Notes under the pieces: generated by a model
Databases searched by the model: none
What the model was told of the DNA's origin: nothing
What the model saw: the letters and a program-made list of their open reading frames with translations, nothing else
In this document: positions 1-46,904 of the stretch, in pieces
Numbering within the stretch: the first letter of the stretch is position 1
How the letters are laid out: each line of letters starts with the position of its first letter
Made by a program: the position numbers and the translations under genes
Origin: a virus
Taxonomy: Duplodnaviria; Caudoviricetes
IMG/VR virus record: IMGVR_UViG_3300037991_001826
Coordinates: 1 to 46,904 of that record
Length of the DNA: 46,904 nt
Strand: one strand, 5' to 3'

Positions 1-101
1 TGCCAGTCGTCTCCAAAAACTAGAGCATCTTTATGCTTGTTATTGATACGTGGCTCAAGTACTTCATGTAGCTTGGGCATTATTGGTATAGGTACTATCT
101 T
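1..101. repeat. Assembly end overlap (copy 1), matches 46804-46904
   Basis: 99/101 identical to the last 101 nt (mismatches at positions 2 and 93). It lies inside the integrase CDS and the reading frame is continuous across the join. Confidence 0.95.
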
Positions 102-644
102 GGAAGCTTTGTTCTGAAAACTTCTACCTATGTATAGCCAGCCGTGCTCGAGATCGATGTCCCTGGCTCTGATCTTAAGGATTTCACCACGTCTAGCACC
201 TGACCATGCGAGAGCCAATATGATGTCGGCCAGATCATCTCTGCCCATAAACTCATAAGATCTTGCATACTTAACCATTGCATCTACCTCGTCAAAGGTA
301 TAGACAATTGGTGTTTGTTGCGGTTCATGCTGACGTGCTCCTACAAAGCATGTAGGGAACTCCGGAATTAGGTGACGTTGAGCACAAAACAATAAAGCTG
401 TCTTCACAGCTGATATTGACTTGTTGATTGTGGAAGGTGAAAGGCCCTGATGCTTCATCGTATTGATGAGCTTGTCCATTGCCATCCAGTCAATCATGCT
501 CACGGCACAATTACCCCAGACCTTCTGCGGCCATGCGAGGTTATTGATGATAGTTTGACGCGACCTTGAGTGAACCCATTGAGGTCTACTCTTAAGGGCG
601 TAATCAATACACTGATTCAGTGTTCTAAATTGTTTGTTCGCCAT
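1..644 (-). CDS. int: Tyrosine integrase, N-terminal part (continues at 46803-46359; about 362 aa in total)
   Basis: Manual translation from ATG 644 gives MANKQFRTLNQC...LAWSGARRGEILKI (catalytic R)...QNKASKIVPIPI. It is in frame with ORF 46359-46898. Confidence 0.9.
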   Translation of the reverse strand, partial: MANKQFRTLNQCIDYALKSRPQWVHSRSRQTIINNLAWPQKVWGNCAVSMIDWMAMDKLINTMKHQGLSPSTINKSISAVKTALLFCAQRHLIPEFPTCFVGARQHEPQQTPIVYTFDEVDAMVKYARSYEFMGRDDLADIILALAWSGARRGEILKIRARDIDLEHGWLYIGRSFQNKASKIVPIPIMPKLHEVLEPRINNKHKDALVFGDDW

Positions 645-1008
645 AAAGAATTTGTTTCATGGTGTTTGCAAGTTGTCGACCTTTGGCTGTCAGTTGAAGT
701 ATTTGTCTACGACGATTTGTCCTATCCCTATACTTAACAATCAAGCCCAGACCTGGTTTTCCTAACCTATGTTGATCACTTAACCAATCAGTATTCCTGC
801 TTCCGCTTGCACTGGATAATTCCAATTCTCTTTCCATATCGATTTTATTGCAGTCATCGTGACTAGCTACGTATAAGAAAGTGGCGATTACTTGAGCAGG
901 AATTTCTTTGGAATATGCGTTCTCGGAGTTTCTAAAGGCTTCGATCGCTCGAGCCAGCTTCTCCATCTGATAGCATGTCACCGCCCTGCTTGGGTTGAGG
1001 TCTGACAT
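625..1008 (-). CDS. MarR-like winged-helix DNA-binding protein
   Basis: HTH-like ELELSSASGSRNTDWL and wing motif D-x-x-NRR...LTAKG; overlaps the integrase start. Confidence 0.75.
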   Translation of the reverse strand: MSDLNPSRAVTCYQMEKLARAIEAFRNSENAYSKEIPAQVIATFLYVASHDDCNKIDMERELELSSASGSRNTDWLSDQHRLGKPGLGLIVKYRDRTNRRRQILQLTAKGRQLANTMKQILYGEQTI

Positions 1009-1126
1009 TGGTGGGAAGGGGTCTTGGTCTATATTCTAGGTGAAGTCTCCCTAAGTGGATGGAAAAATCGAAAAAATTGTCATTTTCTATACCTACATAG
1101 ATGGAGCCAAAAGAGAATAGTGTCAT
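932..1126 (-). CDS. Hypothetical early protein
   Basis: ORF preceded by AGGAG; tightly packed in the early operon. Confidence 0.6.
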   Translation of the reverse strand: MTLFSFGSIYVGIENDNFFDFSIHLGRLHLEYRPRPLPTNVRPQPKQGGDMLSDGEAGSSDRSL

Positions 1127-1138
1127 AAATGCTCCTAT

Positions 1139-1279
1139 CTAGTTGCTTGCCATAACAGACAACTTAGAGTCTTCGTGGATTTGTTGCAACATTATTTTTT
1201 GCAACTCCTCTTTATGTGGATGAGTTGACAATTGCTGTAACAATTGACACATCCTTCTGGTATATGTTGTTCTATTCAT
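1139..1279 (-). CDS. Hypothetical early protein (MNRTTY...HPHKEELQKIM)
   Basis: Internal ATG at 1279 avoids overlap with the upstream ORF. Confidence 0.55.
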   Translation of the reverse strand: MNRTTYTRRMCQLLQQLSTHPHKEELQKIMLQQIHEDSKLSVMASN

Positions 1280-1299
1280 AGTGATAATGGTTATCGTTT

Positions 1300-1626
1300 T
1301 TATATCCAATCTGTAGGCGGCTCGGGGCTGAGGTGGTACATACCGTCCATCGTAGCCATAGTTATAGACTTGTTTTCCCTCATCGCTTGAGTGATGCAAG
1401 CCTCGGCTCCGCGCTTGGTGTTGTAATATTTCTCAACGTACTTGCCAGTGTTGTTATCTTCAATTCTGATGATACCGAAGACAGAATCGGGAATGACATA
1501 CTGATGACATTTCCACTCCTTCAGCTCTTCATACGAGAGACTAGGCAAAAACTCTTCGGGTAGATCTCTTACGGCTCTCCAATTATTAGGAAAGTATTTT
1601 TGTCCTCTATTAGGTTTATTTTTCAT
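1300..1626 (-). CDS. Hypothetical early protein (KYFPNNW motif)
   Basis: 108-aa ORF with an ATGA overlap with the upstream small ORF. Confidence 0.7.
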   Translation of the reverse strand: MKNKPNRGQKYFPNNWRAVRDLPEEFLPSLSYEELKEWKCHQYVIPDSVFGIIRIEDNNTGKYVEKYYNTKRGAEACITQAMRENKSITMATMDGMYHLSPEPPTDWI

Positions 1627-1796
1627 AATGGATATACTCCGGTTATATGTTTAACATCAATTAGCTCATATCCCCTGGTATCACACCAGTTCTTAGCTTT
1701 CCACGCTGCGTCTTCATAATCGCCAGCCTCCATGAGATGCCAACGCCAATCAGACCAGTGAGGTAAGACTTTAAATTCAACTTGATAAGAGTTCAT
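1623..1796 (-). CDS. Small hypothetical protein, 57 aa (MNSYQVEFKV...EDAAWKAKNWC), absent from ORF track
   Basis: Manual translation; its TGA overlaps the next ATG (ATGA). Confidence 0.65.
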   Translation of the reverse strand: MNSYQVEFKVLPHWSDWRWHLMEAGDYEDAAWKAKNWCDTRGYELIDVKHITGVYPL

Positions 1797-1873
1797 AGTG
1801 ACGCCTATAGATGTGTGTGAAGCCTGTCCTTGTTCAAGGGGGGTTTATTGACTGTCAGGTGTAGTCACAATTT

Positions 1874-2083
1874 TTATCTGCAAAGAAAGTGTCCAGTGCA
1901 TTGAAACTGCCACTTAAATTCAAATAAATCACCGTATTCCTTAGCGACTCGAGAGTCGATGATACGGGCAATAGTTTGTCGGTCTGCGTCCGTGAGCACG
2001 TCGCAAACGTTAAAGTCTTTCGTGCGGCAAAGTTTCTTGTTATGCTCGTCCGCTTGTTCGATCAAGTCGTTGTACTCGGTCAT
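1874..2083 (-). CDS. Hypothetical early protein
   Basis: AAGGAG upstream; ATGA coupling. Confidence 0.65.
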   Translation of the reverse strand: MTEYNDLIEQADEHNKKLCRTKDFNVCDVLTDADRQTIARIIDSRVAKEYGDLFEFKWQFQCTGHFLCR

Positions 2084-2244
2084 AACTCCTTCGAGTAATC
2101 AACCTTCTTCTTGTCATGCACGCAGTCAATACGTCCAATCTTTCCGAAGGTGAGAGCCATTTGTTCAGCCTGTTCTTTGCTGTTAGCTTCAAACCTGTAA
2201 TAGTTAAATACTGTCTTACTGGTTCTTACTTCGTATGTACTCAT
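2080..2244 (-). CDS. Small hypothetical protein, 54 aa (MSTYEVRT...EANSKEQAEQMA), absent from ORF track
   Basis: Manual translation; ATGA overlaps at both ends; AGGAGA upstream. Confidence 0.7.
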   Translation of the reverse strand: MSTYEVRTSKTVFNYYRFEANSKEQAEQMALTFGKIGRIDCVHDKKKVDYSKEL

Positions 2245-2456
2245 AGCTCTCCTTGTCTTCTAGCTTGAGTGTCCCTGAGTGATGGGCGTTTCGGCTCAGG
2301 TTTAAAAGAGTCGATGATGATCTCCCACCTTAACGCCTTGTCCTTGAGAGATCCCAGTTCCTGGAGTACTTCTTGGAAAGTAGAAGACTCATTAAGATCC
2401 GGATTACTTGCCCATGCAATTGCATAGACTTCCGAAATAAACTTTGACTGATTCAT
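2241..2456 (-). CDS. Hypothetical early protein
   Basis: 71-aa ORF coupled to the next gene. Confidence 0.65.
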   Translation of the reverse strand: MNQSKFISEVYAIAWASNPDLNESSTFQEVLQELGSLKDKALRWEIIIDSFKPEPKRPSLRDTQARRQGEL

Positions 2457-2492
2457 AGATTGTCAATAAACCCAGCTCATTGCTGGGCAACT

Positions 2493-2531
2493 GGACGAGC
2501 TGGAGTTGAACCAACTAAATACCCTGCGTCC
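2493..2531 (-). other. tRNA-like element C (acceptor-like stem + T-arm)
   Basis: Minus strand: GGACG-N10-AGTTGG-TTCAACT-CCAGCT-CGTCC-A, followed by hairpin GCCCAGC-AATGA-GCTGGGT. Confidence 0.6.
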
Positions 2532-2564
2532 GTGAGCGACCTTGAGATTCCAGGCCACCACTAG

Positions 2565-2608
2565 AAAAAAAATAAAAAAAATAAAAAACGCCCTGATTTT
2601 GTGGGCGT
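2565..2608 (-). terminator. Intrinsic terminator 2 of a tandem pair
   Basis: ACGCCC-N9-GGGCGT followed by a very long T tract. Confidence 0.75.
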
Positions 2609-2642
2609 CCGTGTGTGTGAAGCGGCCTTAGCCGAAATTTTT

Positions 2643-2680
2643 AAAAAAAATAAAAAATCCGCTCAAAATTTGGGCGGATT
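2643..2680 (-). terminator. Intrinsic terminator 1 of a tandem pair
   Basis: AATCCGCCCA-N5-TGAGCGGATT followed by a T tract, just after the methyltransferase stop. Confidence 0.8.
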
Positions 2681-2691
2681 CTGTAAAAATA

Positions 2692-3279
2692 TTAGGGACG
2701 TATTGCGCCCCATTGCTCGGCCATTGCTTCGGCTATGCCGTCGTAAGTTTTCGAGCGAATCTTCCAACGGTCAGGGCTGGGCGGTAGCCAGTGCAAACGC
2801 TGGCGCACTTTGTCAGGTAGTCCCGAAACATCGACAAACTTTGTGCCTTTTAATTTTGGTAAACCTTTTAACCACAGACCCGTTTTCTTTTGCTCGGCGT
2901 GGCCGAACTCATAAGGCTGGATATATTGGGTAGCTTTGCCCAGACTTGAGCGGCTGGACAATGCGCCGACGGGATTCTCAACCGCTATGCGTTGGCACTT
3001 ATTGTTAAATATGCGCTCAACAAATCTAATCGCGGCTTGCTGCTTACCAGTGCGAACCAGCTCCGCCCAGTTCTTAGCATTACTAACCGTTAAATATGTG
3101 CACGGTGGATGAGCAATTATAAGGTCGTAATCGTCGTCGATAATGTCGAAGATATCGCCCTGATAATGTTTGCCAGCTTTGTCAGTCGGCAAAAGGTCAC
3201 AACTTATTGCGTCGTGACCACGTTTTGCGAATGCATCGCGGACAGTGCCCGAATACTCGCAAGCAACTAGTACTTTCAT
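2692..3279 (-). CDS. Short phage-type C5 DNA cytosine methyltransferase-like protein
   Basis: VLVACEYSG (motif I-like), HPPC (catalytic PC), ENP (motif VI), QPYEFGH..KKTGLW (motif VIII-like). Confidence 0.75.
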   Translation of the reverse strand: MKVLVACEYSGTVRDAFAKRGHDAISCDLLPTDKAGKHYQGDIFDIIDDDYDLIIAHPPCTYLTVSNAKNWAELVRTGKQQAAIRFVERIFNNKCQRIAVENPVGALSSRSSLGKATQYIQPYEFGHAEQKKTGLWLKGLPKLKGTKFVDVSGLPDKVRQRLHWLPPSPDRWKIRSKTYDGIAEAMAEQWGAIRP

Positions 3280-3293
3280 AATGGAATAATTGT

Positions 3294-4025
3294 CTAAGTG
3301 GATGAATTAAGTAATTGATTTAATTTCTTTTTATTGTTTCCGTGAGCAACAAACGCTATCGCGTAGTCACGTGGCTTAGAACATAAAAGACATGTTTCGC
3401 ACTTTGTAGGCTCGCAAGTTTGGGCGGGGCATACAACAACGCGGCGACCTTTAGGCGTTTTAATTGGCTTGCTTACTTTGTAGTAAGTTTTTTTATCTTT
3501 TAAAGAAGAATAAGCAATTAAATTTGGATTGTCGGAGCTGATAATAGAGCAAGCATTTAAACTCTTATCTATTGCGGCGTCGGCATCGCTTAATGATTCG
3601 GTGCTGGCGTTGATTGTGAAACCCTGAGCCGTTGCGGTTTTAATTGCTTCGGTGTTGTGGGTGTTCAGTATGTGATGACTGTATGTCCAGCCTTTGCGCC
3701 CTTTGTTAGCTTCGATTAGTTGCTTTAAAAGATCTAATCTAATTAAGCCGTCATAGTGTGGCATGTCTCCGCTGGTATTCATTCTCCAAGGCTGGCCAGC
3801 TGGCAAAGCTTTAATATTGTTTGCCAAACCGTCCCAGTCTGTAAGGTTTTTCCCAGCGGTTCCCTTGTCTACTTTCGCCCAGATCCAAGACTGGGGGCCA
3901 GTTTTGGCGTAGCAATTGCCGTTAATGTGTGGGCATGTTTTCGGACAGCTGGCCGACTCAGTAATTGTGACTGGTAGCCGCCCAACTTTTGCATTAGATG
4001 ATTTCTTAATAAATAAGACTTTCAT
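3294..4025 (-). CDS. Cys-rich GP88-like / putative radical-SAM-like protein
   Basis: NAK...SCPKTCP..GNCYA cluster, RMNTSGD, WTYSH, C-terminal CPAQ..C..C..C. Confidence 0.5.
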   Translation of the reverse strand: MKVLFIKKSSNAKVGRLPVTITESASCPKTCPHINGNCYAKTGPQSWIWAKVDKGTAGKNLTDWDGLANNIKALPAGQPWRMNTSGDMPHYDGLIRLDLLKQLIEANKGRKGWTYSHHILNTHNTEAIKTATAQGFTINASTESLSDADAAIDKSLNACSIISSDNPNLIAYSSLKDKKTYYKVSKPIKTPKGRRVVVCPAQTCEPTKCETCLLCSKPRDYAIAFVAHGNNKKKLNQLLNSST

Positions 4026-4060
4026 GTTTTGATTGTTGGCTACTCTCAGTGAGTAGCAAA

Positions 4061-4131
4061 AGCAAAGGGCGGAATCGAACCGCCCAAATCGCCCAAAAGC
4101 CAGGCTATGACTGGATTTATAGCGTTTTGCT
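4061..4131 (-). other. tRNA-like element B
   Basis: Minus strand: AGCAAA-N40-GGGCGG-TTCGATT-CCGCCC-TTTGCT, then hairpin GCTACTC-ACTGA-GAGTAGC and ATG at 4025. Confidence 0.6.
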
Positions 4132-4320
4132 AGTTATTAATTTGCTCTCAGGATCTAATACGATGCTGAAAGTGTGGCCGAGTCTCTCAAGTGCTCGCAT
4201 ATCCCAGCGAGTTAGGCTTTTTTTGCCAGTGAGAGTGATAATTGCATCTTTTATGTCAGGGTCAGCAATGTAGGTGCGCTCGGTGCCGAAATCGCGGCGT
4301 GTATAAACTTCGATTTCCAT
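4117..4320 (-). CDS. Hypothetical early protein
   Basis: 67-aa ORF; TAATG coupling with the upstream gene. Confidence 0.7.
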   Translation of the reverse strand: MEIEVYTRRDFGTERTYIADPDIKDAIITLTGKKSLTRWDMRALERLGHTFSIVLDPESKLITSKTL

Positions 4321-4583
4321 TAGTTTTTAACCCCTAATAAAGAGTGACTAAATAAAGCAAAGCCAGTGCGCTTACAAGTAACGCCCTTAGTTCTTTTAAT
4401 CTTGTTTGCCCAAAAGCCAAGGGATATCGACCCATTAATAAATAGATTGATAATTGCAAGACTTGGGACGTTGCTGTATGTGTACTCTCTGCCGCCGACA
4501 TAGCGAACTATTGCAACACGTCTAAAAGGACACGCGGCGATAGTCTCAACGCATGTTGAGGTGCGATCTTCTATGTAATACAT
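4320..4583 (-). CDS. First early protein (KTSC-like RTSTCV...YTYSNV pattern)
   Basis: ATG at 4583 preferred because the upstream part of the ORF is structured RNA and starts at TTG. Confidence 0.6.
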   Translation of the reverse strand: MYYIEDRTSTCVETIAACPFRRVAIVRYVGGREYTYSNVPSLAIINLFINGSISLGFWANKIKRTKGVTCKRTGFALFSHSLLGVKN

Positions 4584-4627
4584 AAAATTAATTAAGTAAG
4601 TGGAAATACTGTCTAAGTGGACAGTAA

Positions 4628-4674
4628 GCCAATATAAAGAATCGAACTTTATTAAAAGGCCTAACCTTATTGGC
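4628..4674 (-). other. tRNA-like element A
   Basis: Minus strand: GCCAAT-(AAGG TTAGG CCTT TTA)-ATAAAG-TTCGATT-CTTTAT-ATTGGC, then hairpin TACTGTC-CACTTA-GACAGTA. Confidence 0.65.
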
Positions 4675-4804
4675 GCATACTTCAAACGCTTGCCAGCGGT
4701 AGCAATTACTTTAAGTCAGTTGCTAAGACTGTTATTTAGTTCCCATTGCGTGGGTTAGTCCTTACGGCTCGGGGCGGCTATCCAGCCACAACGTAATTAA
4801 TATA

Positions 4805-4833
4805 ATTTTAGTCTTATTGCTTCATTAGTGCAA
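4805..4833 (-). promoter_or_regulatory. Host sigma70-type early promoter
   Basis: TTGCAC-17 nt-TAAAAT upstream of the first early gene. Confidence 0.65.
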
Positions 4834-4919
4834 TAGTTAAATTAATGGAAATATACACCCAAATCGCCCAAACTCCAGGTATACCAATGGATCTCAGCGA
4901 TTTCACGAGTTTTAAAGTA

Positions 4920-4949
4920 TTTATACTTATTTATTGTTTGTTTTATCAA
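4920..4949 (-). promoter_or_regulatory. Second candidate sigma70-type promoter
   Basis: TTGATA-18 nt-TATAAA in an AT-rich tract. Confidence 0.4.
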
Positions 4950-5184
4950 TAATATTTAAATCGTTACAGATCGCGAGAGAGTGAGACGGCGAGCCGACCG
5001 CCGCCGAGCCGCTCGAAAATCGCCTAAAAATTGGCAAAAATTATGACCCCGTGCAATGTTTTTGGCGCGATCCATTGCGGCTATTGACTTGGCATCCGCT
5101 GTAAAAGCGTGTGGCTAGTATTTGTAGGGGCTTTGGGGGTTTTTTGAGTCCGTCCATATTGCGAATAGGCTTCAGAAATTTATG
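4950..5184. other. Probable region of physical genome termini / collapsed terminal repeat
   Basis: Non-coding, locally GC-rich gap between the last late gene and the early promoters; this is where T7-like termini lie. Confidence 0.5.
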
Positions 5185-5445
5185 TCATTTTTCATCGCCT
5201 TCTGGAAAATAGCCAATAGTGAACCCACCATCCTCTGTTTCCTGGACTACTGCCTTATAAACGCGGTCATCATAGGTCTGCATGTACTCCTTTATGGCAG
5301 TATCTACAGTTTCTTTTGACACATACTCTATATACTTCTTCTCCCATCCAATTAAATAACCTAAAATTATCCAATTTATCGGTTTCCAAGGAGTCTTCAG
5401 ACTCTTGTACAGTTTCCGGAATCTCTCCAGCTTCAATCTAGGCAT
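5185..5445 (-). CDS. Hypothetical protein (last gene)
   Basis: 86-aa ORF downstream of terL. Confidence 0.6.
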   Translation of the reverse strand: MPRLKLERFRKLYKSLKTPWKPINWIILGYLIGWEKKYIEYVSKETVDTAIKEYMQTYDDRVYKAVVQETEDGGFTIGYFPEGDEK

Positions 5446-5517
5446 ATATAGTGTTATTACTGTTTATATGTAGGTTGGGGGAGTTGTTTTCAGTAATATC
5501 ATTCACGGATATTAGTT

Positions 5518-5536
5518 AAAGGGAGCCGAAGCTCCC
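5518..5536 (-). terminator. UUCG hairpin / weak terminator after terL
   Basis: GGGAGC-TTCG-GCTCCC-TTT; stem-loop identical to the post-capsid terminator. Confidence 0.55.
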
Positions 5537-5553
5537 CTACAAGGGTCCACCCT

Positions 5554-5581
5554 TCCCCTGTATTACGTAGGGTACCCCCCT
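5554..5581 (-). repeat. 28-bp repeat copy 1 (candidate phage RNAP promoter or origin)
   Basis: 27/28 identical to 45385-45412. Confidence 0.75.
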
Positions 5582-7313
5582 AGTTCCAGTGAGGGACTGA
5601 GTTTCCGTTAGATAAACCTCTAGCTTGTTGTCTTTGTTCTTTATCCATCCCCAACACCAAATGATTGGTAGCCATTTGGGGATTCTCTATGAACTGTTCG
5701 AGTAGGTCTTGGAACTCTTCGTCTTTCTTCATCTGGATCTGAGCCTTTGCCGAAATAGACAGACTATCTGTGTAGTATTTGACTGCCATAGCTAGACAGT
5801 CGAGTCTGTCGTCATGCTTAACTGCATATTTCATTCGGCACATACGGCTCATTTGGTAGAACAGCATGTATAGAAGCCTTTGTTCCGGTGCTGCGTCTGG
5901 ATTGGATCTATAGTCCCAATCAATAACATCACGGTTAACAACAAGACGATGTTGATTAAGAACAGGTTCAAGAGAGTCAATGATTCTGTCTTCTTTCCTA
6001 ACATTCGCTCTAACTTCATCAATAAATATTCTCTGTTTTGTTTGTTGAATATGTTTTTTAAATAATTCACTAACTATTCCGTCTCCAAAGTTTGTCTCTA
6101 TAACTAACGTGGTTGCGTCGTACTTTTTACAGCCTTTTAATATATCGAGCAGGGTCGCATCTGAATACCCGTCTCTGTAGGCTCGCACCTCATGTAGGTA
6201 TAGAAAGCCGTTCTTCTGGGAGAGGTAGCACGCGGCTGTTTCATCGGAGCCACGGCCCGAGGGATCGACGGCGCAGATGGTTTCTGAGTATGGAGTCCAC
6301 TCTCCCTGTATTTGCATAGGGGAGTAGAAGTAATCTCCAGGCAGCCCAACTGTTGGTAGGTCTTTAAGGATATTTCTTGGATCTGAGCACCATACGATGT
6401 TGTCGGGTGCTTCAGTAGGATTAACGCTGGTAATAATAAGGTCAGACATCTTAAGAGGAAACTTTTCAGCATCACTGAGAGTCGTATCAAGCTGGAACTG
6501 AAGCATGAAGTTGCTTCGTCCCATTGCCGATTCTCTTTCCAGTAAATCCTCGTTATCAAACCGGTCTGGGTCTGTAGGTTGTCCTGCTTCGGCACCATCA
6601 TCTATATCTTCCTGTAATTGTGGGGCTATTAATCCTTCGTAGGGTGTAACGTCTTTTGGATATCTGGAGGGCCAAACAAAGGGGCGATACGCACGCTCTG
6701 CCAACTTACGATAAACAGTAAAAGTAGTCTGAGGAGTCCCGAGATACATAATACGGCTATCGTCTTTCGGGGTAAGGATACTTTCCGCCTCAGTGCAAAG
6801 TTGAAGTAATTTTTCACGCATCAACTCCGTCATGGAGTTTCCTGGCACCTCTATGTCGTCCAGAATCATCAGATCCGCACGACTTCCTGTTAACTGACCA
6901 GTAATACCAACACTCTTCACGGACGGAGCCTGATGAGGAGCGCAGTTTACGTCGAAGGAAATCCTTGACCATCTGCTGTCGTCGCTCTTTGGTTGTAGAT
7001 GACTTAGCCATGGTGTTTCTATGATTAGTTTCTGTAAAAATATGCTCATGTTGTCTGCTCTTTCCTTGGAAGCAGAAATGATCATTATTTTCTTTTCAGC
7101 GTCGTTAAATAGTGTCCATAAGACAAAAGCACCGGTAATCCAGCTCTTACCTACTCCACGAAACGCCTGTATCTGTAATCGCTTAGGACCATTCTGTAAA
7201 TAGTCTGCGATTGCATATTGTGCCCTAGTAGGTGAGGGCAGATCCAGCTGGTTCCACAAAGCTTGTAGAAACAGCTTGAAGTCTGCCTGTAGAGCAACTA
7301 AATGTTCTTCCAT
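5580..7313 (-). CDS. terL: Terminase large subunit (T7 gp19-like)
   Basis: Walker A AFRGVGKS, Walker B LMILDDIE, nuclease VDPSGRG and HDDRLD. Confidence 0.97.
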   Translation of the reverse strand: MEEHLVALQADFKLFLQALWNQLDLPSPTRAQYAIADYLQNGPKRLQIQAFRGVGKSWITGAFVLWTLFNDAEKKIMIISASKERADNMSIFLQKLIIETPWLSHLQPKSDDSRWSRISFDVNCAPHQAPSVKSVGITGQLTGSRADLMILDDIEVPGNSMTELMREKLLQLCTEAESILTPKDDSRIMYLGTPQTTFTVYRKLAERAYRPFVWPSRYPKDVTPYEGLIAPQLQEDIDDGAEAGQPTDPDRFDNEDLLERESAMGRSNFMLQFQLDTTLSDAEKFPLKMSDLIITSVNPTEAPDNIVWCSDPRNILKDLPTVGLPGDYFYSPMQIQGEWTPYSETICAVDPSGRGSDETAACYLSQKNGFLYLHEVRAYRDGYSDATLLDILKGCKKYDATTLVIETNFGDGIVSELFKKHIQQTKQRIFIDEVRANVRKEDRIIDSLEPVLNQHRLVVNRDVIDWDYRSNPDAAPEQRLLYMLFYQMSRMCRMKYAVKHDDRLDCLAMAVKYYTDSLSISAKAQIQMKKDEEFQDLLEQFIENPQMATNHLVLGMDKEQRQQARGLSNGNSVPHWN

Positions 7314-7317
7314 TTAT

Positions 7318-7650
7318 TTATGCAGCGATATGATCGCTTATTTGTCTTTCTCTAAGTGGTATATGTCCAAATCTGTCTCTCATCCATATAAGCCAGTTCC
7401 TACTACCTTTGTCCTGATTGCACTGCTGACAGGCGCATACAACATTAGTTGTAAGGTCTTCGCCACCCTTACAGCGAGGGTGTACGTGATCGAGTGTAAG
7501 TTCATTAAAATCATAAGTTTTTCCGCAATAAACACATGTACAGTTGAAGTGCTCTTTTATAGCTCTTCTCCAGAGCTTCTTAGCGTCAGGACTTGTCATG
7601 GTTATTAAGTTGTATAAATAATGTTTAGGACTAGGTAATAGAGGGGTCAT
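7318..7650 (-). CDS. HNH endonuclease
   Basis: CVYCG...TLDHVHP..GG...NVVCACQQCN. Confidence 0.9.
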   Translation of the reverse strand: MTPLLPSPKHYLYNLITMTSPDAKKLWRRAIKEHFNCTCVYCGKTYDFNELTLDHVHPRCKGGEDLTTNVVCACQQCNQDKGSRNWLIWMRDRFGHIPLRERQISDHIAA

Positions 7651-7898
7651 TTACGTATTTTGAGTCTGCTTTTTCTATTGACTGATGGGTCTTGGAGTCG
7701 GCCTTTGGTCTTACTCCCCTTATAGTGAGCAGCGTCTTTCCCATCTCCATTTCCATAGGTACCAAGTTGCCTATTAAGTCGATTTGCGTTGACACGTAGT
7801 TCTATTCCCTTTTTGGTTTTGTTGTATTTTGCTTGTTGTTTGAGACGTTTCTTTCGAGCCTCTGGGTTGGACTTGTAGTAACTACTTGTACTTGCCAT
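7647..7898 (-). CDS. Basic hypothetical protein (degenerate HNH-like DGKDAAH)
   Basis: Overlaps both neighbours; Lys/Arg-rich. Confidence 0.6.
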   Translation of the reverse strand: MASTSSYYKSNPEARKKRLKQQAKYNKTKKGIELRVNANRLNRQLGTYGNGDGKDAAHYKGSKTKGRLQDPSVNRKSRLKIRK

Positions 7899-8124
7899 AA
7901 AGCTTCGCCTTTACTAAATCTGGATCTACCTCTGGCAACATGTTTGCCAGCTTTGATAATGGGCTACCGTCATAGGCAACACCTGATATATCGTTTGTCT
8001 TCAGCCAATCACAGGCTGCTTTTAAATCTTGAGTAGTAGCATCACCGCTTTTTACTCTGTCTAAAAATTCTTGTGTGACCAACTGATGTAGTTCATTAAA
8101 CTGTTCTTCAGTTGCTTTTTTCAT
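7882..8124 (-). CDS. terS: Terminase small subunit (T7 gp18-like)
   Basis: KATEEQFNELH...DLKAACDWLKTNDI; upstream of terL. Confidence 0.85.
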   Translation of the reverse strand: MKKATEEQFNELHQLVTQEFLDRVKSGDATTQDLKAACDWLKTNDISGVAYDGSPLSKLANMLPEVDPDLVKAKLYGKYK

Positions 8125-8270
8125 TTCTTTTTAGCTGTTCTAGCTGATCTTTTAAAATTTGCAGCAGTAGGAGCACCCTTACTGCCAGGTTTTCTCATCT
8201 TCTCGCCAGATCCAGCTGCAATGCGCTTTCTCTTAGCGTGAATGTTTGCATACAATCCTCTTTTAGCCAT
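8121..8270 (-). CDS. Small basic protein, 49 aa (MAKRGLYANIHAKRKRI...), absent from ORF track
   Basis: Manual translation; TAATG and ATGA coupling. Confidence 0.75.
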   Translation of the reverse strand: MAKRGLYANIHAKRKRIAAGSGEKMRKPGSKGAPTAANFKRSARTAKKK

Positions 8271-8506
8271 TAACATTTCCATTTACGTAGTGCAAGAGCT
8301 TTTCTTGTAGGACGACCCTTGCTGTCTTTCATTGGTCCTTTTACTCCTGACATACGAGCACAAAAGGATTTCTTTCTTGGACCACCCTGTGGTTGTGGTG
8401 CCTTGAGGTTAGATCCTGTTTCTCTGTTGTATTTCTCTCTGCCAGCTTTGGTAAGCCCACCTGTACGGCTTTTATGCTTACCAATTTTTAGTTTTACGTT
8501 TGCCAT
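8270..8506 (-). CDS. Basic hypothetical protein (GGLTKAGR...KSFCARM...LRKWKC)
   Basis: ATG at 8506 is coupled to the upstream stop. Confidence 0.75.
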   Translation of the reverse strand: MANVKLKIGKHKSRTGGLTKAGREKYNRETGSNLKAPQPQGGPRKKSFCARMSGVKGPMKDSKGRPTRKALALRKWKC

Positions 8507-9084
8507 TATTTTTCCTCGTAATTTAGGTTTAAAACAAATCGACATTTAGAATCTGTAGCCCAAACTCCTGCATGTTCTGCTGAACTAGGTGCTACTACAC
8601 ATCTATTAGCTTCAGACTTTATAAACTCGCCATCTTTAAATTGCGTTCCACCATTATTGGAGTTCAAATATAAGATGGCAATTTTTCCATGCTTATCAAA
8701 ATAAGTTCCAACCATGTCTCTATGGAATGCACCTTGATGTGGTTCTTTAGTTCCAAAAGTACAATTCACACGCATCATCCATAACTTTTTAATATTTAAT
8801 AAATTATGAATTTTTTGAATAACTGGATCAGCTTCTATATAGAAATCTAAAAATGTTATTTGATCGTTACGTCGTCTGTAGATTATGGACTGTGCCATAC
8901 ATTCATTAAAGTTTACATTTGGATTTAACTCACGACCTAAAGTTTCAATGCTTCCATCACTTTCTCTAATATCTGCTGTATAGTCAGCCACACTAAAATG
9001 TGGTCGATCTATTACTCTATAAGCAAAATTTGCAAACATTGCATCGGGGAGGAAATTTTCAATTATTTTGGGTGAATTAGACAT
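8506..9084 (-). CDS. 2OG-Fe(II) oxygenase
   Basis: HRD...ILYLN..NGGT...H...RFVLNLNY. Confidence 0.8.
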   Translation of the reverse strand: MSNSPKIIENFLPDAMFANFAYRVIDRPHFSVADYTADIRESDGSIETLGRELNPNVNFNECMAQSIIYRRRNDQITFLDFYIEADPVIQKIHNLLNIKKLWMMRVNCTFGTKEPHQGAFHRDMVGTYFDKHGKIAILYLNSNNGGTQFKDGEFIKSEANRCVVAPSSAEHAGVWATDSKCRFVLNLNYEEK

Positions 9085-9239
9085 TAAAGACCTAAACCTT
9101 TTTTAACAATGGCTAGTGCTTTGTCGTCCAGCTCGTTATCACTCTGCTCTACTAATTTTTCTAATAATTGAATGACAAAAACCTTAAATTTAGGGCTTTT
9201 TAAACCAGTTAAAACGAGGGGTTTTAGAATTGCTAACAT
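9084..9239 (-). CDS. Small amphipathic protein, 51 aa (MLAILKPLV...DNELDDKAL), absent from ORF track
   Basis: Manual translation; TAATG coupling. Confidence 0.7.
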   Translation of the reverse strand: MLAILKPLVLTGLKSPKFKVFVIQLLEKLVEQSDNELDDKALAIVKKGLGL

Positions 9240-9834
9240 TTTCTTCTTTTTTAATTAATGAACTAATTGGTACTACGTCGGAACACAAGTGATAGACACG
9301 AGTTCCAGGTAGCAGGGTAAAGCCTCGCTGCATTATTTTTGTACAGTTGTCTATACGGACAAGCTCGTAATTTAATTGCATTTTCTCCTCCTGACGTTTA
9401 GCGATGGCTTTACATTGTCGTAAACCTTCTCTATCAAGGGGCACCATAAAATTTATCTGAAATCCCCAGTTTTCATTTAACTGATAGCTAGAGGGATACA
9501 AATCTCGTGTATCCTCGTCAGCTGTATAGGGATTGGTATGGTTGCCCATATAGAAGGGACTAAACGTCATTGTGCTTCCGTTGCACTGGATGGATGGGCC
9601 ATATGACTGTCTCGACGATGCTCCATTGTTCTGGAATTGTATAGCCGAATTGGTCACATTTCCGGTCGCTGCGGCGACTGGATTGGCATTGTTATTGGTC
9701 TCTCCTTCAGCAAACGCTGGGCTTACTGTGAGAAGACAGAGAGTGAGGTAGTAGTAGAGTTTATTGTGTAGTTTGTTGTTGTATCCCACTGCTCTACTAG
9801 CCCTGCGGCTCTTGTTGTTGTTTCTAATGTCCAC
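9190..9834 (-). CDS. Putative exported protein (true start uncertain)
   Basis: Signal-peptide-like YYYLTLCLLTVSPAFA; several Cys. Confidence 0.65.
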   Translation of the reverse strand: MDIRNNNKSRRASRAVGYNNKLHNKLYYYLTLCLLTVSPAFAEGETNNNANPVAAATGNVTNSAIQFQNNGASSRQSYGPSIQCNGSTMTFSPFYMGNHTNPYTADEDTRDLYPSSYQLNENWGFQINFMVPLDREGLRQCKAIAKRQEEKMQLNYELVRIDNCTKIMQRGFTLLPGTRVYHLCSDVVPISSLIKKEENVSNSKTPRFNWFKKP

Positions 9835-10079
9835 GGTAAAGTTGCATCAGTTACTGAGAACGTTGTACCAGTACCGGTGATGTCTGCGGATGGTGTTACG
9901 TTTGTTCCAGACCACGTATCTACTGAAGACCCGAAGACTTGCTTCTGGGTCACTTCTGTAATAGTTTGCGTGGTAGTGGTTGTAGAGTTCATCGAGCCGT
10001 GTGTAAAGGCTGGAGTCACTACGTTTGCTCTAGCTATGCTGGGTGATAACAGAGCTAAAAGCACAATAAATTTTTTCAT
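9723..10079 (-). CDS. Thr-rich putative exported protein
   Basis: Signal peptide MKKFIVLLALLSPSIARA. Confidence 0.7.
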   Translation of the reverse strand: MKKFIVLLALLSPSIARANVVTPAFTHGSMNSTTTTTQTITEVTQKQVFGSSVDTWSGTNVTPSADITGTGTTFSVTDATLPWTLETTTRAAGLVEQWDTTTNYTINSTTTSLSVFSQ

Positions 10080-10387
10080 GCTTTTGGTTTTTCTTTATTT
10101 GCCATTGGGCAAACTGGGGGTTTACTGTTTTTATTTCCGTTATTTGTTTGTAATCCAAAAGAATAAAGAGCAGATCCAAATATCGAAGCCACAAATGTAA
10201 TATCTGTATTTGCAGTCTTTTTGATCATTGGCAAATCTATGTAATTTAGAGTAATGATAAAACCGGACCAGACGACAACGCCCAATCTAACGAAAGTACC
10301 TAATACTTCTAAATGATGTTCTTTATCTTCGGAAACGTCTTTTAATTTACCGATCAGCCCTTTCTTCGGCTGCTTAACTTCTTCCAT
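10076..10387 (-). CDS. Two-TM membrane protein (holin-like candidate)
   Basis: Two hydrophobic segments and a basic C-terminus. Confidence 0.55.
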   Translation of the reverse strand: MEEVKQPKKGLIGKLKDVSEDKEHHLEVLGTFVRLGVVVWSGFIITLNYIDLPMIKKTANTDITFVASIFGSALYSFGLQTNNGNKNSKPPVCPMANKEKPKA

Positions 10388-10719
10388 GTAGTTTTTAGTA
10401 TTGGTTTCATGGCTGTTACAACCCATTTAAAGGCTGCTGTAGCTGTCAAGGTTGCAGCCACACTAACTACTGCTGTTGTTGACGCAGTAATTAATATTTC
10501 GTTTTCCGGTAGAGGAACTTTAAAATCTAATACTGGTATATTTACTTCTCTTAATCCTGTATCTGTTTCCGTTGCTTCTGGCTCAGTACCTTCTGGGTTT
10601 TTTAAATCGCTAGGTGGTATTACTAAAGGTTTATAAAAAGGTACTTTAGCTGTTGGTAGTGGTATTGATATTGTCTTTATCGCTGGCGGAATAATAATAG
10701 TTGGTGTTTCAACTTCCAT
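10354..10719 (-). CDS. Pro-rich protein with C-terminal TM segment
   Basis: TASTTAVVSVAATLTATAAF followed by a basic tail. Confidence 0.65.
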   Translation of the reverse strand: MEVETPTIIIPPAIKTISIPLPTAKVPFYKPLVIPPSDLKNPEGTEPEATETDTGLREVNIPVLDFKVPLPENEILITASTTAVVSVAATLTATAAFKWVVTAMKPILKTTWKKLSSRRKG

Positions 10720-11353
10720 TTTTGGTTGTGAGATATAAGTTCCCAGCAATAGTTATTCGTCTTCCTTTACTTTTAAATGGGTAAACCATATGTGGAACCC
10801 ATGCAGGAAATAAGAAACAAGTACCTTCTGTTGATTTATCTACTGCAACTTTAATACTTGAATAAAAGAAATTATCAACAAATTCAGTACAACCATTTAA
10901 AACTTTATCTACTTCTATGTTTGGAGTTAACTTACACTCTTCTTCAAAAGTATAAGGAATATTTACATAGACAATAAAACTAAATAACCCAGAATGTATA
11001 TGTAGTGGAGAATATGAATTATTTGTACCACTGTTTAGCCAAATCCTATCAATATTTAAATCAAAATGTTTTGTTACATCAAACTCAGCTTTATTGCTAT
11101 TCCATTTGTCATTGCGAAAACTATTAACAATATGATGAAAGATTAAATCATTGTGTCTTATTTGTAGATATTCAAGAGATTGTGCCTTTATAAAATCCAC
11201 AAACTTTGGACATTCTTTGTCATTAACAAGATACTGGTCTTCTAAAACACCAGCTAATGATTCTGCATGATTTTGACCTAATGTTGCCTGTTTAAGATTT
11301 TGAAATACTTCATCAGACATAGGTAGTTTTGCTATTGGTCCAGCAAATTCCAT
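10709..11353 (-). CDS. 2OG-Fe(II) oxygenase-like protein
   Basis: HIHSG.FSFIVY...FPAWVPHMVYPF...RITIAGN. Confidence 0.8.
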   Translation of the reverse strand: MEFAGPIAKLPMSDEVFQNLKQATLGQNHAESLAGVLEDQYLVNDKECPKFVDFIKAQSLEYLQIRHNDLIFHHIVNSFRNDKWNSNKAEFDVTKHFDLNIDRIWLNSGTNNSYSPLHIHSGLFSFIVYVNIPYTFEEECKLTPNIEVDKVLNGCTEFVDNFFYSSIKVAVDKSTEGTCFLFPAWVPHMVYPFKSKGRRITIAGNLYLTTKNGS

Positions 11354-11355
11354 AA

Positions 11356-11724
11356 TTATTCTCCACAACTTTCACACCCTTTAATGACTTTTGGATAATC
11401 TTTCCAAGAATCTTTAATTTGGGTAAAATTTTCAGCACTAATAACAAAAGCTATACATGCTTGCTTGTTTTCTAATTTCATTTTTAAATACCTATGATGA
11501 CCGTCAACAATATCGTATTTATCACCATTTGGGGTGACTAATATTGGATATCTTGTATCAACCATATGTATTTCTGATTTAGTTATTTTGGTTTTAGGTT
11601 GATGAAAAATTAGATCTTTAAAAAGAATCAACTTTAAATCAGATGCTTTACATGTATCTAATAAATCTATCAACCTATAAACTCTTTGATCAGTAGATAA
11701 AAAGTCTCTTAAATAAATTTGCAT
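11356..11724 (-). CDS. ParB/Srx-like domain protein
   Basis: YPILV...YDIVDGHHRY motif. Confidence 0.7.
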   Translation of the reverse strand: MQIYLRDFLSTDQRVYRLIDLLDTCKASDLKLILFKDLIFHQPKTKITKSEIHMVDTRYPILVTPNGDKYDIVDGHHRYLKMKLENKQACIAFVISAENFTQIKDSWKDYPKVIKGCESCGE

Positions 11725-11741
11725 ATGGGTGAATTAATTAA

Positions 11742-12152
11742 TTAATCTAATAATTTGTCAATTTCTTCTTCTTTGTAAGTCGTACCTTTTGGTATTTTTG
11801 CTTTGACTTCTTTAATAGCTACATCAACAGCTTTAAGGTTAGTGTCGTCTCCTTCACGTGCCCAATGTAAAGCGTCAAGCTGATGTCCTACTGAAGGATA
11901 ATTTCTACGTCTCGCATCTTTGTAATCAATTTCTGTTTGTACTACTTCACTTGTGTCTAACCAATCTTCGGATGCGGTAACTGGAACGTCCTTAACTTCA
12001 TCAAATGGAGCACGCCTATTACCATACTCGTCAATTTGACTAAGTATGGCATCTTTTGTTTGCCCTTTTTGTATTGGAACTAGTGCCCAAGAACCGTCTT
12101 CATATTCTGCTTTTACAGACTCAGTAGTGACTTCTTTAATTTTAAATTTCAT
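11742..12152 (-). CDS. Tail fibre assembly-like protein
   Basis: YKDARRRNYPSVGHQLDAL...VKAKIPK motif; follows the fibre genes. Confidence 0.55.
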   Translation of the reverse strand: MKFKIKEVTTESVKAEYEDGSWALVPIQKGQTKDAILSQIDEYGNRRAPFDEVKDVPVTASEDWLDTSEVVQTEIDYKDARRRNYPSVGHQLDALHWAREGDDTNLKAVDVAIKEVKAKIPKGTTYKEEEIDKLLD

Positions 12153-12154
12153 AA

Positions 12155-13363
12155 TTATCTGCCGGCAACTGTACCGGAATTGTTGAATGTTATCGACCCA
12201 CGATTGGTGATGTAATATCCAGCTTGTCCTCCGCTAGAACCTCCTGAGCCACTTGAGCCGGAAGAACCTCCTGAGCCGCTTGACCCATTTGTATGATTTC
12301 CATTACCGCCTGGATTTCCTGTATGACCAGTGTTTCCAGTTGCTCCAGCATTACCGTTTGCACCAGAGTTACCAAAAGTACCGCCAATACCGCCAGTTCC
12401 ACCAGTTCCACCAGTTCCACGAGCACCGCCGGAACCACCAGAGCCAGCGTTTGTTCCGCCGCTAGAGCCGCTAGAGCCATTACCTCCTACTGATCCACTA
12501 GAACCACCAGAACCATTATGTCTACTTTGGTTATATCCTTGACCTCTTCCACCGTTTCCACCGGTACCTCCGCCGCCACCGCTGCTACCGCCAGATCCTC
12601 CAGAACCACCGTTAGTATAGTTCCATCTATAACAGTTCCAATGCCATGTTGATTCAGTACTACCATGCTGACAAGAACCACTACGGTTACAGAAGTGAGT
12701 AGTACCAACCCACGTGTTAGCGTTTTGTACAGCGTAAGCTTCACTTGCACTACAACCCCAAGAAGCTGGGTATCCACCATGTAGGTGTACAACAAAAGAA
12801 CTATATTTTCCTTGTCCTCCGGTTCCACCTGTACCGCCGTTACCTCCTGTACCGCCGTTACCGCCTTTACCGCCACCTCCACCGCCACCATAAATGGTGC
12901 CAGTATTGTTGATAGTTACGCCTGATGTTTGGTTTGCAGCTATAGCATCACCTCCGGTTCCACCGTTAGCTGCTCCACCATATCCTTGGATGCTTCCAGC
13001 ATTGTCAATAACTAAAGTACCACCCATACCAGTTGGTATGTTGATAGCAGGGTTACTACCAGTAGCACCCATAATTGCACTACTATTAATAATTACTCGT
13101 TTAGGTACAGCAGTTCCCCAGTTAGAACCAAAGACAGAAGCTAAGTTTACGTTTGTATTAGTAGAACTGTATGTCTGTTGTATTTCGTTTACAGCAGAAT
13201 AAAAGTTTGAAAGAGAAATTTCTCCAGAAGTTGGAACATTAGTATTATTTCCAGGAACTTCTCCACCATTTCTATAGTATTCAGAAAGAGAGTGAGGGGC
13301 TGACCCCCCAAACTCATCTACTATATCTTGTATAGAAATGGATCCAGAACTCTGGATTGCCAT
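12155..13363 (-). CDS. Glycine-rich adhesin / receptor-binding protein (gp38-like)
   Basis: N-terminal SGSISIQDI..EFGG..PHSLSEYY, I.G.GG motifs and long poly-Gly tracts flanking a non-Gly insert. Confidence 0.7.
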   Translation of the reverse strand: MAIQSSGSISIQDIVDEFGGSAPHSLSEYYRNGGEVPGNNTNVPTSGEISLSNFYSAVNEIQQTYSSTNTNVNLASVFGSNWGTAVPKRVIINSSAIMGATGSNPAINIPTGMGGTLVIDNAGSIQGYGGAANGGTGGDAIAANQTSGVTINNTGTIYGGGGGGGKGGNGGTGGNGGTGGTGGQGKYSSFVVHLHGGYPASWGCSASEAYAVQNANTWVGTTHFCNRSGSCQHGSTESTWHWNCYRWNYTNGGSGGSGGSSGGGGGTGGNGGRGQGYNQSRHNGSGGSSGSVGGNGSSGSSGGTNAGSGGSGGARGTGGTGGTGGIGGTFGNSGANGNAGATGNTGHTGNPGGNGNHTNGSSGSGGSSGSSGSGGSSGGQAGYYITNRGSITFNNSGTVAGR

Positions 13364-14874
13364 TACTTACCTCCCTTTTTGTGTTCGTCTAGTTCTGCTT
13401 TAAGTTCGTTTATTGCGTTTATAAGTACGCCAACTATTTTTCCGTAGTCAACTGATTTAACTTCTATTGATTCTCCTGTAGAAGGGTCAGTGTCTACATT
13501 AGTTAAAACTACTTCTGGTATTACTTCTTCTACTTCTTGTGCAATAACACCTATAGAAGATTTACCATCTCTTAACCACTTATAACTAACACCACGTAAC
13601 TTACCGCAGATATCTAAAGCATCATTAATAGTACTTATGTCTGTTTTTAGTCTTGCGTCAGAGTAAGCTGTTACGTTACCACTAGCAGTTAAGTTACCAG
13701 ATTGATCTAATGTAAGCTTGTTGCTACCAGCCGTATTTCTGTGATACAAATTACCTTGATATTGGAAATAACTATTACTTTGGTCAGGTTGTATTTTTAT
13801 ACCACTACTATAATCTCCTGCCCAAGAACCACCAGCTATACGAATATCACTACCACCAGAAATTGTTACAGCACCAGCACCACCAGAAAATGAGATGTCA
13901 CCTACTGCTGTATCTGCGGTATCTGCCCTTAAGAAACTACTAGCTTGTAAACCATCTACTGTGTCAGCATCCAATCCACTGCCAGAACCGTCATTACGAG
14001 AGTGCCATAGAGTTCCATATCCAGAACTGTCATACCATTGTGCGGTTGAACCTAATTTAAATCCTTTATTTTCTTCTGAATTCCATATGTATACGCTGTT
14101 GTCACTAGCAGACCACTGAATATATGCTCTGTTAGTAGTACCTTCTTGCAATCTTATATAAGGATTGGTTGCACCACTTAATTTAATTTTTTCATCAGTA
14201 GATGAACTAAATGTATAAGTAGAACCTGTTAAGGTATCACTTGCATCTGATCTTACAAACTGACCAGCTTCCAAACCATCAACTTGGTCAGCATTAATGT
14301 TTAGTGCATCAATATCTGATTTAGTCTGATCGGCAGTGGCTCCATTTTCTACATTTATCATAGTTCTTACCTCTGACGCATCTAGCCCTTGCAAACTGCC
14401 ATTGCCACTTGCTATCCTTCCAGCAATTCTGTTTTGACCAAAATCTGCAATTTTATCTACTGTTACTGCATTATTAGCTATTTTTGCAGTTGTTACAACT
14501 CCACTTCCTAGTTTATTTTCTGTTATAGAACTGTTTTCTAATTTATCACTTGCATTTATAGAAGCATTTGCAAGTTTAGTTCCAGCTATTGCAGCGTTAG
14601 AAACTACGTTGTCATTTGTAACTGTTACGTCTGTTGGTAAGGCTCCAGCAGCAATTTTAGATGTTGCAATAGAGTCTGTGCCTAATTGTCCAGCTATTGA
14701 AGCAGAAGATACGTTTGACATATCTTCTCTTGCTAGTGGTCTACCACCAGCTTGTGCGCCGTCATGTACGACAGCTGTATCTTTTGTTGTGTCTATTGTG
14801 ACTTCGCCTTCGGCACCAGTAAATGATGAATGCTGACTTGTCGAGCCACGTCTTAATTTTAATAATTTTGCCAT
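13363..14874 (-). CDS. Tail fibre with C-terminal intramolecular chaperone (peptidase S74)
   Basis: LKLRRG N-terminus, GSGSGLDAD motif, YSDARLK cleavage motif, GVIAQEV. Confidence 0.85.
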   Translation of the reverse strand: MAKLLKLRRGSTSQHSSFTGAEGEVTIDTTKDTAVVHDGAQAGGRPLAREDMSNVSSASIAGQLGTDSIATSKIAAGALPTDVTVTNDNVVSNAAIAGTKLANASINASDKLENSSITENKLGSGVVTTAKIANNAVTVDKIADFGQNRIAGRIASGNGSLQGLDASEVRTMINVENGATADQTKSDIDALNINADQVDGLEAGQFVRSDASDTLTGSTYTFSSSTDEKIKLSGATNPYIRLQEGTTNRAYIQWSASDNSVYIWNSEENKGFKLGSTAQWYDSSGYGTLWHSRNDGSGSGLDADTVDGLQASSFLRADTADTAVGDISFSGGAGAVTISGGSDIRIAGGSWAGDYSSGIKIQPDQSNSYFQYQGNLYHRNTAGSNKLTLDQSGNLTASGNVTAYSDARLKTDISTINDALDICGKLRGVSYKWLRDGKSSIGVIAQEVEEVIPEVVLTNVDTDPSTGESIEVKSVDYGKIVGVLINAINELKAELDEHKKGGK

Positions 14875-17775
14875 TTATAGGGTACCGAAATCGAGAGTTA
14901 AATTAGTTGTTGTTATTACGTTTGGTGCAATAGTTTGACCAGCTACAAGAGCTGCAATCTCACTAGCTGTCTGATCCGCAGTAGCTCCAGACTCAATGCC
15001 ATCCAGTTTTGTACCGTCAGTAGCTACATCTCTACCATCTACTGTTCCTGATATAACAATGTTTGCATTAATGGTTTGGTTTCCAGAGAAAGTATTTGCT
15101 CCAGTACCAGCTAAGTTTCCTGTTGCAGTAACACCACCTTGCCAGGCTGAACCGTTATAAATTCTTAATTCATTAGAAGAACTATCAAAATATAAATCTC
15201 CAGCAGCTAGTGCATTACCACCACCATCTGTCGATGGGTTAGATGATGCAATTTGGTATAAATCTGCAAAGTTATTTATATCTGATATGTTTCCAGCAAC
15301 TGTATTAATATTGGTCGCATTGGAAACTACTGAGTTTATATTTGACGCATTTGAAACCGCAGAATTAATATTTGATGCGTTAGAAACTGCACTATTAATA
15401 TTGCTTGAGTTATTAGCTACAGAAGTAATGTTGGAATTGTTTCCAGCTACGGCATCAATATTTGTTTTGTTTGCATTAACTGCATTGATATTTGTAGCGT
15501 TTGATTGAACTGCATTTATGTTGGTTGCGTTACCAGCTACGGCAGTAATGTTTGAGTTATTACCAGCTACTGCGTTTATATTTGTTGAGTTACCAGCTAC
15601 AGCATTAATGTTAGTTATGCTGTCAGATACTGTTTTTATAGGGTCATCTTTAACAGTGATGGTGTTACCCATTCCACTGTGGTTTGTACAGTAATACTGG
15701 AAGTTAGTTGGCTGAGTTTCTGGAATCTTAATAGATACCTTTGCGCCAGCTTGTCCCTGAGTACCAGTAACAGTTACGTTAGTTGAATACTGTGAACTGT
15801 TAGCGTAGAAACGTAATGGATGAGATCCAAGAGTATTAGAACTTAAGTCAAATGTATATGTCCAACCTTTGTATAAAGTTAAAGCTGGCTTAGATACACC
15901 ATCAATTAGATAAGCTCCTCCAGATGCAGTAACAGTAAAGGTTGCTTCATCTTCTAGTATGTCTGCAACTATATCTAATGAACCATTAGAACTTCCTGTA
16001 GTTACAGCATCACTTATAAGACCTAAGTCCTCTTGATAAGTAATCGCACCTGAGACAATAGCAATATCGTTAAGAACACTCTGTGCAGGGGTGACGATAG
16101 CCCAATTAGTCCCGTCATATACCCGTAAATTGTCATTGGAATTATCAAACCATAAGTCACCATCTTGAAGAGATCCACCATCCACTCTTTGAGTTGGGGC
16201 ATTATTTGAAATTTGGTAAAGATCTGCAAAGTTATTTATGTCGACTACGTTTGCACCAGCTGCAACAATATTAGTTATGTTGCTTGCAACTGTTGTCACT
16301 TCAGTAGCTTTTGGAACTAATCTGTGGAAAGTATATGTATTAAGTGTTGAAGTAGATTCAACTAATATTCCAAATCCTTGAGGTAAAACTGAAGGCACTC
16401 CAGTTACAGTTACCGTACTATTTCCTACAGTTCCATTTGCAATAGTTACTGTAGTTCCACTAGGAGTATAAGCCTGTGATAAAGCACCAATACTTAAAAT
16501 AGCTGCTTGACCAGTAGCTCCTTGTGGGTTTGTATTTGGAAAACTTGTCTCGTTTGCAATAGTTGTAAAACCACCAACATCATCAACAAGGTCAATAATC
16601 CTGGCATTGATAGCAGCCGTTGTTGCTACTTTTGCATCTGAGTTAGACCATGTATCTCCACTAGCAATAGTTTCTGAAGAATCCTGTCTAAGGAATAAAG
16701 CTTCAGCTTCTGTTTCTGTGTAGTACCTACCGTCTAAGGCTCCACTTGAAAGTTCAGTTTCTGTAAAATATCTGTTGTCTAACTGACCAGCATCTAGCTC
16801 AGTTTCTGTGTAGTATCTGACGTCAGCAGCTCCACCAGTTATTTCAGATTCTGTAAAGTACCTTGTATCAAGTGAACCACCGTTTAGTTCTGCTTCGGTG
16901 TAATATAAGGTGTTTAACTGACCACCATCTAGCTGACTTTCTGTGTAGTATCTAGTGTCAAGAGCACCGTTAGATAATTCTGTTTCAGTAAAATATCTGT
17001 TATCTAACTGACCGTTATTTAATTCAGTTTCTGTGTAGTACTGGTTATCTAGTTGACCGTTATTTAGTTCGGTCTCTGTGTAGTATCGATTATCTAAAGT
17101 ACCTTCTTCAATATCAATATCTTGAATCGTGCGATTTTCAATATTAGTTCTAGTGACGGTGATGTCACTTGGTAACGTACCTCCACCTAACTTATCAAGA
17201 GTTACTGAATCAGCAGCTAATTTAGATCCTTGGATATTGGCAGCTGAATTAATATCTGCATCAACAATAGAGTTATCTACTATGTTTGACGAGTTAACAG
17301 TTATGCCACTAGGTAAAAGACCTGTAGCAATTTTGGTTTGTGCTATAGCAGCAGTTGCACTTATATCCGCATCAACAATAGTTCCATCTTTTATTTTTGC
17401 TGTTGTTACAGAACTATCTTTTAAATCAGGTGTTCTTATAAGTTGATGTTGTTCTTGACTTGCAAGTCTTACCAAATCATGGCAATCATTTAAGTCTTGT
17501 GCCCGTATAGCTGAACCAGCGGCAAATACAGCTGCTGGCGAATCTAAGTCAGTATGTCTATATATGTGTACATTCCCAGAACCGGCTGCTGCTGCTGCGC
17601 CGAGTGTAACTGTGGTGCTAACTACTTTGTATTCACCAGATGATGGGTTTGTATTTGTTGTATATGTAAGCGGAGATCCATCAATTTCAACTTTGATGTC
17701 CTCCGGTTTTATGTATTCAATTGAAAAATTGTAGGATGTACTCCCACCATTTTTAAGTTCTTCAGTTGTTGCCAT
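14875..17775 (-). CDS. Tail fibre (T7 gp17-like N-terminal anchor)
   Basis: gp17-type N-terminus (IYRHTD...AIRAQDLN), internal repeats, position after gp16. Confidence 0.9.
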   Translation of the reverse strand: MATTEELKNGGSTSYNFSIEYIKPEDIKVEIDGSPLTYTTNTNPSSGEYKVVSTTVTLGAAAAAGSGNVHIYRHTDLDSPAAVFAAGSAIRAQDLNDCHDLVRLASQEQHQLIRTPDLKDSSVTTAKIKDGTIVDADISATAAIAQTKIATGLLPSGITVNSSNIVDNSIVDADINSAANIQGSKLAADSVTLDKLGGGTLPSDITVTRTNIENRTIQDIDIEEGTLDNRYYTETELNNGQLDNQYYTETELNNGQLDNRYFTETELSNGALDTRYYTESQLDGGQLNTLYYTEAELNGGSLDTRYFTESEITGGAADVRYYTETELDAGQLDNRYFTETELSSGALDGRYYTETEAEALFLRQDSSETIASGDTWSNSDAKVATTAAINARIIDLVDDVGGFTTIANETSFPNTNPQGATGQAAILSIGALSQAYTPSGTTVTIANGTVGNSTVTVTGVPSVLPQGFGILVESTSTLNTYTFHRLVPKATEVTTVASNITNIVAAGANVVDINNFADLYQISNNAPTQRVDGGSLQDGDLWFDNSNDNLRVYDGTNWAIVTPAQSVLNDIAIVSGAITYQEDLGLISDAVTTGSSNGSLDIVADILEDEATFTVTASGGAYLIDGVSKPALTLYKGWTYTFDLSSNTLGSHPLRFYANSSQYSTNVTVTGTQGQAGAKVSIKIPETQPTNFQYYCTNHSGMGNTITVKDDPIKTVSDSITNINAVAGNSTNINAVAGNNSNITAVAGNATNINAVQSNATNINAVNANKTNIDAVAGNNSNITSVANNSSNINSAVSNASNINSAVSNASNINSVVSNATNINTVAGNISDINNFADLYQIASSNPSTDGGGNALAAGDLYFDSSSNELRIYNGSAWQGGVTATGNLAGTGANTFSGNQTINANIVISGTVDGRDVATDGTKLDGIESGATADQTASEIAALVAGQTIAPNVITTTNLTLDFGTL
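15270..15620 (-). repeat. About 11 tandem 30-nt (10-aa, xxNINAVAGN) coding repeats
   Basis: Visible in the translation; boundaries approximate. Confidence 0.85.
16693..17097 (-). repeat. Nine tandem 45-nt (15-aa, LDNRYYTETELxxGx) coding repeats
   Basis: Counted in the translation. Confidence 0.9.
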
Positions 17776-17804
17776 CTTTATCCTTTAGGAATTGATGGGT
17801 GGAT

Positions 17805-20800
17805 TTATAAAAGGTTCTTTGCTTCTTTTTGCAGTCTTATTATTTCTTCTATGTCGCCTCTACGTGTGGCGTCTGTTATCGATCTATTGTAGTACTGTTT
17901 CTTTTCGACTATTCCTCTTTCAGCAATTCTAAGTTCTGCCTGATTCTGAGCATTTCTTAACGCCCTTTTTAGCATTCTATGGATATCTTTAAATTGTTTT
18001 CTATCTAATTCAACTCCATTATTTATAGCTTTTTTGTATTCTTTTCTGAAATTTCTACCCTCTGGAGTATTCATTATTCTCTGAACTTCTTTAGCAAATA
18101 GCTTATCTTTGCCCATAATCTGTGTGACTTGTGAGCGTTGAGCTGGAGAATATTCCACTCCATTACCATTTGTATTTAGTTGAGGTCTTCCATCAAATTC
18201 GACATCAATAAGGAATTGTTTAATAGGTGAAAGATCATCACCACGTTTAAATGCAGGAGAATATGTATTTACTAATCTTTGCCAAAAGTTTTGTGGTTCT
18301 CTAATTAGACCACCATCTACCCAGTCATACGCATTAGGTAAACCTTCTTTTGCAATAGGGTTTCTGTTAGCTAATAACTGTGTAAATTCTTGTTCTACTT
18401 CTTTTAGTTGTGGGGTAAGAAGTCTACCAAGTTCATTTCTAAGTCCACTTCCTGGCACAAAACTACTACCAAAACTAGCAAGCCATCTATTCATAGCTGC
18501 TGGGTTTCCAGCTAACACGTCGTTCATTGGTTCGAGACCAGCTAAGAATGATTTGTTAACTATATTGGCAGCTAAAATGTGACCCATTTTATTTAGATAT
18601 AACTCTAAAGTTGGTGAATCTAACGTATCGAAGTTATCCATCACGTCAGCAGTTAAAGCAATCCAATCACTTATTGCACCAAGACCTTCATAGCTATACC
18701 ATTTACCATCCCAACCTTTATAGGAGCGAGGTTGCCAACCAAGTTGTTGTCTAGTTCTCTGTCTTGTCTTGTCATATAAACCATTACCATGAAGACGATC
18801 AGTACTAAATAATCCAACAGCACCAAATACTGAGATAGTACCTATAGCTTTTCTGCCTTTTAATTCAGCACGAATAGTCTCATAAGCAGCTTCAATATTA
18901 ACGGCATCTACATCAACCTCATTAGCTCTTAATAATCTCTCTACTTCACTACCATCCATTTGTGCGAATGGTTTTCTGAAAGCATTTAATCGATCAATAA
19001 ATAAACCTAATGGGTTATGACTACCAGCAAAGCGCAACATGTTTACAGCTGTTCGTGGAAACATGAGAAATGGTTTAAATACTGGTGCATAAGTAAGCAA
19101 ACTATTGATGCCATCTACCCCAGGATTATCTAGGTTCATAGCTATTTCTCTACTTGCGTACTCCACACCCTTATCGGTAATCATCCCGTTCTCATCGAAC
19201 ATCTCCTTATATATTTTGTCGCTTGCTTCTTTTAAACTTTTATCTGTAATTTTCGTGCTTTTATCAAATAATGCATCATATGCTCTACCTCGAGCTTCAA
19301 CACTAGCAATAAAGGATCTGGTAAATCCGTCAAACGCTGTCATAGAGTTTGCACCAAATCTCAACCAAGGATGCTCTGCAAGATCATTCATCGCTTTGAC
19401 TCTTTCCATCATTGCTGCTGGACCTTCTAAACCTTCAGCAGATTTAGCGTCAGCAAAAGCTTGTAATGATTCCAAAGTTTTTTGATTTTTAATTTGGAAA
19501 TCTTTACGCATCACATACTCAACAGAACTAGGATCTCTAGACGCTTGTCTAAAAACTATGTTCATATGTTTAGTAGCTTGCTGCAAAGTATCAACCATAC
19601 CAACCGTGTACATATAACTTGCTCTTCTTATGGTTGCAATATCACCTTGTAATAAAGCTCCAGCCATAGTAGATATAGGTCTTTCAATCATTAATGCCAA
19701 GTTTGACATTGCAGCTTTAAGAGGTGTACCGATAGCAGATAGAACTGAGTTATAAATATTAGCCCATGCTCCCTGTACCACAACAGAAGGCATATCAGGA
19801 TTTAAATCTATTAAGGCTTTTCTAAATACTCCTGTTGATTCTTTAAAGTATCTATTTAGCTTTGCAATGGTATTTACATTTCCATCAGTAGTTTCATAAG
19901 CCAACATTAGTGGTTTTAACATTGATGGCTTTTCCGCGTTTAGCATGCGGATTAGATCAATAGCTTCTTTTGACTCAATAGTGATTTTCCTTAAACTTTC
20001 TATTGTTTCTTGTTTCTGCTCTTTTACATAATTAAAAGCATTATTTAAGATATTTTTCTTTCCGCCTTTATTTCTAAAATCTAGTGTTTTTATTCGATTA
20101 AATATATTGGTCATATTCAAAGCTCTACCTCTTGCATAAGAAGTTTGCGCTTTAATATTCATTAAATATTGAAGTCTATCTAGGATCTGTTCTTGCGCTC
20201 TTTGTACAGCTTGGGGTGCATCTTCCATAAGTCTTGCACCTTCTGCTAAATCAGAAACTTGTCCAGCTAAAGATGTACTCATATATGCTTGAGCACGTGC
20301 TAAGTCCATATTCATATAGTCATCAAAGTATTTCTTTATTGCATTAAATACTCCGACATATCCTTCTGAGCTAAGAACTTTAATACCTGTATCAGCGTCG
20401 GTACCAGTTAAGAAAGTATCAATAACTTTCTTCATTTCTGGTACATCCATTTCGTATAAAGCTGCGGCTAGATCTTCTCCTACTTCTACAACCTCTTTAT
20501 GTGTAATTACCTTTCCAGTTTGACCATGCCATTCAACATCTAATTGCAAATCTTTAGATAATTGACGCATAGTATCAAATCCTCCATCATCAAGGTTTAA
20601 ACCTTTTCTTAATGCAGAATCAGTAAATACACTTCCAACTCTTCCTTGGACACTATCTATATTTTTAGTAATACGTACAGCGTCAACTGATGCTGAAACT
20701 ATATCTGCATCCTGAGTTCTAAAACCAACTTCATAATCATCGTAGAGTTTATGTACTCCTTTTATTGGTTTATCTAGATCTATATCTTCAGTAATTTCTA

Positions 20801-21812
20801 AATTATATTTACCCAGCTCAGTGAACTCTTTCTTTCTCTTTTCACTGTTGATGACCATTTCATTTTCTACTGGGTCTTTTACTCTTGTCTTCTTTGCATT
20901 CTTCTTATCAACCCATGCCTTAGCCTTTTCAGATTTAGGTACCCATTGGGTTGCGTCATCTATACCTTTTAGTTCTCTAAGTAATTTTGTACCACCTAGC
21001 AAAACATCTCCGAAGAAACTTAATCCAATTCCTTCATTGACATTCTTCATTCTCTTAGTTTCTGGAGAATCGCTATCTAATGTTGCAATGTTTTCTGGTA
21101 TCCAGCCATAAGTCTGTGGCCACGCTTTCTTTAACGAACCAGCAGCGTTGTGATCTGTTTCGTTTACTGTGTTAATCCTATCGACTACACCACCAGCAAA
21201 AGCATCAGCTCCGGCATTACCCATAAATTTCATTAAAGGGTTATTTCCAATAGACCAGCCAACTTTCGCATGAGCTGCTCTTCCTAAGCCTTTTAACCAT
21301 ATTCCTCCATATAACGCAGGAATCACGATGCCAGATATTTCTCTAATACCCTGCAAAGTTGCACTTTCGTACTTAGGCAGTTTTGGAATTTTAACGCCAG
21401 GAATTATGTTGACTGTATCAATGGCGAAATCTACCATTCCAGCTCCCATGGCTGCTGGGTAATTAGGAGCATTTAATGGGTTTCTTAAATCTGCTCTGTT
21501 ATGGGAAAAGGTATCAGCAAAGGTAATTCTCTCACCTCTTTTGATTTTTCCTTCTATGTATAGTCGATGATCTTTTCTAGATAAAGCCTGACCTTCAACT
21601 TTATTCGGCTCTACCTCTGTTAGTTCCGTAGAACTTGATTGGGATTGAGGTTGATTTGTCTGTTCTGTTTGACCTTGGTCTCCTCCTGCTGCTTCCTGTA
21701 AAACTTGTTGTCTATATTGAGATTCTTTTTGAAACTCATCCATAGACTTTAAAGCTTCTTCAGTTAAGCGAGGGACAGACTCATTCAACTCATCCATTAT
21801 TGAATCGTTCAT
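17805..21812 (-). CDS. Internal virion protein (gp16-like)
   Basis: 1335 aa; T7-like synteny. Confidence 0.75.
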   Translation of the reverse strand: MNDSIMDELNESVPRLTEEALKSMDEFQKESQYRQQVLQEAAGGDQGQTEQTNQPQSQSSSTELTEVEPNKVEGQALSRKDHRLYIEGKIKRGERITFADTFSHNRADLRNPLNAPNYPAAMGAGMVDFAIDTVNIIPGVKIPKLPKYESATLQGIREISGIVIPALYGGIWLKGLGRAAHAKVGWSIGNNPLMKFMGNAGADAFAGGVVDRINTVNETDHNAAGSLKKAWPQTYGWIPENIATLDSDSPETKRMKNVNEGIGLSFFGDVLLGGTKLLRELKGIDDATQWVPKSEKAKAWVDKKNAKKTRVKDPVENEMVINSEKRKKEFTELGKYNLEITEDIDLDKPIKGVHKLYDDYEVGFRTQDADIVSASVDAVRITKNIDSVQGRVGSVFTDSALRKGLNLDDGGFDTMRQLSKDLQLDVEWHGQTGKVITHKEVVEVGEDLAAALYEMDVPEMKKVIDTFLTGTDADTGIKVLSSEGYVGVFNAIKKYFDDYMNMDLARAQAYMSTSLAGQVSDLAEGARLMEDAPQAVQRAQEQILDRLQYLMNIKAQTSYARGRALNMTNIFNRIKTLDFRNKGGKKNILNNAFNYVKEQKQETIESLRKITIESKEAIDLIRMLNAEKPSMLKPLMLAYETTDGNVNTIAKLNRYFKESTGVFRKALIDLNPDMPSVVVQGAWANIYNSVLSAIGTPLKAAMSNLALMIERPISTMAGALLQGDIATIRRASYMYTVGMVDTLQQATKHMNIVFRQASRDPSSVEYVMRKDFQIKNQKTLESLQAFADAKSAEGLEGPAAMMERVKAMNDLAEHPWLRFGANSMTAFDGFTRSFIASVEARGRAYDALFDKSTKITDKSLKEASDKIYKEMFDENGMITDKGVEYASREIAMNLDNPGVDGINSLLTYAPVFKPFLMFPRTAVNMLRFAGSHNPLGLFIDRLNAFRKPFAQMDGSEVERLLRANEVDVDAVNIEAAYETIRAELKGRKAIGTISVFGAVGLFSTDRLHGNGLYDKTRQRTRQQLGWQPRSYKGWDGKWYSYEGLGAISDWIALTADVMDNFDTLDSPTLELYLNKMGHILAANIVNKSFLAGLEPMNDVLAGNPAAMNRWLASFGSSFVPGSGLRNELGRLLTPQLKEVEQEFTQLLANRNPIAKEGLPNAYDWVDGGLIREPQNFWQRLVNTYSPAFKRGDDLSPIKQFLIDVEFDGRPQLNTNGNGVEYSPAQRSQVTQIMGKDKLFAKEVQRIMNTPEGRNFRKEYKKAINNGVELDRKQFKDIHRMLKRALRNAQNQAELRIAERGIVEKKQYYNRSITDATRRGDIEEIIRLQKEAKNLL

Positions 21813-24115
21813 TTGTTAGTTCTGTTTTCTACATCTTTTTCAAGACCTTCGATAATCAAGTTTTTTAAAGCATATTTATCTGTACCACCGCTGTATTTAT
21901 AAAGTGCTCTGTTATAGTCATCTCTTTGTTCGGAATTAAGAATCTTATATAATTCATCGGTGCTGTCAAAGTTATAGCCAAGGTTGTCTAGTTGAATACC
22001 AGTTTCAAATGTTGCCATTTTATGGCCAAAACTAAGATCTCCCAATAGATCGGAATTTAAGGATTCTAGTAGTTTTTGTTTGGGTGATAAAGCTTGTACG
22101 TTTTCTCCAGTGGTGCCCCATGCACGAGCAGACGTCATACTTGTTGCTGAGTAATTAAGTAAGAATTTAGATTCTGTAGGTAATCCATCAAATGCTTTTA
22201 ATGCATCGCTTGTAAGTGGTTCCATACCTAGTGATGCACGTTGTCTATTGATGACATCGATAGCATTCATATTGTCGAACTTTTTAGCAATTCTTTTAGC
22301 TTTTTCTGGTATGACTAAAACACCTTGAGTTGCAGAGTTGTTCTGAATATCAATAAGTTCTTGTTCACTAAAGAAAAGTCTTGGAGAGTCTAGAGCTGTA
22401 ACTCCCATACTCTTTAAATAAAAATTTTCTTTTTGTATTGCTTTATCAACTAATTTTGATGTATCAGCTAACTCATCTGCTTTGGTGACATTAGGACTTA
22501 CATAATTACCAAGATCATCCTGATAGATACTTACACTTGCACCTTGTTTAGATTGAAATTCAAAATCAGTTTTTATTTCATCAAAAGCCATTTGACCAGC
22601 TTTATGTTTCTCACCTTCTGGTAAAGCTTCATGTATTTCTATAGCTCTTTTTTGCCATTTAGCTTGGAAGTATCTTGAGAGTTGATTAGCTCCATCGTCA
22701 TATCCACCAGCCGTTAACTTGGCTGCTTTTTTAACCATAGATTCCAAGTCATTTAAATACTCTTTACCACCAACAATTACAGTATCTCCAGCTTTCGCTT
22801 TCTTTTGTATCTCAGGATCTAACTGAACCATTATTGGATATTCTTTAAGAGTTTCTGAATTTAACTCTCCATCAAGAAAAGCTTGCTCTGCGTCTAATTT
22901 CCTGGATTTTATAATGTTCTTATCTTCACGTAAGCTATCAATCATTGTTTGGAGGTACGGGTCAGAATGACCGTTGTACATCATCTTTTGCTTTGTCTGT
23001 AATTGTTGAGCCTGTTTAATAATTTCTAAGTCATAACCTTTTTCACTGATCTTGTCAGCAGGAATACCTTTGATAAATTCCTGAGTATCGTTGTGAGCAT
23101 TTAGTTGACGCTCATTCTGTTCTCTGTTGTATTTCTTAGTTGCATAATCATCTACAGCATCTTCTAACTCATTAGCTTCTGCTGGATATTGTTGTCTAAA
23201 AGTAGTTGTATGGCCATCAGCATGTACAAATTCCATGTCCAACATTTTGTCAGTTTGAGCTTCTGTTAAAACTCCAGAATTTGCTAAAGATTTCAAATGA
23301 CCTAAAGCTTCTCTTCTAGCCTTACCTTTAATACCGCCATATAAACCAGAATAATTATTCGCAAAATTCATTATGCAGTTCACTCCGTCTGCACCTGTCA
23401 TGGCACAAGACATAAGTGTTTTCTTGGCATCAACTATTTCTTGTTCTTTTATTTCTTTTTCTCTTTTTGTATACCAGTTGTTATAGGCAGTTTCTTCTTT
23501 TTTACGCTGCCCTTCAAAGACATGTTTATTTACTAGAGCTGGGTTGATATCACCAAGTTGTCTGTATAGATCTAATCTTGCTATTGATTCAGCAGCTTTG
23601 TACTCCTCGTATGAAGTTGCATTTTGCATAGCTTCATTAGTAGAAGGACTGTATTGTTGAAGTTTTCCCTCAACAAATGCAACAACAGCTCCATGCTGTT
23701 CAGCTTTATTTAGCTTTTTAAATTCAACAGAGTTCCATATATCACCACCTCTTTTGTCCCACTCAGTACGCATGTCATTAATAACACGCCCTTCTTCGTA
23801 TAACTCTTCAGTGGCAGTGTCATATGCAAGTTGGGTTTCATCTGGGAGTCCATTTTCATAGAGCCACATATAACCTTTAGCAAAATCTTCTTGCCTTTTT
23901 TTATCTTCTCTTTCTTTTAAAATCCCACCAATAGTTTCGGACATTTCGCCCAACTGTTTTAAACCATCACCAGCGAAAGAAGCTGCATAATTATAGTTGT
24001 CAATTTCTTGACTCCAGAAATTATCCATTCCTTCGTTGATCTGTTTATAACCAGTTACGAGTTCGGGAATATAATCTTTAGATGCTACGGGATCGAATTG
24101 TGGTTCTTTTGCCAT
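21809..24115 (-). CDS. Internal virion protein (gp15-like)
   Basis: Synteny; TAATG-coupled start. Confidence 0.7.
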   Translation of the reverse strand: MAKEPQFDPVASKDYIPELVTGYKQINEGMDNFWSQEIDNYNYAASFAGDGLKQLGEMSETIGGILKEREDKKRQEDFAKGYMWLYENGLPDETQLAYDTATEELYEEGRVINDMRTEWDKRGGDIWNSVEFKKLNKAEQHGAVVAFVEGKLQQYSPSTNEAMQNATSYEEYKAAESIARLDLYRQLGDINPALVNKHVFEGQRKKEETAYNNWYTKREKEIKEQEIVDAKKTLMSCAMTGADGVNCIMNFANNYSGLYGGIKGKARREALGHLKSLANSGVLTEAQTDKMLDMEFVHADGHTTTFRQQYPAEANELEDAVDDYATKKYNREQNERQLNAHNDTQEFIKGIPADKISEKGYDLEIIKQAQQLQTKQKMMYNGHSDPYLQTMIDSLREDKNIIKSRKLDAEQAFLDGELNSETLKEYPIMVQLDPEIQKKAKAGDTVIVGGKEYLNDLESMVKKAAKLTAGGYDDGANQLSRYFQAKWQKRAIEIHEALPEGEKHKAGQMAFDEIKTDFEFQSKQGASVSIYQDDLGNYVSPNVTKADELADTSKLVDKAIQKENFYLKSMGVTALDSPRLFFSEQELIDIQNNSATQGVLVIPEKAKRIAKKFDNMNAIDVINRQRASLGMEPLTSDALKAFDGLPTESKFLLNYSATSMTSARAWGTTGENVQALSPKQKLLESLNSDLLGDLSFGHKMATFETGIQLDNLGYNFDSTDELYKILNSEQRDDYNRALYKYSGGTDKYALKNLIIEGLEKDVENRTNK

Positions 24116-24849
24116 TAATATATAACCTCCGCTTGAGACCAATCAGTAAATCCATCAGCTCCAGTTGGTATTGGGTTTACATCCCAATCACCTTCCATAG
24201 CTTGATCACCACTAAATAGGTTTCCACCATCTGCTTCCATAGCACTGAACGCACTACCAGCCGCACCAAGGATTCCCTGGAATATTGGCATTGATGAGTT
24301 CTGCATTGGAGGATAATTAGGAGCCAATGTAGGTACTGGTACTAATGGTTCTGTTAATTTATTTCTTGCGCTTAAAGCTTGTCTTCTTGTTCTCTGAATA
24401 CTTTCTCTGTAAGCTTCATAGCCACGGGTTAAACCAAAGGCTCTCTTACCAACTTCTCTTCCATAAGCTGCTGCTACCAAAGTTTCGTAGCGTTGAGCTG
24501 ATCTACCAGTAACACCGGCAGCTGCTCTCTTGCCAACTTTTTCTCTAACCATTTTCATAAATGAACCCATGTTCTGAGACAAAGCTTTTGATCGGGTTGC
24601 ATTTAGATTTGCTCTAGCTTTTTCGTAAGCACGATTTGCTGCTAGATCATTTTCATTTATATCGATGGCACGCTTGGTTGTCTTAGCCTGATATAAGGTT
24701 CTGTCTTGTAGCCACTTTCTATGGCGAATCTCCATCTGACGTTCCCATGCCCGTCTTTTGGCTGTATTCTGTGCCTTGATTTGTTGGCTTTGACCTATAC
24801 CGCTAAGTATCTTTGACGCTCCACCGAAGGCTGCACTAGGACTGCACAC
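24115..24849 (-). CDS. Internal virion protein (gp14-like)
   Basis: MC..AA N-terminus, GVTGRS motif; synteny. Confidence 0.75.
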   Translation of the reverse strand: MCSPSAAFGGASKILSGIGQSQQIKAQNTAKRRAWERQMEIRHRKWLQDRTLYQAKTTKRAIDINENDLAANRAYEKARANLNATRSKALSQNMGSFMKMVREKVGKRAAAGVTGRSAQRYETLVAAAYGREVGKRAFGLTRGYEAYRESIQRTRRQALSARNKLTEPLVPVPTLAPNYPPMQNSSMPIFQGILGAAGSAFSAMEADGGNLFSGDQAMEGDWDVNPIPTGADGFTDWSQAEVIY

Positions 24850-25273
24850 GGCAAAATTCTATAAAGGATAAATTATTAGGTCCATGTTTTAGTTCCCTTA
24901 AAAATTTGAACCCAAGGAACTTGAGGAGTTTTAAATGAACCCTGTTTCGTTTATCAACGATATTCCAGAGCAACTTCTCTTTTCTACTTTTCACAAACCT
25001 CTTAGCTTCTCGAGCAAAGGTATGTGGATATTTAAGGATAGCTGGTGTACAGAGCATCCAGATCTGCCCATCGTGATATACGCCAGCTAGTCCAGCTATC
25101 TCACCATTCGGTACCTTGAAATATACAGAGTCACAGTTATTAATTCCTACGACTATTGCATTCTCAGGATCATGTCCATGACCCTCAGCTACTTCCGAAC
25201 GATCCTCTGGTAACAAGTTAGAAGCTACATATAGAGCAGCTTCCAACGTTGCAGGGTGAATGTATTTAGACAC
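24836..25273 (-). CDS. gp13-like protein (acetyltransferase-like fold)
   Basis: LWNIVDKRN.VHLKLLKFLGFKF; synteny. Confidence 0.75.
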   Translation of the reverse strand: MSKYIHPATLEAALYVASNLLPEDRSEVAEGHGHDPENAIVVGINNCDSVYFKVPNGEIAGLAGVYHDGQIWMLCTPAILKYPHTFAREAKRFVKSRKEKLLWNIVDKRNRVHLKLLKFLGFKFLRELKHGPNNLSFIEFCRVQS

Positions 25274-28172
25274 GTTTATATGATTTAGTTGTATATTGTC
25301 CTTCCCACTGATACGACAGCATTGTTGCTGGTGATGGGTGTTCTGAGGACACAGTAAGTTTTAAGTTCTTATTTCTTTCGTAAGTTGGTATAGTTTCTAC
25401 ATCTTCAGCTAAGAAGGTAGGAGAGTTAGCTGTCTGTTGGTTAGCTCTATTTACTTCTCTTTCTTCACTGTATTGTGGTTTACCATCTCTATCTAAAGTA
25501 AGTTTATAAATTCCTATATCGCCAAAACTAAATTTAACTCTATGTACTATTAGATCAGCTCTTGTATCAGATCTAAAGTCTTCTCCATCTTTGTATCCAA
25601 AAAATATTGTAGGTAACTCGACTTGCATATTAAACAAGTAACCAATAATAAATGTTTCTCCTGACCAGTCACCATCTAGTACTAGGTTCGATCCACTGAC
25701 TGTTATTTTTGCATATCTACCTAAGTTGTTATTCGCAGTATCAACGTCGTAAGCAACTAATTGATTTGTACTTTCTAAGCCAGTAGGTTTAGGGAATGTA
25801 GTTTTACCAGTAGTGGAATTATAAGTATTACCAGCCGTGGTCACTGACATTGCATGATCTAAGTGAACAGTAAATGTATCTCCAGAAGTTACATAAGTAC
25901 CATCAGTATCCTGTTTTATTGAATACTTTAGTAATTGATCTTTGTTGTTATTTCTCACTACTACATGTAATGCGTCATCTAGCATGCAGTGATAGACAAT
26001 ATTTCCAGTAACAGTCCAGTTAAACCATGCAGCTAAGATTCTTTTGTTTCCTGAGTCAAAATATCTATATGCAAATAACTTGTTAGTACCAACTTCACTA
26101 AAGAAAATAATGTTATTCTCTCTTGAGGCTGAAACTAAAGTTAGATTTTTATCTAATAATTGAGAAACTACTTGACTTTGATTAACAACTTTAGGTTCTC
26201 CTTCACGTCTAATATTAGACATTTCAAAGAATCTACTATTTTTTCCAGCGTTATCTAAGAAACCTACTGTGGTACCTAAAGATATTGGATTAGTTTTATG
26301 GTTGAAATTATAATTTGATAATGCATTAATTTTTGCAGTATTTGGATTTAATACGTCACTATCTGTTGTCAGCATAAATTGCTGATTTTTAGTAAATATG
26401 ACTAATCCTGAGTTAACTTGTATAGCATCAAAAACGGTAGCTGGAAATGTAGAACTACAGGATAAATCTATAGGATCACTGTTGGAAAATGTGGTTGCAG
26501 TTTTTGCAAAAAAATTAAAAAAATCTCCAGGTCTGGACATGATTATGTTTGCACCACTCAGCATAACTAAACGGTTTCTGAAGAAAACCATCTTGTTAAT
26601 AGATGCCCCCACAAAACTCGGACGAGGGTTTGTACCATCCTCAGCTGTAGTTCCTACAAGTGCTTCATCCCAAGCGACTGTAGATAAGGTAAATGTTGTT
26701 GCGTTAGTTCTGACTAATTGAAGTGGCATAGTGCCAGCATCAAAATTAATTTCTTCATCAGGTTTGACACACTCTTCCCATGTACCATTACCATCTTTCC
26801 CATTATTTCCTTCAAATCTTACGTAGTAATCATCTTTCTCATCAGCACTGTTTCTAACAAGTACTACCATTCCATGTTTACATTGTCTTGGTAAATCATC
26901 TACTACCAGTACACTTCCTGCTACAACGTTCATAAGCTCTGAGTTAGGAGCTGTCATATTGAAACTACCGGAAGGTCTAGTTATATAAATTCCATTACCT
27001 ATGATCTGTACATTCGAGCTGGTGAAATTACCTGTAGCTATGATCTCAGATCTTAAAGTACCCAATATAGATTCAGCAGTAACAGTAGTTTTGGTATCGA
27101 AGGATGTAGGGTTAGGTCTGATCAAACCAAGGTTTGCCTGTACGCTCGAAGTACTGGTTTCGTCGATAGTTATCTTGTAATAACCATCTTTCATATATAC
27201 ATAGAAATGATCACCAGTTTGCCAACCTTCACCGCCGTATAACATATCTACGTTGGTGGTATATCTAGTTCTGTACTCAACGTTAGATCCTGCCCCTACA
27301 GGTGTGGACTGACCAGTGGTAGTAATTCTGAAATATAGATTAGATCTTCCAGTCTGACCTCCTGTCCCAGATGCGTTATAAATATTTGCTTGATAAGAAA
27401 AATCAGTTCCTCCATCTGTAGAAATAGCATCGTTATCAACTAACGTAACTCCACTACCTACCTCAAATATTCTGGTACCAACGTTAGGAGCTAAGTCATC
27501 ATCATTAGGTGAAGCTGTAGAAGCATCACATCTAGTTGTGTTATTAACTCGAGCTGTATGACTTGCTATTGTTCCATCACTATTACAGTAATTATTGCTT
27601 GATCTAACTAGCTCTCCACTAAGTCTTGTACATGTACTGACGCTTTGGAAGTTTGTATTATCAAATATATTTAAGGAATATTGGGCAGCATATTTTATTT
27701 GATCTAACTCTAAATACACTTCCGGCGGTCTGACGGGTGACTTAGTAGAAGACATAGCTACAGTCTTTAACCTGTTTGTAAGAAACGTAAAGTCATTAAT
27801 AGTTAGAGTCTGTATATCTTCGTCATCACTGTGAGTCAGATAGTTAGCCATTGCTGTGGTAGAGCCAACAACATTCATTTCTGAACCGTCGCTGCATTTC
27901 CACATATTGATATCACCACTTCTACTAACTTGACCTATATATTGTTCTGCTTCATCTCTGTAGTAATGAAACCATTTACCATTTGTTTGGGAATTATTAG
28001 TTCCATCACTCAGTGATTTTATAAATTGACCAGAAGGACGTTTAAGCAAACCATGTGTTACATCAGGTAATACATTGTCTGCAACATTAAGCTGTCCTGG
28101 AATTTTGAGTTCATCTGGCTGTTGCGAGATTCCCCCAGTTAATGTTGGTACTAATTGTGTAACACTTGCCAT
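25266..28172 (-). CDS. Tail tubular protein B / nozzle (gp12)
   Basis: GGISQQPD N-terminus, PSFVG..I..FFRNRL. Confidence 0.92.
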   Translation of the reverse strand: MASVTQLVPTLTGGISQQPDELKIPGQLNVADNVLPDVTHGLLKRPSGQFIKSLSDGTNNSQTNGKWFHYYRDEAEQYIGQVSRSGDINMWKCSDGSEMNVVGSTTAMANYLTHSDDEDIQTLTINDFTFLTNRLKTVAMSSTKSPVRPPEVYLELDQIKYAAQYSLNIFDNTNFQSVSTCTRLSGELVRSSNNYCNSDGTIASHTARVNNTTRCDASTASPNDDDLAPNVGTRIFEVGSGVTLVDNDAISTDGGTDFSYQANIYNASGTGGQTGRSNLYFRITTTGQSTPVGAGSNVEYRTRYTTNVDMLYGGEGWQTGDHFYVYMKDGYYKITIDETSTSSVQANLGLIRPNPTSFDTKTTVTAESILGTLRSEIIATGNFTSSNVQIIGNGIYITRPSGSFNMTAPNSELMNVVAGSVLVVDDLPRQCKHGMVVLVRNSADEKDDYYVRFEGNNGKDGNGTWEECVKPDEEINFDAGTMPLQLVRTNATTFTLSTVAWDEALVGTTAEDGTNPRPSFVGASINKMVFFRNRLVMLSGANIIMSRPGDFFNFFAKTATTFSNSDPIDLSCSSTFPATVFDAIQVNSGLVIFTKNQQFMLTTDSDVLNPNTAKINALSNYNFNHKTNPISLGTTVGFLDNAGKNSRFFEMSNIRREGEPKVVNQSQVVSQLLDKNLTLVSASRENNIIFFSEVGTNKLFAYRYFDSGNKRILAAWFNWTVTGNIVYHCMLDDALHVVVRNNNKDQLLKYSIKQDTDGTYVTSGDTFTVHLDHAMSVTTAGNTYNSTTGKTTFPKPTGLESTNQLVAYDVDTANNNLGRYAKITVSGSNLVLDGDWSGETFIIGYLFNMQVELPTIFFGYKDGEDFRSDTRADLIVHRVKFSFGDIGIYKLTLDRDGKPQYSEEREVNRANQQTANSPTFLAEDVETIPTYERNKNLKLTVSSEHPSPATMLSYQWEGQYTTKSYKRV

Positions 28173-28780
28173 TATCTAATTAAGGATTTGTATGGTTGAT
28201 AGGATCTGTAGACACTATTCTTCGGCCAACCAAGGAAGGAGTGATCTCCTTGCTGTGTTTCATATTCCATTAAGGAAGCACGAGCTAAGGCTTCTTGTTG
28301 TTGTAATAGTTTTACTAAATTTGGATTTGTAACTAGCTGAGTAGCTGCTCTAGTAGAGGAACGAGCGATAATATATCTCTGAAAAACTGAAGGTACATCT
28401 TCAAAGTTATATAGATAAACAACGTCTAATTCCATGTCATGGTCAAAGACATCTGTGTGATTTACCTTGTCATATAATTTGCCGTTTCTTTTTACAACAT
28501 CCATATGCCTATCAACTTGACCTTCATTAATGTCGTAACGTAAATAGTCTTTTGGTATGGTTATATTTCCATTTGCATCTGGACTGATTTTTACATGTTC
28601 TTCTGTATTAAAGTGCCAGCCTTCGTTTAAAAGATCTTTAGTTACTTCAGTTAAAATATTATGAATAAATGAAATTTCTGGATTTTGAAAATTAAGAGTG
28701 GTTATAGGTGATTGACCTATGCTACCCAAGATAGAATTAACTGCGGATAGTTCGGTATCGGTTGCTATTGGAGTAGTCAT
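28172..28780 (-). CDS. Tail tubular protein A / adaptor (gp11)
   Basis: TELSAVNSILGSIGQSP...EGWHFN. Confidence 0.92.
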   Translation of the reverse strand: MTTPIATDTELSAVNSILGSIGQSPITTLNFQNPEISFIHNILTEVTKDLLNEGWHFNTEEHVKISPDANGNITIPKDYLRYDINEGQVDRHMDVVKRNGKLYDKVNHTDVFDHDMELDVVYLYNFEDVPSVFQRYIIARSSTRAATQLVTNPNLVKLLQQQEALARASLMEYETQQGDHSFLGWPKNSVYRSYQPYKSLIR

Positions 28781-28784
28781 AGAT

Positions 28785-28809
28785 AAAAAAAAAGGGAGCC
28801 GAAGCTCCC
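28785..28809 (-). terminator. T-phi-like terminator after the capsid gene
   Basis: GGGAGC-TTCG-GCTCCC followed by 9 T. Confidence 0.9.
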
Positions 28810-28824
28810 GATAAAATGAATAAA

Positions 28825-29949
28825 TTAGAATGCAGAAGGAGCTGTAGCACCAACATATAATTCTACTGCGGCAGCAGGATTTAAGTAATCCGCCCCCATA
28901 GCTAGACGTCCCAGAATGACATCACCTTGGTATACCACGGATATGTCTCCGCTTGTTACCTGTACTTGAGGACCAATAGCCTCAACTACACCAGCAGCTT
29001 CCTTCTGGAAGATTAATCCACAAGACTTAGCTCCTACTTCAGCAGTAGTACCGTAGTCATTGTTGATTCCTGTTGATGCACCTGATGCGTTCTCAAGTGT
29101 GTTACCAATTCTGTCGCCCATGTTAGATGGTGAAGTCTTACCTGTAGTTCCGCCAAATGCAGTACCATATTTGCCTAAGAAAGGAATATTCATAGACTTA
29201 TAAATGTGGATACCAGCGATCTCTACAACTCCATTACCACCTTGTAGTGCAGTACCTTGCACGTCTCTATTAACAAGACCATTATTACCAATATCAGTTA
29301 TGAGGGAATAATATTGTCTTGGGTTGAGGACCGCGCATCTACCTTGGGAACTCACTCCTTTTTCGTCTAGAGCAGCAGCTGCATCATAGAATGCATTTAC
29401 TAGGTTGCTCGCAACGTAAGCGTCAGAATCATTAGTTGTAGAACCAACTCTGATCTGTGTTCCGCCAGGTTCTTTGAAGTTATTCTTTGTGATTGGAGAA
29501 GCACTTCTAGCTCCTCTTGTGATTGCTCTAAAGATTAGGCGATCATACTTCTCTGCAAGAGCGTAACCGATCTTACGAGAGATCTCTCCTCTCAACTCGA
29601 AGTGCGCTAGTGTTTCATCTAGCTCATACACGAAGGCACTTGAAATTAATAGGTCGTCAACAGTTATAGTTTTTTCTGCGACTGGAGGTGCGCCGTCACT
29701 GTTACCTAAGATTGAATTTCCAGGGGTATGGAACTCAGCAGTTGTACTACCGGTGTAGATGAACTGAAGACTCTTACCGTTCTTCAATGTTCTCTTCATA
29801 ACCAAGTCACGAGCGATTGCTTCGTGCTGGAAACCCTTAAACATCTCGCCTGAGAACAGACGAAGGTAAAGTGCTCTAGCGTCACCTGTTGAGTTTGACT
29901 GACCTTGACGTGTAAGTGAGGTAGTCAAATCTGATGACTGATGAGCCAT
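28825..29949 (-). CDS. Major capsid protein (gp10)
   Basis: ALYLRLFSGE...RTLKNGKSLQF, TITVDDLL. Confidence 0.96.
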   Translation of the reverse strand: MAHQSSDLTTSLTRQGQSNSTGDARALYLRLFSGEMFKGFQHEAIARDLVMKRTLKNGKSLQFIYTGSTTAEFHTPGNSILGNSDGAPPVAEKTITVDDLLISSAFVYELDETLAHFELRGEISRKIGYALAEKYDRLIFRAITRGARSASPITKNNFKEPGGTQIRVGSTTNDSDAYVASNLVNAFYDAAAALDEKGVSSQGRCAVLNPRQYYSLITDIGNNGLVNRDVQGTALQGGNGVVEIAGIHIYKSMNIPFLGKYGTAFGGTTGKTSPSNMGDRIGNTLENASGASTGINNDYGTTAEVGAKSCGLIFQKEAAGVVEAIGPQVQVTSGDISVVYQGDVILGRLAMGADYLNPAAAVELYVGATAPSAF

Positions 29950-30092
29950 GATATTTGCTTAAAATGTAAAGGTATATTTGCTTGTCTCTTCGATCGAAAA
30001 GTTGTGAGTCTTAATTGGACTCGTTTATATTGTGGTCTATCCCACCGTCTAGACGGCTGATGAGTATCCGCGTACGGGTCAAAAGCCAAATT

Positions 30093-30137
30093 GAATAGGG
30101 AGGACTTGCACCTCCCAGATCGCTTAACCGATTATTC
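30093..30137 (-). other. tRNA-like element D
   Basis: Minus strand: GAATA-(ATCG GTTAAG CGAT CT)-GGGAGG-TGCAAGT-CCTCCC-TATTC. Confidence 0.55.
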
Positions 30138-30180
30138 TTGTGTAAGCAACGCCACGATATACGAAAGTAACTTTCTTCAT
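30124..30180 (-). CDS. 18-aa YRG peptide (DUF4278-like), MKKVTFVYRGVAYTRIIG
   Basis: GGAG 6 nt before ATG; YRGVxY motif; directly follows the riboswitch. Confidence 0.8.
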   Translation of the reverse strand: MKKVTFVYRGVAYTRIIG

Positions 30181-30195
30181 GGTTATCTCCATATA

Positions 30196-30247
30196 CCTAA
30201 GCCCCGTTCCATGCTTAGGAGTCATGCGTCCCCGAGGGGATGAACGG
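30196..30247 (-). ncRNA. Glutamine-II riboswitch (Downstream-peptide motif)
   Basis: CCGUUCA-UCCCC UCG GGGA-CGCA...CCUAAGC-AU-GGAACGG-G-GCUUAGG: P1, P2 and pseudoknot pairings are present, and a YRG peptide follows. Confidence 0.8.
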
Positions 30248-30253
30248 ACGTGG

Positions 30254-30736
30254 CTAAAAATAATTCACATTACATATAACTCTTCGGTGTGCATCGCTAG
30301 TAGTCGTACTATGATGCAACTTTGATGGGTCATGTATTAGTACACGATTTGCTACCGAAGAAACTTTTTCTCCTTCGCAATACGTATAACCATCACAAGT
30401 GTTTAAATATAAAATCGCACCCTTATGTGAATAATGAAAATCAACATGATCTTCATGGATTTTTAATTTAGGAGTGTAAGGATACATATTAAGAATCACT
30501 CTTATCAGTGATTTCATGCCAAGGTTTTTCAGTAGAGGAGCAACTACTTCAATTACATTTGAAATTGGTACGTGATTTTCATAAGCCAAATGACTGTGCA
30601 TGTAATTATCAAGTGCGTGTTTATCAGTTACGTCTGCAACTGAAGGTATGAAATACCAAGGCATATCAGAACTCATTATGTACTTACTAAGTCCTTCAAA
30701 TATTTCGGGCGGTAAAAAATTATCTATGACTCGCAT
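30254..30736 (-). CDS. 2OG-Fe(II) oxygenase
   Basis: HVD...AILYLNTCDGYT...HHST...RRVICNVNY. Confidence 0.8.
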   Translation of the reverse strand: MRVIDNFLPPEIFEGLSKYIMSSDMPWYFIPSVADVTDKHALDNYMHSHLAYENHVPISNVIEVVAPLLKNLGMKSLIRVILNMYPYTPKLKIHEDHVDFHYSHKGAILYLNTCDGYTYCEGEKVSSVANRVLIHDPSKLHHSTTTSDAHRRVICNVNYF

Positions 30737-30738
30737 CG

Positions 30739-31050
30739 TTAATAAGAAGGATCTCCTTCTGGCTCCTTTAATTTTTCTCCAGTTAGAGCTTCTTCTAACG
30801 ATTCGTATTCTTCTTCTTTAGTCTCAGGTTCAGGTGTAAACCAAGTGACCTGAGCTTTTGCTTTATTAGTTTGATGTGGCATGTTATTCCAATGACGTAT
30901 AACGCCTGAGATGATAAAACAATTAGTTATTAAATAACTGATGAAAATAAAAGTACGGGTGATAGCTATAACGTTGTCATAAGATTTAGTCTTATCATCG
31001 CTAAAGCTACCAAGAGCGTACTTCCATATAGTCCAAATTTTTTTAGCCAA
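30739..31050 (-). CDS. Membrane protein with acidic tail (possible two-gene fusion)
   Basis: [13 protein letters not shown] + TM segment, then internal MPHQT acidic segment. Confidence 0.6.
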
Positions 31051-32122
31051 TTTGTGGGGCTGTTAATGCAACTTGTGTTGACTCAGCAGTAGCTAAATCA
31101 AGAGGGAAGTTGTGTGCATTCCTTTCGTGCATAACCTCAAAGCCAAGGTTCTGTCTGTTAACAATGTCAGCCCATGTAGGGATAACTTTGCCATTAACAT
31201 CTACAACTGACTGATTGAAGTTGAAGCCGTTTAGGTTAAATGCCATTGTGCAAATACCCATGGATGTCAGCCATATGCCAACAACCGGCCAAGTACCAAG
31301 AAAGAAATGTAGAGCACGAGAATTATTGAAAGATGCATACTGAAAAATTAATCTACCGAAATAGCCATGAGCTGCAACGATGTTATATGTCTCTTCGTCT
31401 TGACCAAATTTATAGCCATAGTTCTGTGATACCTCGTCCGTTGTTTCTTTAACAATTGAAGATGTAACCAAACTTCCGTGCATAGCAGCGAACAAAGCTC
31501 CACCGAATACCCCAGCAACACCGAGCATGTGGAACGGATGCATAAGGATATTGTGTTCTGCTTGGAATACGAACATGAAGTTAAAAGTACCAGAAATACC
31601 AAGAGGCATACCATCACTGAAACTCCCTTGTCCGAAAGGGTATACAAGAAAAACCGCTAGAGCTGCTGACAATGGAGCTGTGTATGCCACAAAAATCCAA
31701 GGTCTCATACCTAGTCGGTAAGATAGTTCCCATTGTCTTCCAGCGTATGCTGCTACTCCTATTAAGAAGTGGAAGATAATAAGTTGATATGGACCACCGT
31801 TGTATAACCACTCATCTAAAGAGCCAGCTTCCCATATCGGATAAAAGTGCAGTCCTATTGCATTGGAGCTTGGAACTACTGCTCCAGATATAATATTGTT
31901 CCCGTACATTAACGAGCCGGAAACTGGCTCACGTATGCCATCTATATCTACAGGCGGTGCTGCGATGAAGGCGAGTATAAAACATGTAGTGGCTGTTAGT
32001 AAGCAAGGGATCATAAGCACACCGAACCATCCCACATAGAGACGGTTGTTGGTGCTTGTTACCCATTCGCAAAACTTCTGCCAGTTACTGGATGCTTCTC
32101 TTGTTACTGAGATAGCTGCCAT
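31043..32122 (-). CDS. psbA: Photosystem II D1 protein
   Basis: Full D1 sequence, from NRLYVGWFG to [13 protein letters not shown]. Confidence 0.99.
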
Positions 32123-32317
32123 TTAAAAAACTCCAGGAATTATTTGTCCTGTTGTTGCGTATGCTCCTAGAGCTGCAACGATACCGAGCATTGCTGCCCA
32201 GCCATTAAATCTTTCTGCTTCTGGTGTCATTAGTTTTTGTTTTGGTAGAACCTGTATAGGAGGTTCATAAGGATAAATGTTTGTCAGTAGGTTTTCGTAT
32301 TGCTGTCTTTTACTCAT
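32123..32317 (-). CDS. hli: High-light inducible protein
   Basis: AERFNGWAAMLG...TGQIIPGVF. Confidence 0.95.
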   Translation of the reverse strand: MSKRQQYENLLTNIYPYEPPIQVLPKQKLMTPEAERFNGWAAMLGIVAALGAYATTGQIIPGVF

Positions 32318-32439
32318 GGTTTATATTCGGGACCTACTCCTGCTTGAACGCATTTCCCGTTTTTACGCACGAAACCAGAGGGACAAGGACGTAAGTGTTT
32401 AGTCTTTTTCCCAAGGGAAGTGTTTGGTTTTCTAGCCAT
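32314..32439 (-). CDS. Small basic Cys peptide, 41 aa (…RPCPSGFVRKNGKCVQ…), absent from ORF track
   Basis: Manual translation; fills the scaffold-hli gap and has ATGA overlap with hli. Confidence 0.65.
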   Translation of the reverse strand: MARKPNTSLGKKTKHLRPCPSGFVRKNGKCVQAGVGPEYKP

Positions 32440-32442
32440 TAT

Positions 32443-33240
32443 TTAGAAATCTATATTGGATCTATCTAATTTCGATATGACGTCATCCCTATATGCAGGG
32501 TCAGTATCATAACGTGGGTCTCCTATAGCAGCTACTAATTCAGCTTGACTACGGAAAACATCGCCACTAGCTTTTGCTGGCTTACCTTGTAAGGTTGTAC
32601 CTTCAAATCCATTGGCATCGGAGTACTGAGATTTTAAACCAGCTACTGCTAACTTAATCATCTCTACATTTCCTGTCTGGACTACACCATCGAATGCTTC
32701 GATCTGTGATTTACCGAGGTTTTTACCAGCCCATGAAACTATCTCGTTGTATTGTTTCTCTCCCCCTACAGAGTTTTGTACTTGGTTAATTTGTGAGTCA
32801 GTCATCTCAACTTCCTGAGCCTGTTGTTGCTGAGGAGCATTCTTTAGTGACTGAACATACGCATTAACTAAGTCCTTACTACTCATAGATGAAAACTTCT
32901 CTATCGTTTCATCGGACAAAGTATTGTCATTGGCATAGTACTCAGCAGATGCATCAGTTATTAATGCCATGGCTGGGTTGTCTTCTGCCTTTGGTTCTTC
33001 TACTTCTTGGGTCTCGTCCCCTTGCCCTTCTTGTGATACGGCATCTTTGTCTCCTAGTTTCTTTTGTAGTTCAAGGTAAGCACTTTCAAGATCTTTTGTA
33101 TCTTTATACTTACCAGCTAATAAGCCTTCATGTTCGGCTTCTAATTGTTCCCCAACTTTCAGAGAGTCCTGCTCTTCTGGAGTCAGAACCTCTGTTTCTG
33201 GTTGGGCATCTGAAATTGTAAATGTGTTCTCTTCTGGCAT
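32443..33240 (-). CDS. Capsid scaffolding protein (gp9)
   Basis: LLAGKY...LESAYLELQKKLG, DPRYDTDPAYR. Confidence 0.9.
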   Translation of the reverse strand: MPEENTFTISDAQPETEVLTPEEQDSLKVGEQLEAEHEGLLAGKYKDTKDLESAYLELQKKLGDKDAVSQEGQGDETQEVEEPKAEDNPAMALITDASAEYYANDNTLSDETIEKFSSMSSKDLVNAYVQSLKNAPQQQQAQEVEMTDSQINQVQNSVGGEKQYNEIVSWAGKNLGKSQIEAFDGVVQTGNVEMIKLAVAGLKSQYSDANGFEGTTLQGKPAKASGDVFRSQAELVAAIGDPRYDTDPAYRDDVISKLDRSNIDF

Positions 33241-34842
33241 TTATTCTTCTATTGGTGGTTCTTGTTGTTCACCCATCAATTGTTGTTGCATCTCAGCAGC
33301 AAGTTGAGGGTTCTTAGTTGGGTCCATCATTGGAGTACCAGCTAATTGACCAGCTTGATCTGTAAGAGATTGCTGTGTCTGCGCTTGTTGTGCAGCTTGC
33401 ATCTCTTCAGCCATCTGCTGTTCTGTCTTAACAAGATTAAGAATGTCAATTCCTTGTGCAGCTGCTAGGCGTTTGATTGCTTCTAGTGGCTGTACATATT
33501 TCATCAAAGCTTCTGGTCCTAATGTCTGAGCAATAGTTCCAATAAACTGTGTCAAAGATTCTCTATCTTGTCCTCTACCTAGAGCGTTAATACCAGCTAC
33601 GATTGTAGGTCTGACTATATCTTTAGGTAACTTAGGTATCTGATTACTTCTCTGTAAAACTAATAAGGTTCTGTTGAGATAAGGTATCAGGAACTCAACA
33701 GTTAATAGTGAAAAGATTCCACCTAGCTGCTGCTCTAGTTCCAACTGAGTAAGGCGTACCTCCTCTGCTGTTACCCTCTCGGCATTCCTTATATTCATAA
33801 CTAAGAATGCTTCTTTCAATCTTCTATCTATAGATTGAGTCATTCTTTCTGCTGTCGCAAAGTCTGCTGTCTTGCCTACTTGGACGACCTGTACATCTTC
33901 TGCCCTTCCTTGCACGATCGCTCCGGAACCAGCCTTTGCAATTGTTTGAGGTTTGGTAGTTGAAGATGGACTGACCAGAAAGATTACTTTAGCTGCGGCT
34001 GCGCTGCCTTCTACTAAAGCTTGGGATAAACCTTCTAATGTTTTAAGGTCACCAAGAAACTCTTCTACTCTGCCACGACCGTAGTCTTCTCCGTCCACAG
34101 TATTAAAGCGTAAAACGAGCCAGGGACTGGCGTCTTTAGGTGCAGTGCTCTTACTTTTTGGTAGTACTTTACCAAATACTTCTTGATGCCATTGCCACCT
34201 ACCGTCAACTAATTTGACATAGGTAAAAACCTCGACGTCATCCTTCTCACTGTTCTGCGTTTCATCAACAACTGAGTTGGGAACTTCTTCTGGGATATCA
34301 AATTCTAATACCTTTCTACTAATTAATTCTTTAGTGACTATTTCTAAAACGTTACCGTTACCATCTCGGTTTACGACATACCTTGAAAGGGGAAATGTTT
34401 TTAGACCATCTTTACCCATAAAGATTAATGCATTGCCACCAACAATTAAATGTTTAAGTGCTTGATGAATAGTCACCCTGTCACTGGATGCAGCAATGTA
34501 GTCCATGATCATCTTCTCAATCTTAGAGAAGGACAAATCAAGTTCTCCTTTTACTTGTGGGTTATTAAATTCTTCGCCTAATTTATCTTCTCTTACTTGG
34601 AGTTTGAAGAAGCTTGTCTGTGGAGGTAAGACTGCGAGCATAAGCTTCGCAGCCAACGTCACACAACAGGAAGCTCCTACTGATTGCCAAGGTACCTTTA
34701 AGGATTCGTGGTTTGGTTTTGAATTTGTGTCGTCTTGTATAAGGTAAGGCAACGTAAGTTCAGAACACTCAATAGCTTTATCTAAGAACTGTCTTCGATC
34801 ATTGCTTAATTGATTGTATCTCTCACGTGCTGTTGTCTTCAT
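33241..34842 (-). CDS. Portal / head-tail connector (gp8)
   Basis: GEDYGRGRVEEFLGDL, ERVTAEEVR. Confidence 0.96.
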   Translation of the reverse strand: MKTTARERYNQLSNDRRQFLDKAIECSELTLPYLIQDDTNSKPNHESLKVPWQSVGASCCVTLAAKLMLAVLPPQTSFFKLQVREDKLGEEFNNPQVKGELDLSFSKIEKMIMDYIAASSDRVTIHQALKHLIVGGNALIFMGKDGLKTFPLSRYVVNRDGNGNVLEIVTKELISRKVLEFDIPEEVPNSVVDETQNSEKDDVEVFTYVKLVDGRWQWHQEVFGKVLPKSKSTAPKDASPWLVLRFNTVDGEDYGRGRVEEFLGDLKTLEGLSQALVEGSAAAAKVIFLVSPSSTTKPQTIAKAGSGAIVQGRAEDVQVVQVGKTADFATAERMTQSIDRRLKEAFLVMNIRNAERVTAEEVRLTQLELEQQLGGIFSLLTVEFLIPYLNRTLLVLQRSNQIPKLPKDIVRPTIVAGINALGRGQDRESLTQFIGTIAQTLGPEALMKYVQPLEAIKRLAAAQGIDILNLVKTEQQMAEEMQAAQQAQTQQSLTDQAGQLAGTPMMDPTKNPQLAAEMQQQLMGEQQEPPIEE

Positions 34843-35103
34843 TTATTTATTGATTCCTCCGCCGGCTCCTTGATTGGCTCCGGTATTAACGTTTGGTGCT
34901 AAAGGTATCATTAACTGACTTGAGCCTTGTGCGTTTTCGCCAGTTGCTTTCTTTGTTTTAGCTTTAAGTACCTGTGGGTTTATGTCCTGTTCAACTGGCT
35001 CCGGTGTTGGTAATGGAGCTGGAGGTGCAGGAGGTACTGGTGGTGGTGGTGGCAATGGAGCTGGTGGTGGTGGTGCTGGGTTTCCCCCTCCGAATACACA
35101 CAT
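34843..35103 (-). CDS. Pro-rich small virion protein
   Basis: MC..GG N-terminus with poly-Pro; directly before portal. Confidence 0.65.
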   Translation of the reverse strand: MCVFGGGNPAPPPPAPLPPPPPVPPAPPAPLPTPEPVEQDINPQVLKAKTKKATGENAQGSSQLMIPLAPNVNTGANQGAGGGINK

Positions 35104-35300
35104 TAGATTTCTTCCTCCATAATGGATCTTATATATTCAATGACGCTGGCTTGTCCAGCTCGGTACATTATTGTCTGTACATCTTCTTTAGGATGGATTG
35201 GCTTCCATCCAAAATTTTCCTCAAGATTATTTATAAGCTTGTCTAACCTATCGTTATGAAGCCTAAGCGTATTGAGGGAGATTTCGGTTGTCATGCTCAA
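35103..35300 (-). CDS. Conserved hypothetical protein (IMYRAGQASV)
   Basis: Synteny before portal. Confidence 0.7.
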   Translation of the reverse strand: MSMTTEISLNTLRLHNDRLDKLINNLEENFGWKPIHPKEDVQTIMYRAGQASVIEYIRSIMEEEI

Positions 35301-35976
35301 AGAACGCCGGCATTCTGCCAGCCTTAGTTTCGTTTAATTGTGGTGCTTTGCCTTCATACATAAGGCGGTCGCTTGCATCGAGCCAAAATTTTTTGCTCAA
35401 ATATTTATCGTCATTCTGCATAGCCAGTGGCTGCATAATCCAATTGATCGTAGCCTTCCTTAGTTTGTCTAGAGATGGGCTAGGTGTTAGCCCTAACTCT
35501 AGTGATACCAGGGAGTTTGTTGCTACGTGGACTTGTTCGTCACGGGAGATGTCTGCCGAAACAGTCATCAATCCAGAGTCTCCATTGAATCTGAAGAACG
35601 GTAAGAGAACAAAGAATATAGCTCGCTCTATAACAAGAGCTTTTAATATTGTGTGATCAGCATGTTGCATCCAAGCATCTCTTAGGCGTAGTGCCTCAGC
35701 TTCAGCTTGATCATTTACGCCGTGGGCGTTGGTGATGTATCCGAGTGCGAGGTCATGCTTGATCTCATCTTTCACGTTTGATTCCAGAAGTTCTCTAGCC
35801 TTCTCAGGAATTTCATCGAGTGCTTCTGATATAAAGTCGCCAACTGGTAGTTCCATGTGGCGTACTGCAAGAGCACGGTAGATGGTTTCTTCTGCTCCAT
35901 CTTTAAATTTTCCTTTGGTGGTTTGGACTGGTGTCCAAGTTCTTTTTCTTTTTAATAATTTTTCGTAAGGGTTCAT
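35263..35976 (-). CDS. nrdB: Ferritin-like RNR beta subunit
   Basis: Di-metal motifs DEIKH and DEQVH; ATGA-coupled to RNR alpha. Confidence 0.7.
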   Translation of the reverse strand: MNPYEKLLKRKRTWTPVQTTKGKFKDGAEETIYRALAVRHMELPVGDFISEALDEIPEKARELLESNVKDEIKHDLALGYITNAHGVNDQAEAEALRLRDAWMQHADHTILKALVIERAIFFVLLPFFRFNGDSGLMTVSADISRDEQVHVATNSLVSLELGLTPSPSLDKLRKATINWIMQPLAMQNDDKYLSKKFWLDASDRLMYEGKAPQLNETKAGRMPAFFEHDNRNLPQYA

Positions 35977-37376
35977 TGTTGACAGTCACAACTCATTTCG
36001 TCTGGTTTGTTGCTCATTATGTCTGCCAAGTAACTTTCTATCTCTGACTCATCCAGTGCTGCGTAGGCATCTGACTTATCTTGCGTATCTGAAATAACTT
36101 GAAGTGCATAATAAAGAGAAGTCTGTGGTGATTTCATCCACTCTTCTATAAATGCCTCATCGTAAGTCACCATGTCGCTCCAAGAATTGAAGCTATAGCC
36201 ATGAAGCAAGCCTGTTTTATCTAGCATCAACATGATGTTGTCAGCTACTTTTTTGTATGCATCCCAGCCTACTTCGCTGGCAATTTCTACGTCTCCGTAT
36301 TCGTATCTGGTTACGCCAAACTCTCCTGAGTCTCGGTCGACTACACGACTTATGGGTGGGGCGATTTCTGGTGTAGAAGTGAACCCTTCTAGATCCTTAC
36401 TTCTATATGAACATGATGCAGTAGGAGCTATGGCAAATGCTCTTACCATATTATTTTTTCTGGCTATGTTCGCTGCATCTTCAATCGCAAAGAGTAATTC
36501 TCTTGCTGCATAGCCGGCTGGTGAAAACTCAAACGGGACGCCAGAGTTTATCTTCTCTAGTTCGTTTCCGAATTGTTTGTAGGTGATGTGGTTTTGTCTG
36601 AGGAAGTTGGCCAAGCCAAGCATTCCGAACCCGACTTGCCTATCGATACTCGAGGGTAAGTATTCTCCAGACCCTCCAACACCTGTTCTGCCATGAAGAT
36701 CGCACAGCTCGGACATACCTTTAGAGAAAGTTTGTCTGAGGTCGCGCACACTACAGGCACCGAGATTGGCATGCTGGAGCAAGCAAGTTCCACGTGAGGG
36801 CAAGTAAACTTCCAGGCAGACGTTGGAGTAGATTCTGTTGTTTTTGTCATCGTATTTTACTTTGTTGAGCCAAATATCTCCCGCTGCAATTCCTCGTAGG
36901 ATTGCTTCCTTTGTTCCAGCTTCTGTATTATCCCACCACTCTGGGGTGACATCAACACATCGCTTAACCCATGGGAGTTCTTCTCTTTTTGCGAGCACGA
37001 ACTCAAGAATATCGGGGTGATTAATATCAAGGTGCAAGACACAGGCACCATTGCGGTACGTACCGCCTCTTCTAAGTATTTCATTTAATGTTGAGTAGAT
37101 TTTTCCGAAGGACACTGGACCGCTTGCAACAAGCGTGTCAGGTCCCTTATTTGTTTCAGTTCCTTTGGGTCGCAGTTTCGACAGGTGGACTGCAACTCCT
37201 GCTCCAAAGCGCAGAGCATGCGATACAAATCGCCAGCTTGCTTCGATTCCATTTGCTCCCTCCATTGAGTCTTCAACTACGAAGATCGTGCAACTAACGG
37301 GTAGACGTGAGGTGGGATTATCAATCCATTGCTGGACTCTTCCAGTCCTAGCTATTGTTTCTGGTTCGGTATTCAA
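35973..37376 (-). CDS. nrdA: Ribonucleotide reductase large subunit (cyanopodovirus type)
   Basis: PVSC, RRGG, NVCLE, AIAPTAS, SLYY and a C-terminal CDC. Confidence 0.9.
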   Translation of the reverse strand: MNTEPETIARTGRVQQWIDNPTSRLPVSCTIFVVEDSMEGANGIEASWRFVSHALRFGAGVAVHLSKLRPKGTETNKGPDTLVASGPVSFGKIYSTLNEILRRGGTYRNGACVLHLDINHPDILEFVLAKREELPWVKRCVDVTPEWWDNTEAGTKEAILRGIAAGDIWLNKVKYDDKNNRIYSNVCLEVYLPSRGTCLLQHANLGACSVRDLRQTFSKGMSELCDLHGRTGVGGSGEYLPSSIDRQVGFGMLGLANFLRQNHITYKQFGNELEKINSGVPFEFSPAGYAARELLFAIEDAANIARKNNMVRAFAIAPTASCSYRSKDLEGFTSTPEIAPPISRVVDRDSGEFGVTRYEYGDVEIASEVGWDAYKKVADNIMLMLDKTGLLHGYSFNSWSDMVTYDEAFIEEWMKSPQTSLYYALQVISDTQDKSDAYAALDESEIESYLADIMSNKPDEMSCDCQQ

Positions 37377-37566
37377 TTTCGTTCTGTAGGTAGTGGACGG
37401 CTTTTTGTAAATCTTCTATATCGTTATGTTTATATCCTGCTCTGCATATGTACTTGATCACGTTTCCGAGGTGGAATCCGAGTCCTTGGTCTCTAATAAA
37501 ATCCCAAACATCAATGGCACCTCGTCTGTAGTACGAGGGTCCGTGGTCGTTGGTGGTTTTGGCCAT
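37348..37566 (-). CDS. DUF3310 / T7 gp1.7-like protein
   Basis: PSYY..G.IDVWDFI...GNVIKYICRAGYK..EDLQKA..YL. Confidence 0.85.
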   Translation of the reverse strand: MAKTTNDHGPSYYRRGAIDVWDFIRDQGLGFHLGNVIKYICRAGYKHNDIEDLQKAVHYLQNEIEYRTRNNS

Positions 37567-37775
37567 TTTTCTATAAGGTTTTTTACACAATTTCCTAAGA
37601 CAAATGCTTGCTCCTGTAGAGCTAGAAGGACAACAGTTATGTCCTCCTTTTTTGTCTCTGGTTTTGAACATTGGATTTCAAGCTGGCGTAGCTTCAAGTC
37701 CTGCTCCATCGTCAACTCTGTAACCGGTCGTGGGGGTCCAGAGTATGGGTTCTTTTTTTTCTGAGTCATAATCAT
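37458..37775 (-). CDS. nblA: NblA-like protein (start uncertain)
   Basis: LTMEQDLKLR...LLALQEQ.F..N..KNL resembles the NblA two-helix pattern. Confidence 0.6.
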   Translation of the reverse strand: MIMTQKKKNPYSGPPRPVTELTMEQDLKLRQLEIQCSKPETKKEDITVVLLALQEQAFVLGNCVKNLIEKWPKPPTTTDPRTTDEVPLMFGILLETKDSDSTSET

Positions 37776-38442
37776 CGACAGTTAGTATCCGAGCGAGTCT
37801 TGCATTTACTAATGCATCCTCTTCTGTCATGCCTTTCTCTTCAAAAGTTTCTACAACTGCTTTCCATGTGTAGCCTTTTAATTTAAAGATTTGTTCGGCA
37901 CGTTTTATCCCAATTCCTGGCACACCCGAGTAACCATCTGTGTTGTCGCCACTCATGGTTTGTATTAGATGCCATCTAGCACCCTCTTCTGGAGTAATGT
38001 CTACGGTTTCTTTGAAGTCATATAACTTGCCAGCTATCTGCCTCATGTCCTTATCAGGAGAGACTATAACGTTGTCTGGGTACTTGGTTGCGTAGATACC
38101 TAGTGCATCGTCAGCTTCCAATCCTTCCCGAACAATTACCTTATAATCTTGTTTAAGTTTGTTTACTACCCTTTTGAATCCACAGGGCTTTTTTCTATTT
38201 CGATGCCCTTTGTATTCCGGAAAAATTTTTTTCCTAAAATTATTGGGGCTTGTAAAAAATAGAATAAGATCCGAAAATTCGCCAAATTCTTGTTTTATTC
38301 TGTCTAACTCTCTTTGAACACATTTGTATGCTTCGCTGAAGCTAGAACTAACAACAATTACGTCATCTCCGTAATCAATCTCTGTTTCTGTAGCTGCACA
38401 ACATTTATAAACAATGTAATCGCAATCAATCAGTAATTTCAT
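37678..38442 (-). CDS. 5'-3' exonuclease (T7 gp6-like)
   Basis: LLIDCD, YKGHR, LEADD, SPDKD, GDNTDGYSGVPGIG. Confidence 0.93.
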   Translation of the reverse strand: MKLLIDCDYIVYKCCAATETEIDYGDDVIVVSSSFSEAYKCVQRELDRIKQEFGEFSDLILFFTSPNNFRKKIFPEYKGHRNRKKPCGFKRVVNKLKQDYKVIVREGLEADDALGIYATKYPDNVIVSPDKDMRQIAGKLYDFKETVDITPEEGARWHLIQTMSGDNTDGYSGVPGIGIKRAEQIFKLKGYTWKAVVETFEEKGMTEEDALVNARLARILTVDDYDSEKKEPILWTPTTGYRVDDGAGLEATPA

Positions 38443-38750
38443 TCCCAAAACGCCTCCAATCCAACTGGTACTTTCTTTGAATGCCAATAAACTCTTTCAG
38501 TTATTGGATTCACGCAAATCATGTAAACATCGTCAGGAAGTTTGCTTAATCTGGGATTTGGGTAGTAATTATCCTTATATCTTTTAGTGTCAACTTTTAC
38601 ATCGCACTTATAGGACTTTCCATTGATGTGGAGAATCAAATCATAAGGTCCTACTTTGTAGGCATTCCTCGAAACTTCACATTCTTTTCTACTGGCTTTA
38701 TATAGGACTAAATATTCCCATGAGTCGCCATTTCTATCTATTTTTTTCAT
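38439..38750 (-). CDS. PD-(D/E)XK-like endonuclease
   Basis: E...GPYDLIL...YKCDVK. Confidence 0.6.
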   Translation of the reverse strand: MKKIDRNGDSWEYLVLYKASRKECEVSRNAYKVGPYDLILHINGKSYKCDVKVDTKRYKDNYYPNPRLSKLPDDVYMICVNPITERVYWHSKKVPVGLEAFWE

Positions 38751-38753
38751 AAA

Positions 38754-40025
38754 TTAATGTACGTCTGCCCATGTCTCTCCATGCTTCGCATCAGCGGCGA
38801 TTGGGCATCTTAGGTTGTAGTATTCTCCAGCTAGAGTTGCTGACGCTTCTAGTCCATACCTTGTGGAGATGATATCTTTTGGTTCGCATTCAAACTGCAA
38901 TTCATCGTGAATGAAGGCTAGTTGATGTGTGTGAACATTATTTTTCTTAAATAAGTCGTTAGCTATTACCATCCAACGCTTCGCGATGACTCCTGCGGAG
39001 CACTGCAAAAGGTAGTTGAGACTCTTATGAGTTGAGTCAACTGGTACACGCCTTCCATCGATAGCTTTCAGCCATCCACCTGATCCCTTCTTTACGACGG
39101 CATCCTGTAGTTCAGCTAGTCCATCAATAGCTTCGACGTATGCTTTGCGAATTTCTTTTCCTTTCTTCTTAGCTTGGTCTGACTTCAAGGTGCTGTCGTA
39201 CGACAAACCTAGTCGCTCATTGCCCGAACCATATAAGTAGGCATAAGTTACAGTCTTGACTTGTCTTCTTGAGATGCCAATCTTATCAGCGTTTATCTGA
39301 TGAATGTCATCGTTAAGTAGAAGGTCGGCATATCTGCCACCGTCATATCTCGCTAAATAATGAGCGAGTAATCGTAACTCGATTTGAGCTAAGTCAGATC
39401 CCACCATTACCAGTCCTGGACTGGCTTTGAAGAGTTCTCTAAATTCTTTTGAAGCAGGAACTTGCCCCAAATTTGGCTTCCGATGGGCACATCTAAAAGT
39501 ATTAGTTGCCATAGAGCAATGGTGATGTATTCTTCCATTACCAGTAACAAGCCTGTTGTAGGCGTTCACGCCGTCGGATATCATTCCAAGCTGCTTCTTT
39601 ATCGTCAAACATTTCGCACATTGATTCGAGAAGGGAATATTTATCTCCGTCAATGTAGTCTCGTCGATAATTGGTTTCCCAGTCGCTGTGGTCTTGGTCA
39701 GTTTGACATTCAAACGATTCGTCAGAATCCATGCTATGTGATCTCTTGATGTTGGGTTAAATTCTTTTAGTCTTTGGAGCTGTGCTCCTTCTCTGTATCC
39801 TTGGGATGAGTTATCTCGTTTAGGAGTGAACAACGCTCCTCCAATGAGAGGGAATTGTTCTCGAAGTACTTCAACAAGTTTTTCCATCTCTCCTCGGAGA
39901 TGTGATTCAAGTTGCTGACTTTTTGGTTCATCAAAGTACCATCCATGTATTTCTTGTTCCGTTAAAATTTCTGCGACGCGATGCTCTAATTGACAGGCGT
40001 CATTTAATGGTGGAAAAGTATTCAT
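38754..40025 (-). CDS. Family A DNA polymerase, polymerase domain
   Basis: DLAQIELR (motif A), RRQVKTVTYAYLYG (motif B), IHDE (motif C). Confidence 0.95.
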   Translation of the reverse strand: MNTFPPLNDACQLEHRVAEILTEQEIHGWYFDEPKSQQLESHLRGEMEKLVEVLREQFPLIGGALFTPKRDNSSQGYREGAQLQRLKEFNPTSRDHIAWILTNRLNVKLTKTTATGKPIIDETTLTEINIPFSNQCAKCLTIKKQLGMISDGVNAYNRLVTGNGRIHHHCSMATNTFRCAHRKPNLGQVPASKEFRELFKASPGLVMVGSDLAQIELRLLAHYLARYDGGRYADLLLNDDIHQINADKIGISRRQVKTVTYAYLYGSGNERLGLSYDSTLKSDQAKKKGKEIRKAYVEAIDGLAELQDAVVKKGSGGWLKAIDGRRVPVDSTHKSLNYLLQCSAGVIAKRWMVIANDLFKKNNVHTHQLAFIHDELQFECEPKDIISTRYGLEASATLAGEYYNLRCPIAADAKHGETWADVH

Positions 40026-40842
40026 TTAATTTTTTAATTCGTTGTAATGGAATTGCAGCAACATGAGGTACTACTCCATTTCCCAACGCGGTTATTCGAC
40101 TTTTGTGTAATCCACGGGTAAACCCATTATCTGTTCTACATATTGTGGATTTAGAACTATATCCGTTTGGATTGGGATTGAGGAAATATCTTCCGTTTGA
40201 CCAGCTTGAAGGGCGTTGAATAATTTTACTGTGTATGGATTCACAGCTTCTCTCAAGTTGCTCAATTTTGTTCTGCCTTTCCTGTGTATTGTTGTTTGCT
40301 TCACCATAGATTCGTAACCTCTCGGTGGGAGATAATCGAAAGTATTTGGGGTAGGCAATAATGAATACGCGCTCTCTTCTATGAACTCCTCGTGCATGTT
40401 TTGACACGGATAACACTTGCCATTCCGCATCGTACCCGCTTTTGGCAATTTGGAAGAGGACTTCTTTAAAGGTTTTTCCTGAGTCGTGTCCGATAAGGTT
40501 TCTGACATTTTCAAATAAGGCAAATCTAGGTTGAAGCTCTCGCAACAATCTGATTCCTTGATAGAACAAAGATGATCTAGTACCTGATTTAATTCCTCTT
40601 TGATTGCCAGCGACTGAGATATCCTGGCACGGCCAGCCAATTGTGAGTAATTCGTATTGGTTTGGTTTAGCATTAAATGTATTTATGTCGTCATGTATTG
40701 GTACATTCGGCCAGTGTTTTTTTAAAATTTTCTGGCAAAATTCGTCTTTTTCTACAAACTGGGTGGTTGTATATCCTCCAACTAATTTCTCTGCACCATA
40801 AGAAAAGCCACCATACCCAGAAAATAAATCTAGGATTCGCAT
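40000..40842 (-). CDS. C5 DNA cytosine methyltransferase, alpha polypeptide
   Basis: LDLFSGYGG (I), GWPCQDIS (IV), ENV (VI), RERVFIIA (VIII), ALGNGV (X); no evident motif IX. Confidence 0.92.
   Translation of the reverse strand: MRILDLFSGYGGFSYGAEKLVGGYTTTQFVEKDEFCQKILKKHWPNVPIHDDINTFNAKPNQYELLTIGWPCQDISVAGNQRGIKSGTRSSLFYQGIRLLRELQPRFALFENVRNLIGHDSGKTFKEVLFQIAKSGYDAEWQVLSVSKHARGVHRRERVFIIAYPKYFRLSPTERLRIYGEANNNTQERQNKIEQLERSCESIHSKIIQRPSSWSNGRYFLNPNPNGYSSKSTICRTDNGFTRGLHKSRITALGNGVVPHVAAIPLQRIKKLNEYFSTIK
40092..40673 (-). CDS. Nested alternative-frame methyltransferase beta polypeptide (start uncertain)
   Basis: Same strand, different frame; LLPTP and C-terminal LNPQYVEQIMGLPVDYT (motif IX-like). 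Confidence 0.7.
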   Translation of the reverse strand: MLNQTNTNYSQLAGRARISQSLAIKEELNQVLDHLCSIKESDCCESFNLDLPYLKMSETLSDTTQEKPLKKSSSKLPKAGTMRNGKCYPCQNMHEEFIEESAYSLLPTPNTFDYLPPRGYESMVKQTTIHRKGRTKLSNLREAVNPYTVKLFNALQAGQTEDISSIPIQTDIVLNPQYVEQIMGLPVDYTKVE

Positions 40843-41360
40843 ACTTTTTTCCTAAAGTGTTCAACTAATTTGATTGTTACTTGTACGTCTTGTACGCAAT
40901 AATCTTGCATTTCTTGTGACCATTCTTTCCAATCTGTGGTCTTACCAAACTCTCCTTTATATTCGCCAAGGCGATAGCCATAGCTTTCTAAACTATGTCT
41001 TCCATAAAGTTGTAGTGGCATTCTTGGTATATTCCTTCTCTTGTCTATATCCATCATGTTTGGATGGTACAGCCGAGATAGAGTAAGAGTATCAATAACA
41101 GTCCCACTAGGCTCAAACCAAGAGTAACTTTTCCGAAGAACAGGTAGATCAAAAGAAATAATATTATGACCGACAATAACATCAGCACTGGATAACCAAT
41201 GACAAGCTTCCGTGATCGGTCCGCATTGATCACCCTGATGATTAAATACGAAGGTTTCTTCCTTTTGGGCGTCATAGATGGCGATGCAATGTATCGTAGA
41301 AAAGTCATGTAATAATCCGTCGGTTTCGCAATCAAATATCAGCATTTGTTTTTCTGACAT
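40830..41360 (-). CDS. DNA polymerase 3'-5' exonuclease domain as a separate ORF
   Basis: FDCETDG (ExoI), GHNIISFD (ExoII), YCVQDV (ExoIII). Confidence 0.92.
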   Translation of the reverse strand: MSEKQMLIFDCETDGLLHDFSTIHCIAIYDAQKEETFVFNHQGDQCGPITEACHWLSSADVIVGHNIISFDLPVLRKSYSWFEPSGTVIDTLTLSRLYHPNMMDIDKRRNIPRMPLQLYGRHSLESYGYRLGEYKGEFGKTTDWKEWSQEMQDYCVQDVQVTIKLVEHFRKKVCES

Positions 41361-41389
41361 TCTTTTTCTTTTTAGGTTTTTTCTTTTCT

Positions 41390-42958
41390 TCAGAAGTCTG
41401 TACTGGGACAGAAAACTGGCTCCGTAGTTTCATTGAATTTACAGGTAGATTTATCGTATTTAAGTGATGCAGCTATGCCTGTCTCCCCTGAGTATCTATT
41501 CTTTAGAACTCTTAGAGTTGAGACGTCAGTGTCTGCTTGTTGGTCACGCTCTAAAGCGACAACGGTATCAGATAACTGACTTATACTTGCTGATCCTCTC
41601 AGCATTCCGATGCTGACTTTCTGGCCATCTTCTATGGCTTTATCTCCTTGTGCTCTACGTAAGTGAGAAACTAGAAATAATTTAATTTTTGTACGTTCAA
41701 CCAGACTTCTTAAATCAGTCATGGTTTTATCTATGGTGCGTCTCTCATCCATACTCCCGTCCATGCCAGACAATAATATGGATAAGTGATCAAGGAAAAC
41801 TACTTTTGTATCTAGACCCAGAGCCATATATTCGATGCGACTGTAGATAGTATCCGAAGATAAGCTACCAAAATGGTCGTATAGATAAAGGTTCCAATTA
41901 GCGATAGTGGAATCGTAGGCATCTTTTAAAGTGGAATAATCATGTTCGCCAAGGTGCAAGGCTTTGCCTACAGCCACAGACATAAGTCCTAAAGCTGTTC
42001 GCCTGTTGGATTCCTCCAATGCGATGTACCCGACTTTCTCTCCCGAGTTGAGTAACTCAGTTGCCAGCTGTCTACAGAAAGTAGATTTGCCTTGACCAGT
42101 TCCAGCTGTGATCGTTGTCAGTTCTCCATAGCGTATGCCATGGGTCATAGATTGCAGTCCTGGAAAGGGATATCGGTGATCACAAGGTGGGCTGGGAGTG
42201 GTTACTTCTTCTAATAAAGACTTACCGTCAACTATGCCGTCGGGCTGATATTCCTTAGCATCCCAGATAGCTCTTCTAATAGCATCTTTGTCGTCCGCTT
42301 GCAGTGCGTCGGATGCATCTTTGTACTGTTCGAGTCTTGCGATCTTGACTTTTCCCAGAGGGAGGATCGATGCCGCTTCCTCGCATGCTTTTCGTCCTGC
42401 ATCATCATTATCAAAAAATAGAACTATTTCCTCATAGCCTTGTAGTAAAGGTATTTGTTTCTGAAGGTCTTTTTTGGCTGCCGCTGCCCCATGTGGTAGC
42501 GAAACCATCGGCCAGTTCTCCATCGCTTCATAACAACTAGCGGCGTCCAGTTCGCCTTCAGTAATGACGATACGCTTACCGCTGTTTGGGAAAAGATGTT
42601 GACCAAATAAGGTATCAGTGGAAACTCCTTCATATTTAAAGTCTTTCTGTTTACTCTTTACTTTGAATCCTTTAAGACATCCAGAGCTGTCGTAATAAGG
42701 GAATCGTAGGTATGCCTCGTCTCTGTATATTTTGTAAAATTGGCATACTTTTTCGCTAATTCGTCGTTTTTGCAGCCTTTGGGCTGATCCTTTGAATTGA
42801 ACATTTGGGTGCATTTTATGTGTGTGAATATCGTCGTCGCCAGCTACGTAAGTCTGGCAAGCAAAGCAGAAGCTGTGACCATCTGAGTAGATGCTGTTAG
42901 CGTCAGATGATCCACAGTTGCTGCAAGGTTCGTGTCTTATAAATTCGCTTTCTGTCAT
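41390..42958 (-). CDS. Primase-helicase (gp4)
   Basis: Zn finger CSNC...CFAC, TOPRIM EGELDA / FDNDDAG, Walker A AGTGQGKS. Confidence 0.96.
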   Translation of the reverse strand: MTESEFIRHEPCSNCGSSDANSIYSDGHSFCFACQTYVAGDDDIHTHKMHPNVQFKGSAQRLQKRRISEKVCQFYKIYRDEAYLRFPYYDSSGCLKGFKVKSKQKDFKYEGVSTDTLFGQHLFPNSGKRIVITEGELDAASCYEAMENWPMVSLPHGAAAAKKDLQKQIPLLQGYEEIVLFFDNDDAGRKACEEAASILPLGKVKIARLEQYKDASDALQADDKDAIRRAIWDAKEYQPDGIVDGKSLLEEVTTPSPPCDHRYPFPGLQSMTHGIRYGELTTITAGTGQGKSTFCRQLATELLNSGEKVGYIALEESNRRTALGLMSVAVGKALHLGEHDYSTLKDAYDSTIANWNLYLYDHFGSLSSDTIYSRIEYMALGLDTKVVFLDHLSILLSGMDGSMDERRTIDKTMTDLRSLVERTKIKLFLVSHLRRAQGDKAIEDGQKVSIGMLRGSASISQLSDTVVALERDQQADTDVSTLRVLKNRYSGETGIAASLKYDKSTCKFNETTEPVFCPSTDF

Positions 42959-43305
42959 GTCAGCCAATCTATGGGTATCGCATGAAAGGCGCACCATTTA
43001 ATTCCATATCTGGTACACCACTTTGCGTAGGTGGTTTTTGATTTCTTTGAAATTTTTTTATAGGGATCTTGAAACACGATCCTCAAATCTATATCCGGAT
43101 TCTCGAGCATTACTTGTTTTATTTTGCGTCGATCTTCGGGTCTCCAATATCCTTTAGTCTCTAGTATTACGCCGTTGGGCAGTACGAAATCTGGTGTATA
43201 AAGGTGCTGAATTGTATATGCCAAACTTACGCTTTCATATTCATAATCAACACCTAGTTCACATAAGAGATCAGAGACTTTCTCCTCTAATCCTGATTTG
43301 AACAT
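42955..43305 (-). CDS. Endonuclease I (gp3)
   Basis: FKSGLE, YTPDF, LETKG. Confidence 0.93.
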   Translation of the reverse strand: MFKSGLEEKVSDLLCELGVDYEYESVSLAYTIQHLYTPDFVLPNGVILETKGYWRPEDRRKIKQVMLENPDIDLRIVFQDPYKKISKKSKTTYAKWCTRYGIKWCAFHAIPIDWLT

Positions 43306-43880
43306 TAGAAATCATCATCCTCGACAGAGCTAGGTGCCAGGTCTGGACTGACGTTTGGGTCTTCTGCCTTAAATCCAGCAGTCTTACCAAACAACTCAGC
43401 TACGCCATCTTCATCTAAGTCACCTGTGTCTACTCCAGCTCCTGCCATTATGGATACAACTTGTATTCCAGATAGCTTGAGTGAGGTGCCATAGGTTACG
43501 CCGTCTCTAAGTATGTATGGCTTCTGATGAAATCCAATCTTAACTTTTGATCCTTCATATACAGGTGTATCTAGATCTTTTATGAGAACGCCTTCAGTAT
43601 CTACAACAGGTGGTTTCTTATCTTCAGCCCATGAAAACTTAACTATGTACTTTCCTTTCTCTACTTCTTCCCATGGTTCGGGACGGCAAGTGGATCTTTT
43701 AGGATTTTTTAGTTTTGACTCTGCCCATTTAAGACAGTCAGCTCTTTCAGTCTCAAGCGCGTCGACTACTTCCTGACCGACAACAGCCTTCAAGGAGTAA
43801 CCAAACTTACTTGGTTTTAATATCGCCTGATAGCCCTCAAGGGTTACAGGATCTTTCGTGATGTGTATTGTTCTTGGCAT
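43305..43880 (-). CDS. ssDNA-binding protein (gp2.5)
   Basis: Acidic C-terminus EDDDF; synteny. Confidence 0.9.
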   Translation of the reverse strand: MPRTIHITKDPVTLEGYQAILKPSKFGYSLKAVVGQEVVDALETERADCLKWAESKLKNPKRSTCRPEPWEEVEKGKYIVKFSWAEDKKPPVVDTEGVLIKDLDTPVYEGSKVKIGFHQKPYILRDGVTYGTSLKLSGIQVVSIMAGAGVDTGDLDEDGVAELFGKTAGFKAEDPNVSPDLAPSSVEDDDF

Positions 43881-46222
43881 TAACAGAAAAAATAAGTGGA
43901 ATCAATTACTTCGGACGGTTCAAGGTCTCCAATAATCGGTGGTTCAGACTCAGCTCCAATAGCTTGGGCAAAGTCACGTAGGTAGTCATGCTCTGCGAAT
44001 AGATGCATGTATGTATTTCTTACAAGAGTGGAGAGATGGGTCATATCAGTTGCCCTACATAGAACGGAATCATGTATCAAAGCAATTGGTGCATGAAACT
44101 GTATGGCACTGAGTGCTAATAGACTCCCATCCATGGAATGAATCAGGTTTGGTGCTGTGGCGTTCCTGTGATGTCGTATGTCGACACCATCTTCACCGTC
44201 AGCTACCTTGATTTGTACTCGACCCAGTAACTTCAGCTCTATCGTTTTACGATTAGATTTCATCAATCGCTGGGTAACTTCAAATCCTGATGGGGTAGTC
44301 CAAGATATCTCTTCAGCTCCCTTTCTTATGGCGTTTGCAACTTCAGTTTCTATCCATCGCATTGCCCTCATAGGCCCTGGCAGCACTAGCTCCATGGCTT
44401 CTCGGACAGCTTTGACCATCTGGGTCAGCTCATCCTTCTCGACCTCGATACCGACATCCTTGAAAGAATCTCTTATGTACTGCCTGTTGCTAAAAGGTTT
44501 AGCATTGTAGGGTATTGTCATAATTGTTCTTTTCACCCGACTCCTATCCCAGTGAGGGCGTAGTCTTTCGGGTATCTGATGTCTGCATTTATCAGCTATA
44601 ACCTGATAGGCATCTTGAGGTTTATCACTAGGTAAAACATTTACTAAAGATGCTGCTGATTTATCACGGCACAATCCAGCAAGTATCTGTATTCCTGAGC
44701 AAGTCGCGTCAGTTGCTACACATAGACCTGTGGTCGTCCTTGATTTGGCAATGACTACAGCGTAGTATTCCTCGCATGCAGCCAAAAATTGCCATGGTTC
44801 GTCAGCAGTTTCCCAGTCTCCAATTGAATTTATTGGATCAGTAGCTACTCTAATAATTCTTTGTATATTCTCCTCTTCTTCTACCCAAGCCAGTCGCTCA
44901 CAAATGGTAGCTTTATCCAGTCCAAACGTAGTGGCTACCTGGAATTTCAGCCATTGCTCACCTTCTTCAGTGATAGGTGCCTCGTCAGCAAATCTAACTA
45001 GGCTCTTCCCGAAGTCAGTGTCCTGACAAGTTAAGAATGAGGGTATGGGATATACTCTTCCCCGATAATCAAACGACATGGGCACGTAGTAGTCGATTCC
45101 TTTGAACTGCTTGACACAGTTCATAGTCATTCTTGTTCTACAACTAGCTCGAAATTCATTTTTATTTTTATTATGAAAAACGGCTTTTTTCTTTCGCCAT
45201 TCCTTTCGTGCTTGCTCATTCGTATCAATATCAAACGGCTTCGGAGGTTCGGGATGATGGATGATTGGTCGGAACTTTCCAACCTCTATTCCTCTCTCCT
45301 CTAGTACCTCTGCAACCTCTACAGTAAAGTCATTTAATCTATATTTAACTTTCTGTATCAGGTTCAAAAATTCATAGATTTTTCTCCCCTGTATAACGTA
45401 GGGTACCCCCCTCCGAACCATCTCATGGCAATTGATTAGCTCGTTTAAATAGTAACCGCCATCTGCAAACTCATGCCAATCTCTAGGAGGAATTAACATC
45501 GGTAAAGATTGAGGAGAAAATAACTCAGTTATTCGTTTAATTTCCTCTGCATGTATTAAGAATGATTCGGTTGGAACTATTATCCAAGTTTGTCTTTTGC
45601 CTTCTATTTTTTTACTTTTATCGAACCAGCCAGAGGATCTACAGAAACAATCAAGGAACCAAGTTCCGATCTGTATCTTATGATTTTGTCCCCATGCTTT
45701 CCATTGCTCGACCTCACTCTTGTTCATCAGGGTCTGCATTGACTTGCGTTTGTAGTCAGTGCCCTTGGCTTGATGCCAGTAATTCTTTTTAAGAACGGCG
45801 AACAATCCTGGCGCAACCCTTTCGTAGTAACGCATCTGGGACTCTGCCTCCAATGCAGTGCCAACAGCTAGAGCTATGTTGGTCAGCTGATCACTCTTTT
45901 TCTTGGGTGAGAATACTTTGTCAAATGTAAGCTTGGCTGTGATTGCAGCCTGTGATTCAGTATCGATGTCAAATATGAAAGGGAGTAGCTCGATAAGATG
46001 TCCAGCTCCTCCCGTTGCAATTTTCTTTCTTTTTTCCTTTTTTTCATTTATTTCTTTAATAAAATATGGCAGCAGTGAGTCAATTGATGACGAGCCAAAA
46101 ACTGTGGCTGATGCATAATCCTTTTCTATCAACTTTTTAGTATCAGATCGAATCTTTTCTAGTCCACCTCGTATTTGCTTTCGCTCGAACTCCTGCTGTC
46201 TTTCCAGATCAGCTGCTTGCAT
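43880..46222 (-). CDS. Single-subunit T7-like RNA polymerase
   Basis: DYRGRVY, DATCSG, KRTIMTIPY, PNLIHSMD, IHDS, YFFC terminus. Confidence 0.98.
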   Translation of the reverse strand: MQAADLERQQEFERKQIRGGLEKIRSDTKKLIEKDYASATVFGSSSIDSLLPYFIKEINEKKEKRKKIATGGAGHLIELLPFIFDIDTESQAAITAKLTFDKVFSPKKKSDQLTNIALAVGTALEAESQMRYYERVAPGLFAVLKKNYWHQAKGTDYKRKSMQTLMNKSEVEQWKAWGQNHKIQIGTWFLDCFCRSSGWFDKSKKIEGKRQTWIIVPTESFLIHAEEIKRITELFSPQSLPMLIPPRDWHEFADGGYYLNELINCHEMVRRGVPYVIQGRKIYEFLNLIQKVKYRLNDFTVEVAEVLEERGIEVGKFRPIIHHPEPPKPFDIDTNEQARKEWRKKKAVFHNKNKNEFRASCRTRMTMNCVKQFKGIDYYVPMSFDYRGRVYPIPSFLTCQDTDFGKSLVRFADEAPITEEGEQWLKFQVATTFGLDKATICERLAWVEEEENIQRIIRVATDPINSIGDWETADEPWQFLAACEEYYAVVIAKSRTTTGLCVATDATCSGIQILAGLCRDKSAASLVNVLPSDKPQDAYQVIADKCRHQIPERLRPHWDRSRVKRTIMTIPYNAKPFSNRQYIRDSFKDVGIEVEKDELTQMVKAVREAMELVLPGPMRAMRWIETEVANAIRKGAEEISWTTPSGFEVTQRLMKSNRKTIELKLLGRVQIKVADGEDGVDIRHHRNATAPNLIHSMDGSLLALSAIQFHAPIALIHDSVLCRATDMTHLSTLVRNTYMHLFAEHDYLRDFAQAIGAESEPPIIGDLEPSEVIDSTYFFC
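45385..45412 (-). repeat. 28-bp repeat copy 2, inside the RNAP gene
   Basis: 27/28 identical to 5554-5581. Confidence 0.75.
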
Positions 46223-46296
46223 TAATGATTGTGATAGGTGTATTTACACGTCCGCTTATTCCATCCGACTGTTGCCTAAGTGGAGGAATAACTATT

Positions 46297-46328
46297 AAGA
46301 AAGGGACTGGGTTTTTAGCCCAATCCCT
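46297..46328 (-). terminator. Terminator-like hairpin between attP and RNAP
   Basis: AGGGATTGGG-CTAAAAA-CCCAGTCCCT followed by TTCTT. Confidence 0.6.
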
Positions 46329-46351
46329 AAATATATGCAATTGTTCCACGT

Positions 46352-46394
46352 ACGCTCCTTAGACGTGCGCGTCTACCAATTCCGCCACGTCCGC
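46352..46394 (-). other. Putative attP core: 5' half of tRNA-Leu (anticodon AAG)
   Basis: GCGGACGTGGCGGAATTGGTAGACGCGCACGTCTAAGGAGCGT gives the acceptor 5' strand, D arm and anticodon arm; no T arm follows. Confidence 0.8.
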
Positions 46395-46904
46395 AAAGGG
46401 TTTTCGAGCATCGGCGGATGTGAAAACCTCATTATTATACGACGTAAGTGGCTGAAATTGGGGGTCTGCCGCCACATCCGCTGATGTGGAATGAACCCTT
46501 GCCATTGCATATCTATCTTCCTCGGTTAAAACTTTTTGCATTTTTTGCAGCTCGCCTGTGTGGTAAGCCTTTGCGAGATTAACCAAGTCTCTGCTCTTCT
46601 GTTTGCCCAACGCTCTGGCATAACGTCTCGTAACTTCAACGGAGCTGTGGCACATGATGTCACATACTCTGTCGATTGGAGTATCGATCATCAACAACGC
46701 ACTACAGAATGTGTGGCGCAGCTGCTTCAATGGATACTGTTTGTCTTGAGGTAATGCATAAGAACGATTCTTGTTAAACCAATAAGCCAGTGTGTCTACG
46801 GTTTCCCAGTCGTCTCCAAAAACTAGAGCATCTTTATGCTTGTTATTGATACGTGGCTCAAGTACTTCATGTAGCTTGGGCATTATTGGTATAGGCACTA
46901 TCTT
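46359..46904 (-). CDS. int: Tyrosine integrase, C-terminal part
   Basis: KQLRHTF (HxxR with H to K), IMCHSS, TRRY catalytic Tyr. Confidence 0.9.
   Translation of the reverse strand, partial: KIVPIPIMPKLHEVLEPRINNKHKDALVFGDDWETVDTLAYWFNKNRSYALPQDKQYPLKQLRHTFCSALLMIDTPIDRVCDIMCHSSVEVTRRYARALGKQKSRDLVNLAKAYHTGELQKMQKVLTEEDRYAMARVHSTSADVAADPQFQPLTSYNNEVFTSADARKPFADVAELVDAHV
46804..46904. repeat. Assembly end overlap (copy 2)
   Basis: Matches 1-101. Confidence 0.95.

Follow-up and report, generated by a model that had tools for sequence, protein, structure and literature searches.

tRNA Top-Half Elements before Gene Starts in T7-like Cyanopodoviruses Are Likely Cut Sites for Host tRNA-Processing Enzymes

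The window analyzed here is the whole of a 46,904-nucleotide stretch of DNA (IMG/VR record IMGVR_UViG_3300037991_001826) from a T7-like cyanopodovirus, a marine virus that infects cyanobacteria. On its minus strand, three early genes and the major capsid protein gene are each preceded by a short element (E1 to E4) that has the form of the top half of a tRNA, in which an acceptor stem would be stacked on a T-arm and joined by a D-loop partner, with no anticodon arm. On sequence evidence, we assign a probability of about 0.65 to the reading that these elements are sites at which the early and capsid transcripts are cut by the tRNA-processing enzymes of the host, and the best candidate for the cutting enzyme is host RNase Z, alone or together with RNase P. 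The four mini-tRNA-like elements, which had been observed in a previous sequence-only reading, are confirmed; the interpretation given to them there, that of a tRNA-mimic mRNA-processing system, is supported in part.

The Four Elements and Their Genes

E1, the first element counted from the genome's left end, is located at 4627–4674 (stem/loop part 4628–4674). It is composed of a 6-bp acceptor-like stem, a D-like hairpin with GG, and a 6-bp T-stem with a UUCGAUU T-loop, and the base equivalent to tRNA position 73 is found at 4627. A 7-bp hairpin (4607–4626), with which the mRNA would begin after processing, follows directly, and downstream of it is the first early gene (4320–4583; 87 aa, phrog_7365). 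E2 (4060–4131; stem/loop part 4061–4131) has stems of 6 and 6 bp, a 40-nt insert that makes a long D-like arm, the same UUCGAUU loop, and position 73 at 4060. It is followed by a 7-bp hairpin with a C-ACUGA-G loop (4039–4057) and by an early gene (3294–4025) for a protein of 243 aa (DUF7227/phrog_2554). E3 (2491–2531; stem/loop part 2493–2531) is minimal, with stems of 5 and 6 bp that include one G-U pair, a stemless 10-nt D-like loop with GG, a UUCAACU loop, and position 73 at 2491; a 7-bp hairpin with a C-AAUGA-G loop (2470–2488) and an early gene for 71 aa (2241–2456; phrog_25438) lie downstream. E4 (30091–30137; stem/loop part 30093–30137) has a 5-bp acceptor-like stem, a 4-bp D-like stem with AG, a 6-bp T-stem with a UGCAAGU loop, and position 73 at 30091. 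The sequence that follows E4 is a conserved and structured leader beginning with UUUGGC (29950–30090), for which no match was found in Rfam, and then the major capsid protein gene (28825–29949).

When re-read in the sequence, the coordinates, the strand, and the stems and loops of all four elements were as originally described. It had also been proposed that each element is followed by a hairpin and then a start codon. This holds for the simple hairpins after E1, E2, and E3, where the ATG is found 44, 35, and 35 nt past position 73, respectively (identical copies in locus L090), but the larger leader takes the place of such a hairpin after E4, and the start codon of the capsid gene comes 142 nt later. 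Several features extend the original description: the GG or AG in the insert, which resembles that of a D-loop, a 67-aa open reading frame (4117–4320) whose last four codons and stop are inside E2, and two features at the capsid locus. Upstream of E4 on the same strand is a Glutamine-II riboswitch aptamer (RF01704, 30196–30249; 46.7 bits against a gathering score of 33, E = 2.4e-8), and an 18-codon open reading frame with a YRG motif (30124–30180) enters E4 and has its stop codon in the D-like loop. The S-TIP37 counterpart of this reading frame has a weak match to DUF4278 (E = 0.065).

Both strands of the window were scanned loosely for a G-UNNRANN-C loop with a T-stem of at least 5 bp and a contiguous acceptor stem of at least 5 bp, for a total of at least 11 bp. 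Six T-hairpins were obtained, and the four with an acceptor stem were exactly E1 to E4. Four such folds were reached in 0 of 200 block-wise dinucleotide shuffles (mean 0.055). The scan criteria were taken from the original description of the elements, and the homologues are therefore the fairer test. With a covariance model whose training set included E1 and E4, the four elements were the top four hits in the window (E = 3.5e-4 for E2 and 0.084 for E3). Neither ARAGORN nor the Rfam tRNA model RF00005 called a tRNA in any of the elements, and no Rfam match for them was found. A cloverleaf with an anticodon arm, a 7-bp acceptor stem, and a 5-bp T-stem is not what these elements form. They share with canonical tRNA the T-loop consensus, the elbow partners, a top half of about 12 bp, an unpaired position 73, and the lack of an encoded CCA, as in the host, and differ from it in having no anticodon arm.

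Homologues and Covariation

Covarying homologues in cyanophages, as anticipated from the sequence-only reading, were recovered as 110 distinct anticodon-less copies from related phage loci, nearly all on the coding strand and 2–4 per genome. Copies are present in P-SSP7, S-TIP37, and Syn5; in P-SSP7, the base after position 73, where a processed mRNA would begin, falls at 650, 1047, about 2606, and 20681. Over 246 sources (2.0 Mb, duplicates included), 168 T-hairpins were counted on the coding strand, 110 of them with an acceptor stem, versus 17 and 2 on the opposite strand. For the set used below, 124 hits were reduced to 114 copies by removing ten by eye (in genes, with odd loops, or lacking an acceptor). 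Fourteen distinct homologues of E1 stand ahead of the same gene family (phrog_7365), and single-protein searches with two of the early genes returned 3 and 5 loci. The covariance model gave no hit on P60, S-B28, or S-CBP4, and no such element was found in T7. It also gave no match in five cyanobacterial genomes, where 150 of 512–996 candidates per genome were scored without a positive control, and no short-insert element was found in 237,798 host bases. When viral contigs were scanned with a pattern, genuine tRNAs made up most of the hits (52 of tRNA size, 35 with a T-arm only, 32 without a T-stem, and 2 with a short insert). In some relatives a complete tRNA-Asp gene occupies the same slot, and one downstream gene family has the mini element ahead of it in five phages and a tRNA gene, complete or degenerate, in three.

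The stems differ greatly in sequence among the 110 distinct elements, with 62 different acceptor strands and 49 different T-stems, and a 5/5 Watson–Crick partner of the acceptor strand was nevertheless found upstream in 88 of them, versus 6.7% with swapped partners. In the 35 capsid-slot copies, both sides change at 5 of the 6 T-stem pairs, a value reached in 0 of 500 shuffles, although the 100% pairing of the T-stem itself follows from how copies were selected. The stack measures 11–13 bp in 113 of 114 copies. Since the acceptor strands lost register in a MAFFT alignment, the covariance model was built from 10 hand-picked copies of equal length, and its pair counts lean on that choice.

The insert and the T-loop vary together. 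GG was found in 51 of 55 copies with a UUC loop versus 12 of 36 with a UGC loop, and AG in 35 of 36 UGC-loop copies versus 21 of 55 UUC-loop copies, the automatic detection of the D-stem being noisy (12 UUC copies were assigned neither GG nor AG). In the capsid slot, 22 copies combine G55 with A and 12 combine U55 with G, with none discordant and one not assignable, under an assignment rule that was fixed after the data had been seen. U55 requires 10 changes on the capsid tree, and the UGC/AG variant makes up 44 of the 110 distinct elements. The p-values overstate independence, since the copies share ancestry and modules may be transferred by recombination. Covariation points to the D-loop/T-loop contacts 18–55 and 19–56 of canonical tRNA, and it is the G18–55 and G19–C56 contacts that RNase P and RNase Z recognize in the elbow, according to parts of PMC4810234. 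With compensatory changes in both stems, a preserved stack, and a D-loop-like GG/AG that switches with U55/G55 of the T-loop, the pattern indicates that the tRNA elbow is under selection. At the sequence level, these comparisons establish the fold, its length, the D-loop/T-loop covariation, the location just ahead of genes, and the exchange for tRNA genes; tRNA mimicry by the elements is strongly supported by covariation at both the secondary and tertiary levels, the constant stack, and the interchangeable real tRNA genes.

Host tRNA-Processing Enzymes and Alternative Readings

The predicted trailer of the elements fits RNase Z. Its first base is U in 97 and C in 2 of the 114 copies, and CCA was found in none; of the 78 non-capsid copies, 75 have their first helix 0–3 nt past position 73. 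Cytidines at the start of the trailer suppress RNase Z, as stated in parts of PMC7479834. Among the host tRNA genes, 28 of 30 do not encode CCA and 23 of 30 have a trailer that begins with U, and RNase Z and the RNase P RNA were found in all five cyanobacterial genomes. Cleavage by RNase Z after position 73 would give an mRNA that starts with 0–3 unpaired bases and a hairpin, and this hairpin would protect the message against 5′-end-dependent decay. The 5′ side may be cut beforehand by RNase P, which would free the mini-tRNA. All 30 host tRNAs examined have a UUC loop, and the UGC/AG variant is therefore no more than a candidate substrate, a point against the cut-site reading.

Two points are difficult for the simple cut-site reading: the upstream reading frame often has its stop codon within the element, and a mature 5′ end is required by most of the RNase Zs studied, according to parts of PMC7479834. 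With such a stop, an RNase P cut would leave the upstream message without a stop codon; the YRG reading frame would lose its stop in this way in all 29 capsid-slot copies scored, which is the reliable count, and a crude picker, which often chose the wrong frame, gave the same for an upstream reading frame in 31 of the 114 copies. Also against this reading are the lack of a 1:72 pair in 47 of 114 copies (+1 is G in 29 of 114), the different hairpin, with no D-loop partner, that occupies the slot at 25 of 70 capsid loci, and the minimum-energy fold of E1 alone, which omits its A-U-rich T-arm.

A wider scheme for marine T7-like cyanophages, in which former tRNA genes that lack their anticodon arm would serve host RNase P and RNase Z as punctuation in the style of mitochondria and the capsid cut would be gated by nitrogen status, is conceivable, and we regard it as doubtful. 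The glutamine riboswitch would control ribosomes on the small reading frame that ends inside the mini-tRNA, and translation of that frame would unfold the cut site and set the amount of processed capsid mRNA.

It is unlikely that the elbow is bound and not cut, recruiting the ribosome or another elbow-binding factor for a translation boost or timing, or blocking exonucleases. The ribosome and many proteins do recognize the elbow (parts of PMC4810234), start codons cluster 10–15 or 19–34 nt after the 3′ hairpin, and a stop codon within the element is harmless if the 5′ side is uncut. However, binding leaves unexplained the fixed stack and why C is avoided right after position 73, as well as the capsid copies, which keep the same 3′ register at 130–215 nt from the start codon, and where a complete tRNA gene fills the slot, it would be excised.

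Release of the mini-tRNAs as the product, either as decoys for host defenses that attack tRNA or as sinks for tRNA-binding enzymes, is quite improbable. If cut at both ends, an element would become a stable free RNA of 40–70 nt able to receive CCA, like the t-elements, but every copy comes with a hairpin and the start of a gene next to it, and 62 different acceptor strands give the elements no common identity. The decoy against anticodon nucleases offered in the sequence-only reading is weak, since an RNA with no anticodon arm is no bait for them and it is the 3′ neighbors rather than the element sequences that are conserved. It is very improbable that the T-arms act as intrinsic terminators or attenuators to step transcription down. 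An intrinsic terminator is characterized by a GC-rich hairpin with a U tract after it; E2 and E4 score as terminator-like whereas E1 and E3 do not, the tails of the homologues are variable and not U-rich and instead covary with the upstream strand, and a terminator needs no D-loop partner. Least probable of all is a role at the DNA level, whether as vestiges of integration sites that target tRNA genes or as promoter elements within palindromes. The phage does encode an integrase, and TCCACTTAG occurs in the 3′ hairpin of E1 and before three other genes (5 matches versus 2.2 by chance, with 7 of 100 shuffles as high). A tRNA-derived attachment site would share sequence with part of a host tRNA gene beside the integrase, but the sole exact match of at least 14 nt between the window and 30 of 38 host tRNAs, a tRNA-Leu 22-mer at 46367–46388, adjoins the integrase away from the elements, and the coding-strand bias, G-U pairs, and elbow covariation favor RNA.

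No phage RNA ends were found in the accessible parts of papers on P-SSP7, S-TIP37, and S-SBP1. A P-SSP7-like contig (L227, positions 1–6500, where element coordinates equal those of P-SSP7) had matches among the assembled contigs of 15 runs, at small shares, and four of these runs were compared with it. In run X1, contigs that are 95–100% alike cover 459–639 and nothing covers 640–1300, although assembled contigs cannot show RNA ends. For the first element, the 5′ cut is predicted at 602–603; several of these contigs end or fork at 599, three to four bases short of it, which read length could also cause, and one contig spans 570–639, across that predicted cut, so that the picture tips the balance in neither direction.

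Relation to Known Systems

In the early transcript of T7, RNase III sites between the genes let a host nuclease divide the polycistronic RNA, and a site of this type is a long, near-continuous double helix. The elements resemble such sites in being structured and in standing between the early genes of a phage of the T7 type, but they fold as three-way junctions with helices of 5–6 bp. Small tRNA mimics are also known from long non-coding RNAs as mascRNA and menRNA. Small mimics that RNase P and RNase Z cleave set the ends of the neighboring RNA (parts of PMC4810234), and t-elements have been used in Haloferax for the release of an engineered crRNA (parts of PMC6546412). These examples have an archaeal or animal context and are not multi-copy punctuation of viral mRNA. 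We take the P4 CI RNA to be comparable to the C4 RNA; both are operon-leader phage RNAs processed by a host tRNA-processing enzyme, as is predicted for the elements. C4, the antisense RNA of phages P1 and P7 (RF01695), is an RNase P substrate (parts of PMC11143913). It differs in that, for the elements, the neighboring mRNA appears to be the product of interest. The elements gave no match to the RF01695 model, and their longest complements are 10–11 nt, where about two ten-mers per element are expected by chance.

The closest known system is the mitochondrial t-elements. As described in parts of Forner et al. (2007; PMC1920247) and of PMC3790967, tRNA-like folds with a conserved T-arm stand at mRNA borders in plant mitochondria, the mRNA downstream receives its 5′ end from RNase Z (cox1), 3′ ends, which may fall within a reading frame, come from RNase P (ccmC, nad6), and true tRNAs serve equally at other genes. 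The phage elements likewise have a non-decoding tRNA-like fold with a T-arm and an acceptor stem. They differ in belonging to a bacterial virus, in their length of 40–70 nt with no anticodon arm, in the shifted 5–6/6 bp split of the helix, in having two alternative elbows (GG/U55 and AG/G55) and a fixed downstream hairpin, in their 2–4 copies per genome, and in RNA ends that are predicted from the sequence. The impression that the arrangement had not been described before stands for phages, for which no description was found in the literature searched; the underlying principle is already known from mitochondrial tRNA punctuation, t-elements, and phage C4 RNA as a substrate of RNase P.

If the cut is confirmed, it would show a route for mRNA maturation and stabilization in a common group of ocean phages, in which tRNA mimicry, for which mitochondria provide most of the known cases, stands in for the RNase III punctuation of T7. 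The well-studied phages P-SSP7, S-TIP37, and Syn5 carry the elements unannotated, and the idea is thus directly testable in them. The elements also constitute a natural library of minimal candidate substrates for RNase P and RNase Z with an alternative A18–G55 elbow. That some phages keep single tRNA genes may, as the elements suggest, have a reason other than decoding.

The four elements in the phage genome

The window covers nearly the whole genome of a T7-like cyanopodovirus. The identified genes all lie on the minus strand. The early genes run from 4583 to 625, and an integrase gene spans the contig ends; genes for RNA and DNA polymerase, psbA, hli, and terminase are also present, as is one for a capsid protein that is 85% identical to that of S-TIP37 and 81% identical to that of P-SSP7. 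The sequence-only reading described four minus-strand mini-tRNA elements, each an acceptor-like stem stacked on a T-arm, and all four were confirmed: E1 (4627–4674), E2 (4060–4131), E3 (2491–2531), and E4 (30091–30137). A loose scan of both strands returned six T-loop hairpins, and the four with a contiguous acceptor-like stem are E1–E4. Shuffled sequences contained a mean of 0.055 elements, and four were reached in 0 of 200 shuffles. The folding z-scores of E1–E4 with flanks were determined to be –3.2, –3.7, –2.2, and –1.4, respectively; E2–E4 are predicted to fold as drawn and E1 without its T-arm. The proposed order of element, hairpin, and start codon was found for E1–E3, each followed by a simple hairpin, and not for E4, which has a larger leader instead and lies 142 nt from the capsid start.

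A CCAGTCATAG-like motif in the long insert of E2 (4102–4116) and at about 4860–4905 resembles terminal-repeat sequences of P-SSP7 and S-TIP37 and, when reversed, also resembles sequence in the E2 insert of P-SSP7. At the E2 slot of L089, a close relative, the insert is short and the acceptor differs. Directly upstream of the first early element, a motif ending GCGTTTGAA (4681–4700), common to related loci L296, L301, and L351, is possibly part of a leader RNA. The sequence TCCACTTAG precedes four genes on the coding strand (1051–1059, 3294–3302, 4613–4621, and 46276–46284), among them the MarR-like and RNA polymerase genes, both of which are preceded by similar motifs in P-SSP7; it is a possible promoter element whose frequency only marginally exceeds chance. 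A DNA methyltransferase gene (40000–40842) lies between the halves of a split DNA polymerase (38754–40025 and 40830–41360), and the early region contains another methyltransferase gene (2692–3279).

Conservation in related phages

Capsid, early, polymerase, and terminase queries, together with S-B28 and seven of the cultured genomes, supplied 246 sources of related sequence (2.0 Mb, counting duplicates). The coding strand contained 168 T-hairpins, 110 with an acceptor stem, and the other strand 17, two with an acceptor stem. From 124 distinct coding-strand matches, 10 were removed by eye, and the 114 kept include four full-size tRNAs. Homologues were also found with a covariance model built from 10 hand-picked copies, which matched 8 of 13 named genomes (S-TIP37, P-SSP7, P-SSP10, P-GSP1, Syn5, S-RIP2, P-SSP2, and S-SBP1), three of which supplied training copies; the other five, S-B28, P60, S-CBP4, T7, and the pelagiphage Jormungand, gave no match. 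The four copies in P-SSP7 correspond in position to those of the window. Few gene families have a copy upstream; they include the first early gene (14 copies), the DUF7227 gene (17), the phrog_25438 gene (8), psbA (5), and the capsid gene. The psbA slot, a fifth position, is occupied in some relatives by minimal UGC-loop elements (L033:464, L039:76, L052:569, L068:526, and L080:90), and none lies ahead of the window's own psbA. An element built in the same way also precedes a start codon in a single GC-rich, apparently unrelated viral contig (L114, about 400–450).

These copies indicate that selection acts on structure and not on sequence. The 110 anticodon-less copies have 62 different acceptor strands and 49 different T-stems, and the covariation claimed for the acceptor stem is borne out by a perfect 5-bp upstream partner for the 3' strand in 88 of them, versus 6.7% with swapped partners. 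The 100% pairing of the T-stem is a consequence of how hits were selected; among 35 capsid-slot copies, however, both sides change in five of the six pairs, above all 500 shuffles. Of the 114 copies, 47 have a stack of 11 bp, 43 of 12, 23 of 13, and one of 10.

The covariation extends to the elbow, and this tertiary level is the new point. GG was found in the insert of 51 of 55 UUC-loop copies versus 12 of 36 UGC-loop copies, and AG in 35 of 36 UGC-loop copies versus 21 of 55 UUC-loop copies. The capsid slot has 22 copies with G55 and A18, 12 with U55 and G18, and no discordant case under an assignment rule fixed after the data were seen; one copy, with U at position 56 and AA in the loop, was left unassigned. 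On the 69-row capsid tree U55 needs 10 changes, nine forced by well-supported branches, and thus the switch at 55 is not one inherited event, although whole modules may move by recombination. The tRNA elbow, formed by the G18–55 and G19–C56 contacts, is described as recognized by RNase P and the flexible arm of RNase Z (PMC4810234). The A18–G55 pair would be an equivalent contact.

Probable processing by host tRNA enzymes

The best reading, with a probability of about 0.65, is that host tRNA enzymes process the elements. Position 73, the discriminator, was located by counting 12 bases from C61; the next base is U in 97 of 114 copies and C in two, and CCA follows in none. RNase Z is described as cutting after the discriminator, with cytidines behind it suppressing cleavage (PMC7479834). 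In Prochlorococcus MIT 9302, 28 of 30 tRNA genes (read out of 38 matches) do not encode CCA, and the trailer begins with U in 23. A helix begins 0–3 nt downstream of position 73 in 75 of the 78 non-capsid copies, and 31 of the 78 have the motif CAN(U/C)(G/U)AG there. RNase Z and RNase P RNA were present in five of five cyanobacterial genomes. A 5'-end hairpin shields RNA from RNase E and RNase J. Cyanobacteria have both of these enzymes, which act on non-triphosphorylated ends (PMC10989914).

The elements also interchange with tRNA genes. A complete tRNA-Asp(GUC) is present in three relatives and a degenerate tRNA in a fourth. All four lack CCA, and downstream of each come a trailer beginning with U, a hairpin, and a start codon. 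The gene family represented by DUF7222 in S-TIP37 has a mini element upstream in five phages and such a tRNA in three.

Of 70 capsid loci, 44 have a mini element ahead of the leader, 25 a different hairpin, one a variant loop, and none both. The two structures end in the same register, with 12 swaps on the tree; the slot is thus never empty, and the spacing from the end of its structure to the leader is always the same, as would be expected of a processing signal. The second hairpin, about 130–180 nt ahead of the capsid start (L006, L009, L044, L048, and others), has a variable stem of about 9 bp and an invariant CACCUCAGWGUCGGA top, with internal and terminal loops invariant. It also occurs in P-SSP10 (L083:16618), S-RIP2 (L086:20925), S-B28 (L088:22084), and S-CBP4 (L483:19945). 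The capsid leader (29950–30090) is conserved and structured, with stem covariation visible across capsid loci; neither it nor the second hairpin matches Rfam.

Several points fit the processing reading poorly. Most RNase Zs studied are described as requiring a mature 5' end (PMC7479834), and some mitochondrial systems as flexible in the order of 5' and 3' processing (PMC3790967). The predicted RNase P cut at +1 would also remove the stop codon of the small upstream YRG ORF in all 29 capsid-slot copies that were scored (of 36 listed, six lack the ORF and one was skipped), and the end of a 67-codon ORF lies within E2. The 1:72 pair is missing in 47 of 114 copies. Perhaps only the 3' cut occurs, or stop-less messages may be tolerated, as described for ccmC and nad6 of Arabidopsis mitochondria (PMC1920247). 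Alternatively, ribosomes translating the upstream ORF might gate the fold; the riboswitch distribution, 36 of 44 mini-element loci versus 6 of 25 alternative-hairpin loci, bears on this option. Compaction alone could explain the overlap.

Comparison with known systems

T7 has RNase III sites in the place that the cyanophage elements occupy. ARAGORN and the Rfam tRNA model found no tRNA in the window, and a Glutamine-II riboswitch (30196–30249) is its sole strong Rfam match. C4 RNA, an RNase P substrate (PMC11143913), was rejected since the elements have neither an Rfam match nor a complementary target. Judged against 30 host tRNAs, they are not attachment sites; a candidate site, a 22-nt identity to Prochlorococcus tRNA-Leu, lies elsewhere, at the integrase end (46367–46388). 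The cyanophage motifs of PMC2864571 are Rfam families, and none matches the elements.

The elements are real and conserved and apparently uncatalogued. No description of their arrangement in phages was found within a mostly open-access literature, and motif tables or P-SSP7 end maps in supplements could bear on this; the available text of PMC12695635, PMC7885011, PMC9692554, and PMC3350473 gives no phage RNA ends. In structure the elements agree with t-elements, a class defined by mapped RNA ends, and they are candidate members of it. They would putatively work in like manner to mitochondrial t-elements and tRNA punctuation and to the t-elements described for Haloferax (PMC6546412).

Follow-up and report, generated by a model that had tools for sequence, protein, structure and literature searches.

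The tRNA-like element ahead of the major capsid gene of this phage (element D, 30091..30137; all features of the window given here are on the minus strand) probably acts as a t-element-like RNase Z signal. Its cleavage, which we infer from the geometry of the element, would release a 5ʹ-protected capsid mRNA from a transcript of about 15 kb, while the glutamine riboswitch next to it would control a short peptide only. Two separable modules would thus abut: a Glutamine-II switch for an 18-aa peptide, and the tRNA-shaped D as a cut site. The initial annotation had instead joined switch, peptide and D into one device for nitrogen gating of virion production.

The window, that is the whole stretch of 46,904 nt that was analysed, belongs to a P-SSP7-like T7-like cyanopodovirus (99% complete), a marine cyanobacterial virus; T7-like cyanophages are abundant viruses of the ocean. 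The genes on the minus strand run in the order portal, scaffold, hli, psbA, two small genes, leader and capsid. The major capsid protein gene (28825..29949) was identified by PF21703 (E 2.5e-70) and 81% identity to P-SSP7 gp10, and a terminator scan placed a terminator-like hairpin with a T run on its 3ʹ side (28794..28809). When the capsid leader was used as a query, 37 phage records matched, 32 of which are named Synechococcus, Prochlorococcus or cyanophage. P-SSP7 matched with 86% identity across 62% of the query, and several phage records showed a second match. The DNA polymerase appears to be split into an exonuclease ORF and a polymerase ORF, as in the annotation of P-SSP7 and S-TIP37, with a methyltransferase-like ORF lying between the two (41360-40830, 40842-40000 and 40025-38754, judged by eye).

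The riboswitch ahead of the peptide was confirmed with Rfam. RF01704 (Glutamine-II, Downstream-peptide) matched 30249-30196 at 46.7 bits, where the gathering score is 33 (E 2.4e-8), and this was the sole Rfam match within the window. In the aptamer (30196..30249, with C1 at 30246), the ligand-site and pseudoknot bases C1-A6, C17-G18-C19, A33 and G35-G42 are all present, by comparison with the crystal structure (PMC6698751). The short ORF that marks Glutamine-II follows, its ATG 23 nt 3ʹ of the pseudoknot strand. In picocyanobacteria the class is described as an ON switch acting on DUF4278 peptides (PMC6212724; PMC2864571), and glutamine riboswitches of marine phages are already in print (PMC9004378). 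Rfam also found the riboswitch in P-SSP7 and S-TIP37. At 20522-20650 of P-SSP7 the riboswitch and a 17-aa YRG ORF stand without annotation in the record, and the peptide of S-TIP37 is annotated as hypothetical gp32.

The riboswitch with its peptide is a new copy of a known kind. It resembles the RF01704 / Yfr6 leader with DUF4278 peptides in passing the Rfam cut-off, in its ligand-site bases and in the short YRG ORF next to it. It differs from host Glutamine-II copies in sitting in a psbA-capsid island and in having an 18-aa peptide with a single motif. Covariation between the 5ʹ flank and the ribosome-binding site (RBS) was seen in phage leaders and was absent in host leaders, and the host copies are without D.

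The RBS of the peptide is GGAG (30187..30190), which is present in 66 of 107 phage leaders. The CUCC at 30221-30218, at the linker and the 5ʹ strand of P2, had been pointed out as complementary to it. The complementarity is there in the sequence, but an anti-RBS role for it did not survive: among 107 distinct phage leaders, 6 carry CUCC, all sharing one identical P2 strand, its pairing probability was 0.0, and forcing the pairing cost 9.3 kcal/mol. The CUCC-bearing strand showed no covariation with the RBS in 39 dereplicated phage leaders (p 0.75). A likely anti-RBS of the OFF state, judged from covariation in phage leaders, is the 5ʹ flank together with the first aptamer bases (30242..30254). 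In 39 dereplicated phage leaders, the flank-RBS duplex averaged -6.6 kcal/mol within a leader vs -5.0 kcal/mol across leaders, with a permutation p of 0.0002 that relatedness among leaders can inflate, and helices of 8-11 bp with unrelated sequences were found in several lineages. When glutamine is absent, the flank with C1-G2-U3 would pair with the RBS, and ligand binding would free the RBS.

In this genome the flank-RBS helix has just 5 bp (-4.7 kcal/mol, vs -6.0 kcal/mol for the isolated CUCC-linker duplex), the RBS of the folded leader was paired mainly with the peptide's own codons (0.85), and the flank-RBS signal was absent in 11 host leaders (p 0.57). The expression platform of this particular copy is therefore a predicted one. 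Although the riboswitch class is known, a 5ʹ-flank expression platform and the frequency of the switch in these phages are useful additions. The riboswitch 5ʹ flank (30254-30249) can also pair with the Arg-Gly codons of YRG (30156-30151). For the Arg of YRG, 104 of 111 phage motifs use CGY, vs AGA in 29 of 38 host motifs.

The peptide ORF (30124..30180) reads MKKVTFVYRGVAYTRIIG, exactly as first reported, and carries a single YRGxxY motif. This motif was invariant in 110/110 phage peptides, with the codon changes being synonymous. The description of the peptide as DUF4278-type was right in that YRGxxY is common with host peptides, but the peptide falls below the Pfam cut-off. Pfam DUF4278 (PF14105, cut-off 25.3 bits) did not match the window ORF, compared as its 22- and 33-aa extensions. 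None of nine phage peptides passed (five were sub-threshold), and all four host controls did. With a profile made from 56 short phage peptides, 19 of 20 host peptides scored 11-25.6 bits vs a shuffled maximum of 7.6. By its sequence the peptide is DUF4278-like and no formal member of the family. It is conceivable, though doubtful, that the peptide inhibits host glutamine synthetase in the manner of IF17 and is produced at high glutamine; such a role was proposed for the host copies (PMC6212724), and the shared YRGxxY motif, which put 19 of the 20 host peptides above all shuffles, would fit it. The same source states, however, that even host copies are without the IF17 C-terminus needed for binding glutamine synthetase, and the phage peptide is one motif of 18 aa that does not reach the Pfam cut-off. 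This role would be compatible with D as a cut site.

D consists of a 5-bp acceptor-like stem (30137-30133 / 30097-30093), an inner hairpin, a 6-bp T stem and a 7-nt T loop (30110-30104). Codons 15-18 of the peptide and its stop (30126-30124) form the 5ʹ acceptor strand (30137-30133) and the inner hairpin, so the overlap that had been noticed earlier is correct. That the tRNA-like element itself is real was borne out by comparison: in 36 distinct sequences the T stem was 100% paired, and 0 of 500 shuffles reached the observed covariation score. The acceptor-like stem had at least five Watson-Crick pairs in 35 of 39 distinct copies (mean 4.97 vs 3.25 shuffled). Twenty different acceptor 3ʹ strands were available, and at least five Watson-Crick pairs were found for 80% of them in their own upstream sequence but for 11% in those of others. 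The acceptor helix was 57.9% paired in the raw MAFFT alignment, where its 5ʹ strands are misaligned, and its pairs had a probability of 0.24 in the full untranslated leader vs 0.72 for D plus E alone (E is the hairpin domain that follows D).

D is a real mimic of an acceptor stem plus T arm, with an acceptor/T-arm helix of 11-12 bp, a T loop and a variable linker. An acceptor-like stem stacked on a T arm over 11-12 bp, with a T loop, is what is expected of a t-element, and the 3ʹ geometry of D is the geometry that RNase Z reads. From this geometry the RNase Z cut is predicted at 30092-30090. A true tRNA was rejected, as ARAGORN found 0 genes in the window, Rfam gave no tRNA match, and there is no anticodon arm.

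The slot that D occupies, just 5ʹ of E, was surveyed in capsid-anchored loci, 80 from a search plus cultured phages; 9 of 91 loci were left unclassified by the script, among them P60, which was read separately. The slot holds D (type A), another hairpin (type B), or a true tRNA-Gly (NATL1A-7). These elements end 2-4 nt before the conserved E. The distance from the end of the T loop to E is 15-17 nt in type A, 15 nt in the tRNA-Gly of NATL1A-7 and 17-18 nt in type B, bar two mis-called loci. The 3ʹ boundary is thus fixed relative to the downstream mRNA, which is also expected of a t-element. The type B helix has 11-12 bp in 16 of 24 cases. Type B, seen in L006, L019, L084, L085 and others, replaces D before E and has a nearly invariant internal loop and an 8-nt loop; it was also found in Syn5-like phages (10/40). 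One Syn5-like locus (L355) was scanned over 400 nt and lacked any slot element, and in another locus (L065) an ORF lies between the D-like element and the capsid gene and no E was scored.

Element E (30032..30087) is a covarying hairpin domain that starts 3 nt after D and is predicted to be the 5ʹ guard of the capsid mRNA. Two-sided change was observed in 8 of its 13 predicted pairs (24 sequences), and a conserved 3ʹ motif follows the hairpin domain before the capsid gene of P-SSP7-like phages. Neither D nor E had a match in Rfam, including manA, wcaG and PhotoRC-II, even at E up to 10. An HDV-like/theta ribozyme was rejected for E on inspection by eye: the length of the hairpin within P1 is not constant, and there is no P1.1 GG. 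E was also rejected as a phage promoter, since the predicted promoter lies elsewhere.

The same cassette, a T arm followed by 12 nt, one base, 0-3 nt and a stable hairpin, recurs away from the capsid gene. We examined three copies in this genome, four in P-SSP7 and three in S-TIP37; seven of the ten are in the early region, and in all ten the stable hairpin begins 0-3 nt after position 73. A descriptor gave 3/2/4 sense matches in the three genomes against 0/0/1 antisense and at most 0.05 in shuffled sequences. Within the window, the second cassette with its hairpin stands before an early gene at 4039..4131 (T loop at 4079; model R1, E 0.031), and the third, also before an early gene, at 2470..2531 (T loop at 2510) was found by the descriptor scan and missed by model R1. 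The 4079 copy and P-SSP7 1027 are followed by identical guard hairpins. Model R1 gave no match in four host genomes, tRNAs included, a scan made without a positive control and not counted here. D precedes the capsid gene in Syn5, P60 and S-CBP2 as well, and Syn5 has no Rfam riboswitch, yet D is present. Early genes have D in front of them, and so does the capsid gene of relatives that have no switch, which points to a likely RNase Z site rather than to a tie with nitrogen.

A cut site before the capsid gene bears on how this gene is transcribed. A 28-nt repeat, predicted to be the promoter of the phage RNA polymerase, lies inside the RNA polymerase gene (45385..45412), about 15.5 kb upstream of the capsid gene, with a second copy at 5554..5581. 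Equivalents of the repeat are at 6855 and 43822 in P-SSP7 and at 5908 and 44474 in S-TIP37. Just two phage promoters were reported for Syn5 (PMC3950665), one within the gene for the RNA polymerase, the other after the terminase gene, and the repeat stands at the same two places (offset 810 vs 809). We consider it likely, from sequence and position, that the repeat is the phage promoter. No third copy was found in the genome at up to 4 mismatches of 18, and no same-strand sigma-70-like site was found between psbA and the capsid gene. With the promoter inside the RNA polymerase gene and no third copy, the capsid gene would be about 15.5 kb from its promoter. The leader may nevertheless have a host-type or unrecognised late promoter. 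The late class of P-SSP7 begins at the capsid gene (PMC7885011, citing Lindell 2007). Four of 20 RNA runs were compared, all of them consisting of contigs; one (X1) spans the leader with a single flat contig, which may be DNA, and the runs are uninformative on ends or levels. The capsid ATG at 29949 is 175 nt after the peptide stop, in agreement with the distance given earlier.

The mechanism we propose is as follows. The capsid gene would be transcribed from the promoter inside the RNA polymerase gene, about 15 kb upstream. Host RNase Z would cut after the discriminator-like base of D, and E would shield the new monophosphate 5ʹ end from RNase J/E; the D cut, the E guard and the terminator (28809-28794) together would make the capsid message stable. 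Among the nucleases of cyanobacteria are RNase Z, P and E and the 5ʹ-3ʹ nuclease RNase J (PMC10989914). The overlap of the peptide stop with D would be tight packing and a physical interlock. Were RNase P to cut at 30137, the peptide mRNA would lose its stop; any effect of processing on the peptide would thus be to limit it. The two phage promoters reported for Syn5 raise the question of how hundreds of capsid subunits come from a 15-kb transcript, and a tRNA-mimic cut site with a guard hairpin, if true, would be a simple answer. The model predicts exact 5ʹ ends at the copies with T loops at 20661, 2586, 1027 and 630 in P-SSP7 and at 20541, 1468 and 651 in S-TIP37.

In the nitrogen gating put forward by the initial annotation, glutamine would induce translation of the peptide, ribosomes ending in D would melt the acceptor stem, and processing and capsid output would shift. 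In P-SSP7-like phages the peptide and D are strongly linked. We scored 70 loci, after 12 further loci were dropped as too short, and the peptide stood immediately upstream of the element in 40 of the 45 type-A loci vs 3 of 24 type-B loci. Riboswitch and peptide were both adjacent in 38 of the 45, with the peptide alone in two more, so the stop-codon overlap with D is kept in relatives. In the 38 type-A loci with a recognised riboswitch the stop lies 16-26 nt before the T loop, and the linkage persists although peptide ends and D sequences differ. The state of D with the peptide is spread over many lineages of the capsid tree, with at least eight forced changes on a quick tree, and an ON switch would suit the proposal (PMC6212724). 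When 75 viral loci were anchored on the riboswitch (5 of 80 were dropped), type A was adjacent in 28 and type B in 7, the element was further down in 25, and there was none in the available DNA in 15.

The two modules are, however, also found apart, which weakens the claim: 40 of these 75 viral cassettes have no adjacent element, and in Syn5-like phages 15 D copies were scored by script, 12 of them with no riboswitch or YRG upstream (10 of 50 loci were dropped from this set and 15 of 40 were unscored, 8 of which show a T arm by eye). D also stands before early genes, and a 400-nt scan of 20 picocyanobacterial host loci, picked by name among the first 80 of 120 matches, gave no D, B or E. In the nearest capsid relative (L006, 94%) both the cassette and E are retained, but the element is type B and the stop is outside the stem. 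Six type-A copies lack an adjacent peptide, and in five of them D is overlapped by the stop of another gene, such as psbA or scaffold. Since stops of unrelated genes overlap D too, the overlap is a property of the slot, and this property would itself cause the peptide and D to occur together. When the peptide ORF was forced into a single-stranded state in silico, the accessibility of the capsid start region moved just from 0.62 to 0.67, and the CUCC is not conserved. At 415 subunits per capsid, the capsid protein corresponds to about 2.0e5 N atoms vs 3.5e5 in the genome. Gating of capsid output by nitrogen is possible but unlikely, and secondary to the cut-site reading. We think it similarly improbable that both readings hold together, so that T7-like cyanophages punctuate transcripts with RNase Z-cut tRNA mimics and, in P-SSP7-like lineages, the glutamine riboswitch gates the capsid cut via ribosomes terminating inside the mimic. 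If true, it would be a metabolite-controlled mRNA-processing switch for virion production.

Two other roles for D can be weighed against an RNase Z site. D might terminate the middle (psbA) transcript or stabilise its 3ʹ end, with the capsid transcript starting in or near E. The terminator scan flagged the T arm as terminator-like, with an interrupted T tail, and the boundary between middle and late genes of P-SSP7 falls here (PMC7885011). We find this unlikely, because the U tract is weak, because neither the conserved T loop nor the acceptor covariation nor replacement by a true tRNA is needed for termination, and because the leader has no predicted phage promoter copy and no same-strand sigma-70-like site was found from psbA to the capsid gene. 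It also seems unlikely to us that RNase P and RNase Z excise D to give a small RNA, tRNA-like and with a function of its own, such as that of a decoy for host proteins which bind or cleave tRNAs. Excision would suit the acceptor-like stem and the T loop, and phage RNAs are known as RNase P substrates (PMC11143913), but D varies freely in sequence, the slot takes three different structures and the 3ʹ boundary alone is fixed; excision would also truncate the scaffold mRNA in P60 and S-CBP2.

D as a cut site has its closest parallels outside phages. In plant mitochondria, tRNAs, t-elements and acceptor-stem-like hairpins serve as interchangeable RNase Z signals for mRNA 5ʹ ends (PMC6801519). As with these RNase Z/P signals and with haloarchaeal t-elements (PMC6546412), three interchangeable shapes stand just before a predicted mRNA 5ʹ end here, and in plant mitochondria, too, a tRNA overlaps the last codons of an ORF (ccmC; PMC6801519). 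The present case differs in being a bacteriophage, in having a downstream guard hairpin and in that the cleavage is predicted. If true, the organellar t-element strategy would extend to phages. The C4 RNA of P1/P7 and M3 RNA (PMC11143913) are likewise phage RNAs shaped for a host tRNA-processing enzyme, but those are mature small RNAs, whereas the fixed boundary of D is 3ʹ and faces the mRNA. The manA, wcaG and PhotoRC-II motifs (PMC2864571) are also structured cis-elements in cyanophages, and D and E have no Rfam match to them.

In T7, host RNase III sites process early transcripts. Signals for a host nuclease would thus punctuate early transcripts of a T7-like genome in both cases. The T7 sites are long double-stranded hairpins, while T-arm/acceptor geometry is used here, and here one copy stands before the capsid gene and two phage promoters are predicted.

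In the literature covered, which was by title and abstract opening and included few subscription papers, there was no description of D, B or E, nor any phage description of a t-element-like RNase Z signal such as D. PMC10690425 mentions five candidate RNAs that lie upstream of a major capsid family, and these may include E or D. The accessible part of the supplements of PMC2864571 gave no P-SSP7 or capsid match, and its peptide note did not surface there. PMC11143913 supports phage RNase P substrates; the accessible parts of PMC12379486, PMC12695635 and PMC2518516 add no support.

The capsid leader also contains two loop-less palindromes, recognised by their self-complementarity. The first (30044..30057) is within E, and the second (29986..30001) is centred 44 nt before the capsid ATG. 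The second was present in 61 of 66 distinct leaders vs 4.6 in shuffles (maximum 11). Among its 34 versions, 9 central tetramers were seen, and interior G-U pairs outnumbered A-C by 23 to 1, which points to the transcribed strand. For the palindrome of this genome, a dimer was predicted at -23.4 kcal/mol vs -4.3 kcal/mol for the hairpin. Self-complementarity that is kept while the palindromes vary suggests RNA dimerisation, and after its release the capsid leader may self-pair in trans via the two palindromes.
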